A stretch of 64,000 nucleotides of DNA. Origin: Octopus vulgaris (lineage: Eukaryota). Of this stretch, positions 1 to 64,000 are shown piece by piece. Within the stretch, counting starts at the first letter, position 1; every line of letters starts with the position of its first letter. The notes under the pieces are model-generated. The model worked only from the letters and a program-made list of their open reading frames with translations. It was not told the origin of the DNA and did not search any database. The stretch is taken from positions 62,062,001 to 62,126,000 of the forward strand of contig OX597825.1 in the NCBI GenBank assembly GCA_951406725.2, in the 5' to 3' direction. The translations under genes and the position numbers were made by a program.

Positions 1-60
1 ATGCATATACCTATATATATGTATGTATATACGTATATGTGTGAGTGTATGTACATACGT

Positions 61-354
61 GAAGGCACATGGCTCAGAGGTTAGAGCATGAAGCTTACGA
101 TCGTGAGGTTGTGAGTTTGAATCCCGGACCAGGGCTGCGTTTTGTGTTCTTGGGCAAGACACTTTATTTCACATTACTCCAGTTCACTCAGCTGTAGAAA
201 TGAGTTGTGACACCACTGGTACCAAGCTATATTGGCCTTTGTCTCTCCCTTGGATAACATCAGTAGTGTGGAGAGGGAAGGCTGGTATGTATGAGTGACT
301 GCTGGTCTTCCATAAACAATCTTGCCTGGCCTTGTGCCTCAGAGGGAAACCTTC
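61..354 (+). mobile_element. tRNA-derived SINE
   Basis: tRNA-like head with A-box (TGGCTCAGAGG) and B-box-like GAGTTTGAATCCC, followed by TTGGGCAAGACACTT; related copies near 33060-33270 (+) and 36740-36960 (-). Confidence 0.7.
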
Positions 355-2590
355 ATCTTGGAACTCCAAGCGCTTCACTGTCTCTTTTGTTTATTAGGCA
401 TTTAGAAGCAATCTTCTCTTATTGAATTGTAAATGCATAACCTTCAAAGTGCAATGTGATGCAGTCCAAGAGAAGTTTTGCTTCATGTCAGTGTTACTGT
501 CTACTTCAAATATTCTGGAAGCATACCCATGCTTTGTCGTTTTCTTGATCGGGTCTTCTTTGAGATATGTTAGTCTGGCTGTTTTGGAGTCATGTAGGAG
601 GTCATCAAGAAGAGAGAGCTTCTTGAGGAGCTTGTTGCCAACATACAGGAAATTGTTTTCTTCATTTTTCAGCATTAAGTTAATGTATTTATATTTGCTA
701 CTGTTGTTTAGCACGTTTTTTCTGACAGAGGCTATGTGACATTTGAAGGCTGTCTGCATTGATCTCAAGCCTCTCTCTTCTTTATCTCTTCTTATGTAGA
801 GCCTGTTGGTATCACTATTTCTGAGATTTCTACTTGATGTCAATATCTTGCAGGTTTTGATGTCTATGGAGGGGACTTCTTCTACAGACCAGTCAAGTAT
901 TCCACATGTTGGAATCAGCACTGGTACTGAAAAGGCATTGTGAGATCATTGCCATCTTGTAAGAGGGGAGTTCTAGCAGCCATATTTTTTCTATTTCTGG
1001 TATAATATTCTGGGGTCACTCTATCTTTATTGGCAGTGCCTTTGTATGATATATTGTCACAAATGTCTAGGTACTTGTAGCATTCTTTGTGTGAGACAGC
1101 AGAGATAGTGAGACCATTGATGCACAGGTTTTGTGTCTGTGGAACAGATTTTCACCATTTAACTATCCAATATGAACATTTCTTTTGGCCAAATTCCATT
1201 TCTATGTCAGCTGAAGATGTTGTCATAAATTCCAGCTGCTTTGGAGCATTGCTAACATATTAAGCATATATCTTGAAGTCACTCACAAGGAAATTATGGA
1301 TTGCATTAATATAGTTGCAGATCCTAGCATGTAGCCAATTCATTTTTGGAGAAGTAATGATAATGAATTTAGTGCCACAATGAGCAGAATTAGAGACAAT
1401 ATCTTGAAATATTCTCTTTGAAATAACTATAACATTGGAGGAAATTGCTCTGCCCTCAATTCTAAATGTAAGAATTGTTGCTCAGGTTTTTGTGAGCCTT
1501 TCAACGGCAGCAATTAGGATAGCAGGAACTTTTGTCAAATGGAGTCACTTCAGCTGTCATGAGTGGGGAATAAAGTTAAATGCATTCATATAATCAAGCC
1601 ATACTATTGTAAGGCCCCTACAATGTGTTTTTTTTACCTCAGACAGTACAGCTTTCTTTATCATATATTGTTTGACACATCCTCACAGGCCCTTTTTTCC
1701 ACCATCATCACTCACTTTGTTGTTGAATTTAAAATGATCCTGCAGGAATTGGTTGAGAGAGCTGGCATACAATTTATCTCTTATATAAAATCCGTTCTGT
1801 GTGTGTGTGTGTGTGTGTATGTATGTGTCTGTGTGTGTGTGTGGCGTCTAGGATATCGGGCGTCCTCCATCTGATTGCACTCAAATTTGATATGTAGACA
1901 CCGACGGTATCAGGGCATGTATAAGTTTTGAAAAAAATTACAAAAATCGATTCCAGGTGAGAATGCAATCGATAAAGCCATGGGAAATCGTTTTTCTTTG
2001 GAATAGAAAAAAAGTCTATCTTTATTTCTTCTTTTGCTGGTGTCTCAAGTTTAGGTTAAATCAGTGTTTCTCAAAGGAGAGGCCTATAGGACAGTCAAAC
2101 AAGTTGTTTTGAGAAAATTTGGTTTAAATGTTTGACAACTCAGCACTGTCCATTGGACGGGGGGGCGGGCCAAGCAATGATCAGATAGTTTCTGTCATCT
2201 TGGTGATAGCATTCTTGGCTACAAGATTTATTTGTGCTATAGCAAGCCAATTTGGTATGACAATCTGACCTTCCATGATTCTTCTGAATATACATATTAG
2301 TGGTTTCCTGTAAAATGGCAGCTTCTTATACCAGTATCAGGCTATTAGGTCCCTTCCAGGTGCCTTCCCATTATGCACTTTGCTTACAATTAGAGAGAAA
2401 GTGTCTGGGTCAATTTTATTTGTTCTACTGTTGATGTTAGTACAATGTTCTTTCCTTACTGCATTTAGCAATGGTGCTTTGAGGTTGAGATCTCTCTTTT
2501 CATACCAGAATTTCAACCAGAATGATTCAAGACCTCCTTGGGAGGGGCTTTCTTAACAAAAGTGCCAAATCAACACCAACTACTCAACAG
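355..2590 (-). mobile_element. Degenerate R4-clade (RLE-type) non-LTR retrotransposon, RT region, with frameshifts and stops
   Basis: Minus-strand translation gives PNWLAIAQINLVAK, WLDYMNAFNFIPHS (cf. WLDYKKAFDSVPH), HNFLVSDFKIY (cf. H.xFxDDLKLY), RLYIRRDKEERGL and SHFEGYAF; homologous to 60720-61915; interrupted at 1775-2170. Confidence 0.85.
1775..2170 (+). mobile_element. Non-autonomous Helitron-like insertion in the R4 element
   Basis: Starts TCTCTTATATAAAA followed by (GT)n, like the clearer Helitron at 25559-25947; splits LINE sequence that is contiguous in the copy at 4478-4648; no 3' CTAG visible. Confidence 0.5.
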
Positions 2591-2990
2591 AGAGCACTGA
2601 GTGTTTTCATATGGCACCAGAAGTAATGAGCTTCCAAAATATGGAACTCTTGACTGAGAAAGGGAGTGGATGGCATGGATGTAAAGGTCCTCTCTGTATG
2701 ACCACGATATTTACTTAGCTTGATGTACCTTCCCAAGCACAGCAAATTGCCAAGAACTTTAAAGTTGCTTTCAACCACTATTGGTCTTAATGGGATACTG
2801 TCCATGTGAACCTTAGGGAGACTGTACATGTGTGGTAGCTTATTGTAGCATTGTACCCATCATTTACTAAAAATCTCATAACCAACGTTTAACAAGGAAT
2901 ATTTTCCCTCTACATTTAGTAGAAAAATTTGCAGGAGTTTGGCTAAGACTTAATGAATTCTGACTTTTTGAGGAACCCTTTAACTTCTGC
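2590..2990 (-). mobile_element. Penelope-like element RT fragment
   Basis: MYSLPKVHMDSIPLRPIV matches the PLE RT motif YGLPKxHKxxxPLRPIV. Confidence 0.75.
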
Positions 2991-3049
2991 TCTTGTTTAT
3001 TGGTTTATGATTTCCTTCTCATTGCAAGCTCTTTGGAGAATGAAGAATA

Positions 3050-3325
3050 ATTTGTTGGTTGGAGTAAAACAACTTTTGTAGACAATGTAAAGTGTTAGTT
3101 TGATCTTGTTAGTTTACCATGTTACTTTGATGTGTATTGGTTTAACAGTCTGTAGTTGAACAGTGAATACTGAGTATCATGAGTATTGTACCTACAATCA
3201 AGTAGTATGGAGTGCATTCTGTGTTAATATATGATTTCTGTGATAGGTTATTTTCAGATAGCCACAATCAACTATTTATTTGTGTAATACCATTTTACAC
3301 CAGGCATGTATACCTATGTCATAAC
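3050..3325 (-). mobile_element. Interspersed repeat, probable PLE endonuclease-end/pseudo-LTR
   Basis: Clearly homologous to 8195-8960 (+) and 59630-59980 (-); lies directly upstream of the PLE RT fragment in the same orientation; a D(E/I)GIH peptide resembles the PLE GIY-YIG C-terminus. Confidence 0.5.
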
Positions 3326-3520
3326 AGAATGGAAAAATGGAAAAAATGTATCAGAATGTAAAGATTTAACAGAATGTAACAGAATGTAAAGATGTAACAG
3401 ATGTAACAGAATGTAAAGATGTAGCAGAATGTAACAGAATGTAAAGATGTAACAGAATGTAGCAGTAACAGATGTAACAGAATGTAAAGATGTAACAGAA
3501 TGTAAAGATGGAAAAAATGC
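3323..3520. repeat. Minisatellite of interleaved ACAGAATGTA / AAGATGTA units
   Basis: Visible 8-10 bp variant tandem units. Confidence 0.9.
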
Positions 3521-3892
3521 CACTAAAATCTTTGCTCAGCATGCTACTGACTCTGCCAGTTTCCTACCTTATTTTGGCCAATATATTGGCTATTATAATA
3601 TAAAAATCAGGCCAACATGGGTTGTAACTCCCAATATTTTCCTTTTGCTTTTTGAAATCATTATACATTAATACTGTTACATCACAATAAAACAAAATTT
3701 TAAAATAAATATATCAATAAAATATATTCTAATTTTTTCTTTTGTATTTTTTTTTTATCACAATTCATTGAAATTGCCAACCAAAAAATATGCTGGTTTA
3801 ATATTCATTTACCGTATTAGATCAATATTTTTGATGATTTCGTTGAAATATAAAATAAACCGAGATACTTTTTAGTCAAAAACTAGTTTATT

Positions 3893-3970
3893 ATTACCAC
3901 CACCACCACCACCACCACCACCACCACCACCATCATCATCACCATCATCGCCATCACCATCATTATCGCT
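3893..3970. repeat. (CAC)n/(CAT)n microsatellite
   Basis: Direct reading. Confidence 0.9.
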
Positions 3971-4477
3971 ATTTCAGTCGAGATGCAAGTATATTAATGT
4001 GTGATCATCTCCAACAAGAGTGTAACATTTTAAGTTATCTCCTATGTTTTGCCAATAAAAACATATTAGTCTCCAACAAATGGTATATTTATTTTTTTCA
4101 TCGCATATTTGATCTTAATTTAGGATATTTTTAATGTTCCCCGGTATTAAAAAATAGTTTAACCCATATAATGCAGTTTCTAAATCTCTAATTTAATGTA
4201 GCTTTAAATAATTTCACACAACTCAGACTGCAACTATAAAATGAAATCTAACAGTGATTTAATTTCTCTTATTTCTGTATGATAAAAAAATAAAAGGCAA
4301 TATTGCCAAAAAAAATTGGGCAATGTTTTTAAACATTAGAGATGTGTGCTCTGAATCATTGCCATATGAATATAAACTGGATGGTTTTGGTGTATGGTAT
4401 ATTGTCACAAAGACCAATACATGGAGGTGGCTAAGGAAAAATGATCTTAAAGGATGCGCTAATGCCTTGATATAACT

Positions 4478-4648
4478 AAAATGATCCTAGAGGAACTGGT
4501 TGAAACTGCTTGTGTACAATCTGTACATAATGTTTACACAAGCGATGGACCTACAGTTTTCAGCCAACATAATGATTTCCTTCTTGGCTACAAGATTTGT
4601 CTGTGCTATAGCAAACCAAATTTGTTATCACAATCTGACCTTCCAGAC
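4478..4648 (-). mobile_element. Second fragment of the R4-clade RT
   Basis: Translates WFAIAQTNLVAKKEIIMLAENCRSIACVNIMYRLYTSSFNQFL (cf. NYRPIxCL); aligns to both flanks of the 1775-2170 insertion. Confidence 0.8.
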
Positions 4649-4650
4649 TG

Positions 4651-4986
4651 GTATAGGAGTGGCTGTATGGTATGTAGTTTGCTTACCGACCACATGGTTC
4701 TGGGTTCAGTCCCACTGCATGGCACCTTCGGCAAATGTCTTCTACTATAGCCTCAGGCTGACCAAAGCCTTGTGAGCTGATTTGGTAGAAGGAAACTGAA
4801 AGAAGCCCATTGTATATATATATATAAGAAATTAAAAAAGGAAAATATGCACACTTACATAGTTTTAATATAATATTAAAAATTATATTAAAACCATGTA
4901 AGTGTGCTTTTTTTCTTTTTTAATTTCTTATATACATTACAACTCACAATATGGGGAAAATCAAAATTCCACTTTTCTGTTACTAC

Positions 4987-5054
<68 letters not shown>

Positions 5055-5146
5055 ATATGTTTGTGTGTCTGTGTTTGTCCTCCCCAACATCACTTGACAA
5101 CCGATGCTGGAATGTTTACGTCCCCGTAACTTAGTGGTTCAGCAAA
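4651..5146 (+). mobile_element. SINE family B (tRNA-like head, CCTTGGGCAAGT core, internal (TA)/(TG) microsatellite)
   Basis: GGAGTGGCTGTGTGGTAAG...GGTTCAGTCCC head. Further copies at 16371-16803(+), 20272-21205(+), 23477-23635(+), 23645-24028(-), 29395-29793(-), 35972-36422(-), 42350-42773(-), 47778-47945(+), 49277-49677(+), 53208-53565(-), 54820-55222(-). Confidence 0.9.
4826..4929. repeat. Foldback palindrome inside the (TA)n of a SINE
   Basis: AAGAAATTAAAAAAG..GCACACTTACAT.GTTTTAATATAAT and its reverse complement, arms about 48 bp. Confidence 0.85.
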
Positions 5147-5160
5147 ATACAAAAAAAAAA

Positions 5161-5482
5161 AGAAAAGTACATGTATGGACCATTGATAAGGAGTTTGCAA
5201 ATCTAGTAACCGAGATACTCTTTTGGTTTCAAACCTATTATTAATGGAACAACAGGATACATACTTTTCTCCATCAGGAGCAAAGTATGGCTGAACTTGG
5301 GATTTTGGGGAAGAGAGCAAATCCTTAATTTATATGCTACAAATGATCGCGATATCTGGGACTATAACAATCTGCAAGACCGCAAGATTTAAAGGATACT
5401 GGTTAAAACAAGATGCTTTCCTTCACAGTCGTGCTACCGAGTAGGTGGCTGGTTAAGATTTAATCTACATTAAAAAAGAGAA
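5161..5482 (+). mobile_element. 3' end (RLE C-terminus plus 3' UTR) of an R4-clade element, second subfamily
   Basis: YGPLIRSLQI..PIINGTTGYI; homologous to 62350-62900, including the 3' UTR. Confidence 0.75.
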
Positions 5483-7722
5483 GGGGAACATACATATACA
5501 CATACATACATTCATACCTACAAACATACAAACATGCAACAGGCTTCTTTCAGTTTCTTATTTCTTTATTGTCCACAAGGGGCTAAACACAGAGGAGACA
5601 AACAAGGACAGACAAAGGGATTAAGTCAATTATGTCGACCCTGTAGTGGCAGGCGAAATACCACTAAGCATTTCACCTGGCATGCTAACATTTCTGCCAG
5701 CTTGCCGCCTTTCAGTTCTATCTATCAAATTCATTCACTAGATTTTGGTTAACTTAGAATAATAGTAAAAAAAATTTTTGTCCAAATTGCCATACAATAG
5801 GACTGAACCTAAAACCATGTGGTTGGTAAGTGAGATTCTTAATCATGTTTTTGTCATGGCTATTTAATCTAGTTCATTACAAGACACTGTTAAAGGTCTA
5901 ATCATTATCTTCTTATTTAGTTTTGTAAAATGTTCAAACTTCTGAAAGATTTCTTATAAGCACTCACAATGTTCCAGTCTTAGTAATCTTAAATGAATTC
6001 CAAACACATTGATTCTGCATACTTTTTACAATGCTGCTTTACCGCAAATACACAATGAATGAAAATCATTATTATTTTCTTAATAAACTCTAACAGACAG
6101 CCTAAATATCAAATTTTATCCGATGACTATTATTGTTAATACCACTAAGGTGCCTCACAGTTATAGAAAGATTCACAGAAAATAATGGTCATCGCTGACA
6201 ATTATCTGAATTATATAATCAATACGATTTTGTGGTCGCAAACTGAATGTTATTTTCCATGTCTCTCTCGTGGGTATCTCCTTTGTGACGAGACATCCAA
6301 TGTCTACAAGCTATACAATCAAGCTACTGCAAGTTCACATTAGCATATTGTTTCTTGCATTAGAATTCGTTATTTCATCATGGATTATAAGTACAATGAA
6401 ATGCTTTTGTTGACTGACAATTGAGAAAGATGGCAGTTATCACAGCATAGCTGTAAGGTTTCCTATCTTAAATAAATAACCAAATAAGATGAATTACTTT
6501 TCACCAGAGTCTAGAAGCAGTTTAGGAAATGCTGATTGTAGTTAAGATACTGAGAGAGAAGTAAGTGGCTTTTAGCATTATTTTTCTACTGAAATTTGTA
6601 TTGGTTATTCGGAATTGCATACTAAATAGAAAAGCCGTTTTAACCAAATTAATGATCATTAATAAATCAGTAATTGTGCATAATTTCAATACTTTGTTAA
6701 TCATTATATTCACCGTTATATGTACATAGTCATATATCCAATAATTGTATCTCTACCATATAAGCAACAAGGCGGCAGAATCATTAGTGTGCTGGGTAAG
6801 ATATTTAGTGGTATTTCTTCTGGCTCTTTATGTTCTGAGTTCAAGTTCTGTGAAGGTTTGCTTTGCTTTCCCCCTTATGGAGTTGATAAAATTAGTACTA
6901 GATAAGTACTTGGGTCAATGTCAATTTGCCCTCTTCTCGCAGATTTGCTAGACTTGTGCCAAAATTTGCACCATAAATATATTCTTTTATTTTTGCTTCA
7001 TAAAATTTGCCATGACGGCATTACAAAGAGTAGCTTTCAGGCTGGACAAAAACATTAATGAGATGAATGATGAGAAAAATAACAAAGACGGGAGAAGCCA
7101 AAAGACGCCCTGCAATTTTTTGCTTCTCTAATACATTATTCTTTTTTTTAAAAAAAAAACAAAATGAGGTATTAAACCTCTTACTTTAGTTTATTACAAA
7201 TTTTCTTTTGTCTTTCTATAAAAAGAACATGCAAAAATGAGGCAATAAACCTCTTACACAAACTGAGACACCAAGTCTCTTCAACCATCTCCTGTCAATT
7301 CTCTTGCCACCTGCAGGTAATCATGCAGCTGCAATTCGAATCTACAAAAGAGATAATTGTAATCTTTCTTCGAACAGGTCTCCACTATTTGGAAGAAATC
7401 TCTTTCATTCGCCACCAGCGCAGTCACCTGCGGCGGCCAATGCTGACTTTCAGTACAAGCCGATTCCATCAGGTCCTGACTCGCAAGACAACTTACTACA
7501 AAATTGTCAACAATCCCTTGCTTAAGATAGAATACCACATATTCTCTACTTTCACTGGTAAGCAAGCTACTTACCACACAGCTACTCCTGCGCCTATAAC
7601 GAATACCACAAAACATTCTGTCCTACGTTGTAATTACACAGCCAAATCACCACCCATATATATGTATGTATAAGAGAAGACAAAAACGAGGGTCATATGT
7701 TTATTTATTAGAGTAAATTTGA

Positions 7723-7860
7723 CTTATAACAACTGTTTCCAGCAGTCATTAAAGGTTTGTTATTGATTGGTTTACTCAATTGGTCCATTGATCAGTTGGG
7801 AAAACTAAACAACCTAGAGAATTAATGTTACCTTTACAAATGTCATTATGCTCTGATAAG
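7723..7860 (-). ncRNA. Degenerate hammerhead remnant with long stem II
   Basis: Minus strand reads CTTAT-C(..)AGA-GCA...TAAAGGT/ACCTTTA...TGCTG-GAAA-CAGTTG-TT-ATAAG; stem I CTTAT/ATAAG is intact, the core is partly deleted. Confidence 0.4.
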
Positions 7861-7869
7861 AGCCAATCA

Positions 7870-8190
7870 GAACACAGAAAGAATGATTCAGGCAGCATGA
7901 GAAAGGGATTGGAGAGAGTCAATAAGTATAAGGTGAATGGAAGAGAGATAAAAGCGAAAGTGAAAGGGAAGTGATGAGTTGGAAAAGGAAGAGAAAGAAA
8001 GAAAAGGAAGAGGGAAGCAAAGGAAAGAACAGAGAAGAGGAGGCATATGATGGAAGAATGGTTAAATGATGCCCAGAAATCAAAAAGGGGACAGTAATAA
8101 AAGCATTATTGTGTGCAGTTGAGTTATCACACTCAAAACATTTGCCATTGTCTTCAGCTCAATTACTATCCAGATGGCGTATTGGAATTT
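7870..8190 (-). mobile_element. Possible PLE endonuclease C-terminus plus pyrimidine-rich tail
   Basis: Minus frame AIWIVIELKTMANVLS resembles WIxxLKTxxPxGLN, followed by a CT-rich tract and the HHR remnant. Confidence 0.35.
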
Positions 8191-8271
8191 GAAATAGGTG
8201 TTATGACATTGGTATACAGGTCTGGTGTAAAATGGTGTTACACAAATAAATAGTTGATTGTGGTTTGGTTA

Positions 8272-8686
8272 AAGGCAGCAAGCTGGCAGAAGCGTTTGCA
8301 TGTCGAGTGAAATGCTTAGCGGTATTTCGTCTGCCATTACGTTCTGAGTTCAAATTCCACCGAGGTCATCTTTGCCTTTCATCCTTTCGGGGTCGATAAA
8401 TTAAGTACCAGTTACGCACTGGCGTCTATGTAATCGACTTAATCCGTTTGTCTGTCCTTGTTTGTCCTCTCTGTGTTTAGCCCCTTGTGGGTAGTAAAGA
8501 AATAGGTATTTCGTCTGCTGTTACGTTCTGAGTTCAAATTCCGCCGAGGTCGACTTTGCCTTTCTTTCTTTTGGGGTTGATTAAATAAGTACCAGTTACT
8601 GGGGTCGATATAATCGACTTTATCCGTTTGTCTGTCCTTGTTTGTCCTCTCTGTGTTTAGCCCCTTGTGGGTAGTAAAGAAATAGC
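8272..8686 (+). mobile_element. SINE family A (Nin-like central domain), partial tandem dimer, with 14-bp TSD
   Basis: GGCAGCAAGCTGGCAGAA head, GAGTTCAAATTCC B-box, GCCTTTCATCCTTTCGGGGTCGATAAATTAAGTACCAG domain; TSD TTGTGGTTTGGTTA at 8258-8271 and 8687-8700. Other copies: 5560-5710(-), 6769-6970(+), 8995-9402(-), 13025-13248(+), 15930-16110(-), 18726-18948(+), 27113-27325(+), 30528-30740(-), 35070-35650(-), 45150-45375(+), 58800-59000(-). Confidence 0.92.
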
Positions 8687-9699
8687 TTGTGGTTTGGTTA
8701 TCTAAAAATAACCTATCATAGGTTAAACACAACTTAAACACAGAATGCACTCCGTACTATTGAACGTAGGTATGATACTCAGTATTCAGTGTTCAACTAC
8801 AGACTGTTAAACCAACACACGTCAAACTAATATGATTGAACTGACACTGTCAACTATCCCCTTGATAGTTCACTTGGGTCTTATTTCTTGTATTCAGTTA
8901 GTCTGCCTTCACATGTTCCATCACAAGCAGGGCTCAGGATTCTCCCATAACAATAGGTCACTTACACTTATGGTCAACTTAAATATTTCGTATTCTTTTC
9001 TACTCTAGGCAAAGGTCCGAAATTTTTTGCCAGGGGGCAGTTGATTAGATCGACCCTAGTATGCACCCTGAAAGGATAAAAGGCAAAGTCGACCTTGGCA
9101 GCATTTGAACTCAGAACGTGAAGACAGACAAAAAACTGCTAAGCATTACGCCTGGAATACTAACGTTTCTTATTTCTTTATTGCCGACAAGGGGCTAAAC
9201 ATAGAGAGGACAAACAAAGACAGAAAAACGGATTAAGTCAATTACATCGACCTCAGTGCGTAACTGGTACTTAATTTATCAACCCTGAAAGGATGAAAGG
9301 TAAAGTCGACCTCGGCGGAATTTAAACTCACAACGTAACAGCAGACGAAAAACCGCTAATCATTTTGCCTGGCATGCTAACGTTTCTGTCAGCTTGCTGC
9401 CTTCTTAAATACTTAATATTTTTTCATAACTTTATCTCAGATGGGAGTGAAATGAATTAACAAAAATTAATGGCAAATGGAAGGAAAAAAAATCAGCAGT
9501 AAGATTATTATGATGGGAAACTTGGGAAAGCACTAGCAAGAATGGATAGAAAATAGCGAGAAAAAATATTATTTATGTAGTCATACAAGCAATCATTATA
9601 TTTACATCGTATTTATACTCGTATTTTCAACTGTTTTATTTATGTCATATTTAAACTTTGAGTTGACAAAGTAGTGTCAGTTGAAGTAATATATCACTA

Positions 9700-10135
9700 T
9701 AAATCCACCTACAAAATAACTATAATCTTCTTTCAAAATATCAGCTGGCATAAACGAAAAATCATAATCTCATAGCTTTTATATTATGAGCACAAATCAC
9801 CTTTGAGAGTGGCCCTCATAGCCATGAGTTTAAATCATTTCTGTTCACAAATATTATTTGGCTAGACCTTCTTATTGCAAATGCAGGTCATTTTTGAGAA
9901 TAATCTGCTTTTTTAGAATAGAACTTTTAGTTGTGAGTAGAAATCAATTCTTATGCTGTTTTGCTGATACTTTCATTACCTTCTTATTTTTATATACTTC
10001 CTTGTAGTTTGCAACCATTTTGAAGCTCATATAATCGTAAGCCGAGATTATCTTTCTTAGCAGCCTTTATAGCTTTTCATTGAGTATCACTTTCATTACA
10101 TTCCATGTTCCAATATGTTAAGTTTAGGTTTACTA
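9700..10135 (-). mobile_element. Highly decayed APE endonuclease start of a LINE
   Basis: IGTWNV motif (ATTGGAACATGGAATGTA) near 10097-10114; the remainder is degenerate. Confidence 0.4.
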
Positions 10136-10494
10136 CTCTTTTTAATCAGCATTGATAAGCACCAACAAAGCAGTCATTAAGGGTTATTAAATGGTCACTT
10201 AAGGGTCACCAAGGGGTCAATAAGGAGATGCTAAGGGGTTACATAACCAGTTAGCAAGAACAGTCACCTCTTATGAAAGGGAAATGACATGTTGGATAAT
10301 GTGGTCTGAACCAGGTTGAGAATGGCTCGAATCATTGAAGTGTTAGATAGAATACCTCACAGATTAGTTCTGATTCTCTGCTTTCTGAGATCGAATCCTT
10401 CGATGGTCAACGTTTCCTTTCATTCTTTTGGAAGGAATAAAAGCCTATCAAACCAGTACAGTGGATTAGTGGAACTGTAAGAATATCATAAAAT

Positions 10495-10675
10495 ACGTGC
10501 AGGTGGCACGTAAAAAGCAGCCACTACACTCTCGGAGTGGTTGGCATTAGGAAGGGCATCCGGCTGTAGAAACTCTGCCAGATCAAGACTGGAGCCTGGC
10601 ACAGCCATCTGGATGCCAGCCCTCAGTCAAAACCATCCAACCCATGCTAGCATGGAAAACGGACGTTAAACGATG

Positions 10676-10708
<33 letters not shown>
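10495..10708 (+). mobile_element. RTE LINE 3' tail with (GAT)n end (family C)
   Basis: Matches the 3' UTR of the RTE fragment at 50140-50904. Other copies: 11340-11570(-), 25030-25470(-), 27830-28018(+), 30890-30985(-), 33320-33540(-), 33600-33930(+), 55830-55990(+). Confidence 0.85.
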
Positions 10709-10709
<1 letters not shown>

Positions 10710-11189
10710 CATTTTGCACATTTTGCACATTTTACCACATTTTGCATACCGATTTCAAATCTTATCAAAGACTACACGGGTGATAAACTTAATCAGTTGT
10801 CTAATTTGACACCCCTACCTGGCCCCACTGAGTGTCTTTAGAATTTCATTGTGTTGCAAGCAATCATGCAACCTCTCCAGCATGAAGATTCTTTCATCCC
10901 TTATACCCCACTGTCTTGAAAGCCTGTAAAAGGCCATGGGCACTGCCTTCCTTCCTTCTTGTGTATAAAGATAAAAGATAAAATATATATACTATACTTG
11001 AAAATAAAACTGAGATTGTCCTGCTAGAATAAATATTTTGATGTGTCTGGTCAATCAGGGTTCAGCTGAACTAATACCAAATGAGGATAGCAAACACTAA
11101 TAACTAATGAGCCTAGTAATTTTGGAGCAAAATACTGCATGTCAGAATTACCAAGTTAGAACTGAGCCACTGAAGAAGCCTCTATGTGG

Positions 11190-11223
11190 TTCCTCCTCCT
11201 CCTCCTCATCATCATCCTCATCC

Positions 11224-11279
<56 letters not shown>

Positions 11280-11319
11280 GTCGTCGTCGTCGTCGTCGTC
11301 GTCGTCATCGTCGTCGTCG

Positions 11320-11359
<40 letters not shown>
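11190..11359. repeat. (TCA/TCG/TCC)n expanded tail of an RTE 3' end
   Basis: Trinucleotide run contiguous with a family C tail on the minus strand. Confidence 0.9.
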
Positions 11360-13820
11360 TTAACATCCGTTTTTCCATGCTGGCATGGGTTGGATGGTTT
11401 GACAGGAGCATGTCTGTTTCTATGGCTGGATGCTCTTCCTAATGCCAACCACTTTACAGATTATTGGTGCGTCTAAGTAACGCAAGCATTAATGCATTTT
11501 ATGCGACACTAGCATGAGTGCCTCTTATGTATAACCAGCATGAGTGCATTCTATGTGGCACTGGCACCTACAACACAAAACCCTCTCAGCTGGGTGTGGG
11601 AGTGGGTGCATGGCCTATGCTAAATATTGCATCTAAATTTTTCATAAATTACACCCTGCTACCTTAAAAATTGAGGACTACTTTGGTTAATGTAGTTCTT
11701 GGTATACAATACTTGAGAGTAGGATGGGTCATTCAGGGCTGGCTTGCTCAGTTAAAGATGAACTGGGCACTAGACAGAAACAAAGCAAAACTAGCTATTT
11801 AGATGTGGCAAGCTAGTATAAGAAATAATACCCATGTTTAAATATATTTATGATGTCATCTTCAATAGGAAGGAATATACAGATTGGTAAATAAATAGTA
11901 AAAGCATACAAACTGGTGTTGTTCTACTGATCGCTAGATAAATATTTTCATGTTAGAAATTAATTTTAGTTTGTCTTTTATTTCGGAAGAATTTGCTTGT
12001 TAGTATATTCTTTATCATCAAATATTCTGTTAAACAATTAACTAAAATCAAAAATGTTTAAAACTTGAAGCAAACTTTATTCCAAGATTAAAATTACTGA
12101 CAAGGAACAGTTACCGCTTTGAAGCTGTTAATTTTTCCAGTAAAACCTATCAGTTCCATTTTTTAAAATATACAATGATTTGACATTTTAACTGCTTTGA
12201 TAAAATAGCTTTATATCTAAGTTGTTTTAAATAAAATAGTTTTTATCAAATATTAGCGTAAACTATATCTTTGCCATCTCTATAATAGAAATGATTGTAT
12301 TTAAATTAGGAATATTGGCAGAGTTAGTGCTAATCTTCTCAATTTACATTTCATCATACAGTTTTCCCTCTACAGATATGAAAATAAATAAAAGTTTTAA
12401 AATTTTCTTTTTTAAATAAAAGCCATATAATCATGGTTATTGTTATATGACATATTTAAAATGGCTGCCATGAATCTTTCATCAGAGCAGTTAATTTTTC
12501 TCTCTAAGGAAAACATTTGCTTTATAAAAAATATATATAATAAGTATATCTATGATGTCAGTGAAACTCGTCTGGATGATACATTTAAGCTTAGAGCATT
12601 TCTGACACTAATCACTAAACCGCAGAACATAAAAAAAAATGGTATCTGATTAAGTCTAAATACACACCTTGCTAGTTCGTTGCTATTTCACCTCCTGTTC
12701 TCCCTCTTTCCCTCCTTTCAATGTCCACTTTTCTTATGCTTGCAATGGTCAAATACAAAACTTGCTGATGTAAGACTTCCCACAGCAGGATGCTTTTCCT
12801 GTTACCAAACTTTACCTGTTTCCAAGAAATTAAAAATTTCCCTTAGTTCTTCAAATAAGAAACAGATGAATATCAAGATATGCTTTTTCAGAAAGCTTGT
12901 CAGCAATGATAGAATTTGTATTAAGAAAGTCTTTGTTTTTAATCAGTACACAAATAGCAAGTCAAGGGGAGGACATGCACACACACACACACACACACAT
13001 ACAAGCACATACATACACAATGTGAGGCAATGCAGAATTGTTAACACACTGGGCGAAATGCTTAGCGGTATTTTGTCTGCTGCTACCTTCTGAGTTCAAA
13101 TTCCGCCAAGGTCGACTTTGCCTTTCCTCCTTTCGGGGAGATTAAATAAGTATCAGTTATGCAGTGGGGTCAATGTAATTGACTTAATCTCTTTGTCTGT
13201 CCTTGTTTGTCCCCTCTATGTTTAGATCCTCGTGGGCAATAATGAAATTTATATATATACATATCTTTTATCTTTTATCTTTTACTTGTTTCAGTCATTT
13301 GACTGCGGCCATGCTGGAGCACCGCCTTTATATATATATATATATGTATAGGCACACATATAAACAATAGGCATTTTATGGTTTCTCTCTGTGATGCCAC
13401 TGTGGAAGTTATCTGTTCAATAGACCATTGAGAAGAAGCCGTAATCCATATGGTTCCAAAGTGGTTCCTAACTAAACAGCAAACTCGTTTGCAGATAGAA
13501 AATTAACAGCTGAGTAATAATTTGGATCTGTAATCTATTTGATAATTGTTTCTAAATGTAAATCTGAAATTTAAATCTAAAATTTAAATCTGAAAAAATC
13601 TGACATGTGTACCAGAAAATACAGTATTTACAAGTTCCTTCAGTATATCAGTTTACTTGGTTTGTGATCACAGCTTGAAACATACCATTAATATTTTTCT
13701 TTCTTTTCATCATATATTCTCCAACAGCCTGTTAAAAAATCTCCAAGTCAAAAACTCAGCCTGTAATGATTCTGTAACAGAACAGAAATGAATTATAGAA
13801 AAAAAAAAAAAAAAAAACAA

Positions 13821-14096
13821 TTAGGTTTTCTCCCTTACGCTAGACAGTTCCTCATTTCTATTGAAATGAATGTTAACAAGGTTAGTACAATTTTTTCAGA
13901 ATCATGCATTTCAGAATTAGCTGACCAAGGCACTTTCATATGGCATTATGTTGTACAGGAAATTGAGACTTTACATTAATAATGCTATTAAATTCTCAAG
14001 GTTTTGGCTTAAGAATTTAAACGCATTATTAGGTCATGATTTTCTATTAATTTTATGATATCGTTTGACATATTCACATATAACATGAAGTAATTG
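13821..14096 (+). repeat. 276-bp segment duplicated in inverted orientation at 19449-19724
   Basis: Reverse-complement match with about 6 substitutions counted by eye. Confidence 0.95.
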
Positions 14097-16196
14097 AATC
14101 CTTTTGTAAGTGAGCCTAGTTCAATAATGATTACATTGAGGGGAAAAAAAACAACAAAATACTGCAGATCTGTAAAAGGAGTCTGTGTCAAACAATGCCT
14201 TAACGAATGCAATGTTTTTTGACATTTTGTCATAGAATAGATTACCAATTACATAAGTGAATGGAAATATTATCTTATTGACTGATAGCATAATACTGTC
14301 TTATATTATTTACAGAGTATAATATAAAGCTTTTCAAAGCAAGCTTTTGTTATAACATTGAACAACTAAATAACAAATACTCGTTTGTGTGAATAGTAGA
14401 ACTTGCAAAATCATCCTTGTAATATATGTGACAACAATAATAATCATTCTTCACATAGAATTTAATACCTATCAAATTATAGAATGAATTCAATTTAATT
14501 TGTCATTGTCCTCAATACACACACACACATACATATATATACATGCATACATACATATATATATATGCACATATATTATTCAAGCAAGTATACATACATT
14601 CATACATACATACAAACATACACACTCATATGTACATATACACATATATATCAAATGAGTAAAATTATGTTGTTGCTTGATGTGCAGCCTAAATAAAAAT
14701 ATGTTCTGATGTTTCCAAATAATTATTGTTCTATAAGGTTTCTATTTAATGACTATTAATTTACCTGTTCTTGTTGGTTTTCTTTACGCTGCCTGAATCT
14801 TTTTAACACCTGTTGTAAGAACTATTATTTAAATGATATCAAACTGTTTGATTGTTCTATGTTAATGATAATCATATATTAAAGAATTCAATTATTTTAA
14901 AATTACACTTCCAAATATGGTATAATTTTAGACTACTATAAAAATATATAATTTCCTTAAAGTATTGATTTTAGAAAATTTCTTTCTTGTCTTCAGAAAA
15001 GACATGTTCACATTCCAGTTTCCCCTGCAGCAATTAAATCGGCAGAACTGCAGGATTCCAGTTTATAATTGGAAATAACAATCAACATCAAGAGTTTCCT
15101 CTTTTGAAATTTAATTAAAATCTATTGAATAAAAAGGAAACTGTTATTCATTAAAGAGCTATATGCTTCCATAGACATGAATATGACAATTTAATATAAT
15201 TTACCTGCACAAATAATTAATGTGTAGAAATTGCTATTTTAAAGCCATGTTTAAATCTTTGTGATCTGTGTGGATAATGTAGGGAATGAGAACACTGGTA
15301 GCTTACCAGGTACGCGAATGTGTATGTGTGCTGTCTTAAGGGCAGGAATATTTTTATACCATTGGCACAGCAAATATTATTCTTATACTGAAACTTGAAT
15401 GTTGTTTTCCTGTCTGGTGTGGTGTCTGCTTCTTGAGAAGCATTCATTCAGTTGTCGTTATTGTCTAGGATTGGCACTTCTCCTCCAAGCCCTTGGGCTG
15501 CTGTCCAAGAATTTGGACCTGGTGATCTCCATTTCCAGCGACTTCAAGGGCCACCTCCCAGTGGTGTTGGGCACCAACGAAGAGCCCTTGACTACAACAA
15601 GACGACCAAAATTTTTTTTATTTTCAAGGTCTGGGGTCTCCTGCCCCTTACCTAATCACCCTTACCTGTCTTGTTGCTTAACAACAACAACAACAGCCCT
15701 TGGGCCAGTGCTGTCTAAAGGCATGGGATCAGTGGGCAATTGCCCCGAGGCCACATGGATTTATGGGTCCAGTTCTGATCTATATATATATATATATATA
15801 TATGCTGTAGCATACTGTCAATAAATATACACTCTTTGGATCAGTGATTGATTTGAGCAGTGGGGAGGGGTGGACAAATCAATGCTGCTAAGGTGGGTCT
15901 GCCTTAGAGTTTTGCTACTGTTTCTAACATTGGTTTCAAATTTTGGCTCAAGGCCAGCAATTTCGTGGAAGGGGCTAAGTTAATTACATAGAACCTAGTG
16001 TTAAATTGATACTTATTTTATCAATCCCCAAAAGATGAAAGGTAAAGTCAACCTCAGCAAAATTTGGATTAAATTCCAGTTAGCATTTTGCCTGGTAAGC
16101 TAACCATTCTTGATGTTTTTACATCACAGTCACTTAGCAGATCAGCAAAAGAGACTAATAGAATAAGTATGTGACTTCAAATTAAAAACGAAGGTA

Positions 16197-16536
16197 CTTT
16201 TTGGTTATCTCACTCCCATTAAAAAATTGGGTTATCTCCCCCAACTAAAAAAAATTGTTTAACCCTCAATAAAACAAAAGAATGAAAACAATTAATAAAC
16301 ATGAAGAGCGAAAAGATTAAAGATCTTACTGAATCTGATAACATTTTTATAACAAATCATACCATATAAAAGGCGTAGGAGTGGCTGTGTGGTAAGTAGC
16401 TTGTTTACCAACCACATGGTTCCAGATTCAGTCCCATTGTGTGGCACCTGGGGCAAGTGTCTGCTACTATAGCATCGGGCCGACCAAAGCCTTGTGAGTG
16501 GATTTGGTAGACGGAAACTGAAAGAAGCCTGTCGTA

Positions 16537-16578
<42 letters not shown>

Positions 16579-16966
16579 TATATATATCTATGTGTGTGTG
16601 TGTGTGTGTGTGTCCAACATTGCTTGAAAACTGATGCTGGTGTGTTTACGTCCCTGTAACATTAGCGGTTCGACAAAAAAGAACCAACAGAATAAGTACT
16701 AGGCTTACAAAGAATAAGTCCTGGGATTGCTTTGCTTGGCTAAAGGTGGTGCTCCAGCATGGTCGCAGTCAAATGACTGAGACAAGTAAAAGAGTAAAAG
16801 AGAATGCCTATTAAGGAGGCCAAACATCAACAATGTGCTGAAGTAATGAATCAAAAGACCTCACTCTTTTAATCCAATCTCTTGTCACAATAAACTCAAT
16901 ATTTTAGTGGGGAGATGACCCAGTTTTTAATGGCAATTTTTTAATGGGTGTGAGATAACCAAAAAG
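16197..16966. mobile_element. Non-autonomous TIR DNA element (TA-flanked, Tc1/mariner type) with a nested SINE B
   Basis: TIR CTTTTTGGTTATCTCACTCCCATTAAAAAATTG / CAATTTTTTAATGGGTGTGAGATAACCAAAAAG, with TA on both sides. Confidence 0.75.
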
Positions 16967-17264
16967 TACCAAAAAGAGGTACTGGAGTTCATTCATTTGA
17001 CTAAAATCCTTCAAGGCGGTGCCCCAGCATGGCCGCAGTTCAATGATTGAAACAAGTGGAAGATTAGTAATATCTATTAATTGTAGGAACACGTACATCT
17101 GTTTTGAATCCTTAAGTACTTTAGTGATGGGGTAGGGGAGTTAATGGTAGAAAAGGTAATTATACTTTTCTCAAGAGCATCTGTGATGTAAGTGAAATAA
17201 TTAGAAATGGGAATCAAATTGGAATGACCCAGTTCTTCGCTTCTCTGTTGCCAGGATTTGGATT

Positions 17265-17493
17265 TGTAATGACTATAATGATACTACTGATGACAACGAC
17301 AAAAATGACGACAACAACAACAACACTAACAACAACTGCTACTAATACTACTACTGTTACTAACACCACCACCACCACCACCATCACTACCATCAACAGT
17401 ACTGTTGCTGTTACTGTCACCACTGCCACCATCACCTCCATCATTACCTCCACCATTACCTCCACCACCACGACCACCACCACCACTACTACA

Positions 17494-17579
<86 letters not shown>

Positions 17580-17612
17580 CACTACCACCACCATTACTAC
17601 TACTCTACCACC

Positions 17613-17653
<41 letters not shown>

Positions 17654-17680
17654 CACCACCGCCGCTGCTGCTGCTGCTGT
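17265..17680. repeat. Compound trinucleotide microsatellite (ACT/ACC/ACA)
   Basis: Direct reading; explains the poly-T/V/L ORFs. Confidence 0.95.
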
Positions 17681-18244
17681 TTTTGTTGGACATATGCCTA
17701 TGATTGCAATTGATCTTTTTTTTTTTTTAATTGAGAGCAAAGGAAAATCTTTTTAGTGCCTTTTGGGCAACAAACTCACCAAAATGGTTAATTATTTCTT
17801 CCTCGTTTCTTTTTGTAATATTTCTTGAGAATTCAACATTGTGATTGTTGTAGTAAGGTTTCATTCAATCGCATGCAATGTCCTTCCATTCTGTTCAATG
17901 GAACTGTTTAAACCATTTTTCACCATTTAACCATTTTGATATCAACTTACCCAAATCTGCTCCTTGTTCTATACTACAAAGGTTCCGTTTTAAAGTGATT
18001 TCAGTTGTAATCCACTGACTATGGTACATCCATATTTTTGAGTTTGCATCACGATGCATCATTCATGGTATATGTTTCTATATTTAAAAGATGAAGAATT
18101 ATGTACGTTATTTACATAGTGGTTAAGAGCACTGGCTACTAACCCCAAGATTCTCAGTTTATGGTCTAAGCGCCAGTTTAATACTAACAATGTTATGTCA
18201 CTATGCATGTCATTGTTTTCAAAATTCATTGAAAATGTAGCAAT

Positions 18245-18605
18245 AGTACTGATGGTGGTGGCAGTGATGGTGGTGATGGTGGTGGTGGTGGTGGTGGTGG
18301 TGAAGGTGGTGATGATGATGTGGTGGTGGTGGTCATCATCATCGTTGTGATGGTGGTGGTCGCCATGATGGTGGTGATGGTCGTGGTGGTGGTCGTCGTT
18401 GTTGTGATGATGGTGGTGGTGGTGGTGGTGGCAGTGGTAGTGATGGTATTTGTAGTAATAATTGTTGACCAGTGGTGATGGTAGTAATTGCAATAGAGGA
18501 GGTGATAGTAGTAGTAGTAGTTGTATTAATAGTTATAGTAGCAGTAGTAACAGTATTAGTATTTCTGATGGTGTTAGTAGCAGCAACAGCAGCAGCAGTT
18601 GCTAT
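18245..18605. repeat. Compound (GGT/GAT/GTA/GCA)n microsatellite
   Basis: Direct reading. Confidence 0.9.
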
Positions 18606-19227
18606 GGCTAGGTGTCAGTAGCATTGTTGTTGTCTTTTGTTACCATATTTCAAGAGAAATGTTGTAATGGAAGTGATAAAGTACCTTGTGAGAGAATTTG
18701 GTGGATGGAAACTGAAAAAAGTTTAAAGGTGGCAAGCTGGCAGAAGCGTTAGCACACCAGGCAAAATGCTTAGCGGTATTACGTTCTGAGTTCAAACTCC
18801 GCCGAGATCGACTTTGCCTTTCATCCTTTCGGGGTTGATAAATTAAGTACCAGTTATGCACTGGGGTCGATGTAATCGACTTAATCCCTTTGATTGTCCT
18901 TGTTTGTCCCCTCTATGTTTAGGCCCCTTGTGGGCAATAAAGAAATAAGGAAACTGAAAAAAATTTTGTGTGTGTGAGTGTGTATGTATTTGTGTATCTG
19001 TGTGTATTTGTGTATGTGTGTGTGTGTTTGTGTATGTGTGTATGTTTGTGCATGAGATTGTGCATGTGTTTGTGTGTGTATGTGTGCGTGTTTGTGTGTG
19101 TGTGTGTGTGTGTGTGTGCGCATGTGTTTGTGTGTGTGTTTTTACCCCAATCAAGCTTATCTATGCCCTTGTAAACTTAGCAGTTCAGCAAAAATTGACC
19201 AATAAAATAAGTCTAGGCATTGATTTG

Positions 19228-19448
19228 TTTAACCCTTCAGCATTTAAACCAGCCATAGCTGGCCAAATAATTCTACATGTTTTATATCCCAACTGACCAG
19301 ATCTGGTCCCTCACACCTACCCAATAACATCATTCTAAAAATAAACAATCACATCATCAAAATTTTGAAACGACAAAATAATGCTTGTTTAATTGAAAAC
19401 AATATAAATCAATAAGTATTATTTTTGACAAAAAAATCTGAATACTAA
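19228..19448. mobile_element. TTAA-CCC MITE (piggyBac type), right end truncated
   Basis: Begins TTAACCCTTCAGCATT and ends AATACTAA directly at the inverted duplication. Confidence 0.5.
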
Positions 19449-19724
19449 CAATTACTTCATGTTATATGTGAATATGTCAAACGATATCATAAAATTAATA
19501 GAAAATCATGACCTAATAATGCGTTTAAATTCTTAAGCCAAAACCTTGAGAATTTAACAGCATTATTAATGTAAAGTCTCAATTTCCTGTACAACATAAT
19601 GCCATATGAAAGTGCCTTGGTCAGCTAATTCTGAAATGCATGATTCTGAAAAAATTCTACTAACCTTGTTTACATTCATTTGAAAAGAAATGAGGAACTG
19701 TCTAGTGTAAGGGAGAAAACCTAA
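19449..19724 (-). repeat. Inverted copy of 13821-14096
   Basis: About 98% identical reverse complement by eye. Confidence 0.95.
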
Positions 19725-20434
19725 ACACTTCAAGGTGATGCTCCAGTATGGCCACTGTCCAATGACTGAAACAAGTGCATGATAAAAAGTAAACATAAAA
19801 AATATTTTTCTTAGATATTTTAAATTTGGTTTTGCCCACATCAGTATCCAGGATGATTCTAGCCGGCCCAAGATTTTGGAAAATTAATACTACTTTTCAC
19901 AAACGATGCAGTAAATTGAATCGGGCAAGGTTGGGATAAATTTCAACACATTTAAAACCATAAAGGAATTTTCAATTTTTCTACTGCTTTAATGTGTTTT
20001 GATCCATTTGAAATTTCTTGCAGTGTTATTGAGTAATTTGGAACGATTTCAAGTAGAGTAATTAGCAAATCTGTAGCATTTAAGTGCATTTTCAGCGTTT
20101 CCTGATACTTTAATACTTTCAAATTGATTTTATACTTTATATGGTTTAAATAAACACTTTTTATTACAATGAGACCAGCTCCTGTCGATGATACTATGAA
20201 GAAGTAACAGAGACCTTGCCTATTGTACATTTAATGAATTTTTAAGCTTTTTTCGTTAATAGCAGTTATATAGGTATAGAAATGACAGTGTGGTAATTAG
20301 CTTGCTTACCAACCACATGGTTCCGGATTCAGTCAAACTGCATGGCATCTTGGGCAAGGTTCTTCTACCAAAGCCTCAGGCCAACCAAAGTCTTGTGAGT
20401 GGATTTAGTAGATGGAAACTGAAAGAAGCCCGTC

Positions 20435-20465
<31 letters not shown>

Positions 20466-20531
20466 CACTTGTATATCGTTGGCGATTTTCTTTCTCCGTC
20501 TTCCGTTCCTTGGACCTTTCCTTTTTCTATG

Positions 20532-20564
20532 TTTCTGACAAAGAACTCCACTCGAAACATTAAA
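20532..20564 (+). ncRNA. Degenerate minimal hammerhead motif in a PLE-like fragment (20460-20665)
   Basis: TTT-CTGACAA-A-GAACTCCACTC-GAAA-CA-TT-AAA; most deviations from CUGACGA...GAAACGUU are consistent with CpG decay. Confidence 0.5.
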
Positions 20565-20755
20565 TTCTCCTTCTTTTTTCCCTTTCCTGAGTGTCCAATA
20601 ACACTATATATGTTCAACGTCGTCGCGTTGTTGTGTTTTCCCTTTGTTCATGTTTGGATTAACTATATATATACATATATGTATTTATATGCATGCGTGT
20701 GTGTGTTTGTGAGTCTGTGTTTGTCCTCACAACATTGCTTGAAAACAGATGCTGG

Positions 20756-21072
20756 CAGTGGCAGATTGGCCAGGTTGTCAGCTTTCCTGATGGCACATGG
20801 GTCCCTGTGTCATTAAAATCCATATATGGGGGCCCATGTTAGTATCTAAGGGGCTTATCCTCTCAAGTCTGAGAATTTTTTATTCACTCCTGGAAAAATG
20901 CATTAATTGTTTCAGCCTGGCTGTGTTTATAGACAATTGAAAAGAATACTTTTAACATAAAAATATTAATTAAATTATAACATTGTAGTTGCAGGTGAGC
21001 TCCCCTGTAATTGCAGGTGGGCCCCCTTAGTCTCTTGGCGACCAATATTTTTTTAGACTCAGTCAACCACTG
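20756..21072. mobile_element. hAT-type MITE with 8-bp TSD
   Basis: TIR CAGTGGCAGATTG / CAGTCAACCACTG; TSD GATGCTGG at 20748-20755 and 21073-21080; inserted in SINE B. Confidence 0.88.
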
Positions 21073-21274
21073 GATGCTGGTGTGCTTACATCCCTGTAAC
21101 TTAATGGTTCGGCAAAAGAGACCGACAGAATAAGTACTAGGCTTACAAAGAATAAATCCTGGGGTCGATTTGCTTGACTAAAGGTGGTGCACCAGCATGG
21201 ACACCAGTTGGGGTGCTGTGGGTGCTTCTTGACTACACACCCATATATACAAATACACACACACACACACACAC

Positions 21275-21496
21275 ATAATCAAAATAAGCACCAATTATAT
21301 CCGAGGTAGAGTAGTAAAATTGTTTCATGCTACTTCATTTTATTAAACACTGTAAGGATTACATCAGTTTTAAAATGTTGAGCAATCTTCAGCCATTTTA
21401 AAACTGATGTAATACTTACAGTGTTTAATAAAATGAAGTGGCATGAAACAATTGTACTACTCTACCTCGGATATACTTGTTGCTTATTTTGATTAT
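21275..21496. repeat. About 220-bp foldback element
   Basis: Arms of about 105 bp that are near-perfect reverse complements; arms contain GAAACAATT(G/T)TA. Confidence 0.9.
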
Positions 21497-21634
21497 AATC
21501 ACCCCATTTGATTTATATGGGTAATACCATACAAAATTCTGGTGCCTTTGACTTAAGTACCATATTCATCTGAATCTAAATTTTGCAGATCTTATATACA
21601 CACACACACACACACATATATATATTATCTTTTG

Positions 21635-21676
<42 letters not shown>

Positions 21677-21872
21677 GTGTGTGTACATATGTATGCATAT
21701 ATGTATGTGTATATGTGTGTGTGTGAGTCTCAAACATGCTGTTAGTCTTTGGGCATAGGAATTTGAACCAAACTCTTTTGATTCTATAAATGTAACTCCC
21801 AATAAATGTGTTGAGTGCTCTTCTTTTGTTCGTCTGCTCACTTGTATATATATATATATGTGTGTGTGTGTG

Positions 21873-22178
21873 TGGAGGTGCAATGGCCTAGTGGTTAGGG
21901 CAGTGTACTCGTGGTCGTAGGATCGCGGTTTCGATTCTCGGACCGTGTGTTGTGAGTGTTTATTGAGCGAAAACACCTAAAACCTCCACGACGCTCTGGC
22001 AGGGGGTGGTGGTCCCTGCTGTACTCTTTCACCATTCTTTCTCCCACTCTTTCTTCTGTTGGCCTGCTCGTGTAACCAGCGGGGTGGTGTCATTCAAAGG
22101 CTAAAACAATGCGAACGCATTGTGACCAGCGATGTGTAACAAGATCTGATGGTCTGGTCGGTCACGTGATCACGTGAT
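21873..22178 (+). mobile_element. tRNA-derived SINE family D
   Basis: GGAGGTGCAATGGCCTAGTGGTTAGGGCAG...GGTTTCGATTC head; same head at 58105-58485 (-). Confidence 0.85.
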
Positions 22179-22304
22179 ATATATACATATAATAAATTTA
22201 GGGTGAATACTTGATAAGTGTAAGCACCTGTATACGTCAGCTAGTAGCAGAGGTGAGAGGGTGTATGTATCAAATGAAATCAAAAACAGAACACAGAGGA
22301 TATC

Positions 22305-22395
22305 GCGGTACACGTGTTTCAACCTTTATAAACGACCTATTCTTACATCATTGTATAATCGGCATAAAGGATGGTTTAAAGCTCTCTTCAGCCGC
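22305..22395 (-). ncRNA. Type I hammerhead ribozyme motif, extended stem II
   Basis: GCGG-CTGAAGA-GAGCTTTA...TAAAGGTT-GAAA-CACGTG-TA-CCGC; perfect stem I, canonical core, palindromic ACACGTGT stem III. Confidence 0.75.
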
Positions 22396-22465
22396 ATGCA
22401 ATTTTTATACCAAGGATTTCGGATTTTTCATAATGTGATGTAAATCTTTGGTATAACAATTGCAT

Positions 22466-22556
22466 GCAGCTGAAGAGAGCTTGAAACCCTCCTTTATGCC
22501 GATTATACAATGATATAAGAATAGGTCGTTTATAAAGCTTGAAACACATGTACCGC
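22466..22556 (+). ncRNA. Type I hammerhead ribozyme motif, extended stem II
   Basis: GCAG-CTGAAGA-GAGCTT...AAGCTT-GAAA-CACATG-TA-CCGC. Confidence 0.7.
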
Positions 22557-24458
22557 GATATCCTTTGTGTTCTGTTTTTGATTTCATTTGATATATATAT
22601 ATATATATATATATATATGGATACAAACATCTGTGTGTACATGTGTGTATGTTTGCATATGTATGTATACATGTACATGTGTGTGGGGTGCTTTTACTCT
22701 TGGGATTGTGCTGGTTGTAAAGTCATTGTCATACAATTCTGTATCATTCTCTAAAACTCTTCTATATAATTCTTGCCATCTAGTCACTGAAGAACAAGCA
22801 AAAACATTTAACTTACTTAGAGCAAGGTGAGTGCTAGCAACAGGAAAGGCATCCAGCCATAAAAATCTAGCACAACAAATTTTGCGTGACCTATGTATGC
22901 ATGCAAATGTGACATTATGATGATGATGGAGATGGTGTTGAGGTGAATTCAATATTATCAGGTGTGAAGCTTGTTCCCTTGTTTAATAGGTACTCAACAA
23001 GATTTACTTGAATGTGTAAAATATCACAAATAATATCTAACACTTGTACTCATCTCAGAAGTAAGTTAGAACTGCATGAAATCAGTTCTAGCTTCCTAGC
23101 ATTATTGTCAAGATACTTTACAACAGCAGGTTATATTAACAATGTGATATTATAATAGTAGATATTCAAATATTGTCCAAGTTATTGAAAATCATAATTT
23201 TGAAGAGTCAGTATCCAAATATTCCAAATATTCCTCGCTGCAGAGGTTGTTAGCTTAAGGAGTCACTCATCCATTGCTTCTAGTAAACACTGAGCTATTC
23301 TACTGCAGGTCACTATTCTACTGCATGGACACAGAATCTTTGTGAGCTCACACAATCTAGTGTTAGAATTTAATATAGGAATATGAGACAATTATAGAAT
23401 ATTCCATACTTCACAAACAATGCTACATCCTACTATTATCTTGCTATTGTTAAAACTCTCTCATGAGACAGAAGATACAGGTTTGGCTGTATGGTGTGGC
23501 TGTATGCTTCCCAACCACATGGTTCCAAGTTCAGTCCCACTGTGTGACACCTTGTTCAAGTGTTTTCTACGATAGCCTTGGGTCAATCAAAACCTTGCGA
23601 TTGGATTTGGTTGATGGAAACTGAAAGAAGCTTGTCTTACATTTTTTCTTTTAATTGTTTCAGTCATTTGACTGTCGCCATGCTGGAGCACCACCTTTCA
23701 TCGAGCAAATCGACCCCAGGACTTGTTCTTTGTAAGCCTAGTACTTATTCTATTGGTCTCTCTTGCTGAACCACTAAGTGACAGGGACGTAAACACACCA
23801 GCATCGGTTGTTAAGTGATATTGGGGGGACAAACATACACACACACACACGTATATATATACACGATGGGCTTCTTTCAGTTTCCATCTACCAAATCCAC
23901 TCACAAGACTTTGGTCAGCCCGAGGCTATAGTAGAAGACACTTGCCCAAGATGCCACACAGTGGGACTGAACCCGGAACCATGTTGTTTGTAAGCAAGCT
24001 ATTTACCACACAACAACTCTTGCACCTATATATATATATATTTATGTGTGTGTGTGTGTGTATTTCTGTCTGTGTTTGTCCCCCACTAACACTTGACAAC
24101 TGATGTTGGTGTATTTGCATCCCCTGTGACCTAGCAGTTTGGCAAAAGAGATCAATAGAATAAGTACTAGGCTTAGAAAATTAATACTGGGTTCGAGTAA
24201 TTTGACTAAAAATGCCACAATCTAATGATTGAAACAAGTAAGAAATAAAAGGTAATGGTTAATATGTATTATAACATATACTTACAGTAGGGCTCACAAA
24301 TTGGGGGTAAACAGAAGAGAGTGTGTGTGTGGTGACCCTAGGAGGATGATAAATGGTAAGTAAGAGGAGGGATTGGAAGAGTATGGCAGAGAATAGGGTA
24401 GAGGATAAGGATAAGTGAAATGAGAGAGACTTGAAAAGGGGATGTATTCTTGGATATA

Positions 24459-24910
24459 TGAGGGGGGGTGTGTGCTAAAAAAGCTCTGGGTTATAGAAAT
24501 ATAGGAGGATCAGTTAATTATGATTTTATTCAACATATTCCCCTCTCAGATTCACACACTCATTGCAGTGGCCCTTCAGATTTTCTGCACCCTGTAAAAG
24601 AACTCAGAAGGTTGGGCCTCCAACTAGGCCTTTCATGACACCCTTAAAGCCAGAAACTTTTCAGTACCCCCTCATGTGTGTGTGTGTGTGTGTGAGGGAG
24701 TGCTGAAAAGTTCCTTGCTTTGGGTAAGGGAAAATACAGGTGGATCAGTTTATTATGATTTTATTCAATGTATTCCTCTCTCGGATTCACACATTTATTG
24801 CAGTAGTCTTTTCTGTCTGTGTTTGTTCCCCACAAATGCTTGGAGTTGGGCCTCCAGCCAAGCTTTTTGTGATACCCTTAAAACCAGGAACTTTTCAGCA
24901 CGCCTTCATA
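24459..24910. mobile_element. Two tandem mariner-derived MITEs (24459-24676, 24693-24910)
   Basis: TIR-like GAGGG..GTGCTGAAAAGTTCC / GGAACTTTTCAGCAC.CCTTCATA; the two units are similar internally. Confidence 0.7.
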
Positions 24911-25558
24911 ATTATGTCAGCAGAAAGATTTGATGCTAACAGCTGTAACCATTCTTATCATAGGTCTGCTGGATCTGACATTACCTGGAGCAAAACAATA
25001 CTAAGAACAGCAACATCAACAACATCATCATCATCGTCGTCGTCGACGTTTAACGTCCGCTTTCCATGCTAGCATGGGTTGGATGATTTGACTGAGGTCT
25101 GGCGAACCAGATGGCTGCACCAGACTCCAATCTGATCTGGCAGAGTTTCTACAGCTGGATGCCCTTCCTAATGCCAACCCCTCTGAGAGTGTAGTGGGTG
25201 TTTTTACGTGCCACCGGCACGAGGACCAGTTAGGTGGTACTGGCAATGACCATGTTCAAATGGTGCTTTTTATGTGCCACCTGCATAGGAGCCAGTCCAG
25301 CGGCACTGGCAACGACCTCGCTTGAATGTTTTTTCACTTGCCACCAGCACAAGTGCTAGTAAGCCAACGCAGGTAACAATCACACTCTAATGGTATTTTT
25401 ACATGCCATCGGCACAGAGGTCAGCTTGTTGCTCAGGCAACGATCTCACTTGTATGGTACTCTTAGTGCTCCATATTAAGTTGCAGTCATATATGCATGA
25501 ACATTTGTTTTCATAACGCTCGTTACTGATTACAAAATAAATAATACTTTAAAATATA

Positions 25559-25947
25559 CTAGCAGTATTGCCCGGTGTTGCTCTAGTTTGTTTCGACCCT
25601 TTAGAATTGGAATTTTTGAAAAGTAAAAGTTTTGCATTATGTATCTTGTTATTCTCTTTAATTTAACATTTTTCTGGTTGAAATACACCGAAAAATGGCG
25701 ACACAGCAGTCAAAAGATCGTAAAAAATAGGGATTTTCATAGAAAAAAGCACCTTTTCGATGTAAATAATTTTTGGTGTTAACATGGTCCAATTTGAATT
25801 TTTTCTTCTACGGAAGGAGGAGCAAGCCTTCTTCTATGATACTCTCAATTTTGGTCAACTTGTGCCGCAGGGTCTTAGAGGAGATAGTGTTAGTTGAAGG
25901 CTACCAAACCTGTTATACCCAGACAACTTCAGCTTTATATATAGAGA
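25559..25947 (-). mobile_element. Non-autonomous Helitron
   Basis: Minus strand starts TCTCTATATATAAAG and ends ...GAGCAACACCGGGCAATACTGCTAG followed by T: 5'-TC, degenerate subterminal hairpin, 3'-CTAG, no TSD. Confidence 0.8.
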
Positions 25948-28150
25948 AATATACAAAAAATAAAAAGAAGCAATTTCACTTTGATTAATGTAATTTCGGC
26001 AAACTAGAATGGAAACTAAGAAGTGTTTACACATTTACGGACAAACTAATATATTAGTAAACAGAAAAGTAATCCGGTAATTATAATTTATTATGCCCCC
26101 CACAAATGCTACTGCATATATTAATGCTGCAGTTTTATGTCCCCACTTGACAGTATGATATTGAAATATGTGGTAAAGTAATGTGATCGTTAAATAAAAG
26201 CTTGTATTAAGATAAACAAGTCAATGAAAGTTGTGTATTTATGAGGAAACAGTAATGATATATTTATTATAGTTTCCTATTACGGCATTGACAGTTCGGC
26301 TTAAATACCCAGAGCGATTATTTTAGTATTTGATACTCTTATAGTGTTATGAAATAAATTTAAAGCATCAAATAATTGTGTTCAAATTTTAATTACCTAC
26401 ATTATTAAGTTAATTAACAACCTAATCTCCTGTCATTCTGTATTGTATGTAATATAATACTCAAAGCAGCTCTGTTATTGCTTGTCAAAATTAAAACAGT
26501 ATCTCAAAACAATTGTATTTATGTGTATATAATGTGAAGAAATTATTAGAAAATCACCAGGGTTACTCTTAGTGGGGGATTAGCATCATATACAAGTGAA
26601 AAAAACATAAACATAGGAGGATAACATGTGTTAGTGACTTGTAAGTACAAAATGTAGATGTCACATTATACTTGAGATTACCCTGTGCTCTAGTAAATAC
26701 AGTGGTTATTATATACTAACTGACCACGTGCCATCAATAATGATAGCTAATTGTAATATTTTATATATAAATAATGTACAAAATAAGGTACATAATCACA
26801 CATACAGACATTCACATACATCCTTTATATACATACACACATATACTCATACAGAGTTGAAACATTGTTTTTTTTCACCCCTTCTTTCCTTACTCATCTA
26901 TCACCCTTCCTTTCTCTCATTGCTATTACTTACTCTCAATCCCTCTCAGTCAGAGCTGTTACTCTCACTACTTTTCCTTCACTGAATTACTATTTTCTCT
27001 CCTCCTCCACATCCGGTGTGATTCTGGACAATATATATATATATATATATACATATACAAATAAAAAAAAAACACTACTCTCATTATTATATTAGGAGAT
27101 ACTATTCTGTAAGATGACAAACTGGCAGAATCATTAGCATGCCAGGCAAAACGCTTAGTGGTTTTTCATCCATCTTTACATTCAGAGACAAAATTCTGCT
27201 AAGGTCTACTTTACCTTTCATCCTTCAAGGGTTGATAAAATACATACCAGTCAAGTATTGGGGTCAATGGAATCGACTTGCCACTTCCTTGAAATTGCTG
27301 GCCTTGTGCCAAAATTTGAAATAAATATCAGAGTGGCAGATTGGTGGAACTGTTGGTGTGTTAGTCAAAAAACCTTGTTGTGTCCTTTTACATTTTGAGT
27401 TCAAATCCTGCTGAGAGTAATGTTACTTTTCCTCCTTTCTGGCTTGATAAAAGAAAGCACCACTCAGTTTTATTGACTATACTCTGCCTTATATCTATGT
27501 TTGAAATCAATAGTATCTGTTAATTCCCTTTGGACTTCACAGAACAAAAGAAAACATTTCTTTTTTTCCTTTCTTAATATGAAATATACTAAGAAGTGTC
27601 AACCATCTTAACAAACCAATTTATTTTTATATGAAACAAAACAATCTAAACTGACATTTCCTGGGTGGAAAATAATTCATATCAGACATTTACATGAAAA
27701 CATAAAAATTCATTATTTAAGGTTTATATGAGGTATATTTGTTGTGCTAAAAGATTTATGATGCGAAATTGTGTGTTGAAACATACATTGTTATATTTTC
27801 ATAGAGTCATTCTGATAAATAAACCTGATGCCACGAAAAAGCACCCAGCACACACTAAAATGGTTGGTGTTAGGAAGGGCATCTAGCTGTAGAAACTATG
27901 CCAAATCAGATAGGAGTCTGGTGTAGCTTCCCAGCTTCCCAGCTTCCCAGCTCTGGTCAAACCATCCAACCAATGGCAGCATGGCCAACAGAATTTAATT
28001 GATGATGATCATGATGATAATAACATGCATTGTTGAAGTTGCAGAAAGATGACATCGAGAAGGCCACAACTTTGACCTATAATTCAGTAATAAATAAATA
28101 AATCTATTTATTCAAATTAATTAACTCATTAATTAACAAGAAATGAACAA

Positions 28151-28505
28151 TTAGGTTATCTGGTAAGTTCTGAGCGTTTTTAAACTAAATCTTTTAACGC
28201 TTCAATGAATACACCTGAAATGTAACAGAGTTAAAAAATTTTGGCATTGCTTGAAGTGGTAGTGCATGTATTCTTTGTTCCTGACTAAAAATAGATTAAT
28301 CTTTCATTCCAGTCACCCATTATTGACATTTGAAATGGAAAATTTCATATTCGCGTTGTAATGCTTTTCTTTTTTTGACAAAAGGAGAAAATGCTGCAAA
28401 GACTTGCAAAAACAGTTGTGAAGTTCATGGTGATAATGCTGTAGGTGAGTCAACAGTTCAAAGGTGGTTTTCAAAATTTAAAGTTGTAGTGCTTAGCTTG
28501 GAAGA
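28151..28505 (+). mobile_element. Mariner transposon 5' fragment
   Basis: TIR-like TTAGGTTATC start; KGENAAKTCKNSCEVHGDNAVGESTVQRWFSKFK...SLED is the mariner HTH N-terminus. Confidence 0.85.
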
Positions 28506-28526
28506 TAATAGTCACAGTGTTGCCTT

Positions 28527-28568
28527 CACTATGTTTCAGCTGTTGTATGCTCCAGCCTTCTTCAGGTG
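28527..28568 (-). ncRNA. Minimal type I hammerhead motif
   Basis: CAC-CTGAAGA-A-GGCTG-gagcatacaa-CAGCT-GAAA-CA-TA-GTG; stems I and II pair and the core is canonical. Confidence 0.65.
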
Positions 28569-28659
28569 TCTTTTGTCAAAATTTATCCTGTTTACACCAG
28601 GTGTTCATGAACTGTACTTTTAGGAACTTCCAACTTCTCTGCAAGTTGGAAGTTTCTAA

Positions 28660-29332
28660 AAGTGATATTTGAGTTTTCTTCAATTTTTGCTTTCAAAACA
28701 TCTTCATCCAATTTTGAAGGTCTCCCACTCAACTGCACTCCATGCATAATAATCAAGGGGGTTGGAGTCTAGGGAGTTCAGTGGCCAGATATTAGGAGTG
28801 ATGTAATTACAGAAATTGTCTGACAGCCATGACTGAGTTCTCCTACTTATATACCATGGTGCAGAGTCCTGTTGTCAGACACAGGGTCTTCCAACAGCCA
28901 ACCTCTTGACACAAGGTAGCATTACTTCCCCCAGGCACATGATGTAGGCCTGTGTTGAGTGTGAGGCTGTGTGGGGGAGAGGAATGGAGGCATTATGTTA
29001 CCATCACTAATGATCACTTCAACCACCATGATGTTAACTGGGTGTTTGATTCTTATCTTTCTCAGTACATGACCTCAGAATGCACTGTCCTCAGATTGAC
29101 ACCCAAACACTCTGATATGTTTGTATTGGAGTTTCTGTCATAAATGCTAAGCAGCACAGCATGGTGTTTCCAAATTTCTGGCAGAGTGAATTGCATCATG
29201 ATGCTGTTTTTCTCATAACAGTGCCCAACTGACTCTACTATACTGAGTAGTTGACAAAATCAAAAACAAACAAAGCACATTTGCAAAATTAAAAATATAA
29301 AATGGCGACAATTGACGCGCTGCAGTCCGTGT
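28660..29332 (-). mobile_element. Tc1/maT-like transposon, internally deleted and decayed
   Basis: QQDSAPWY.SRRTQSWLSDNF...NIWPLNSLDSNPLDYYAWSAVE (cf. QQDxAPxH and WPPNSPDLNPLDY). Confidence 0.85.
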
Positions 29333-29343
29333 GTATATATATA

Positions 29344-29394
<51 letters not shown>

Positions 29395-29821
29395 TTTTAT
29401 TCTTTTACTTGTTTCAGTCATTTGACTGTGGCCATACTGAAGCCCCACTTTAAAGGGTATTTTTTAGACAAAGCACTCAACCTCAGGAAGTAAACCTTGT
29501 AAGCCTAGTACTTATTCTATCAGTGTCTTTTGTTTAACCACTAAGTTATGGGGATGTAAACACACCAACATTGGTTGGTGGACAAACCCAGACACAAAGA
29601 CACACACATATAAATATATACACACACACACACATACAAGATGGGCTTCTTTCAATCTCCATCTACCAAATCCACTCACAAAGTTTTTGGTTGTTCTGAG
29701 GCTATAGTAGAAGACACCCAAGGTACCACACAGTAGGATTGAACCCAGAACTATGTGGTTGGAAAGCAAGTGTCTTACCACACACCCGCACCTATATATA
29801 CACACATATATACATATAATA

Positions 29822-29890
29822 ATAACACTAAACCTAGGATGAAATTTATGTATTAAATATTTATAAACTTCATCCTAGAATTATTGTTAT
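29822..29890. repeat. Short foldback palindrome
   Basis: CTAGGATGAA.TTTAT / ATAAA.TTCATCCTAG. Confidence 0.75.
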
Positions 29891-29996
29891 CATATATATC
29901 CTACATTATATTAGTATAACCCTGATGCAACCCTGAAAAACTGACTTACAAGTCAGTATCATTAAACTGTAGCCCGCATAATGAAATAAGGGTTTT

Positions 29997-30096
29997 ATTT
30001 GTATACCCCTAACATTACCATAAACGAATTTAAAAGGTAAATATATATATATATATATATATCTTTTAAATTCGTTTATGGTAACATTAGGGGTAT

Positions 30097-30102
<6 letters not shown>
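29997..30102. repeat. Inverted repeat centred on (TA)n
   Basis: ATTTGTATACCCCTAA..TTACCATAAACGAATTTAAAAG and its reverse complement. Confidence 0.9.
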
Positions 30103-30134
<32 letters not shown>

Positions 30135-30886
30135 GTATATACACATGTACATATATACATATATATATATATACACACACACACATATATTTATTTATTT
30201 AAAGGGCACAATAGATGTCTTTAAGTATTACTAATAGTTTCATATGTTGGGAAATGCTCATACATAGTCTTCGGGCACAAACCACATATCATAAGGAAGT
30301 AAAAAATGTGTATAATAGAAGAAATGCAAAAAAACAAAAAAAAAAAAAACTGAGAAGGCAGCATATAGAAAAGGAAGAAAGTAAAAAGATGGAAATGATA
30401 AACAGAAAACGAAAACTCAAAAACTAAAATGTAAGAAGTAAAAAATAAAAAGATAAGAGAACTATTCTCCTTAGACCTTACATATATATGTATATATGTA
30501 TGTATGCATGTATGCATTACATATCCTCCTCTACTCTAGGCACAAGGCCTGAAATTTTAAGGGAGAGGGGCCAGTCAATTAGATCGACCCCAGTACACAA
30601 CTGGTATTTGATTTATCAACTCTGAGAGGATGAAAGCAAAGTCGACCTCGGCAGAACTTGAACTCAGAGCACGAAGATAGATGAAATACCACTAAGCATT
30701 TCGCCCAGTGTGCTAACATTCCTCCCAGCTCACCGCCTTGTATGTATTACGTATCACTCTCATTATGAATGACAATATGATACTGGTAGATATTTATAGA
30801 GGGAGAGGTAGATAATGCAGCTACTCATTATGGTTTTACTGGTTTCACATTTAAGGTTGTGGCCATACTGGGGCATTGCCTTCAAT

Positions 30887-30919
<33 letters not shown>

Positions 30920-31371
30920 TGTTTAAAGTCCGCTTTCCATGCTAGCATGGGTTGGACGATTTGACTGAGGTCTGGCTAACCAGATGATTAGAAGACAAAA
31001 ATCAACCCAGGTAGAATCCGAATTCAGAGCATTTAAAGGACCAACCAAATAACACAAGGCATTTTGCCCTATATTCTACAAATTCTGACATCCATCATTC
31101 ACAAATACAATAAAAACAGAGTTTAGATTTTTAATATTAAAATAAAATGATACTTTAATATTTGTCTTACTACTTACAAATTTTTTTTTCTTATTTAAAG
31201 AGAAAATGTTGTTAAACTATTATTGATTTTTTTTCAGGGAGAGAAATAAATTAGATAATTATTTCACCAGTTATATAAATTGTGTGTGCGAATGTTGAAA
31301 CCTTTATAAATAAACATATTACATTTAAAAAAACATATACATACATACATACATAATGCATATATATATAC

Positions 31372-31417
<46 letters not shown>

Positions 31418-31442
31418 TACTTAATATCAAATCACATATTTA

Positions 31443-31477
<35 letters not shown>

Positions 31478-32516
31478 TACTTAATATCAAATCACATATT
31501 TACTTTATAGATATTTTATGTAAGTTTGTAAATTATAGCTGCTAACAAGCAACCAGACAGAATCAAGTTATATAAAGAATTTGTTAGAGCAACAGATTTG
31601 CAGTAAATATGCTGCCAACAATCAATTTGTCCATTTAATACTTTGGAATCAATAAAACAAGAACCAATATCGTAGTGTCGAAAAGATTGGCCCAGAAACT
31701 AAAATCCAGTTAAAAGTCGCGATATTAAACACAAACACACGCAAGACACACGCGTCTTACTTTTGACTTACATTACTAGTAAGGATTAAAGATGAATTAT
31801 GACACTAAACTATCTTTGTATCATCATAAAACACTTGTGTAGGGTTATTCTATAGGAAATTTTATTGAAAACAATAAAGATACTAGTTATAAGAAATAAA
31901 GGTAGAAAGCTGTCGCTGTTTAGAACATAATGACAATATGAAGAGCAAAGAAGACTACTAAAATCCTAGAATAAAGTGAGGTACAAATATGTTTATTGAG
32001 GTTTCTGTTTGATAAATGACACAAGTTAAATTGAGAATCTCTCAGCTCTATACAGTTTAAAATTCTTCAAAGGCAGCTGACAGTGTATGTGGCTTCTCAG
32101 ATGTTATAAGGTGATTAAAATCGATGTTAGTCTAGTTTTCTTGGATAGTCTAGCCTATTATAATGATGTCATAGAAGAATTGATAGTAAGAACATTTTAC
32201 CGAAATTGTTTACTGAGACAAGTATCGTTATAAGCAATATACAGTTATTGATATGTGATTTCACTTGAAAGAGCATTTTTGCGAGCTAAATCCTTATTAT
32301 AATGGCGTTTGTGAATGTGTGTGTGTATGTGTGTATGTGTGTGTGTGTGTGTGTGTGTGTACATGTGTATGCCAGTCTGCTTGTAACCAAATGCTTGCTA
32401 GCTGTTCATTCTTCCTCCCATCTTTGACACCCTGACTAAGTATCTCATATCTCATGCTGCTTCATAAATCAACCACTTCTCTTAAGGAAAGAAATAGAAA
32501 GTGTAAGAGACATACA

Positions 32517-32517
<1 letters not shown>

Positions 32518-32558
<41 letters not shown>

Positions 32559-32905
32559 GAAAAAGGGGTGGAGAGGTAGAGAGGCTTGGGAGAGGCACAG
32601 AGGGGAGAAAGAGGGAGAGGAGCAGGAAAGACATAGGGGAGTGAGAGAGGGGATAAAGGGGAGGTAGAAGAGAGGGGAAGTGGAAGGAGAAGGTAGAAAG
32701 ACAGAAGGAGACAGAGAAGGGAGAGAGAGGAGAAGGTGAGAGGGGAGTGAGTTAGAGAAAGGGAAAGAGAGAGGGGAAGAAGAGTAAGGGAAGGGAGAGT
32801 GGTGGAGGGAGAGAAATGGGAAGGATAAAGTGAGAGAGAGATAGAGGGAGGGCAGACAAAAGAGGATAAATAGAGGGAGAGAGAAAGAGAAGATAAAGAA
32901 AGAAG
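32518..32905 (+). repeat. Polypurine (GA-rich) tract
   Basis: About 390 bp of almost pure purine sequence. Confidence 0.9.
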
Positions 32906-33919
32906 GGTTTTTCTATGGTTGAGTAGAGTATGAAATAATCTACTTGCTGTATTGCTAATTTTTTCATCATTATTCTGTTTTTCTAATGTCTGCCTTTCAA
33001 TGCTTGCACAGATCACAACAGCATTTTCTCCTTGTATATAATTTCTTTGCTTGAGCAGTGGAGGTGCATTGCTTAGTGGTTAAGGTGTTGGACTTATGAT
33101 TGTAAGATTATGGTTTCAATTCCTGGACTGGGAGATGCATTGTGTTCTTGAGCAAAACACTTCATTTCACATTGCTCCAGTCTACTCAGTTGAGTAATCT
33201 TGGAACAGACCAGCGTCCCATCCAGGTGAGGAATAGATAAACCTTGAAACTGAGAAACCAGCTCTTCTAAGTCAACATGACTCACTATAATACCTTTACT
33301 GTGCTTGAGCTTCATAGCCTTGTAAGCATGGGTTGGACGATTTGACTGAGGTCTGGTGAACCAGATGGCTGCACCAGACTCCAATCTGATCTGGCAGAGT
33401 TTCTACACCTGGATGCCCTTCCTAACACTAACTACTCCGAGAGTGTAGTGGGTGTTTTTATGTGCCACCGGCACGAGGGCCAGTCAGGTGGTACTGGCAA
33501 CGGCCACGCTCAAATAGTGCTTTTTATGTGCCACCTGCACGATGATGATTATGATAACAACGATGGCCAGTGTTGCGTAATTGGGTCTCCTTACTAGTAG
33601 TACATATAAAGAACCATTCGAAATTTAGGCCCCATGGAGGCAGTGACAAGTAATTGAGACTTTTGGCGATATACCGTGCTTGAGAAGGCCTTCCAAGCCA
33701 AATGAGATTGTAGTCATGGGCAACGCAGGTGTTATGTAAATGGCACCCATGCTGGTAGCTCATACAAAGCACACATGCCACTCTGGCGTGGCTGGCATTA
33801 GGAAAGGCTTCCAGCTGTAGAAACTATGCCAAATCAGATTGGAACCTGGTGAAGCCCTCCAGCTTACCAGCTTTCAGTCAAACTGTCCAACCTATGCCAA
33901 CATGGAAAACAGACATTAC

Positions 33920-33938
33920 ATGATGATGTTGATGATGG

Positions 33939-33996
<58 letters not shown>

Positions 33997-34012
33997 AACG
34001 ATAACGATGATT

Positions 34013-34054
<42 letters not shown>

Positions 34055-34114
34055 ATGATGATGATGATCATAATCATGATAACGATCATGATGATGATCA
34101 TGATAATCATGATG
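33920..34114. repeat. (GAT)n expanded RTE tail
   Basis: Contiguous with a family C 3' end. Confidence 0.9.
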
Positions 34115-34840
34115 TTTTAGCGATTTTATTTAATTTTTCACGAGCTCAATATTCTAAATTCCCTTTTGCATAAATTATTCAGAGATTGACAATTACAGCA
34201 GATGATGGATCATCTACTAATGGGAACCTAATCTATTAGATTTTCAAATATATTATATGATTTTCAATATTGCAGCAAACTAGAACCATTTGATTTTGCT
34301 AATTAACACTGTCGTTTAACACCCTGCTGATCATCAAACCATGTGTCTTTATTTAATGGCTAGAATGTTCTTATAATACTGTATACATGTTACATACTCA
34401 CAGAATGTAAGAAATAGTTATATTCCTTTATTGCATGTGGCTTGTATTCTCATAAGAAAGAATTCATATATTTTGATCCAGTGTTGTATGATACGGAATC
34501 TCAATCAATATATGAATTTACTTGACATCCTTTAAGACAAACCTAATATAACAATAATGATCAGAGGAGATAGCATTGAATTCAACTTTGGTGAATGACA
34601 GCATCTTGTATATTAGTTTCAAATTTTGACACAAGGCCATCGATTTGGAGGGAGGAGATCACTTGATTACATCAACTCCAGGACTGAATTAGAACTTGTT
34701 TTATTAATCCTGAAAGGATGAAAGGCAAAAGCAACTCCTGCATAATTTGAACTCAGACCTTGAATATGGACAAAATGTTGCTAAGCACTCTGCCCACCAT
34801 GCTAATAATTGTCTGTTTGCTGTCTTTGTCAAGCGTTTAA

Positions 34841-35061
34841 CCCATTCGTTACTGTATTTATTTTGAGATGCTCTGTGTGTCTTTCAATTAATTATAAATA
34901 TAACAAAGAATTAAGTAAAATAACTTAGTTATCATTCAGTTAGTCTTAGGAACATAAATTGTGACTAAGGTTTGGTGGAAGATTTTAATTCAAAATTTAT
35001 GAAAACAAGACATTTGTACTCAGAGCCAGAGGTGGTTTCAGCCGGGTTGGTAATGAAAGGG
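34841..35061. mobile_element. piggyBac-type MITE with TTAA TSD
   Basis: TTAA|CCCATTCGTTAC...GTAATGAAAGGG|TTAA; same family at 62585-62800 and 63246-63470. Confidence 0.9.
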
Positions 35062-36181
35062 TTAATTCTGATTTCAAATTTTAGCCAAATGCCAGCAATT
35101 TTGAGGGAGTGGTGTGAGTTGATTACAACGACCCTAGGACTCAACTGGTACTTATTTTATTGACTCCCCAAAAAGATGAAATAGAAAGTCGACCTCAGAT
35201 GAATTTGAACTCAGAATGTAAAGACCGCCAGAATGCTACTAAGTGTTTTGCCCAGTGTGTTAACGATTCTTTTCTGCTCTAGGCACAAGGCCTGAAACTT
35301 TTGGGGAGGGGGCCAGTCGATTAGATTGATCTCAGTACGCTGCTGGTACTTAATTTATCGACCCTGAAAGGATGAAAGGCAATGTTACCCTTGGTGGAAT
35401 TTGAACTCAGAATGTAAATACCTATTTCTTTACTACCCACAAGGGGCTAAATACAGAGAGGACAAACAAGGACAGACAAACGGATTAATTCGATTATATC
35501 GACGCCAGTGTGTAACTGGTGCTTATTTAATCGACCCCGAAAGGATGAAAGGCAAAGTTGACCTCGGCAGAATTTGAACTCAGAACATAACGACAGACGA
35601 AATACCACTAAGCATTTCAACCGGTGTGCTAACGATTCTGCTAGCTCAGTAAACAACATCTTGATTATTAATGTAAAAAATGATTTGCTTTACAAAATAA
35701 ACACATACAAAAATTAATAATCACAAACATATATATACATACACAAAAACAAATGTACACACACACATGCATGCAAAATGCATGAATATATGCACTTGTG
35801 AATACACAGAATTTAATCAATATACACCAATATTTATTCTGCTAAGTAGTTATAAAGAGATTTTCTGTGAACGAATTTTCTGTCTTGTATTCATATTAAT
35901 GAAATGTCTAATTCTAATTTAATTTAGTTTTTATAAACAAGTAAATCTATGTCCATAAATACACATGCTCCTTTTTATTTGTTACAGTATTTGGCTCTGG
36001 CCATGCTGGAGCACCGCCTTTAGTCGAGCAAATCGACCCCAGGACTTATTCTTTGTATGCTTAGTACTTATTCTATCAGTCTCTTTTGCCAAACCACTAA
36101 GTTACAGGGACGTAAACACACCAGCATCGGTTGTCAAGCAATGTTGGGGGGACAAACACAGGCACACAAACATATACACAC

Positions 36182-36257
<76 letters not shown>

Positions 36258-37155
36258 GCGATGGGCTTCTTTCAGTTTCTGTCTGCCAAATCCACTTGCA
36301 AAGCTTTGGTCGACCTGAGGCTATAGTAGAAGACACTTGCCCAAGGTGCCATGCAGTGAGACTGAACTCGGAACCATGTGGTTCGTAAGCAAGCTACTTA
36401 CCTCACAGCCACTCTTACGCCTATATAAAGAAATATATTCACATAGCTTTTGTGGCCATGTTAGGCTCTGATTTGAAGAATTTTTTGTGAAATGAATGTG
36501 TGATAGAAGAGGAGCAATATGAGTATTTAGTCTCCTGAGATAGGTCTCTGTTTTCAAGGTAACATGACTTTATTGGCAGAAAAGTGACAGAATTCTATGT
36601 GTTTCAGGGGACAGAGTGAAAACAGAAACCCAGAAAATGTTGGGGAAAAGGATTAAAAATATGTAGGCCGACAGAATGATATGGAGTGACGAGAAAGAAT
36701 ACAAAGTAAATTGAAAGTTACCTGCTTGAGTCATACCAACTTATAAGGGCTGGTTTCCTGGTCTCATGGTGTATATATTCCCCACCTGGATGGGGTGCCA
36801 GCCCATCACTGGATTACGCATTTTTGCCTGCTGAGTGAACTGGAGCAACATGAAATGAAGTGCTTTGTCCAAGAATACAATGTGTTGCCTGATCCAGGAA
36901 TCAAAACCACAATCTTATGATCATGATGCTGAAGCCCTAACCACTAAGCTACATGCCTCCACAGGAGGATGGTGATAAGAGAGGAGGATGGAGATAAGGG
37001 AAACTGAGCTCATGTAATCCCTTGTAGCTACCAACATACAGGCAAAGGGTTGAGTTATGAGGTGGGGTGGATTGGTAAATGGAAAGTTGGTGGATCCAGT
37101 ATTAGTGAGTAGAAAAGAGAATTGATTGAGAGAGAGAGAGAGAGATAATACACTC

Positions 37156-37390
37156 ACAACCTGATCAAACAGTTAAGAAATTTGCTTTGCTATCAGCAGG
37201 TTCCAGGTTCAATTCCATAGTTTGACATCTTGAGCAAGTATTTTTTACTATATATAGTCATGGGTAAAGCAAAGACTTGTGGGGGACATTGGGTTGATGG
37301 AAACGGTATGAAACCTCTTGGATGTATTATATGTGATTTTAAGAGGTCTAAATTTGTCACGTACTGTGTTACATTAAGTCTGCTGGAAGA
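37156..37390 (+). repeat. About 235-bp local direct duplication (second copy 39223-39458)
   Basis: Both copies share the same junction of two decayed SINE pieces and the same private mutations. Confidence 0.9.
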
Positions 37391-37489
37391 CTTAAGAGAG
37401 GGAGAGAGAGAGGGGGTCAGACAATGTTCTGTGGTATCTTTAGTAACATTGGCAGGAAATAATGGTTTGTGATAAGAAACAATCAACTT

Positions 37490-37865
37490 GTGGTGGTGGT
37501 GGTGGTGGTGGTGGTGGTGATGATGATGATGATGATTATAATGATGATGTTGATGGTGATGATGACAGTGAGGATGAGGAGGATAATAGTGGTGATGATG
37601 GTTATAATGGCTGTGGTGATGGTGGTGGTGGTGTCTGTGGTAGTGGAAGTAGTAGTGGTGGTTATCGCTGTGGTGTTGGTGATAATGATTATGATGATTA
37701 TGAAGATAATGATGGCAGTGGTAGCAGTGATAATGGTCGTGGTTGTGGTGGTGGTGGTTGTGATAGTGGCTGTGGAGGTGGTCACCGTTGTGCTGGTTGT
37801 GGTGGGGGTAGAGGTCACAACGGCGCCGACGACAACGAATATGACGATGACAACAACGATGACAA

Positions 37866-37896
<31 letters not shown>

Positions 37897-38150
37897 GACG
37901 ATGGTGGTGGTGGTGGTAATGGTGATGGTGATAGTTGTTGCTGCTTTCGTTGTGATAATAGCAGCAGTCTTAGTCATCTCCGTGGTGATGGTGGTGAAAA
38001 TGATGATGACGACGACGACAATGATGATGATGATGAGGACGATAATGATAATGAGGATGATGATGATAGTCGTAGTGAAGACGTTGGTGATGACAACAAT
38101 GGCATCTACAACGATGACGACGATGACGATGACGACCACGATGACGATAT
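37490..38150. repeat. Cryptic compound trinucleotide repeat (GGT/GAT/GAC)
   Basis: Open in three frames because of repeat composition. Confidence 0.9.
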
Positions 38151-38817
38151 GAACATCAATAGGCTTGCGAAGACAAAAAGAATATGCAATAACACAGAAC
38201 AATATTACTTGCTTTACAGATTAGAACACGAACAGTGATAACACTTTAATCTAATTCCTCATGAAAATACGGTTAATTATTTTTCAACCATCTTCAATGA
38301 ATCTCTCAAAAGAGCTCAACTGCCATGAATATATATTAAACAGACGCTAACTATCTGCTGAAGTGAGAATATTAAATTGACAACAGGCTGACTTATTGAA
38401 CACTTCATCTATATCTACACATGTGTCTCCACTGGAATAATTATTTCCTAATGCACAGCTAATGTGGATATAGTATAAAGCATTAAAATATGATAAAGGC
38501 AGATATAATATATTTTGGGGCATTTGATTAGAGTCTTGATGTAGGCATGTAAAATTTCCTGATAATCGGATATTATGTTATAAAACCGTACACACACACA
38601 CAGACATACAGGGGCACACACTGACATACATACACACACATAGGCATACACAAGCACATACACACACACGCAGACACACACTCACACACACACACATACA
38701 CACACATGCTCAAACATAAATATTGCTCATCGCACAAATGTTCATATACGTTTTCATTTGCCCAGACAGACTCATGCAGTTACTTGTATCCGCTTGTGTA
38801 TGTATGCATGTGTGCGT

Positions 38818-38861
<44 letters not shown>

Positions 38862-39928
38862 GCGTGTGTGTGTGTGTGTGTAAGCATCACTGTAAATTTA
38901 TCTGTGTGTCTGTGTTTGTATTTACATGTGTATGTGTCTATATGTGTGTTTGTGTGTTTATGAGTATTCATATGTGCCTTTATATTTCCATATATGTGTG
39001 TGGCTGTGTGTGTCTTTGTGTTTGATCTTAGACAACTTGACAACATGTGTTGGTTTGTTTACATCCTGTAACTAAGCAATTTGGCAGACGGAGACCAAAT
39101 GAATAAGTACCAGACTTCAAACAAACCAGAGTTCAACTAAATTCCTCAAGTCGATGCCCCAAAACATCTTCTGTTCAATGACTGAGACAGATAAAAAAAA
39201 TAATACAGTAAAGAATACACACACAACATGATCAAACAGTTAAGAAGTTTGCTTTGCCATCAGTAGGTTTCAGGTTCAATTCCATAGCTTGACATCTTGA
39301 GCAAGTTTTTTTTTACTATATATAGTCACGGGTAAAGCAAAGACTTGTGGGTGAAATTGGGTTTATGGAAGCGATATGAAACCTCTTGGATGTATTATGC
39401 TTGATTTTAAGATGCTTAAATTTGTCACATACTGTGTTACATTAAGTCTGCTGGTAGATCATATTAGGGTGCATGTATCTGTGGAATACACAAACACTTG
39501 CATTACAGTTTTAACAAGAGAAAACAGCATCGAACACACCTGTTGAGGAGGGCCAGAATTGATTTTTCTAAGTATGTGATATTCATCATCATCATCATTG
39601 TTGTTTAACATCAGCTCTTCATGCTGGCATAGATTGGATGCCAGAAGGCTGCACCAGGTTCCACAAAGATATAAGCAAAAGCTGAATGCTCATACGTTGT
39701 CTTTGATGGGAGATCAAAGGTGTCAGGTAATGCTGGGAGATCAAAAGTGTCAGGTAATGCTGAGTAAGTGCTATGGATAGACCATAGTTAAGCTCCAGGT
39801 TCGGTGATTATGCAAATAAGGAGTCCAACATAGGTCATATATCAGCATGTGTATATAGAAAAATATTTTTTCACAATGACATTAAAAAAACCAAGTCTGT
39901 GAAGATTTTAGAACATTTCAAATAGAAG

Positions 39929-39976
39929 GTCTTACAGCTGTTTCTGGGATATTTTTTATAACCCTTCATCAGAGAC
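39929..39976 (-). ncRNA. Minimal type I hammerhead motif
   Basis: GTCT-CTGATGA-A-GGGTTAT-aaaaa-ATATCCC-A-GAAA-CAGCTG-TA-AGAC. Confidence 0.78.
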
Positions 39977-40001
39977 TATTGCTTAACCATTTTCCTGCAC
40001 C

Positions 40002-40049
40002 GTCTCTGATGAAGGGATATAAGAAATATCTTGGAAACAGCTGTAAGAC
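40002..40049 (+). ncRNA. Minimal type I hammerhead motif
   Basis: GTCT-CTGATGA-A-GGGATAT-aagaa-ATATCTT-G-GAAA-CAGCTG-TA-AGAC; palindromic ACAGCTGT stem III. Confidence 0.78.
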
Positions 40050-40130
40050 CTTCTTTTTATAAATGTTCTAAAATCTTCACAGCCTTGATGTTTTATCTCA
40101 TTCTGAAAAAAGAATTTCTTTTATATATAA

Positions 40131-40168
<38 letters not shown>

Positions 40169-40579
40169 CGTTATACAAATACATCTGTTTGTTTTCTTCA
40201 CCACCTGTCTTCACCTTTTGTTTTTTTCATGAATTCTCCCAATATTTAAAAGAAAGGATAATGGAGATAAAGAAGTTAATAATTGTTTCTTATTATCAAA
40301 CTGGTCATCTCTGCTTCTTACATCCATTTCAATTAACACTCAATAATTTAATTACAAATTTGTACATTAAATTTACATTTATGTGACATAAGTATATATA
40401 GAAAATAAAGATGTACATTTGGATGTTATATGTGGACCCATCAATTCATTTCAGCAGACTATTGTTTTAAGGGAATTTCAGTCCCCCAAAATACTAGGTA
40501 TTGAACCAGTATTTCTTTGGATGCAAACATCCCTTCATGAAGTTAACATATCTTATAATTAAATTATCTATATATACTC

Positions 40580-40618
<39 letters not shown>

Positions 40619-40789
40619 TGTAAATATAATATGTGACAACAGTAATTTCCCTTTGTTTAACGGTAATTTTCATAGCATTTTTTCGATGGTCGGATAACTG
40701 AAGAGATAGTGGCATAGGTTTCCGCCCCGTCATCTGAAACGCAGAATTTTATCATGGCTACCGAAGAATTGTCACATATTATATTTACA
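40619..40789. mobile_element. Element with 21-bp terminal inverted repeats containing an HHR-like motif
   Basis: TGTAAATATAATATGTGACAA / TTGTCACATATTATATTTACA; internal GATAA-CTGAAGA-GAT...ATCT-GAAA-CGCAGAA-TT-TTATC at 40693-40753. Confidence 0.65.
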
Positions 40790-40963
40790 GATAAATTCCT
40801 CTATTTACATAATGTCAAGGTCTCTTTCATTCTTTTGTTGTCTTACCATTTCTATCAACATATATAAATCTTTAGTTAAATATATTCAATGAGAATATTA
40901 TATACTGAATTTATATTGAGTGCTCTATCGTATCAAAGTATTAATATATATATATAAGAAAAC

Positions 40964-40999
40964 TGTCTGACAAACGGGAACGTGAAACTCTGAGTAACA
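40964..40999 (+). ncRNA. Minimal hammerhead motif with G8A change
   Basis: TGT-CTGACAA-ACG-ggaa-CGT-GAAA-CTCTGAG-TA-ACA; all three stems pair and stem II has a GNRA loop. Confidence 0.6.
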
Positions 41000-41033
41000 T
41001 CTTTTGTTATAATTCTGCTGCTTTTAAATAAAG

Positions 41034-41066
<33 letters not shown>

Positions 41067-41133
41067 AAATAAGGAAAAAACAACAACTAGTTTTATATCT
41101 TTGAGCGAGAAATATGTAGTAATAGTAAGGAAC

Positions 41134-41266
41134 AGTAAAGTCTATGTGCCAACACAATGCAGTAGTCGTACATAGGACGATGTGGAAAAAATGTTCTCAT
41201 GGAGCTAAGAAGTAGTAACATCATCCTGTATAGGACTGCCACATTGTGTTGGCAAATAGACTTACT
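41134..41266. repeat. Foldback/MITE-like inverted repeat
   Basis: AAGTCTATGTGCCAACACAATG...AGGACGATGT / ACATCATCCT...CATTGTGTTGGCAAATAGACTT. Confidence 0.8.
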
Positions 41267-41799
41267 ATATATAAATATATATATCTTTTTCATTTATCGT
41301 TACCCTTTACTTGTTTTATTTATTGGACAGCGGCAATGATTGGTGGCACTTTCAAGAGTTTTGTCTAAGCCCTAGTTCAGTAATACGTCGCCATATCACA
41401 GTTCACCTATCACAGTCCACCTATTGCTTACATCAATTCTTCTGTGGTGTTGTTTTGCATTTATAATAAAATAGATATATATATACAAATTATAAAAATG
41501 ATAAATGGCGGTGCCCCAGCATGGCCACAGCTCATAAGCTGAAACTGGAAAAATCAAAATCAAAATCAAATCAAATCAACTATACAGTACAGTACTGTTT
41601 TTTTCTACTTCACGGATTTTCACCTATCGCAGGGGAGCGGAGTTGGAATGTAATACCTGCGAAAGTTGAGGTATTACTGTACTTTTCCTAGTACTTATTT
41701 GTCTTAAGGCCTGCTACTTTTGCATCAGTCTCTTTTGCTGCAGTGCTAAATTACAGGAACACAAACAAACCAACACCAGCTGTCAAGCATTAGAAACAA

Positions 41800-42345
41800 T
41801 AAGCATAAATACACATGCACATAGACATACATACACATACAGACAAAAGCAGATACACACATACATATGTACATGCATACATACAGACATACCTACCTAC
41901 CTATATACATACATATATGCATACATACAGATATATCTATCTTCATACATACATGCATGCATACATACATATATACATACGTAGATAGATACATATATGC
42001 ATACATACAAATAAACCTACATACATGCATGCAAGCATACATACATATATACACATAGATACATATATACATGCATACATGCATACATACATTTATACAT
42101 ACATGCATACATACATGAATACATACATACATGCATACATATACACATGCATACATACATATATACATGCATGCATACATACATGCATACATATATACAT
42201 TCATGCATACATACATACACACATATATGCATACATATGCATATTTATGTACGTATATGCATACATGCATCCATCCATCCACACATCCATGCATACGTAC
42301 ATACATGAACATGCATACATATATAAATACATACATGTGCACATA
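41800..42345. repeat. Degenerate (CATA)n microsatellite
   Basis: Direct reading; source of the 315-aa MYVC ORF. Confidence 0.95.
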
Positions 42346-42563
42346 CTGTCTTTTACTGTTTTTACTTGTTTCAGTCATTTGACTGTGGCCATGCTGGAGC
42401 ACCGCCTTTAGACGAGCAAATTGACCCCAGGACTTATACTTTGTAAGCCTAGTACTTATTCTATTGGTCTCTTTTGCCGAACCACTAAGACATGGGCACG
42501 TAAACACACCAGCATTGGTTGTCAAGAGATGTTGGGGGGACAAACACAGACACACAAACATAT

Positions 42564-42596
<33 letters not shown>

Positions 42597-43421
42597 CACA
42601 CACATATATATGACGGGCTTCTTTCAGTTTCCGTCTACCAAATCCACTCACAAGGCTTTGGTCGGCTCGAGACAATAGTAGAAGACACTTGCCCAAGGTG
42701 CCACACAGTGAGACTGAACCAAGAACCATGTGGTTTGTAAGCAAGCTACTTACCACACAGCTACTCCTACACCTATACATACATATATGCATACATACAT
42801 ACATACATACATACATACATACATACATACACAGGCACAATATATATATATATACACATAGGTATATATATCTGCTCGCAGTCTAGCTTTCTATTCATTT
42901 ATTCATTCATGACTTCTTTTTTCCTGGAATTTGGAAATACAGTAATATATTTGATGCAGAATAACTTCAGAAATATAGTCAAGCACTTGTTGAAAGAATT
43001 AATTAAGAGTTGATAAAATTACATTGTATTTTGTATTTTGTGGCAAAGAAAAAAGCAAAAGAAAACAAGATTAATGAAAACCATTTGGGTATTAAAAGAT
43101 AAATAAATTGATTTGTACCAGCTTGTCTGGAAAAATAGCAAAAAAACTTTACTACTTCACTAGACACATCTAGTTTTTGAAAAATATCTTTGAATTTTAT
43201 GTAAAACATATCCATATATTTTTCTTTTAATTTACTTTTTTTTAATTTTTTTTATTATTTTTTTTTTAAACCAGAGTTAACACAAAAGCTACTTTACATA
43301 GCATAACATAGATGAATTAATTTCTGAGCATAAAAAAGAAAAAAATTTTAATAATAAAGAAATAAATAAACTAAAAAGATATTAAAGCTAAATCTGCTTT
43401 AAAGTTCTGATTTAAAAATAT

Positions 43422-43541
43422 CGTTATCATCGTCGTCGTCGTCATCATCATCGTCATTATTGTTGTTGTTGTTATTGTTATTATTAGGTGTTGCTATTAG
43501 TGATATTATTATTACTGCTATTATTGTTATTATTATTATTA

Positions 43542-43579
<38 letters not shown>

Positions 43580-43654
43580 ATTAGTAGTAGTAGCAGCAGC
43601 AGTGGTGGTGGTAGCGGCAGTGGTGGTGGTGGTGGTGGCGGCAATGATGTTATC

Positions 43655-43687
<33 letters not shown>

Positions 43688-43755
43688 GGTATCAGTAGTA
43701 GTAGTAGTTGTAGTAGTAGTAGTAGTAGTAGTAGTAAAAGTAGTAGTAGTAGTAT
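43422..43755. repeat. Compound trinucleotide microsatellite (TCG/TTA/GTA/GGT)
   Basis: Direct reading. Confidence 0.95.
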
Positions 43756-44194
43756 GCCAAAATATGTATTATTGTGTGCCAGGGTGGTGATGTAAAAACA
43801 TGGCTTTTTAACAGACAATGCAAATTGAAAGAAATATATTAAAATAAAGTAAACAACTTTGCATTTTTCGAAAATTTCCAGGTGAATACAATGAACAAGA
43901 AAAACTTGATTGTTTGTAATTTGTTAGATTTTAATTAATGTTCGGTTGCATTTATTTAATATATTTGATAACATAGTTTCGAACAGACACGGTAGACAGT
44001 CAGACAGACAAACAGACAGACATATTGTAGTTGTTCATCACAATACTTCCAATAATCTATAAGTGATAAGCTGAACTGAATGCAGCTTAGTTTGTCATTA
44101 ACCTCCTTTTAAATATATTGTTCATGTATTTGCAATTATAGCCCCCCATAGATATTTACTCATATTTGCAAGTATAACCCTCCATAGATATATA

Positions 44195-45096
44195 TTGGCT
44201 CATCCCATAAATAATGCGGTTTTTCTATACTTCTTTTATTTTTTCGAAATTAAGATAAATAAATTTCTTTTTTAATCTAAAATATACTCTCCTTCATTTT
44301 CTACAATGCCCTTCTGGTAGACTTGCAAGACCCCTCTTCCAAAATTCATTTGTCTGTGATGAAAAATACTCATCCAGTTCTGTTCTGACCATATCTACAG
44401 AATTCATAGTTCTTTGCTATCCAAATGATTTTGAAGACTGGGGAATAAATAATAATCAGATGGGGCAATGTACAGTGAATATGATGGGTAAGACATCGCT
44501 TCCTATTCTAACTGCTCCAGCCTTTTGAATGTCATTCTCATTTTATGTGGCCAAGCATTATCCTGATGGAAGAACACTTTTCATTTTGAAACCAAAGATG
44601 GTTGTTTTTTCTTCTGGCACTGGTGTCAATCAATGGTTGAATGACCAAATTCAAGCATCTCTGCTAGATACTCAACAGTTAGAATGGGATTTTGTTCCAC
44701 CAAGGTTTGCAGAAGGTCCTCGTCAAGCTCTACAGATCTTCCAGGATGAGGCTCATCTTCTAGGCTGTAGTTTCCAGCTCAGAATTTCTGGAACCACCAT
44801 TGACACTGGCTTACGATTACTGTCCAATCTCCATATACTGCATTAATATTCCTTGCACTTTCTGTTGCATTGTTGCAAAATATGCCAAATATGCTTCTTT
44901 GTCACTTCCATTATAACTTTGAAGCAATAACTGTTAATATCGTACTGCACTCTTCAAAACTTGCACTAAGAATAAGGAAAAGGGTAAAATTACTAACTAC
45001 ATTTATAGCAAGTTGATGCAGGTAGTTTATCCATTTCCTCTCCAACTTTTAGTCCATGCAACTGAAAAAAACTGCATTATTTATGGGATGACCCAA
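44195..45096 (-). mobile_element. Internally deleted mariner element with both TIRs
   Basis: TA|TTGGCTCATCCCATAAATAATGCGG ... CTGCATTATTTATGGGATGACCCAA|TA; MEVTKKHIWHIL..NATESARNINAVYGD..WFQKF..YSLEDEPHPGR and QDNAWPH..YSLYIAPSDYYLF. Confidence 0.93.
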
Positions 45097-45973
45097 TATT
45101 TGTACATTTGCAAGCATATCAATCCATAGATATTCATTTCTATATTTGCAAGGTGGTGAGCTGGCAGAAACGTTAGTGTGCCGGGCAAAATGCTTAGCAG
45201 TATTTCGTCTGCCGTTATGTTCTGAGTTCAAATTCCACCGACTTTGCCTTTCATTCTTTTGGGGTCGATAAATAAAAGTACCAGTTACGCACTGGGGTCG
45301 ATGTAATCGACTTATTCCCTTTGTCTGTCTTTGTTTGTTCTCTCTATGTTTAACCCCCTGTGAGCAATAAAGAAATATATATTTGCAAGCGTTTTCATTC
45401 AAAGATATATATTTGTGTATTCACAAATATATCCAACCATAGCTATATCTGTGTATTTGCAAGTATATCCATCCATAGATATGCAGTCATATATTTGCAA
45501 GTATATGCATCCATAGCTATATATCCATGTTACAGTTCTCTAAAGTTTGTCACAGCAAGAATCTCTCTACAATGTATTTAGATAATTATAAGGTCAATAA
45601 ATGAATGAAGTGAGTGTAGGCGTAAATCTATATTTAAGAGGTGAACTTCGCAACCATGGACTTTGTGATCAAATCGCACAACATGACATCTTGGGCAATC
45701 ATCTTTACTAAAGCTTTAGGTTGGCCAATGTTTTGTGAATTAAAATTAAAATTCTGCATGCATGTACAAGTGTGTGTGTGTGTGTGTGTTGTGTGTGAGT
45801 GTGTGTGTGTGTGTTTGAGTGTGTGTGTGTGTGAGTGTGTGTGTGAGTGTGTGAGTGTGTGAGTGTGTGTTTGTGTGTGTGTGTACAGTGAAGTGCATTA
45901 ATTCCACAAGCAGGCTGTTCTGCTGATCAAATCAGCTGGAAAACTCATTGTCTTAACTGACAGAAGGTCAGTT

Positions 45974-46062
<89 letters not shown>

Positions 46063-46071
46063 CTATGAAGC

Positions 46072-46925
46072 AACTGTCTTTGAAGACTCATATAGTCATT
46101 GAACACTCAAAATGGGGGGGTAGATAGACAGCCGACAAATGATGAAGGGTCGTTCTCTGTGTTTACTTGTCCTGTTTTGCATTTTTCTCCTGTTGTTTAC
46201 ATATTTAACTTGTTTCATATCATATTTCATGTTGTTTACACAGTTGGTGACGTCCTGTACCCATATATACACATATAAATTATTATTTAATTGAACGCCA
46301 TGCATCCATTTCCAAGTAAGTTTATCTTAACCTTTTCTATGCAATTCTACTCTTTACTGTTTTCTTCCTCCATCCTTCTCTAATTCCCTTTTTCTTTCCC
46401 TACACCATTTTCCATCTGTCTCTCTCTCTCCTCCTTCTCTTTCTCTTTTTCTCTCTCTCGTTACTCACATGTGACCATCGTCCATCTTTCTTTTTCTCAC
46501 ATGACCATCTTTCTTTTCCTGCATGGACGTTCAAAGAACTTAACGTTTTCTTTCTCTTTTCTATCTTTTCTCTTTTCAAAGAAAATATTTCTCCCAGCAT
46601 TCACCATTTCCCTCTTGTTCTGGTCTAAGACCTTCTATGTTTGTTTTCATTTGGCTTCCTCGTATGTCTCCACTATCCTGTTTTTGTTCCCAACTTTGAC
46701 CCTTCATAAATCCTAAATTTTAGTTTGGAACTTATGGGAATAACTGTCTTTGAAGACTCATATTGTCATTAAATGCTCAAAATGAGGAGTAGATAGACAG
46801 CGAAAAACTGATGAAGGGTCGTTTTCTATGTTTACTTGTCCTGTTCTCCATTTTTTCTTCGCATTGTTTGTGTATTTAACTCGTTTGTTTCGTATTTCAT
46901 GTTATTTACAGTTGGTGACGTCCTG
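46072..46925 (+). mobile_element. PLE-like tandem structure: two direct repeats of about 185 bp around a pyrimidine-rich core
   Basis: 46072-46257 and 46742-46925 are homologous; each begins CTGTCT-TTGAAGA...CTCAAAATG...AGACAG (decayed HHR-like). Confidence 0.55.
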
Positions 46926-48045
46926 AGAGAGAGAGATAGCAAGAGAGAGAGAGAGATGTAAATGTATGTTTGTGTATTTCTATATATGCATATGTATACA
47001 GTTTTTCTGTTACTATTAATTAATTGATGTTCACCAAAGAGACTCAAAGGACCAGAGTCTTGTGCACTGCCATATGAAAATGTACTTATACGTATACCTA
47101 TGGTCGATTTTCCCTGGAAGTTGCTAAGTTGACATGTGTGTTATATGTGTTTGTGTGTGCATGCATGTGTGTGTTAGTGTATGCATGCAAGCTCATGTGT
47201 ACATACAAATCTGTGTGACTGTTTATATTTCACTTATATTTCACTCATTACTACTTGAGGGAATCATTCATTACATTTGTTCTAACATTGCAACACGTTG
47301 CTATGCAATTTTGGAAAACTTGTGAAATAAAGAAAACCCCCATCTTGAAAATGTGGTAATATTTGCTGACAGTAAAGTATCTCTCCAAATTCATACACTC
47401 TGGTAGGGACACTAAACATTAACTGACATATATATGTGTGTGATATACAAAGAAGGAAACAGGAGACTAGAATTACTTCATATGGATGGCATAATGACAG
47501 TGCAAATGTTTGGTGAAGCATGAGTATTAAATATGTACATATATGATGATAACTGTTACCTGGGAAATATTTCTTATTACATGATAGCAAACGGATAATG
47601 AAATTTATAAATTATCTTTAACACTTTAGCATTCAAAGTATTCTGTCAAATGTAATGCTTATTTATTCAAATTGTTTTGAATTAATCATGCAGTAATTCA
47701 TAGCTTTGCGATTTAGATGATGGGATTGCTTAGAGATGTTGGATTTGACCAGCCTGAGCATAAAAGTTTTGTATAGAAGTGCAGGCATAGCTAGCTGTGT
47801 TGGTAAGAAGCTTGCTTCCCAACCACATGGTTTCGGATTCAGTCCCACTGTGATGAACCTTGGGCAAATGTCTTCTACTAAAGCCCCAGACCAACCAAAG
47901 CTTTGTGAGTGGATTTGGTAGACGGAAACTGAAAGAAGCCTGTCATATATATATATAGTAAGAATTTACAAAAAAACGAAAGACAAAGACAAGTGTGTAA
48001 ACAACAAACAGATGTATTAGTTTAATGCTTGGGAAGTGAGAATGT

Positions 48046-48081
48046 CTTTTACATTTTGAGCCTATGCTCTTCAGCAGAAAG
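48046..48081 (-). ncRNA. Decayed minimal hammerhead motif (same family as 59241-59276)
   Basis: CTTT-CTGCTGA-A-GAGC-atag-GCTC-AAAA-TG-TA-AAAG. Confidence 0.45.
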
Positions 48082-48091
48082 GAACACAGAA

Positions 48092-48515
48092 ATATATATA
48101 AATCACAGTATGTGTGTGTAAAATGAGTGGCGCATACATTTCCACAGTTGTTAACTGATTTTCAACAAACTTTACACACATTACTTATGTCCCACAGATG
48201 GTCATGCTCTATAACATTTTACCCAGAGCTCCTGCATAAATGGACATAGTTTTTTTTTGTGTGTAGGGTCTTCCATACATTTCATAAAAGGGAAAGGAAT
48301 TTTGTCTATTTATTTATTTTGACTGCCTATCTGCAACGGTAACACAACACGTATTATGTTTCTGGTAATTTTCTTTCCTGTAAATAAATGTTTATGTTAA
48401 TTTAAAAGATTAATCCAAAGAAATCTTATTTAGCTGTTATTTTTAGCACAACACGTAGGTGAACGTAAAGAATATGCACACCTGGTGATTAGGTTAGGGT
48501 TAGGGTTAGGGTTAT

Positions 48516-48547
<32 letters not shown>

Positions 48548-49019
48548 ATTAAGGTTAGGGTTAGACCGAAAACGGATATTCTTTACCTCCGCCCATCATA
48601 TGTTATGTCTCCAGTAATTTTCTTTCATGTAAATAAATGTTTATTAAAAAATTTGCCAGCAAAGTCTTATAAAATGGCAATGTTCCAAAAGATGTACATG
48701 CTGATATGTTATACATGAAAATAAGAGTGAAAAAAATATGCTTAAAAAACAACTATATTTTGTAGTTGTTATCCATGATCTACACCCCAAACACTTCAGT
48801 AGCTCCCCTTTGCCTCACTTGCAAGCTTACATGTTCTATGATCATTTAAGTGTAACGACCTCCACAAAAACCAGCCCTCAATTTGATTTTCCATTCCTAG
48901 GTTAATTGTAAACATAGATTGGTGTGCTACACATAAACCTTCTCAGTAGTTCAATTATTTGGTGAAAAAAATACCACCAAAGCAACTTTAACCATCCAAA
49001 GGAAGGGTGTGTTTGCTAG
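48092..49019 (+). mobile_element. Possible non-autonomous Helitron with internal insertion
   Basis: Starts ATATATATAAAT + (GT)n and ends GGGTGTGTTTGCTAG followed by T; 5'-TC not visible. Confidence 0.4.
48489..48564 (+). repeat. Interstitial telomere-like (TTAGGG)n tract
   Basis: About 12 perfect or variant TTAGGG units. Confidence 0.92.
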
Positions 49020-49678
49020 TGTATATATAAATATAGGGTAAAAAAATCATTAAATAAATAATTTATACCAGTTGTTTGCGTGGGTATAGAGTTAACTGAG
49101 ATTTTTATTCATTCGAGTATCCTGCTTGCTTACAAGCAACATGCAATAAGTAAGAATGTTTTTTCATGGTTTGGATTTTGACTGCCCTCTCTAGCATGGT
49201 GGTCGCCTCTCTGCGTATAAATTCTTATACAGTATTAAATACACCGTACCCCTTTCACTTTTTTCTTTATATGTATAGGTGCAGGAGTGGCTGTGTAGTA
49301 AGTAGCTTGCTTACCAACGACATGGTCTCAGGTTCAGTCCCACTGCATGGCACCTTGGGCAAGTGTCTTCTACTATAGTCTCTGGCCAACCAAAGCCTTA
49401 TGAGTGGATTTGGTAGATGGAAAATGAAAGAAGCCCATCGTATATGTATATATATATATATCTGTATGTGTGTGTGTCTGTTTGTCTCCCCAGCATCACT
49501 TGACAGTTGATGCTGGTATTTTCATGTCACTGTAACTTAGTGGTTCGGCAAAAGAGACCAACGGAATAAGTACTAGGCTTACAAAGAACAAACTCTGGGG
49601 TCGATTTGCTCAACTATAAAGGCAGTGCTCCAGCATGGCCACAGTCAAATGACTAAAACAAGTAAAAGAGTAATAGAG

Positions 49679-49744
<66 letters not shown>

Positions 49745-50139
49745 CATGTCAATATTTGTCCCTCCCACCATCCCTTGATAACTGATGTTGGTGTGTGTAT
49801 GTCCCATTAACTTAGCAGTTTGGCAAAAGAGACCAAAAGAACAAGTACTAAGCTTACAAAAAATAAATCCTGGGGTCCATTTCTTCAACTAAAACCCTTT
49901 GAGGTAATGCTCCAGCATGGCTGAAGTCAAATGACAAACAAATAAAAGAATAAAAGAAGCAGAATATTTTGGCCAAAGAAGTTAATTCTTGAACTGTTGT
50001 TGCTTTGCAATTTTAGTAATTGCTTTTATTCCTTCTTTCTTACATGTTTCAGTCATTGGACAGCAATTATGGTGGAACCCTGCCATGGCAGGTTTGGTTG
50101 ATCATATCAATCTCAGTACTAATTATATTCATCTCTATG

Positions 50140-50904
50140 AGGAGAACCACTAAGCCAGAGGATGAGGGAACCTGTGGAAGAGGTAGACCCAAGAAGACCT
50201 GGGATGAGGTGGTGAAGTATGACCCTCAAACATTGGGCCTCACCGAGGCAATGACTCGTGACTGGGACCTTTGGAAATATGCTGTGCTTGAAAAGACTCA
50301 GCAAGCGCAAGTGAGACCATAATCTTGTGGCCTATGCCAGGGGTGTAACCAGTCCACTTATTCATACCTTTCCTTCATTGGACACTAAACTCTGCTTGTG
50401 AAGACCTGTTGAGGCAAGTGAAATCGAAATCAAATTTGATGACTGGCATCTGTGCTTGTGCAGTGCTAAGAGTACAATATGAGCGAGATCATTGCCAGAC
50501 AACAAGCAGGCCTCTGTGCCGAAGGCATGTAAAAAACACCATTCGAGCGTGATCGTTACCTGCGTCACCTTACTGGTACTTGTGCTGGTGGCACATGAAA
50601 AAACATTCGAGCAAGGTCGTTGCCAGTGCCACTGGACTGGCTCCTGTGCAGGTGGCACATAAAATGCACCAGTTGAGCGTGGCTGTTGCCAGTACTGCCT
50701 GACTGGCCCTCATGCCGGTGGCATGTAAAAGCACCCAGTACACTCTCAGAGTGGTTGGCGTCAGGAAGGGCATCCAGCTGTAGAAACTCTACCAGATCAG
50801 TTTGGAGTCTGGTGCAGCCATCTGGTTCGCCAGACTTCAGTCAAATCCTCCAACCCATGCTAGCATGGAAAGCGGACGTTAAACAATGATGATGATGATG
50901 ATGA
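50140..50904 (+). mobile_element. RTE-clade LINE 3' end with full 3' UTR
   Basis: EGTCGRGRPKKTWDEVVKYD..LGLTEAMTRDWDLWK is the RTE C-terminal motif; repeated GGTGGCAC.TAAAA units in the UTR; (GAT)n tail. Confidence 0.9.
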
Positions 50905-53639
50905 TAGACTAGTTTTTATGCTGGTCTAAACAAGAAAACACACTCAGGCATGTACACATGTCCGTACATACATATTATGAGCTTCCATACAGCATTTTTC
51001 TAGCCCAGGTTGTTGAGACCATAGCAGAAGACATGCTAGAAATAACAGTTTAATCCCTCTCAAATCAAACCCTTTCACCGTAAAAAAAAAGGATATATTT
51101 GACAAGGTGGAGCGAGTACACTATGTATATATCTAGTCTGAAAAAGTAGAGGACTGCCCAGGCAATATATAATGTGTTTAAACCATCAATAGGCAAAAAT
51201 TGGAGTTTCTTATTTTCTTTAGCCAATTTACTTGTTTGTTTACTCGAGTAATTATGGTTACGTAGTTATTTTATGAGAACAATTAAAACAAAAATTTATT
51301 TTGTTTTCTCATTGTTTGACAACTTTACTTACGAGTATGAAGGAGTGGTGTTGCAAGATGCCGTTAGATACCATTTTCAGTATTTAAGCAGTACTGTTAA
51401 ACATAGTTTTTATGTCTTTTCCAATCACAGTATGTGATTGGGTCATATAAAAGTTTGAACTTCTGACAACACATCATGTAGACCAATTCATTATCATTTG
51501 TTCATTGCAGTTTTTAAATAATGGCATTATGAATAGTAACTATCTACTGGTTAATACTAACACTGTGTTGTGTTGTTTGATATATTTCTCTATGTTAGAC
51601 TTGGTTAAAATTTATCTATGTTTTCACAATTGTTCTATCAGGATATAAGAAAACTATTAAATGTGTATATGTGAGATATTTTTAGCTTGCTTCTGATATC
51701 CAAACAATATAACCATGTACGCCAATTGTGTTAACACCATGCGTAATTTTTTTTCTTTGTTTCTGTGATTTTCTTTCTTTGCTTTATTATTATTATTATT
51801 TTTTTCCTTTTTTTTTTTATTTCTGAAATCAATTCATCAAGATTTTATCAAAGAATCATTTGTATTTTACTAGAGTCGAGTGTGATTAGTAATTATCTCT
51901 TACTGGCTGTGATAGAACAATGAATAAATGGAAACCAGAACACATAGATCATCAAAAATTGATTTTCTACTGTAGCTATTAGATATAGCTATAAATTGAG
52001 AACAAAATAAAAGTAATGTTTAAAAATCAAGAAACTTAAATTCTAATTTCAAACCACAGCAACAAGTCAATCCAAATGCTTTAAATTGTTTTCTTTTAGT
52101 TTAGAAGCAATAATTTTGTTATTTATTTATTTATGTATTTTTTGTATCAGCAGATAATTAAGAATTATATATTACTATTTTATATTATATTTCTTCTTAA
52201 TTTTATTTTCAAAAAAGATTTCAGTTAAACCAAAAACATTTTTTTTTTAGATATAGTATTCTATTTTCAATGGATTTCTATGTAGTTTTTATTTTTATCA
52301 TTTTCTTTACAACCAATACAAAGCTTTTTTCAAAGACAGAATTATCAACATTTAAATTGAATTTTTCTATTAAACAATAATTTTTGTTGTTCAGCATGAC
52401 ACTTTGAATTCATATTTTCAGGAAATAAAACCAAAGGCAGAAAAGAATATATTGATATATTTGGACAAATGCCTAGGAATTTTGTTTTTTCTTTTTCAAA
52501 ACTACTCACACTTTATACTTTTGATATAAGCAATAATATTTCTCAATCTAATGAAATATTTTGCCTGTTTCATTAAAGTATATATTGACAGAAAAGACCT
52601 TCCCAAAGACATAAGAGAATATTCTTATATAAAATGAAAAAAACTTAACCATAATAGTAATAAGTTTTTGATTTAGTTTAGTAGAAAGGCTAGCAATAAA
52701 AATGGTTAAAATGAACACAACAGAAGGATATGAAAACACATGAAGATTTTATTGTGTATAGAAATTACATAGTTTCCCATAAAAACTAATTATTTTATTA
52801 CAAACACTTCTTCAAAGTCTAGTAAGAAATCAATCATAGTTTTTTTGGTTTTTTTCCCTCAAATTGAAAGACAATACTGATTTTCATGAGTGCCTGTCTC
52901 TGATGAGTTATTACTAGCATAATTCACTGTGTAATTTCTCCTTAGTTTATTTCAATGTATAAACTGTACTGTATCTATTTTCTGGTGACGTAACCTATGA
53001 CTTGAAATAAAATTTCTCATGTTCCCTTCGCCTATTTACAGAAATCATCTTCGGAAACATCGTACACACATACATGCAAACAGACAGACAAATATATATA
53101 CATACAGGCAAACATTCATACATACATACATACATACATACATACATACGTACGTACGTACGTACGTACATACATACATACACACACAAAAATATATATA
53201 TATATACTTTTATTCTTTTATTTGTTTCAGTCATTTGATTGCGGCCATGCTGGAGCACCGCATCTAGTCAAGCAAATCGACCCCAGGATTTATTCTTTGT
53301 AAGCCTAGTACTTGTTCTATCGAAATCTTTTGCCGAATCACTAAGTTACGGAGACGTAAACACACCAGCATCGGTTGTCAAGCGATGGTGGGAGGACAAA
53401 CACACACACACATACACACACAGTTTCCGTCTACCAAATACATTTACAAAACTTTGGTTGATTTGAGGCTATAGTAGAAGACACTTGCCTAAAGTGCCAT
53501 GCAGTGGGACTGAACCTGGAACCATGTGGTTGGTAAGCAAGTTACTTACCTCACAGCCACTCCTTATATATTTTCATAAATCATCTTGTGATGCACTTAG
53601 ACATATCATCGGAGAGATTTTTCCTAGAGATCTTTAGGT

Positions 53640-54050
53640 GTTTTGGGCCTTTCAACAAACAATCACCCTCATCCAGGCAACCAAATCAGGAACAATGTTA
53701 GACCAGTTTGTGTCAAATTAGTACTATCCCAAATAGAACTACCCCTTCCAGGGGTCACACTACCTGATCCATAGCTTTCTGCCTCCATAGCCCACTTGAT
53801 GGTCTTCTCGCATTATTGTCGGTCTTATAGAGGGAGTGACTCGTAAGCGCTCTGCATTCCACCTCACAAGGATATCAGCTTGCTCACAACTTATTTTCAT
53901 GGTATAACATCACCAGCTTCACATATACATATTCCTTTTTTTATGTTTTCAGGCATGTGGTCATGCTGGAGTCCACTATGTCTTTGTACCTTTCCCACAG
54001 CCTACTTATACGATTGATTACTTCTGAGAGATGGGATATTAGATCACCAA
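53640..54050 (-). mobile_element. Decayed RTE-like ORF fragment
   Basis: SEVINRISR..W and distal W.xIV.D peptides resemble the post-RT region of RTE elements; many stops. Confidence 0.35.
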
Positions 54051-54054
54051 TCTT

Positions 54055-54350
54055 GCATGTTCTGTTGTATCTGGGGTCATGTTTTTTGTGCCTTATAATG
54101 TAACACACTCACTGGTAAAATTTCCACTTATTTCTTATTTTTATTTTCCTAAAATTTTCGTTGCGTCTTGCAACCTTTTCAATAGTCTTGACTCTCAAGA
54201 CTATTGTTAAGACTATTGAAAAGGTTGCAAGACCAACGAAAATTTTAGGAAAATATAAAAATAAAAAAGAAGTGGAAATTTTATCGGTGAGTGTGTTATA
54301 TTATAAGGAACAAAAAGAAAATGACTCTCCCCAGACACAACAGAATATGC
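54055..54350. mobile_element. Foldback element with two divergent variant hammerhead motifs
   Basis: Inverted arms of about 135 bp; HHR-like motifs at 54149-54185 (-) and 54213-54248 (+). Confidence 0.88.
54149..54185 (-). ncRNA. Hammerhead variant with U3-A8 core
   Basis: CTA-TTGAAAA-G-GTTGC-aagac-GCAAC-GAAA-AT-TT-TAG; palindromic AATT stem III. Confidence 0.55.
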
Positions 54351-54399
54351 TTCAACACACGAACTCATATAAAGAATTTGGTAAACCAAATCCAAAAAC

Positions 54400-55680
54400 A
54401 AAATCTTGCATGTGTTCTTCTTTTTTCTTGGTTCCAGGATTGATTGACACTGCTGTCCTTATCTGTACCTCATACTGGAATGTTGGCGCCTCAGGTATTA
54501 TGGATAGGAGAATGACAAATTCCATTTTTTGAAGACTTGCACATCCACATTGTATGGGTTCCTTAATTCTTTTAACAAAGAGTTGAAGAGCTATGGGCCT
54601 TTAAACCCTAAACTCTTGCAGCACCTGATCTTTACTTTAGATAGAGTGGACGGTTATTTTGGTGTTTTGCAATGACGTCCATCTAGGCTTTTGTATAATT
54701 CTTGATGCCAAATGAAATATTTATCTATCCCTAATTAAACATGCATGTTCTATTAGAACGTACATGTTTAATTAGGGATAAATATTACTTCTCAGTATTC
54801 AATACAGCTTCAGTCACTTACTCTTTTACTCTTTTACTTGTTTTAGTCATTTGACTGAGGCCATGCTGGTGCACCACCTTTAGTCGAGCAAATCAACCCT
54901 ACGACTTATTCTCTGTAAGCCTAGTACTTATTCTATCGGTCTCTTCTGCCGAGCTGCTAAGTTACGGGGATGTAAACACACCAGCATTGGTTGTCAAGCA
55001 ATGTTGGGGGGGGGGGAGGCAAACACAGACACACAAACATACATATATATACATATATACAGCGAGCTTCTTTCAGTTTCCTTCTACCAAATCCACTCAC
55101 AAGTCTTTGGTCGGCCCGAGGCTATAGTAGAAGACACTTGCCCATGGTTCCACACAGTGGGAATGAACCTGGAACCACGTGGTTGGTAAGGAAGCTGCTT
55201 ACCACACAGCCACTCCTGTGCCTAATATATAATTTTTAACAAGCCAACTTGATGCCAAAGTTTGGTGCTAGCCCTTCCAGAAATTTTCACACCAGTGATT
55301 AAAGACATTTTTCAGCCTCACCTAATAGTTCCTTTGCTGCATTTTGGCAATCTTTTTAGAGTAGTATATTATTGGATCAATTCCAGCTCTACTGTTTGTA
55401 GCTATGCAGGTACCATAAGTTCTCTGTCTTGCTTACTAGAATGCACTTCACTGATGAGCTCAAATATGAGCAAACCATATTCTATTATTTCCACCATCTA
55501 GCTGTGTAAGCAAGTTCCATTCTTATATGGGATTTCTTAATTTTCCAAAAATTTTCAGTGGTTGACAATGTTAAAGTCATATCCTTATATTGCTTTATGA
55601 TTAAGACTGTCCTAGTAGAAATTTGTGATAACTTGTTCCATGTGTAACCCCCATCTGATACATTTCCATAGCAGTATGTA
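54400..55680 (-). mobile_element. Decayed CR1/L2-like LINE 3' region, interrupted by a hairpin and a SINE
   Basis: ELELIQ..KKIAKMQQRNY*VRLK (cf. ELExIQR..KKI..YWERLK) and SLGFKGP*LFNSLLKELRN...VFKK. Confidence 0.7.
54726..54780. repeat. 55-bp near-perfect hairpin
   Basis: TATCCCTAATTAAACATGCATGTTCTA-T-TAGAACGTACATGTTTAATTAGGGATA. Confidence 0.9.
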
Positions 55681-55705
55681 AGTTATGTATGCCTTAGAAT
55701 ATATA

Positions 55706-55763
<58 letters not shown>

Positions 55764-58104
55764 TATATTCTAACAATTAAGGATATGAAGACTGGAAAAG
55801 CCCCCAGTCCGTCAGGAATCACTGCTGAGGTACATAAGTGCACCCATTACACTCTCAGAGTGGTTGGTGTTAGAAAACCATGCCAAATCGGACTGGAGTC
55901 TGGTGCAGCCTTCCAGCATGCCAGCCCCAGTCAAACTATCCAACCCATGCCAACATGGACAATGGACGTAAATGATGATGATGATGATGACCTTCTCCAG
56001 AAGGCAAAAGAAGAATATTTCATATGATTTCTGAGTCTGAAACTAAACGAGAAATAGTCAACAACAATTTTACTGAAAACAACTTCCACTATATATAATA
56101 ACATGTGGTTGAAAACACTAAGAACTGAAAGCACTTGCATATCTATAAAAGCAAAGCCTACACACATTTTATGAAATCTCTTCCCAAAGGTTAGTGCCTT
56201 TTGACTTCCTAAAAAGGTTCTTTTCTCAATCTTAACTCTTTTAGAAAAATCTTCTCTCCAAATATTATAACTGTATCATGGAATTTCCAAAACACTAAAT
56301 ATATATATATGTGTGTGTGTATATATATATAAATTGTTTGTTAAATACTTTACATTCATATTTTTTAATGTTAACCTAGTTAAATGAATTATATAAATGA
56401 ATACTGTTGAGACCTTGTATTAACTGTGTAATGCCCTTTCTCTCACCAACCTTTACCTATTTTACAAGTAAGGACGATTTATCTCACTTCTCTTGAAAAT
56501 ACAAAGCAACTGGATGATTTGAAGAAAGAGAAATGTCAATACACAGTACTGTCCATAGTTTAGTACAGATTGTAACCAGTCACACTCACAGACATACAAA
56601 GACACACACACTTCCATACATGCACACATTTTAACCAATTGGGCATTGATTACTCAGGACTATAGCAGAAGACACTTGCTGAAGAAGCTGTACAGGGGAA
56701 CTGAGTATGAAAGCCTTTAATTGCAAGAATGGACTTCTTGACCATGCTATTATGCTTGATGTCCTTTTATATAAATCATTATTCTGCAATGATATTCTGT
56801 AATGATCTAATGAATAATCCACAAATGAGAATCAAAATAGAAAACTAGTAAAAGACCAGAAAATAAGAAAGAAAGAAAGAAATAGGGTATATATATAGAA
56901 GTGCGAGAAAATAGCAGAGAGTTCTTGTGAAGAGAAAGCAGATTTGTGCTTAATGGTTCAGTCTCTATCTTTCTTTTTCTCCATCTCTCTTTCTCACACA
57001 CAAACACACATCACATCATATTTTTCAAAACAAATCCTAAACTGGAACAGTTTTAAAATATAATCACAGCTTCTATTTTTGTTTGTTTCATATCTAGGTG
57101 TCATTTGTAATTGTGTTAGGTTTGATAAATAATCAATATTTATCTATATTTTTACACGTCCTGCTAAAAGAGAAACTTAAGCTATTCCACTTATACCAAC
57201 AAATTTGCTACTGAACAGCTTAAACTATGGAAGCATGTCAATATATTTACAGAACTGCTAAAATCTACGCTTATATCAAATAAGTTTGCAGTACTATTTA
57301 AACTGTGCTCTTGTCAATAAGCTATAGTTGTAGAAGTTCATTGCTGCTGGCTTGGATATTTATAATGATAATGATGAAGTAGCTTTTAAATATTAAGCTT
57401 CTGTAAATTTTATTCCAACATGTCAGAATAGAATGATGGGATTCAAATACTTTAACAGTACCATCATTGTACAGTTAGTTCTTTCTCTCACTCGCTCACC
57501 CTCTCTTTATTGCGCTCTGTCTTTATTTCTCTTTTCTTTTTCCTATCTCTCAACACACACAGACAAACGAAGGAAAGTTACAGTGGATGAGAAAAAATTG
57601 GAGTTAAATTAAAAATATGTTGCAAGCAGTAATCACTCAAGTCAGAGATAAATCAATTTAGAGAAAATAACTACACTAAGCCATATATTAAGACTGATAT
57701 AATTTCTTTATTTATAGTTGTATAGATTGCATGAAGCATTGTTTGATGAAGAAGAGAATTATTAACTTATTTTAAGCCACAGCGGTGCAAGTTATAAGAA
57801 ATAATACAAGTTGATTGTTGTACTTTTATATTCTATTTCAATACTTTGGGGTTAATTCAGAACATCATTTCTGCAAAGTTTTTTTGAAGAGGTCATAATT
57901 CCAACATATTGGAATACGAAATAAAAGTACAAACTTCTTGCATTATTTTTTATAAAGCCCATTCTTTTGGCTTTAAAAAAATAAAAATGTTTTACTTTTT
58001 TATATTTTAATCAAGAAAGAAGGTAATATTCAGGACCCTTTTCAGTTCTTTCAAAATTGCTGGGAAGGAAGGAGAAAGATATCCACAAAACTATTGGGAA
58101 TTAG

Positions 58105-58485
58105 AAGCACTCCGTCGGTTACGATGATGAGGGTTCCGGTTGATCCAATCAATGGAACAGCCTGCTCGTGAAATTAACGTGCAAGTGGCTGAGCACTCCA
58201 CAGACACGTGTACCCTTAACGTAGTTCTCAGGGATATTCAGCGTGACACAGAGAGTGACAAGGCTGGCCCTTTGAAATACAGGTACAACAGAAACAGGAA
58301 GTAAGAGTGAGAGAAAGTTGTGGTGAAAGAGTACAGCAGGGAACACCACCATCCCCTGCCGGAGCCTCGTGAAGTTTTTAGGTGTTTTTGCTCAATAAAC
58401 ACTCACAACGCCCGGTCTGGGAATCGAAACCGCAATCCTACGACCGCGAGTCCACTGCCCTAACCACTGGGCCATTGCGCCTCCA
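58105..58485 (-). mobile_element. tRNA-derived SINE family D, well preserved
   Basis: Minus strand GGAGGCGCAATGGCCCAGTGGTTAGGGCAG...GGTTTCGATTCCCAGACC; CpG-rich; flanked by a direct repeat CACAAAACTAT. Confidence 0.88.
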
Positions 58486-59240
58486 CACAAAACTATAAAC
58501 TTGAAGTGAATACCTAGAAAAGTTTACTTTGCTTAAGGTGTCAAAAGTACCAGGTGGTGGTATTAAATCAGGTGTCTACACATACAAATGATGGAAAGTA
58601 ACAAAGGAAAGACGAATTGATATAAAAATAGTGTCATCTTAAATGACACCTACAAAAGAAAACAATTTGGGATGATTGCAAATTTGCACTGAGGGAACAG
58701 GTTTGACCTGGTTAAATGTAAAATATTGTTAAATTTGTAAAATGTCTAAGAAGTGGTCATACCCATGAATGTTCTTTAAAAAATAATAAATATTTTTCTA
58801 ATTTTAGTTGAAAGCCAGTAATTCTGAGCAAATGGAAAGTCAGTTACATCCAGTGCTCAGCTGTGACTTATTTTTATCAAGCTGTAAAAGATGAAAGGCT
58901 GCATTGACTTTGGCAGTATTTGAACTCAGAATGTAAAGGCAAGAAGAAATGACATTAGGCATTCTGTCCAATTCTCTAACAATTCTGCCAGCCCACTTAG
59001 AAATAACTAGAAATAATGAAGCAAGTTCCTGCATGGCATTTATCATTTCAGAAGGGATTGATGTTATAAGGCTTTAGTCATACATTTACTTCTTGTGATC
59101 TTTCTGTATCTCTGTTTGTACACACATATACAAATGAAACAAACTAACAATGGAAAGTCTTCCTTCAGATACATTTATATCAAGATAGATCAGTAGCCAC
59201 TACACACATTTTTTTTCTCTCCTTGTTTTTTTCTGTGTCC

Positions 59241-59276
59241 CTTTCTGTAGAAGAGCGTAGGCTCGAAACGTAAAAG
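59241..59276 (+). ncRNA. Minimal hammerhead-like motif (A6U variant) in a PLE-like fragment (59190-59370)
   Basis: CTTT-CTGTAGA-A-GAGC-gtag-GCTC-GAAA-CG-TA-AAAG; palindromic ACGT stem III. Confidence 0.6.
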
Positions 59277-60719
59277 ACTTTTTCTATTCCTGAGCGTTAT
59301 ACTAATACATCTGTTTGTTTTCTACACCACCTGTCTTTGTCTTTTGTTTTTTTCGCGAACTCTCTCCCTATATATAGAGACATCTATATGAAGTACATCT
59401 ATATTAAAAAGAGTTAAAGACTTTTAATATCAAACAATCCAAACCACACTGGATTTATGACAAAAACCTTCTGTTTTAAAATAATGTAAATTAAAATCCC
59501 ACCTAAAATTTCCATATTAATTTATATTCAAAAACCAGCTAATAAATGACAAAATTATTTCATTAAATGAATCATTATTTCCAAAATTAATTATGATAAC
59601 GGCAATGTATTTTAACAGAAATTCAATAATCTTTTATGGGAGAATCCTGAAGAATACCACGTGCTTGAAAGTGGAATAACCATTTTACCATAAATAAGAA
59701 CTGAGTGAACTGCCAGTGGGGAGTTGATGGGTGTTAGTTCGACATATGTTGGTTCAACTGTTGATAGTTGAACAACGAATACTGAGTATCGTACCTACAT
59801 TTGAGTAGTATGGAGTGCATTCTGCATTAGAATAAATTTCTGCAATAGGTTATTTTTAGATAACCACAACCAACTCTTTATGTGTAATACCATTTTACAC
59901 CAGACATGTATACCCTCATCATAAAATAACCAAATGTTTGACTGATATATAAATAACATCGTCATTATAAATAACACTTGTACCAGAAATGATTCATTCC
60001 AAAAAAGTAAAAAAAAAAAAATTGTGAAGAAACAAACGAAATGTTTTGAACTGGTTAAATTTAAAATCTTGTTAAATTTGTTAGATCTTGAATATAGCTG
60101 AACAGGTTGATTTCAAAAATATTGACTAAAGTAATTAAAAGTAATGAAAAAAGTTTACATGACAGAATAATATCAACTCAATGTGAAATCAAGTCTGATT
60201 GAAAGCAGAAAATATCATTGTTGAATAAGCATATTTTTCACTAGAGTAGTTTTTTGACATTTTGTGTCCACTCAGTTAAGTAATTAGAATAGTAAGATTT
60301 GAAAGTGTCTACTTGGAACTGATACAACATTCATTAATAAAGTAGCTGAATTGGAGTGTTTCTAGTCATAATTTGATTCAGCATTAGTTAGCATTTTGCT
60401 GTTCTATTCAATGTTCAGCTTCTTGATTAATAAAATACATGTATAAAAGTTTTGAAACACCATTGAAACCTCATTAAAATACCATTGACAATGTCGAGAT
60501 TAGATCTTGGCAAGAAATAACTTCATCATTGTCAGTAATAATACATCAGGTTAAATTAAATAATCAACAACAAAACTTAAAATATGCATACATGCACACA
60601 CACACACACAATACACTGGATTAATAATCCAATGAAAACAGCAACCCAGTGTGAATGCAAACATTCCTGATATTGTTCTGTATAGATACATACATACATA
60701 CATACATACATAGAAACAT

Positions 60720-61915
60720 AATGTACAAACTGTTGACAGGCCCTACCTAAGAAGAAATGAAGGTGACAGAGGCCTGAGATCAGTACAGACGGCCTTCGAA
60801 TGTCATATGGTATCACTCAGGCAGCACCTGCTAAACAACAGCAGCAAAAATAAATATATTTATGCAGTCTTGAAAAGTGAAGTGAGCAACATTGTACAAG
60901 TTGGCAGTAAACTCCTCAAGAAACACTCTGTTCCTGGTGATCTCCTATACAGCCTTAAAACAGCTGGGCTTTTTTACCTCAGAGAAGATCTGGATGGAAA
61001 GTGCTCAGCATACAAAAAAGACCATGCATGGGTATGTTGCTTGGAAGCTTGAAGAAGACAGTAGAATTGACAGGAAGCGTAGCCTCTCTTGGACACAAGA
61101 CCACTACATCACATCACACTTTGAAGGCTATGTGTTTGCAATCCAGAAACAGGAGATTTCCACAAAGTACCTGGTGAACAAGAGACACAGTGACACTCTT
61201 GTAATCCCAAGGAGCAACTGCATGTGTAGGTTATGTCAGGTTTCTGTGGAAGACTACACATGTGATTAGCAGCTGTCCTAAAATGTCATCACATTATGAC
61301 ATCCCTATGTGGCACGATGTTGTTGCTAAAACAATTTACAATGCTAACCACAAAAAGACTGTCCTGAAATAAACTTAGAAAATTCCTCTGTTATGGAAAC
61401 GTTCATAAACGTCAACTCAAGGAATACTGGTGGAAGATTCCCATCAAAACTTCTGTCAAAAGTAAACATAACAGGCCAGATAATGTTGTTTGGGACAGAA
61501 GGGCAAAGGTATGTACCATCATAAAGGTTAGTTGCCCTGCAGATATAAATATCTCTTTGAAAATCAAAGAAAAAGAGGATATCTATGGACAACTGCTTTG
61601 AAACCTTCATCTTCTATATCCAGTCTATGAATTCATATTCATACCAATAATAATCAGAGCACTAGGTTTTGTTAGTAAATGCTTCAAAGAGAATCTGGAT
61701 AAGCTGAAATTCTCAGAAACAGAAATTGACTGGCTGATTCGTATATTACAAGTCCAATCTGTGAGTGGAATAGTAAAAACATGCAAGAACTTTTCTCAAG
61801 TTTCAAATGTGAATTTTTCTGTGTTAACTGCATCCTAAAGATGGAGCTTTGTATCTTTGTTGGAAACCGACTCCTTCCTCAGTGGAAGATTCATGATAAT
61901 TAAAATTTAGAAGAG
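60720..61915 (+). mobile_element. 5'-truncated R4-clade non-LTR element: CCHC knuckle, RLE nuclease and 3' UTR
   Basis: RPYLRRNEGDRGL, CRLCQVSVED..HVISSC, WHDVVAKTIY, HNRPDNVVWD..VSCPAD..EKEDIYGQL, IPIIIRALG; frameshifted. Confidence 0.92.
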
Positions 61916-61916
61916 A

Positions 61917-61955
61917 CATGCATTCATTCATACATGCATACATACATAGATACAA

Positions 61956-61987
<32 letters not shown>

Positions 61988-62090
61988 TCATACATACATA
62001 TATTCATACATACATACATATATTCATACATACATATATTCATACATACATACATACATACATACATACATACATACATACATACATACA

Positions 62091-62124
<34 letters not shown>

Positions 62125-62140
62125 CATACATACATACATA
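61917..62140. repeat. (CATA)n microsatellite
   Basis: Direct reading. Confidence 0.95.
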
Positions 62141-62144
62141 AACA

Positions 62145-62900
62145 GTCTGGAACAGGATAAAAAAGAAAACACCTACAGATGAAGTTGACTATAGAGAGAC
62201 TGATGGGTCAAAAGAATATTAATGGAACTTAAAAATTATAACAGCCACCAAGTTAAAATGCAAATTGACCAGATATTGTTGCATGGGACCACAAGAAAAA
62301 GGTATGTTCTGTTGTGTATTTTAGCTGACCCAATGTGGTTAGAAAATATGAGAGAAAGAGGTCATCTATGGACCATTGGTAAGGAGTTTGAAAATCCAGT
62401 ATCCAAAACTCTTTCAGCTTTATTAGCTATTATTACTGGACAAACAGGATATATACCAAGTTTTCTGGAGCAAAGAATGGCTGAACTCGAGCTTTTGGGA
62501 ATAGAATGCAAATTCTTAATTCATACACTAAAACGATCATGATATATGAGACTATAAAAATCTGCAATACCTCTTTAGATTTAACCTTTTCATTGCCACA
62601 TATCTATTGAGATGTCGTGTTTCAATTAATTTCAAATATAACAAAGACTTTAGTAATATAATTTAGTTACCATTAAACTAGTGTTAGGAAAATAAATTGT
62701 GACTAAGGTTTGGTGGAAGATTTTAATCAAGAAATTTTGAAAACAAGACATTTATATTACAGAGCCAGAGGCAGTTTCAGGCTGTTTGGTATCAAAAGGG
62801 TTAAAGGATGATGGTTCCAACATGATGCTTTCTTTCACAATTTTGCGACCAAGTAGATGACTGGTCAAAATTTATGCTAAGTTAAAAGAAGAAAGAAGAG
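62145..62900 (+). mobile_element. 3' fragment of the second R4-clade subfamily, interrupted by a TTAA MITE
   Basis: PDIVAWDHKKKVC, EKEVIYGPLVRSLKIQYP, IITGQTGYIP; 3' UTR matches 5390-5480. Confidence 0.8.
62585..62800. mobile_element. piggyBac-type MITE with TTAA TSD
   Basis: TTAA|CCTTTT...AAAGGG|TTAA; the empty site AGAT-TTAA-AGGAT is present in the paralog near 5385-5398. Confidence 0.9.
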
Positions 62901-63245
62901 CATACATATATGTATGTGCAGGCAGAACTATGTAATTAAGAACTTAAGAAATTCCTTTTGCAGCCAATAAATTTGGGTTTAGTCTCACTATGTGGTACCT
63001 TGAGCAACCACCTTCTTTAGCAATGATCTGACCAAAGAGTTCGGAGTAGATTGGTTGAGAGAAAAGGAAAGAGGCCAGTTAAATGTTATTGTGTGTATGT
63101 GTGTGTGTGTGTGTCTCCATGTGTGTGTATGCATGTAAGTGTATTTTCTTAATATCGCTTTTTGTTATCATACTATCTCCTTGTATTGTAAGAAATATCC
63201 ATGTAATCTCGAAATATTTAAGCAGAGTGAGTAAGAAACACTTAA

Positions 63246-63470
63246 CCCTTTCGTTACTAACCTGGCTGAAACTGGCTCTGGCTCTGGCTCTGAGTACAAT
63301 GTCTTTTTTACATAAGTTTTGAATTAAAATCTTCCACCAAACCTTAGCCACAATTTATGTTCGTAACACTAGCTTAATGATAACTAAGTTATTTTACTAA
63401 ATTCGTTTTTATAGTTAAAGTAATTGAAAGAAACCCAGAGCATCTCAAAATAAATACAGTAGCGAAAGGG
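63246..63470. mobile_element. piggyBac-type MITE with TTAA TSD (opposite orientation)
   Basis: TTAA|CCCTTTCGTTACT...AGTAGCGAAAGGG|TTAA. Confidence 0.93.
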
Positions 63471-64000
63471 TTAAAGATATATTTCAAATTAAATTAAAAT
63501 CAAGAGCCACAGACTGTGATATGGTATTCTTACAGCCAACATTAGCAATCTCACATTGAAACTATCACATTTGTTCTTGTATTCAATTAGAACACTATTT
63601 ACAGGTAAACTGCCTTCAGAATATTCTTTAACTTTTGCATAAAGGGGCTTATCATTTCATAATCAAAATGTAAATATTTCTATAAAAATGATAACAATGC
63701 ACCAAAATGAGTCAATACTCCAAAATTCTAGATTTCTTAGAAGTTTGATTCTGTTCTAGAATGCACTTTATAAGTTCAATACAAATGCATGTTAAAACAA
63801 ACGATTAATCAAATGTTTTTATTTCTTTATTGTTAATTTATTGTTAATTTTCATTCTTACAGAGGTTTTTAACTTATTTTCATTAATTGAAAAATTAATT
63901 AAAATCACTTAAAAGTTTTCCTATTTAAAAGAATTAACTTTAATAACAACAAAAAATAAAAAATAAAAAAATATATCAATCAATAAAAACAAAAGTATCT

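Follow-up and report, generated by a model that had tools for sequence, protein, structure and literature searches.

Why would one stretch of the Octopus vulgaris genome contain three palindromes of unrelated sequence, each with a hammerhead ribozyme motif on both arms? The first-pass annotation of this stretch (64,000 nucleotides, here called the window) had read the palindromes, E1, E2 and E3, as a possible ribozyme-bearing mobile class of their own. All three are present where it had placed them, with inverted-repeat arms at 22264-22419/22442-22597 (E1, 94% complementary), ~39860-39976/40002-40124 (E2 core) and 54055-54192/54206-54350 (E3). The two arms of one element are 6-9% apart, and each arm carries one minimal, outward-facing type-I motif (six in all). 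The annotated coordinates hold for the palindromes but miss a one-sided tail beyond each of them, which extends left to 22191 in E1, left to ~39742 in E2 and right to 54401 in E3 (Table 1).

The motifs are less uniform than had been claimed. At least one of two type-I descriptors recognises five of them, whereas the right arm of E1, with an A.C mismatch in stem I, fails both. Likewise, the palindromic stem III ascribed to every motif is formed by the family-majority letters but has decayed to a non-palindrome in this arm. Hammerhead shapes also differ between elements: 64 nt separate the core halves in E1, the E2 motif has a purine mismatch at the base of stem II and lacks the G10.1-C11.1 closing pair, and E3 is a U3-A8 variant with a 2-nt stem III. 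The family-majority letters nevertheless give the whole motif, with its conserved core, both outer stems I and II and a palindromic stem III, in all three families, and covarying hammerhead motifs occur in more than 10 bycatch families. A relaxed descriptor matched the window four times (mean of 0.23 in 30 dinucleotide shuffles), and divergent pairs appeared in none of 30 such shuffles; one match, at 52273-52348, is probably due to chance. The Rfam scan of the window returned no hammerhead family among 132 matches at E<=1, and its matches over the foldbacks were miRNA models under the cut-off.

Table 1. Positions of the foldbacks and their parts within the window.
Feature	Position	Strand	Remark
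Fourth foldback	21275..21590	.	absent from first-pass annotation; arms 21275-21496, one-sided tail to ~21590
E1 one-sided tail (3' extension of left arm)	22191..22267	-	equal 68-78 nt after the arm in other copies, one side only
E1 left (tailed) arm, 5'-truncated end of a putative Hydra-type PLE	22268..22419	-	family co-linear with GIY-YIG ORF
E1 left hammerhead, type I	22305..22395	-	64 nt between core halves, 6-nt palindromic stem III, one stem II mismatch
E1 right (short-ended) arm	22417..22593	+	ends in (TA)n; 25 nt further 5' than left arm
E1 right hammerhead	22466..22556	+	decayed in stems I and III; fails both descriptors
E2 one-sided tail, ~118 nt	39742..39859	-	family contigs leave the window at 39742
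E2 left (tailed) arm	39860..39976	-	hammerhead at 39929-39976
E2 right (short-ended) arm	39976..40124	+	hammerhead at 40002-40049; ends in (TA)n
E3 target-site duplication, left copy	54049..54060	.	12 bp
E3 left (short-ended) arm	54061..54195	-	5' end at the family's -36 wall
E3 left hammerhead	54149..54185	-	intact U3-A8
E3 junction filler	54196..54205	.	10-nt copy of nearby element sequence (L053)
E3 right (tailed) arm	54206..54340	+
E3 right hammerhead	54213..54248	+	U3-A8, 1-nt stem II deletion
E3 one-sided tail, ~60 nt	54341..54401	+	carries on the predicted N-terminal frame
E3 target-site duplication, right copy	54402..54413	.	12 bp

The window holds a fourth foldback with a whole hammerhead on its left arm only (21312-21395, minus strand); the right arm begins inside stem II. 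Its family is present at other loci, with no ORF linked.

The palindromes had further been taken for ORF-less pieces of Penelope-like elements (PLEs) rather than DNA-transposon MITEs. While tblastn detected no PLE protein fragments inside the window, each of the three families could be walked elsewhere to a C-terminal GIY-YIG ORF, which bears this proposal out. For E1, the link, made by tblastn and motifs, spans ~3 kb with secondary insertions at two loci (L363/L172 and L372/L167), both from a subfamily that is more diverged and matches the window at 86-87%. The E2 family is co-linear with an RT and GIY-YIG ORF ~1.1-1.2 kb upstream; ten loci carry co-oriented endonuclease sequence, and the Pfam match to GIY-YIG (E 8e-4) lies under the cut-off. 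In the E3 family the corresponding ORF lies ~0.66 kb upstream, and PF01541 scores over the cut-off (24.5 bits, E 3e-5, L226). The predicted start codon of this family is the ATG at 54321, in the right arm. RT was recognised by motif and co-linearity only, and Pfam RVT_1 gave no match to the ORF fragments. Long copies were all broken and 5'-truncated, and no full-length copy with an N-terminus was recovered among them. A search with the E3 endonuclease among longer proteins gave nothing at E<=0.001, which is weak evidence, and a pattern search for read-through into the E3 ORF gave no match. An unrelated young family with 781-aa frames is also present. As judged from these sequence links, E1, E2 and E3 are insertions of three different high-copy PLE families.

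The clades were assigned by motifs rather than by a tree. The ORFs of E1 and E2 share a CxCX5C linker, CxxC and CxH around conserved E and N, a C-terminal GIY-YIG and (TA)n targets, which points to the Hydra clade. Naiad had come into question for E1 through its (TA)n targets and long stem II, and was discarded on account of the C-terminal endonuclease with Hydra motifs. A reading of E1 and E2 as 'Nematis-like' gave way to Hydra-type in the light of PMC8557442. E3, with a CX2-5CxxC linker before GIY-YIG, is tentatively Neptune-type; this motif is common to Nematis.

Were the palindromes then transcribed and re-inserted as double-hammerhead units? Some counts speak for this: an E3 37-mer has 2,412 exact matches, the best 40 E3 relatives all match along almost the whole palindrome, and one junction geometry is repeated in 6 of 37 E3 pairs. 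If the units were mobile as such, copies should share the centre junction, as the first-pass annotation had itself pointed out. However, the junctions were unique in 15 of 15 E1 pairs and 21 of 21 E2 pairs, and 32 of 37 were distinct among E3 pairs. We also assembled 85 E3-family insertions that were not chosen for symmetry; 50 of them were inverted, with 47 distinct centres. The sole triple with an identical centre (L250, L253 and L255, on C1) goes back to segmental duplication, its members being 96-99% alike across 2.9 kb. In the recurrent E3 junction the tail sits on the longer arm in three copies and on the shorter in three, and variants and flanks differ. Moreover, two whole ribozymes are a minority outcome, found in 10 of the 85 E3 insertions and 5 of 30 E2 loci, and the fourth foldback in the window has one. 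Common ends and internal sequence among copies, as in a MITE, were not seen. The idea of a unit class is thus largely refuted for these three families, and we regard it as very improbable.

A different regularity was found at the outer ends. In each of the 50 inverted E3 insertions a tailed end is paired with a short one, while E3 copies that stand alone are either tailed (19) or short (16). A one-sided tail was present in 15 of 15 E1 pairs and, at full length, in 16 of 21 E2 pairs; in the other five E2 pairs neither side has a full tail. Insertions with two tails were absent from the E1, E2 and E3 pairs and from the sample of 85. A short local duplication lies just left of the E2 tail. Target duplications of at least 7 nt enclose both arms and the tail in 40 of the 50 inverted E3 insertions, with a mode of 12 nt; in E1 and E2 they are unreadable, as the ends lie in (TA)n.

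These features bear on whether the palindromes might be MITEs after all, or insertions made symmetrical later by inversion or conversion of DNA. Long, terminal-looking inverted repeats and the TA-rich flanks of E1 and E2 would be in keeping with either, but MITE identity is refuted by the ORF links, and neither the asymmetric tails nor target duplications around the whole structure would be expected. The centres, too, are variable and consist of native PLE sequence. In E1, the arms end at -101 and -126 and share a 4-nt overlap at the junction; in E2, the right arm is 28 nt longer at its 5' end, and the apparent 'loop' is native element sequence. The two arms are also 6-9% apart. Arms agree at non-CpG polymorphic sites, both in E3 (+13, +29, +59 and +62; p 3e-4 to 8e-9) and in E1 (pooled p 3e-26), whereas CpG decay is independent (no sharing between E3 arms at -6, -1 and +45; E1 pooled p 0.24). 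E2 arms are concordant at CpG sites as well (pooled p 0.002), so some arm-to-arm conversion may have occurred there. More variants are shared at short spacers, a trend confounded by the selection of loci. Two E3 sites were not concordant between arms: +25 (p 0.33) and -28 (2 both-minor, 8 discordant, 20 both-major; p 0.34), the latter yet linked to donor variants. Overall, we give hardly any credence to an origin as MITEs or by later symmetrisation.

Shared donor variants are equally expected if a single template folds back and primes itself, its outer ends being set afterwards by the endonuclease. Self-priming was proposed for antisense RNA from palindromes at inverted junctions (PMC3846280), the sequence at the recurrent E3 junction permits a hairpin with a 3-nt loop, and fillers copy nearby sequence. 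But if one cDNA had folded back, the arms should be nested and the longer one should carry the tail, and we observed the opposite in 26 of 50 inverted E3 insertions (tailed arm further 5' in 21, tie in 3). Some arm pairs overlap by a few bases only (L249, L201), and the antisense version, though conceivable, needs loops of up to ~140 nt. In addition, a PLE protein in vitro uses cut DNA as primer and sense RNA as template, starting at two sites that match the tail ends (PMC11167929). Self-priming therefore appears unlikely. The tail/short pairing, the non-nested arms and the shared donor variants fit two reverse-transcription starts on the RNA of one donor.

We then considered where the arms stop. 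Among 135 E3 5' ends, 45 fall between -36 and -26, in a pile-up no more than 10 nt from where the ribozyme starts, and 13 lie beyond (p 1e-15). An excess at the hammerhead cut site, which might have indicated cleavage in vivo, was not found (7 of 59, p 0.25). A splice acceptor at this wall was dismissed, as the preceding bases differ from copy to copy and purines prevail upstream. An untemplated cap G is unproven (5 G among 13) and was frequent only in a set picked by similarity. The wall is not general, since E2 lacks it: across 30 loci, ends range from +24 to at least -650. Outside subscription papers, we found no published account of an obligate tail/short pairing or of a 5' wall in PLEs.

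Each palindrome is very probably one decayed insertion of an ordinary PLE in which two 5'-truncated, ribozyme-bearing ends stand head to head, a structure that likely forms afresh whenever an element inserts. The element protein, a predicted dimer, would cut both target strands with a stagger, and two cDNAs would be primed on the RNA of the same donor, one from each of two internal RT starts. Both would stop early, and short microhomology or templated filler would connect their ends. Only the stopping point would decide if an arm includes a whole hammerhead. For many E3 cDNAs, synthesis likely ended by run-off at a discrete 5' end of the RNA. This end lies 10 nt ahead of the ribozyme and is probably the transcription start of the pLTR. 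Such run-off would lead to MITE-like uniform lengths and one recurrent junction without amplification as a unit.

The ribozymes would then be passengers, sequestered in a long hairpin upon read-through of the locus. Competition between cleavage, dsRNA formation and editing had been suggested for such transcripts. The predicted geometry argues against it, because read-through would yield the antisense arm first and the foldback hairpin (-135 to -230 kcal/mol) far exceeds a lone ribozyme (-4 to -18 kcal/mol) in folding energy. Cofolding reproduced the dimer expected of the E3 arm, whereas the E2 prediction fell short of the full fold. The sequence contigs compared with the window for signs of expression and editing were dominated by paralogous copies.

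We lean, with some reserve, towards a stronger reading. In every inverted insertion a protein dimer would have used both internal RT starts, each on one of the two cut strands, with RNA from a single donor as template; the E3 wall would be the true capped 5' end of such a template, just ahead of an uncut hammerhead. If so, the stump insertions record, thousands of times over, how the unsolved integration reaction of PLEs proceeds, no antisense template is needed to explain the head-to-head structure, and productive templates escape cutting by the ribozyme in vivo. Animal repeat libraries would then list as 'MITEs' many palindromes that are PLE stumps, and some of these would carry long-stem-II hammerheads that escape current descriptors. 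PLE integration, on which self-priming and target-priming models disagree, is directly constrained by our counts: tail/short pairing is obligate, arms are not nested but share a donor, and the wall lies off the cut site. These constraints are testable in an existing in vitro system. For repeat annotation, PLE stumps resemble MITEs or miRNA hairpins, and hammerheads with 53-65 nt in stem II, missed by Rfam, widen the known shapes. Thousands of ready-made hairpins could supply dsRNA editing if transcribed.

How do these foldbacks compare with known systems, as far as the accessible texts describe them? Non-LTR retrozymes (bioRxiv 10.64898/2026.07.22.740005) are likewise short, ORF-less, PLE-derived and equipped with type-I hammerheads. 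However, they form head-to-tail tandems with ribozymes on the same strand, an arrangement absent from E1-E3, which are head-to-head, single and not amplified as units. Minimal PLE hammerheads (Cervera and de la Pena 2014, PMC4209133) share type I, a short stem I, a palindromic stem III and the U3-A8 core variant, and pairs on opposite strands, ~100-700 bp apart, were reported there. In E1 and the fourth family the core halves lie 53-65 nt apart, versus a spacer of 7-17 nt in the core-motif search of PMC8557442. The Hydra-clade PLEs described in that paper have the linker, CxxC, CxH, C-terminal GIY-YIG and (TA)n targets of E1 and E2; the 3' UTRs of the latter differ in being long (1.1 kb to ~3 kb) and rich in simple repeats.

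The closest biochemical parallel is the PAc Poseidon element in vitro (Frangieh 2024, PMC11167929), with two internal RT starts that equal the tail, cutting and extension of both strands, a protein predicted to be a dimer, and hammerhead cleavage that is dispensable. The accessible part of that account offers no model of the inverted copy and reports no pile-up of genomic 5' ends. Inverted, 5'-truncated and tailed insertions of EN+ PLEs are already in print (Arkhipova 2013, PMC3846280; Schostak 2008, PMC2377424; Craig 2021, PMC8557442). They share with ours the adjacent inverted and truncated copy, the tail at one end, the target duplication, a pLTR and tail spanning the first ORF codons, and AT-rich or (TA)n targets. 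Their tails measure 30-40 nt (here ~60-120) and their target duplications 8-10 bp (here ~12). The palindromes are thus a known PLE by-product and not a new double-ribozyme mobile class, and as a class claim they do not matter. What also sets them apart is that both copies have shrunk to 120-240 nt, so that the whole insertion is palindromic.

The three palindromic foldbacks E1, E2 and E3 are real inverted repeats. As the first-pass annotation had described, a type-I hammerhead motif lies on each arm and points outward. Five of the six motifs satisfy a type-I descriptor; that of the E1 right arm is decayed. With a relaxed descriptor we obtained four matches in the window versus a mean of 0.23 over 30 shuffles, none of which held a divergent hammerhead pair, and an Rfam search of the window matched no hammerhead family. 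In E1 the core halves lie 64 nt apart. Stem II of the E2 hammerhead is closed by a purine mismatch, with mostly C4 in the family core, and the E3 hammerhead is a U3-A8 variant with a two-base palindrome. Each foldback also bears a one-sided tail, a 3' extension of one arm lying outside the tabulated coordinates, and E3 is flanked on both sides by a 12-bp duplication. A fourth foldback of the Penelope-like element (PLE) type holds a single whole ribozyme from another long-stem-II hammerhead family; relatives lie in L092, L021, L020 and L171 (L numbers denote loci extracted from the same genome). Of the smaller AT-rich palindromes, one is centred on (TA)n, and for another a lone relative is present in L146.

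Palindromic features of the window (tails of E1, E2 and E3 excluded)
Feature	Position	Remarks
E1	22268-22593	
E2	39856-40124	
E3	54055-54350	
Fourth PLE-type foldback	arms 21275-21496; whole span 21275-21590	built as E1-E3; one-sided tail
Smaller AT-rich palindrome	29996-30103	
Smaller AT-rich palindrome	4818-4937	
Smaller AT-rich palindrome	54722-54784	
Smaller AT-rich palindrome	28616-28663	

The proposed descent from PLEs was confirmed, as all three families are co-linear with upstream GIY-YIG endonuclease ORFs, which were reached by walking across simple-repeat-rich UTRs. The 2.8 Gb source genome, of seemingly cephalopod-like repeat content, yielded 1,322 (E1), 3,007 (E2) and 3,017 (E3) candidate relatives at first look, and 204 exact matches to an E2 pattern and 397 and 2,412 to two E3 patterns. 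In ten E2-family loci, co-oriented endonuclease sequence lies about 1.1-1.2 kb upstream of the ribozyme; one of five fragments matched Pfam GIY-YIG, under the cut-off, and the family's locus L145 contains the reverse transcriptase (RT) motif region. The E3-family ORF ends about 0.66 kb upstream, and two of four fragments matched Pfam GIY-YIG, one over the cut-off. For E1, the same co-oriented endonuclease was present in 4 of 20 extended loci (L361, L363, L371, L372), not all distinct, L371 and L372 being nearly identical; ribozyme arm and endonuclease occur together in two loci, with the arm 86-87% identical to the window. The E1 and E2 ORFs share a CxCX5C linker and CxxC/CxH motifs, which PMC8557442 gives for the Hydra clade; clade labels here are based on motifs, not a tree. 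The E3 ORF has a CX4CxxC linker. Elsewhere in this genome there is a young PLE family (L090 and L095 are examples), unrelated to E1-E3, that is possibly still active; its linker is of Neptune type, and many of its open frames span 781 aa.

It had further been suggested that the palindromes may be a non-autonomous ribozyme-bearing mobile class, usually mis-annotated as MITEs. We compared the centre junctions among copies, as had been proposed to tell unit amplification from independent inversion, and they were nearly all unique. In similarity-picked loci, with duplicate extractions of one place removed, junctions were distinct in 15/15 E1 and 21/21 E2 pairs and of 32 kinds among 37 in E3. For an E3 sample blind to symmetry, we searched with a 37-mer from downstream of the ribozyme and used 94 of the first 100 matches among the 2,412 obtained. 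After exclusion of three loci extracted twice and of two copies made by segmental duplication, 85 insertions remained, which lean to well-kept copies because one arm must match the 37-mer exactly. An inverted arm adjoins the first in 50 of the 85, and these 50 show 47 different junctions; 10 of them retain both ribozymes whole, 16 retain one and 24 neither. In the E2 family, an inverted piece lies alongside in 11 of 30 loci, and both ribozymes are kept in 5. The sole recurrent E3 junction has its tail on either arm (3 versus 3), with differing variants and flanks. Since junctions are distinct, copies with both ribozymes are few and the recurrent junction is tailed on either side, the palindromes are not amplified as units, and it is by chance that truncation leaves a copy with two ribozymes. 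The features of E1-E3 are real and their PLE parentage is correct; the class claim is wrong. An E1-family copy also sits inside a larger block repeated at least nine times (L108-L116, on small contigs C35, C36, start of C21, C1); these are therefore segmental copies, not insertions.

A tailed end is paired with a short, untailed end in all 50 inverted E3 insertions, which by arithmetic is expected about once in 10^15 if ends are independent; lone E3 copies comprise 19 tailed and 16 short. A few short ends are trimmed back further. The same pairing was found in 15/15 E1 pairs, and E2 pairs carry the full tail on one side in 16/21 and on both sides in none. A flank string of at least 7 nt is common to both sides in 40/50 inverted E3 insertions (mode 12; some of these strings are plain (TA)n runs), as against 13/35 lone or long copies.

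The 5' ends of the E3 family pile up in a wall. With positions numbered relative to the G that belongs to the second core half, the ribozyme starts at -26, and 45 of 135 ends lie from -36 to -26 and 13 beyond (P=1e-15). There was no excess of E3 ends at the hammerhead cut site and no wall in the E2 family. The E3 wall is probably the PLE transcription start, since transcription is known to begin within the PLE pseudo-LTR (PMC2377424 and PMC6765202).

Non-majority letters are common to the two arms of an insertion three to four times as often as to shuffled pairs (52 versus 11.7, 38 versus 12.1, 60 versus 16.5), yet the arms are 6-9% apart. In E3 and E1 this sharing falls at non-CpG subfamily sites, not CpG sites, as would be expected if both arms came from one donor and then decayed independently. 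Two results speak against this: in E2 the arms also agree at CpG sites (P=0.002), and in E3 they do not agree at sites -28 and +25. Site -28 (window 54211) is a G/A polymorphism that differs between arms in 8/30 insertions despite its linkage to donor variants; it is less frequent in long copies (4/43) than at the wall (25/100), and editing, RT error or junction repair are candidate sources. Many E3-family junctions (L198/L199, L053-L077 centres) contain short templated fillers in repeated form, each copied from within 15 nt of the arm ends, a pattern resembling iterative microhomology-primed synthesis.

Frangieh 2024 (PMC11167929) showed that a PLE protein, a predicted dimer, cuts and extends both target strands and begins reverse transcription at two internal sites bounding the tail, with ribozyme cleavage dispensable. 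In the simplest reading of our counts, whose steps we infer, both sites would fire, one per strand, on one donor's RNA; the two cDNAs would halt early and be joined head to head, often via short overlaps or templated filler, many E3 cDNAs extending as far as a discrete end of the RNA. An inverted arm could also arise by self-priming with antisense RNA as template, as put forward in PMC3846280; we consider this less likely, as the arms are not nested: either may reach further 5' (tailed 21, short 26).

Cleavage, dsRNA formation and editing had been suggested to compete in these elements. Hammerhead cleavage in read-through RNA would likely be blocked, because the outward-facing motifs mean that the antisense arm is made first and the hairpins are predicted to fold far more stably (-135.5 to -229.5 kcal/mol) than lone motifs (-3.6 to -18.3).

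More than ten further hammerhead families occur in the extracted loci (e.g. L108, L092, L147, L211). Their cores are C3-G8 or U3-A8, and their stem III palindromes measure 2-6 nt. In several the core halves are 53-65 nt apart, and these are missed by Rfam and short-spacer descriptors. Copies of the E2 family repeatedly have as neighbour a separate family of long foldbacks (L145 2890-3490, L147), which carries a long-stem-II hammerhead distinct from theirs.

The worth of the finding lies in testable constraints on PLE integration and in the long-stem-II hammerheads themselves. In the literature searched, mostly outside subscription journals, we found no paper with obligate end pairing or a 5' wall. 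Minimal PLE hammerheads, including the U3-A8 variant, and opposite-strand pairs 100-700 bp apart are already in print in Cervera and de la Pena 2014 (PMC4209133). Retrozymes are head-to-tail (bioRxiv 10.64898/2026.07.22.740005) and do not match E1-E3. The inverted truncated copy, one-sided tail and target duplications are described for PLEs in Arkhipova 2013 (PMC3846280) and Craig 2021 (PMC8557442).

Follow-up and report, generated by a model that had tools for sequence, protein, structure and literature searches.

Two 48-nt sequences with the features of minimal type I hammerhead ribozymes lie on opposite strands of the window, by which we mean the whole 64-kb stretch of DNA analyzed. The plus-strand motif is found at 40002-40049 and the minus-strand motif at 39929-39976. 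They point outward, i.e. they are divergent, with a gap of 25 bp (39977-40001) between them. In each arm there is a stem I of 4 bp (GUCU/AGAC), the sequence CUGAUGA, one unpaired A, GAAA, and a self-complementary ACAGCUGU in helix III. GUA precedes the predicted cleavage sites at 40045/40046 (plus) and 39933/39932 (minus), and U4 of the plus arm is position 40007. Stem II comprises 7 bp in the plus arm, with two G-U pairs at its base, and 6 bp with a U-U mismatch in the minus arm. An extra purine is located between stem II and GAAA, i.e. G in the plus arm (40033) and A in the minus arm, and the closing pair is G-U or G-C; the purine may just as well be taken for a doubling of G12. A preliminary description had proposed a divergent hammerhead pair with a 25-bp gap, and each of the elements it listed (4-bp stem I, CUGAUGA, GAAA, stem II of 6-7 bp, self-complementary stem III) is borne out on both arms by inspection of the sequence and by descriptor scans.

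The arms differ at 5 of the 48 nucleotides. All five lie in stem II, loop II or the extra purine, as expected from the earlier claim that the differences fall outside the core. The probability that none of five differences should fall in the 13 core positions by chance is 0.19, and it is 0.012 for the core together with stems I and III, with boundaries that were picked post hoc. The bare core pattern occurs in the window at background level (2 found, 1.91 expected). A fuller hammerhead descriptor, composed after the motif had been seen, matched three of 40 random sequences of 64 kb, and none of the 40 once a palindromic helix III was required. The two arms are one duplicated sequence, and were counted as a single observation. 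At the gathering score there was no match to a hammerhead model of Rfam in the whole 64-kb window, and on relaxing to E values of up to 10 the region 39800-40150 gave 13 matches, none of them to a ribozyme. The best of these were microRNA hairpin models, which we rejected as generic hairpin matches below threshold. The null result at the 39929-40049 pair shows that Rfam misses this class of minimal motif.

Minimal hammerheads of this kind were described in the pseudo-LTRs (pLTRs) of metazoan Penelope-like elements (PLEs) by Cervera and De la Pena in 2014 (PMC4209133). In the accessible parts of that paper, to which our comparison is confined as it is for the other sources cited, helix I has 4-5 bp, with a range of 3-5 bp admitted, and helix II up to 7-8 bp, the base between positions 9 and 10.1 is unpaired and conserved, helix III is palindromic, and the motif is preceded by U-rich and followed by AU-rich sequence. 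Both arms have the PLE core of CUGANGA, GAAA and UH. Their helix I of 4 bp, helix II of 7 and 6 bp and unpaired A are within the published limits, and ACAGCUGU provides the palindrome at positions 15.2-16.2 plus loop 3. The cleavage predicted earlier after GUA agrees with the published site in the PLE minimal hammerhead, as does the proposed dependence on a dimer. The likeness extends to the short helix I, long helix II and dimer-requiring palindromic helix III, to U-rich and AU-rich flanks, high copy number and occurrence as opposite-strand pairs, and the Drosophila willistoni row of the published alignment has an identical AGCU loop and a similar helix I (PMC4209133). The unpaired A had been thought atypical. 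That was incorrect, as members of the class consistently leave one base unpaired between 9 and 10.1, in 54 of the 56 rows of Fig. S3 by our reading (PMC4209133).

The extra purine is a departure. A G10.1-C11.1 pair directly before G12 is lacking on both arms, where the extra G or A intervenes. In the same alignment GAAA directly follows stem II in 55 of 56 rows, and AGAAA is present in one, apparently a PLE of Cotesia bracovirus from the order of the rows. The purine at the base of stem II had also been called atypical; this holds for the class, but not for its own family, where it is the usual letter. The family therefore departs from the class at one defining feature, the position of stem II directly before G12, and does so family-wide, with one published parallel in the accessible alignment. 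Unlike the published minimal hammerheads, the extra purine is the norm here and U4C is found in 53-77% of the depth; moreover the gap is 25 bp, compared with 100-700 bp in published opposite-strand pairs, and no ORF was seen (PMC4209133). We found no description of the repeat family in the open-access literature searched. The motifs searched for were absent from the accessible Naiad, Chlamys and Hydra consensus files as exact short strings, which line breaks can hide.

The motifs are part of a wider inverted repeat spanning 39852-40127, with about 125 bp in each arm (E = 5e-61). Each arm is a decayed copy, truncated at its 5' end, of a single high-copy repeat, and the two are placed head to head. 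The preliminary description gave neither the full extent of the inverted repeat nor its high copy number. On the plus arm, the alignment of contigs from related sequence begins at 39975, and the loose end before this point is common to 60, 38, 7 and 5 contigs in runs X1, X3, X15 and X16 respectively. The 'spacer' between the motifs therefore belongs to the plus copy: 39975-40001 (+) is its pyrimidine-rich upstream part, and the copy is 5'-truncated at 39975. The minus copy is cut off at the first base of stem I, with loose contig ends behind 39976. The two base pairs 39975-39976 match both copies, and from the sequence may be a microhomology at the head-to-head junction.

Downstream of its motif the plus copy continues as AT-rich sequence (40050-40127, +) that ends at a TA run, a (TA)n microsatellite at 40122-40167. 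The corresponding continuation of the minus copy (39852-39928, -) matches 40050-40127 and ends in a short TATATA. On the minus copy alone, a distal part of the repeat family is present at 39742-39857 (-). In related contigs the depth over this segment is of the same order as that over the hammerhead, a joint of 39857 to 40111 on opposite strands is found in 13 X1 and 5 X3 contigs, and continuous related pieces span 39762-39913 (X1) and 39747-39944 (X16). The minus copy is thus about 235 bp long. Related copies extend beyond 39742, about 30 bp past the end of the copy in the window, and three X16 contigs reach a TA run. There is a 27-bp tandem duplication at 39707-39762, across the junction between the distal end of the family and a neighboring repeat piece at 39675-39713. 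The arms diverge at 8 of 81 columns close to the junction, and at 12 of 47 (25%) farther out. No third copy of the hammerhead repeat, nor of the 39742-39857 part, was found in the 64-kb window by BLAST or nhmmer, and no target-site duplication was identified around the pair.

Parts of the stretch are present in 20 of the 24 public sequencing runs listed, none of which contains half of it or more and none of which is recorded as RNA. Contigs matching 39660-40125 were found in each of four runs, aligned at 80% likeness, and number 4647, 3249, 736 and 47; these counts include a small neighboring repeat, and neither they nor summed depth are equivalent to copy numbers. Most contigs are 90-95% or less than 90% alike, and with their number in the thousands this points to an old, high-copy interspersed family. 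Position 40033 is G in 93% (X1), 99% (X3), 96% (X15) and 49% (the thin X16) of the depth. At 40031 the related sequence has C in 87-99%, giving a G-C pair in place of the G-U of the plus arm, while 40032 is U or C, either of which pairs with G. The family variation at 40031 and 40032 thus keeps stem II paired as G-C or G-U, and loop II varies freely.

Position 40007, which is core position 4, is C in 53-77% of the related depth (U4C). Among the related contigs there are two kinds of upstream sequence and two forms of loop II. From the proportions in the four runs, U4 and C4 appear to mark two subfamilies. These seem likelier than CpG decay as the sole source of U4, given that no matching G>A row appears at 40008 among the 40 rows listed of 90. 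In the study of Perreault et al. (PMC3088659), as far as it is accessible, U4C greatly reduces activity in vitro but can sustain a viroid in vivo; certain insertions into the hammerhead core are tolerated. Two runs guessed to be RNA contain contigs of the family, which show neither strand, nor ends, nor the 39929-40049 locus. There was no sign of RNA editing, with A>G counts alike in DNA and RNA runs. The head-to-head junction was bridged by none of the 32 pieces listed, of 8835, in related runs, a sample that cannot show absence.

We have used secondary structure prediction to examine the potential folding of RNA transcribed from the locus. The active monomer fold is predicted to lie 3.5-5.6 kcal/mol above the minimum, and the ACAGCUGU self-duplex to form 8 intermolecular bp at -11.1 kcal/mol. 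For the minus arm the predicted two-strand minimum is the active dimer (-22.7 kcal/mol), and for the plus arm an inactive fold is predicted to prevail (-26.5 compared with -20.3 kcal/mol). The pair was earlier termed best-preserved, which is true only by comparison with the remaining motifs of the window; in the plus arm G-C pairing has been lost (40031), and its dimer is predicted to misfold. Read-through RNA contains one sense and one antisense copy, and so should form a long hairpin hiding the sense ribozyme. The predicted energies are -75.0 (+) and -65.7 (-) kcal/mol for the 121-nt RNA across the pair, and about -138 or -135 kcal/mol for a 276-nt transcript; forcing the active ribozyme fold in read-through RNA is predicted to cost 49-69 kcal/mol. 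On this modeling the two motifs cannot dimerize with each other in cis, and pairing in trans would be possible only for separate outward transcripts that start in the gap. The accessible literature describes minimal hammerheads as inactive monomers that cut weakly and as dimers only (PMC4209133). In an Anolis element the hammerhead cuts in vitro, but insertion in vitro does not depend on it, and its cut site coincided with no RNA-seq read ends (PMC11167929). The two motifs of the pair do not form one functional ribozyme unit and most likely arose as a by-product of an inverted insertion, and the modeled folds suggest a relic that is most likely silent.

Among all 294 window frames of at least 55 aa that passed a complexity filter there was no Pfam match to a reverse transcriptase (RT) or GIY-YIG domain, and outside simple repeats the window lacks any ORF as long as a gene. 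In the Anolis element an ORF begins within the motif (PMC11167929, accessible part); a similar start was rejected here, since the core ATG opens 17 codons in the plus arm and 32 in the minus arm. The sole Pfam match above cut-off in the window is a fragment of a mariner-type transposase HTH at 28327-28620 (+) (HTH_48, E = 4e-11). The window is AT-rich (GC 0.29-0.43) and full of microsatellites and interspersed repeats, and reads as non-coding animal DNA, with SINE-like repeats that may resemble those of octopus. No flanked copy of the repeat was found in the viral, metagenome or prokaryote collections searched: two viral-contig loci (L001 and L002) were rejected as having no similarity beyond the pattern, a second viral scan gave nothing, and both scans of metagenome contigs and both of prokaryote genomes gave no matches.

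Other hammerhead-like sequences and inverted repeats were noted in the window. Adjoining the (TA)n at the plus-copy end is a fragment of a second repeat family (40168-40250, +), with other copies at 59205-59385 (+) and 47940-48110 (-) that have another minimal-hammerhead-like motif just upstream. This motif, at 59241-59276 (+) and about 48045-48081 (-), has a 4-bp GC stem II, an ACGU helix III and altered core positions 6-7, and it is the part downstream of it that recurs at 40168-40250. A third hammerhead-like motif is found 650 bp downstream of the pair at 40693-40752 (+), with a 5-bp stem I, CUGAAGA, GAAA, a long imperfect stem II and a non-palindromic helix III; it may be a remnant of another family, or have arisen by chance. 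An outward inverted pair at 22264-22597 has 156-nt arms that are 94% complementary with a 22-nt gap, its right arm ending at (TA)n, and both arms have CUGAAGA followed by a near-palindromic 6-mer with no fit to the hammerhead descriptors. Near-perfect local inverted repeats with no hammerhead match lie at 54055-54350, 21275-21496, 29996-30103, 4818-4937, 54722-54784, 29814-29899 and 57792-57955. Two inverted copies of 276 nt at 13821-14096 and 19449-19724, 98% complementary and 5.3 kb apart, represent a recent repeat or inversion.

We interpret the two head-to-head truncated copies as the inverted pLTR structure left by insertion of a PLE, each carrying the minimal hammerhead of the element, and assign this reading a probability of about 0.8. 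The inverted repeat, the anatomy of the motifs, the high copy number, the assignment of the spacer to the plus copy, the greater length of the minus copy and the (TA)n terminus are established features of the locus, and motif class, arrangement, copy number and target make it likely that the repeat belongs to a PLE. Published accounts, in their accessible parts, agree well with this. Dual minimal hammerheads occur some 100-700 bp apart on opposite strands, a second opposite-strand copy is found at the 5' end of truncated PLEs, and solo and truncated copies form the majority of PLEs (PMC4209133). Craig et al. report that an inverted 5'-truncated copy beside a pLTR is common and that (TA)n is a preferred target (PMC8557442), and head-to-head is the most frequent inverted arrangement of PLEs (PMC3846280). 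Published pLTRs measure about 200 bp and contain TATATATA internally, and only one of the two arms bears an extension, a tail of 30-40 bp (PMC3846280). The locus likewise has 5'-truncated copies in a head-to-head inverted arrangement and belongs to an interspersed high-copy family at (TA)n, as in EN+ PLEs. It resembles their inverted pLTRs in the 5'-to-5' junction of truncated copies and unequal arms (PMC3846280; PMC8557442 Fig. 2), and in the internal TATATA and the TA microsatellite at the end (PMC3846280; PMC8557442). Here the minus arm exceeds the plus arm by about 115 bp or more, compared with the published PLE tail of 30-40 bp (PMC3846280), and unlike EN+ PLE insertions there is no ORF between or beside the repeats and no target-site duplication identified here (PMC3846280; PMC8557442). 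In one octopus genome PLEs make up 6.83% of the sequence in 190 families (PMC13282606, accessible part), so that a PLE relic would be expected in 64 kb if the host is an octopus. The probable course of events is that an autonomous PLE elsewhere in the genome would provide an RT/GIY-YIG protein that copies pLTR RNA into cDNA, and the inverted copy would be added by self-priming or a template jump using the 2-bp microhomology. In an active element two same-sense hammerheads would pair via the palindromic ACAGCUGU and cut weakly after GUA.

The arm differences of 8/81 and 12/47 are also compatible with two separate insertions, in which one pLTR family, perhaps as two subfamilies, inserted twice in adjacent positions and opposite orientation as a nested coincidence. 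The region is indeed a cluster of repeat ends at (TA)n, the related contigs have two upstream sequences and two loop-II variants, and the outer 47 columns of the arms are 25% different. Yet the 5' ends abut exactly with two bases in common and with no TA run or host DNA between them, the lack of another family copy in 64 kb makes chance adjacency unlikely, and head-to-head is the pattern published for PLEs (PMC3846280). We therefore regard separate insertions as improbable. It is a little less probable again that the repeat is not the pLTR of an autonomous PLE but a non-autonomous non-LTR retrozyme or SINE-like unit, spreading as small circular RNA. That would suit a window without an ORF, a repeat a few hundred bases in length that carries a type I motif, and the presence of family contigs in runs guessed to be RNA, and a 2026 preprint derives retrozymes from pLTRs (bioRxiv 10.64898/2026.07.22.740005, accessible part). 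The non-coding repeat, type I hammerhead and low GC are all shared with animal non-LTR retrozymes (PMC7229834; bioRxiv 10.64898/2026.07.22.740005). However, known retrozymes are arranged head-to-tail and mostly carry canonical type I motifs (PMC7229834), whereas the pair here is inverted, of minimal type, and without the two same-sense ribozymes needed for release of a circle. The 150-450-bp repeats of retrozymes, joined head-to-tail and each carrying a type I hammerhead, are absent at the locus, where no tandem of the unit exists and tandem periods are 2, 3 and 27 only; and the far end of the family appears to stop at a TA run (three contigs).

It is very improbable that the host has retained the pair, whether as a self-cleaving switch working in both directions or to supply double-stranded RNA. 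Neither the two cores nor stems I and III have been disrupted, at the post hoc p of 0.012 given above, and a 276-nt hairpin of about -138 kcal/mol is predicted. But both arms deviate from the common letters of the family, including the lost G-C pairs of stem II, long inverted repeats are common in the window, and the junction-spanning count of 0 of the 32 pieces listed (of 8835), which cannot show absence, gives no support in related runs. An inverted PLE insertion is our preferred origin for the pair.

Taken as such, the pair is unremarkable: decayed retroelement ends of this sort are many, and their arrangement was published between 2013 and 2021. We consider, tentatively and as rather unlikely, that the repeat is a very abundant PLE family with a fixed variant core, comprising a basal A-G 1x1 loop in stem II together with U4C in the commoner subfamily, and that this is either active or retains the fold without catalysis. 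The A-G 1x1 loop could extend the tandem G-A pairs. If so, this would be an undescribed active core, or else a case in which the fold and palindromic dimer site are kept while catalysis is lost; the latter would provide a test of whether PLE hammerheads are retained for RNA pairing or protein binding rather than for cutting. The thousands of related sequences with natural changes at the edge of the core offer a ready comparison for the role of the hammerheads in PLEs.

Follow-up and report, generated by a model that had tools for sequence, protein, structure and literature searches.

The window, a stretch of 64,000 nucleotides, carries at 54061–54401 a 341-bp insertion bounded by a 12-bp target duplication. 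Judged by its sequence, the locus is composed of two inverted 3′ ends (pLTRs) of a Penelope-like element that encodes a reverse transcriptase (RT) and a GIY-YIG endonuclease. The features are as follows.

54049–54060, plus strand: left copy of the target-site duplication, AATCTTGCATGT (12 bp; shared flank, repeat family D7)
54061–54195, minus strand: left arm, an inverted pLTR end without the tail, which ends about +131 to +137 from stem I
54149–54185, minus strand: putative minimal type I hammerhead with the majority sequence of the family: stem I CUA/UAG, core U3 U4 G5 A6 A7 A8 A9, a bulged G, stem II GUUGC/GCAAC, GAAA and an AAUU palindrome; predicted cut 54152/54151
54186–54212, no strand assigned: inversion junction; the sequence 5′ of stem I recurs here in short rearranged pieces
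54213–54248, plus strand: second putative hammerhead copy, with one G missing and a 4-bp stem II; predicted cut 54245/54246
54249–54320, plus strand: A-rich 5′ UTR of the element, from hammerhead to start codon
54321–54401, plus strand: opening 27 codons of the Penelope ORF (MTLPRHNRICFN...), with 67% identity to the sister N-terminus
54402–54413, plus strand: right copy of the target-site duplication (12 bp)

The succession of hammerhead, 5′ UTR and first 27 codons points to a 3′ pLTR whose parent is a Penelope-like element with the linker type of Neptune, and the peptide of 54321–54401 aligns to the N-terminus of an intact ORF of the sister family described below with an E value of 1e-10. 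The last ~60 nt of this segment form a tail that is present on one arm only, while the left arm has a small deletion near the start codon. The inverted repeat is longer than the hammerheads, the arms being identical at 127 of 146 aligned positions (87%), and a transcript reading through the insertion on either strand has a single extended hairpin as its predicted fold (−185 and −180 kcal/mol), in which the hammerhead motif would be buried. Being on opposite strands, the arms would anneal to one another in such a transcript, so that the locus probably forms no working dimer. The original prediction of a "hammerhead pair" stands as far as the two motif copies go, but the pairing itself is a structure of the insertion and probably not a functional dimer. 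On the folding model, the window copy is probably an inactive remnant that might give rise to double-stranded RNA. The insertion is flanked by two pairs of dispersed repeats of 84% identity (D3, 53207–53395/54823–55011; D4, 53421–53564/55074–55217), which look like common short interspersed repeats. A small palindrome at 54722–54784 (I25) has 31-nt arms, 90% complementary, around a 1-nt spacer.

Read in its own sense, the minus-arm motif (54185–54149) is CUA UUGAAAA G GUUGC AAGAC GCAAC GAAA AUU U UAG, an exact single match, with U3 at 54182 and A8 at 54177. The plus arm (54213–54248) has the same motif without one G, its stem II down to 4 bp (GUUG/CAAC), and places U3 at 54216 and A8 at 54221. 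UUGAAAA in both arms, stem I CUA/UAG, stem II GUUGC/GCAAC, GAAA, the AAUU palindrome, the UUU triplet and the base missing from the plus arm are all as first described, but that description left out an extra unpaired G before stem II, between A9 and G10.1; it lies at 54175 in the minus arm and at 54223 in the plus arm. When searched with a general descriptor of minimal hammerheads, whose core allows C3-G8 or U3-A8, the 64-kb window has exactly these two matches, and any descriptor match occurred in 1 of 100 shuffles with local composition kept. RNAfold gives stems I and II as the minimum free energy (MFE) fold of minus-strand 54200–54141, and stem II only for the bare 37-mer. In Rfam searches over the 64-kb window no family reached its gathering score, and none of the 42 matches of 54000–54450 at E ≤ 10 was to a hammerhead family. 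Sub-threshold miRNA matches in the latter search were rejected, as they reflect the long hairpin.

The motif has the anatomy of the minimal type I hammerheads of Penelope-like elements. The covariant U3-A8 core is accompanied by GAAA and an NUH triplet; one unpaired base at 9/10.1, followed by G10.1-C11.1, is found in both arms and in the sister family; and positions 15.2–16.2 are palindromic (AAUU) without a real stem III. The location within the pLTR, in sense to the ORF, also agrees, as seen in 16 of 29 loci picked with the endonuclease protein and in the ORF start of the plus arm. By this anatomy, the motifs at 54149–54185 and 54213–54248 are minimal type I hammerheads, predicted to be self-cleaving.

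The parent element was recognized in longer copies, in which an RT/GIY-YIG ORF is followed by a microsatellite-rich 3′ UTR, the hammerhead, ~70 nt of UTR and the first ORF codons. In the 16 endonuclease-picked loci (17 of 30 if the query's own locus is counted) the unit lies in sense 0.3–1.1 kb past the GIY-YIG stop, and 14 of the 16 have U3-A8. One copy (L152) retains an open 618-aa frame with YVDD, CX4CxxC and GIY-YIG; its RT was assigned by the YVDD motif, the Pfam RVT_1 match in L152 being under the cut-off. Pfam GIY-YIG is over its cut-off in a second copy (L149, 28.7 vs 22.6 bits), and the linker CTNDNCMVC precedes GIY-YIG in both. A single ORF with RT and C-terminal GIY-YIG, as in EN+ Penelope-like elements, is found in these two copies and in the 1312-aa frames of the sister family. 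The CX2-5CxxC linker of the Neptune clade is present, a feature common to Nematis and Naiad too, and the parent is classed as a Penelope-like element with a Neptune-type linker, a putative clade assignment made by linker motif. The best homologue is an Octopus vulgaris hypothetical protein (62%), which comes from the young sister family and of which a piece matches the present genome at 100%, making an octopus the probable host. Its place in these longer copies makes the hammerhead unit the ORF-linked terminus of an autonomous element.

Copies of the ~205-bp repeat unit are numerous. Similarity searches gave at least 437–498 candidates, and a 33-letter motif pattern had 2575 exact matches versus 0 for the reversed control, a sample biased to well-kept copies because the pattern requires intact stems. 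Inverted pairs account for 39 of 57 non-duplicate loci, a set from which L031, L060 and L052 were excluded as duplicates. One short and one long arm are combined in 35 of the 39, the short arms ending mostly near +133 and the long arms mostly near +192. Direct or inverted pLTRs, a tail at one end and a target duplication (12 bp in the window; L170, L171), as in EN+ Penelope-like elements, accompany this asymmetry. A flanking string of at least 8 nt with at least three different letters is shared in 16 of 39 pairs by a loose criterion applied without a shuffle control. The inversion junction varies from copy to copy; together with the asymmetry of the arms, this indicates that each pair was made anew at insertion. 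One near-full-length copy (L171; G000:C9:98165000-98173000, minus strand) has a 5′ end that starts at unit position 134, the stop point of the short 3′ ends, so that the tail segment is present at both ends. An intrachromosomal telomere-like array of 12 GGTTAG repeats lies at 48492–48564 of the window, and similar arrays adjoin family copies at two other loci (L002 and L028).

The original prediction had asked whether relatives carry C3/G8, and a sister Penelope family does so at the equivalent place (L281:1437-6200, L282 and L233–L262; G000:C17:6330200-6336600 and others). Its hammerhead combines C3-G8 and GAAA with a G bulge and a C at the normally invariant position 9 (A9C). Stem II differs from that of the present family and has 6 bp, stem III is AG/CU and is capped by an AA loop, and the motif is identical over 42 nt in 25 of 30 loci. 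This motif was identified by eye, since A9C and the AA loop cause the palindrome descriptor to miss it. The change between C3-G8 and U3-A8 from one family to the other is a covariation and supports a real hammerhead. The sister family has open frames of up to 1312 aa and direct repeats or tandem units ~4.6 kb apart. It is very young, with at least 150 matches at 99–100% identity, and is the best candidate for a still-mobile element.

Within the family itself U3-A8 is the consensus, as had been anticipated. It accounts for 2419 of the 2575 exact matches (a count obtained by subtraction), beside 106 C3-A8, 44 U3-G8 and 6 C3-G8. The argument that a double change at exactly these positions signals selection for catalysis is weakened: the two positions are uncoupled inside the family, single changes dominate, and a whole subfamily has U3·G8. 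The C3-G8 doubles exceed the number expected under independence (6 vs 2.2, Fisher p = 0.02). Part of this excess is explained by subfamily structure. The six copies are not one family; L061, L062 and L065 have B-type flanks, where G8 is the background, and in L064 the two arms differ, one with C3-G8 and one with U3-A8. Independent variation at positions 3 and 8 had been proposed as grounds for refutation, but neutral decay of dead copies produces it as well, and the criterion does not discriminate between the readings. In the contigs of four public runs from four organisms, the share of any other letter at these two positions stayed below 5% of depth.

The U3·G8 subfamily (B; L203–L232, L097–L126) has the loop AAGAA and has lost C11.1 by CpG decay in 11 of 21 copies. 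U3·G8 is present in 19 of 30 copies chosen by flanking letters. When copies were chosen by a marker outside the motif, 16 of 21 readable ones had U3·G8, the rest being two U-A, two U-U and one C-G (first 30 of 60 matches listed; motif unreadable in 9 of the 30). A broader B marker yielded 14 U3-A8 and 9 U3·G8 copies (first 30 of 100 matches listed; motif unreadable in 7 of the 30). Divergence from the subfamily's own majority is 9.7% for B versus 4.1% for A in the ORF (9 copies each), and 10.0% (n = 22) versus 6.3% (n = 26) in the pLTR. On these divergences, the U3·G8 subfamily is the older one and the U3-A8 subfamily is younger and much larger. An ORF tree of 23 copies over 285 codon columns groups the B copies at 100% support and places the sister outgroup on a long branch among young A copies. 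Of 40 sites distinguishing the A copies from the B copies, the sister shares the A state at 18 and the B state at 14, and has another state at 8 (p = 0.6). With this outgroup placement and site split, the order of the core changes is unrooted, and U3·G8 may have arisen by reversal of U3-A8.

It is conceivable, though we consider it rather doubtful, that the family keeps a natural two-step compensatory path, from C3-G8 in the sister through the older U3·G8 wobble to the younger U3-A8. If this were true, with the wobble cutting weakly and U3-A8 restoring cleavage, a supposedly transient intermediate would have served as a master element able to transpose, and three naturally occurring alleles could be compared in parallel assays on scaffolds that are nearly identical. 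The amplification of the U3·G8 subfamily implies that a Watson–Crick 3–8 pair is not needed for spread. Between subfamily A and B1, 3 of 37 hammerhead positions and 16 of 79 flank positions changed, which is not significant (p = 0.11). This comparison kept 26 of 27 and 22 of 30 copies, and several of the flank differences fall inside the marker used to choose B1.

Lunse et al. reportedly described small variants of the Penelope hammerhead which cleave in dimeric form, and their account may cover U3·G8. The mostly open-access literature searched contained no account of U3·G8 or of the present family. Natural U3-A8 covariation was described in 2011 and called active in vitro, according to the available part of that report (PMC3088659). 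For 2014, the accessible text of Cervera and De la Pena (PMC4209133) gives U3-A8 minimal hammerheads in the pLTRs of Cercyon Penelope elements, Schistosoma mansoni, with ~1,300 descriptor matches. It also describes the extra base at 9/10.1, with the consensus letter H, the palindromic 15.2–16.2 and opposite-strand hammerhead pairs 100–700 bp apart in Penelope elements, and its supplement has a Crassostrea row with AAUU, UUU and a 3-bp stem I. The present family resembles the Cercyon elements, as far as that text goes, in the U3-A8 core, the extra base at 9/10.1, G10.1-C11.1 and the palindromic minimal stem III, as well as in the pLTR location, the mostly truncated copies and the opposite-strand pairs. 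It differs from them in host and element clade, in a bulge that is G and not H, in a 5-bp stem II and a 3-bp stem I, and in having a U3·G8 subfamily, of which none was seen described in the portions of PMC4209133 at hand.

Similar comparisons can be drawn with other elements. Like the Neptune/Nematis-type EN+ elements in the sections seen of Craig et al. 2021 (PMC8557442), the parent has RT followed by a C-terminal GIY-YIG, a CX2-5CxxC linker (here CX4CxxC) and frequent (TA)n neighbours. It shares with them inverted 5′-truncated copies with a tail at one end, which are given there as typical, but its tail is ~60 nt as against 30–40. The Poseidon element PAc of Anolis carolinensis, in the excerpted account of PMC11167929, likewise has a hammerhead at the pLTR/ORF start and two fixed 3′ ends within the ORF start, whereas it has C3-G8 and an ORF that starts at stem II; here the AUG lies ~75 nt past the predicted cut. 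Animal non-LTR retrozymes, in the partial texts of PMC7229834 and bioRxiv 10.64898/2026.07.22.740005, are also short, abundant, Penelope-linked repeats with type I hammerheads. They are, however, non-coding head-to-tail arrays of their own monomer, unlike the truncated, inverted autonomous-element end with ORF codons found here. Membership of the retrozymes was rejected for the present locus, an inverted pair that contains ORF codons and has no head-to-tail tandem monomers.

Taken together, we favour, at a probability of roughly 80%, a 341-bp insertion of two inverted Penelope-like 3′ ends whose U3-A8 hammerheads likely dimerize and cleave themselves slowly within RNA of the parent element. 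Same-sense hammerheads in a tandem transcript would pair through AAUU and cut after UUU, which would release unit-length RNA starting ~75 nt before the AUG. The element RT would then start from a staggered nick, using two fixed priming sites (about +133 and +192), and stop early, and the two short cDNAs would be joined head to head, giving an inverted pair with one tailed arm and a target duplication. Pairing and cutting in a tandem transcript are inferred from the family. Slow cutting is probable because the Schistosoma minimal hammerhead cleaved weakly, and only as dimer or trimer, in the accessible account (PMC4209133). The two fixed 3′ ends of family copies agree with the pair of RT start sites by which the tail of the anole element is set, as given in the text seen of PMC11167929. 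A point against this explanation is that stem I has just 3 bp and the triplet is UUU; in a cofold of two 37-mers, the hammerhead dimer was not the MFE structure. The spread of the U3·G8 subfamily, the unimpaired insertion of the anole catalytic mutants in vitro and a bulged G in place of the consensus H also count against it.

The motif may instead be of hammerhead descent with cutting no longer required, kept as a pLTR binding or folding signal for the RT or endonuclease, or hitchhiking, with U3 fixed by drift and position 8 drifting between G and A in an AT-rich genome. We regard this as unlikely on balance, at about one chance in four. It draws on the amplified U3·G8 subfamily, on the non-significant purifying selection on the motif (p = 0.11) and on the anole element, in which catalytic hammerhead mutants had no effect on insertion in vitro, so that cleavage was dispensable, and no RNA reads ended at the hammerhead cut site (PMC11167929, in part). 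Naiad elements, moreover, thrive without canonical hammerheads, according to the sections seen of PMC8557442. Against it, A and B1 are unchanged at the other core positions and in both stems, save for the C11.1 CpG decay and one loop base; the younger, larger subfamily has a Watson–Crick pair; and the intact sister family retains C3-G8 and GAAA despite a wholly different stem II.

We consider it improbable that the inverted pair is itself functional, as a non-autonomous retrozyme or fold-back element with two cooperating hammerheads. Inverted pairs are indeed the commonest form among the sampled copies (39/57), but varying junctions and asymmetric arms indicate that every insertion forms its pair anew, the unit is linked to the ORF of an autonomous element, at whose end it lies, and the opposite-strand arms pair mutually with the energies given above. 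A chance resemblance in AT-rich DNA is more remote still. The motif is short and A-rich and has no Rfam hammerhead match; set against this are the single descriptor match among 100 shuffles, the published Crassostrea row with the same AAUU, UUU and 3-bp stem I (PMC4209133, supplement, in part), and the canonical-pair hammerhead at the equivalent place in the sister family. This positional homology refutes a chance origin, unless the sister motif is also due to chance.

The U3-A8 hammerhead is itself not new, natural examples having been published in 2011 (PMC3088659) and examples from minimal hammerheads of Penelope elements in 2014 (PMC4209133), as the available portions of both papers indicate, and the present family adds one more host to this variant. 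The regular, two-ended and one-tailed inverted insertions fit the two-start-site priming reported in vitro. The useful part is the natural allelic series, C3-G8 with A9C, U3·G8 and U3-A8, in related elements of one genome, with which one could readily ask whether cleavage by the hammerhead is a condition for the mobility of Penelope elements.
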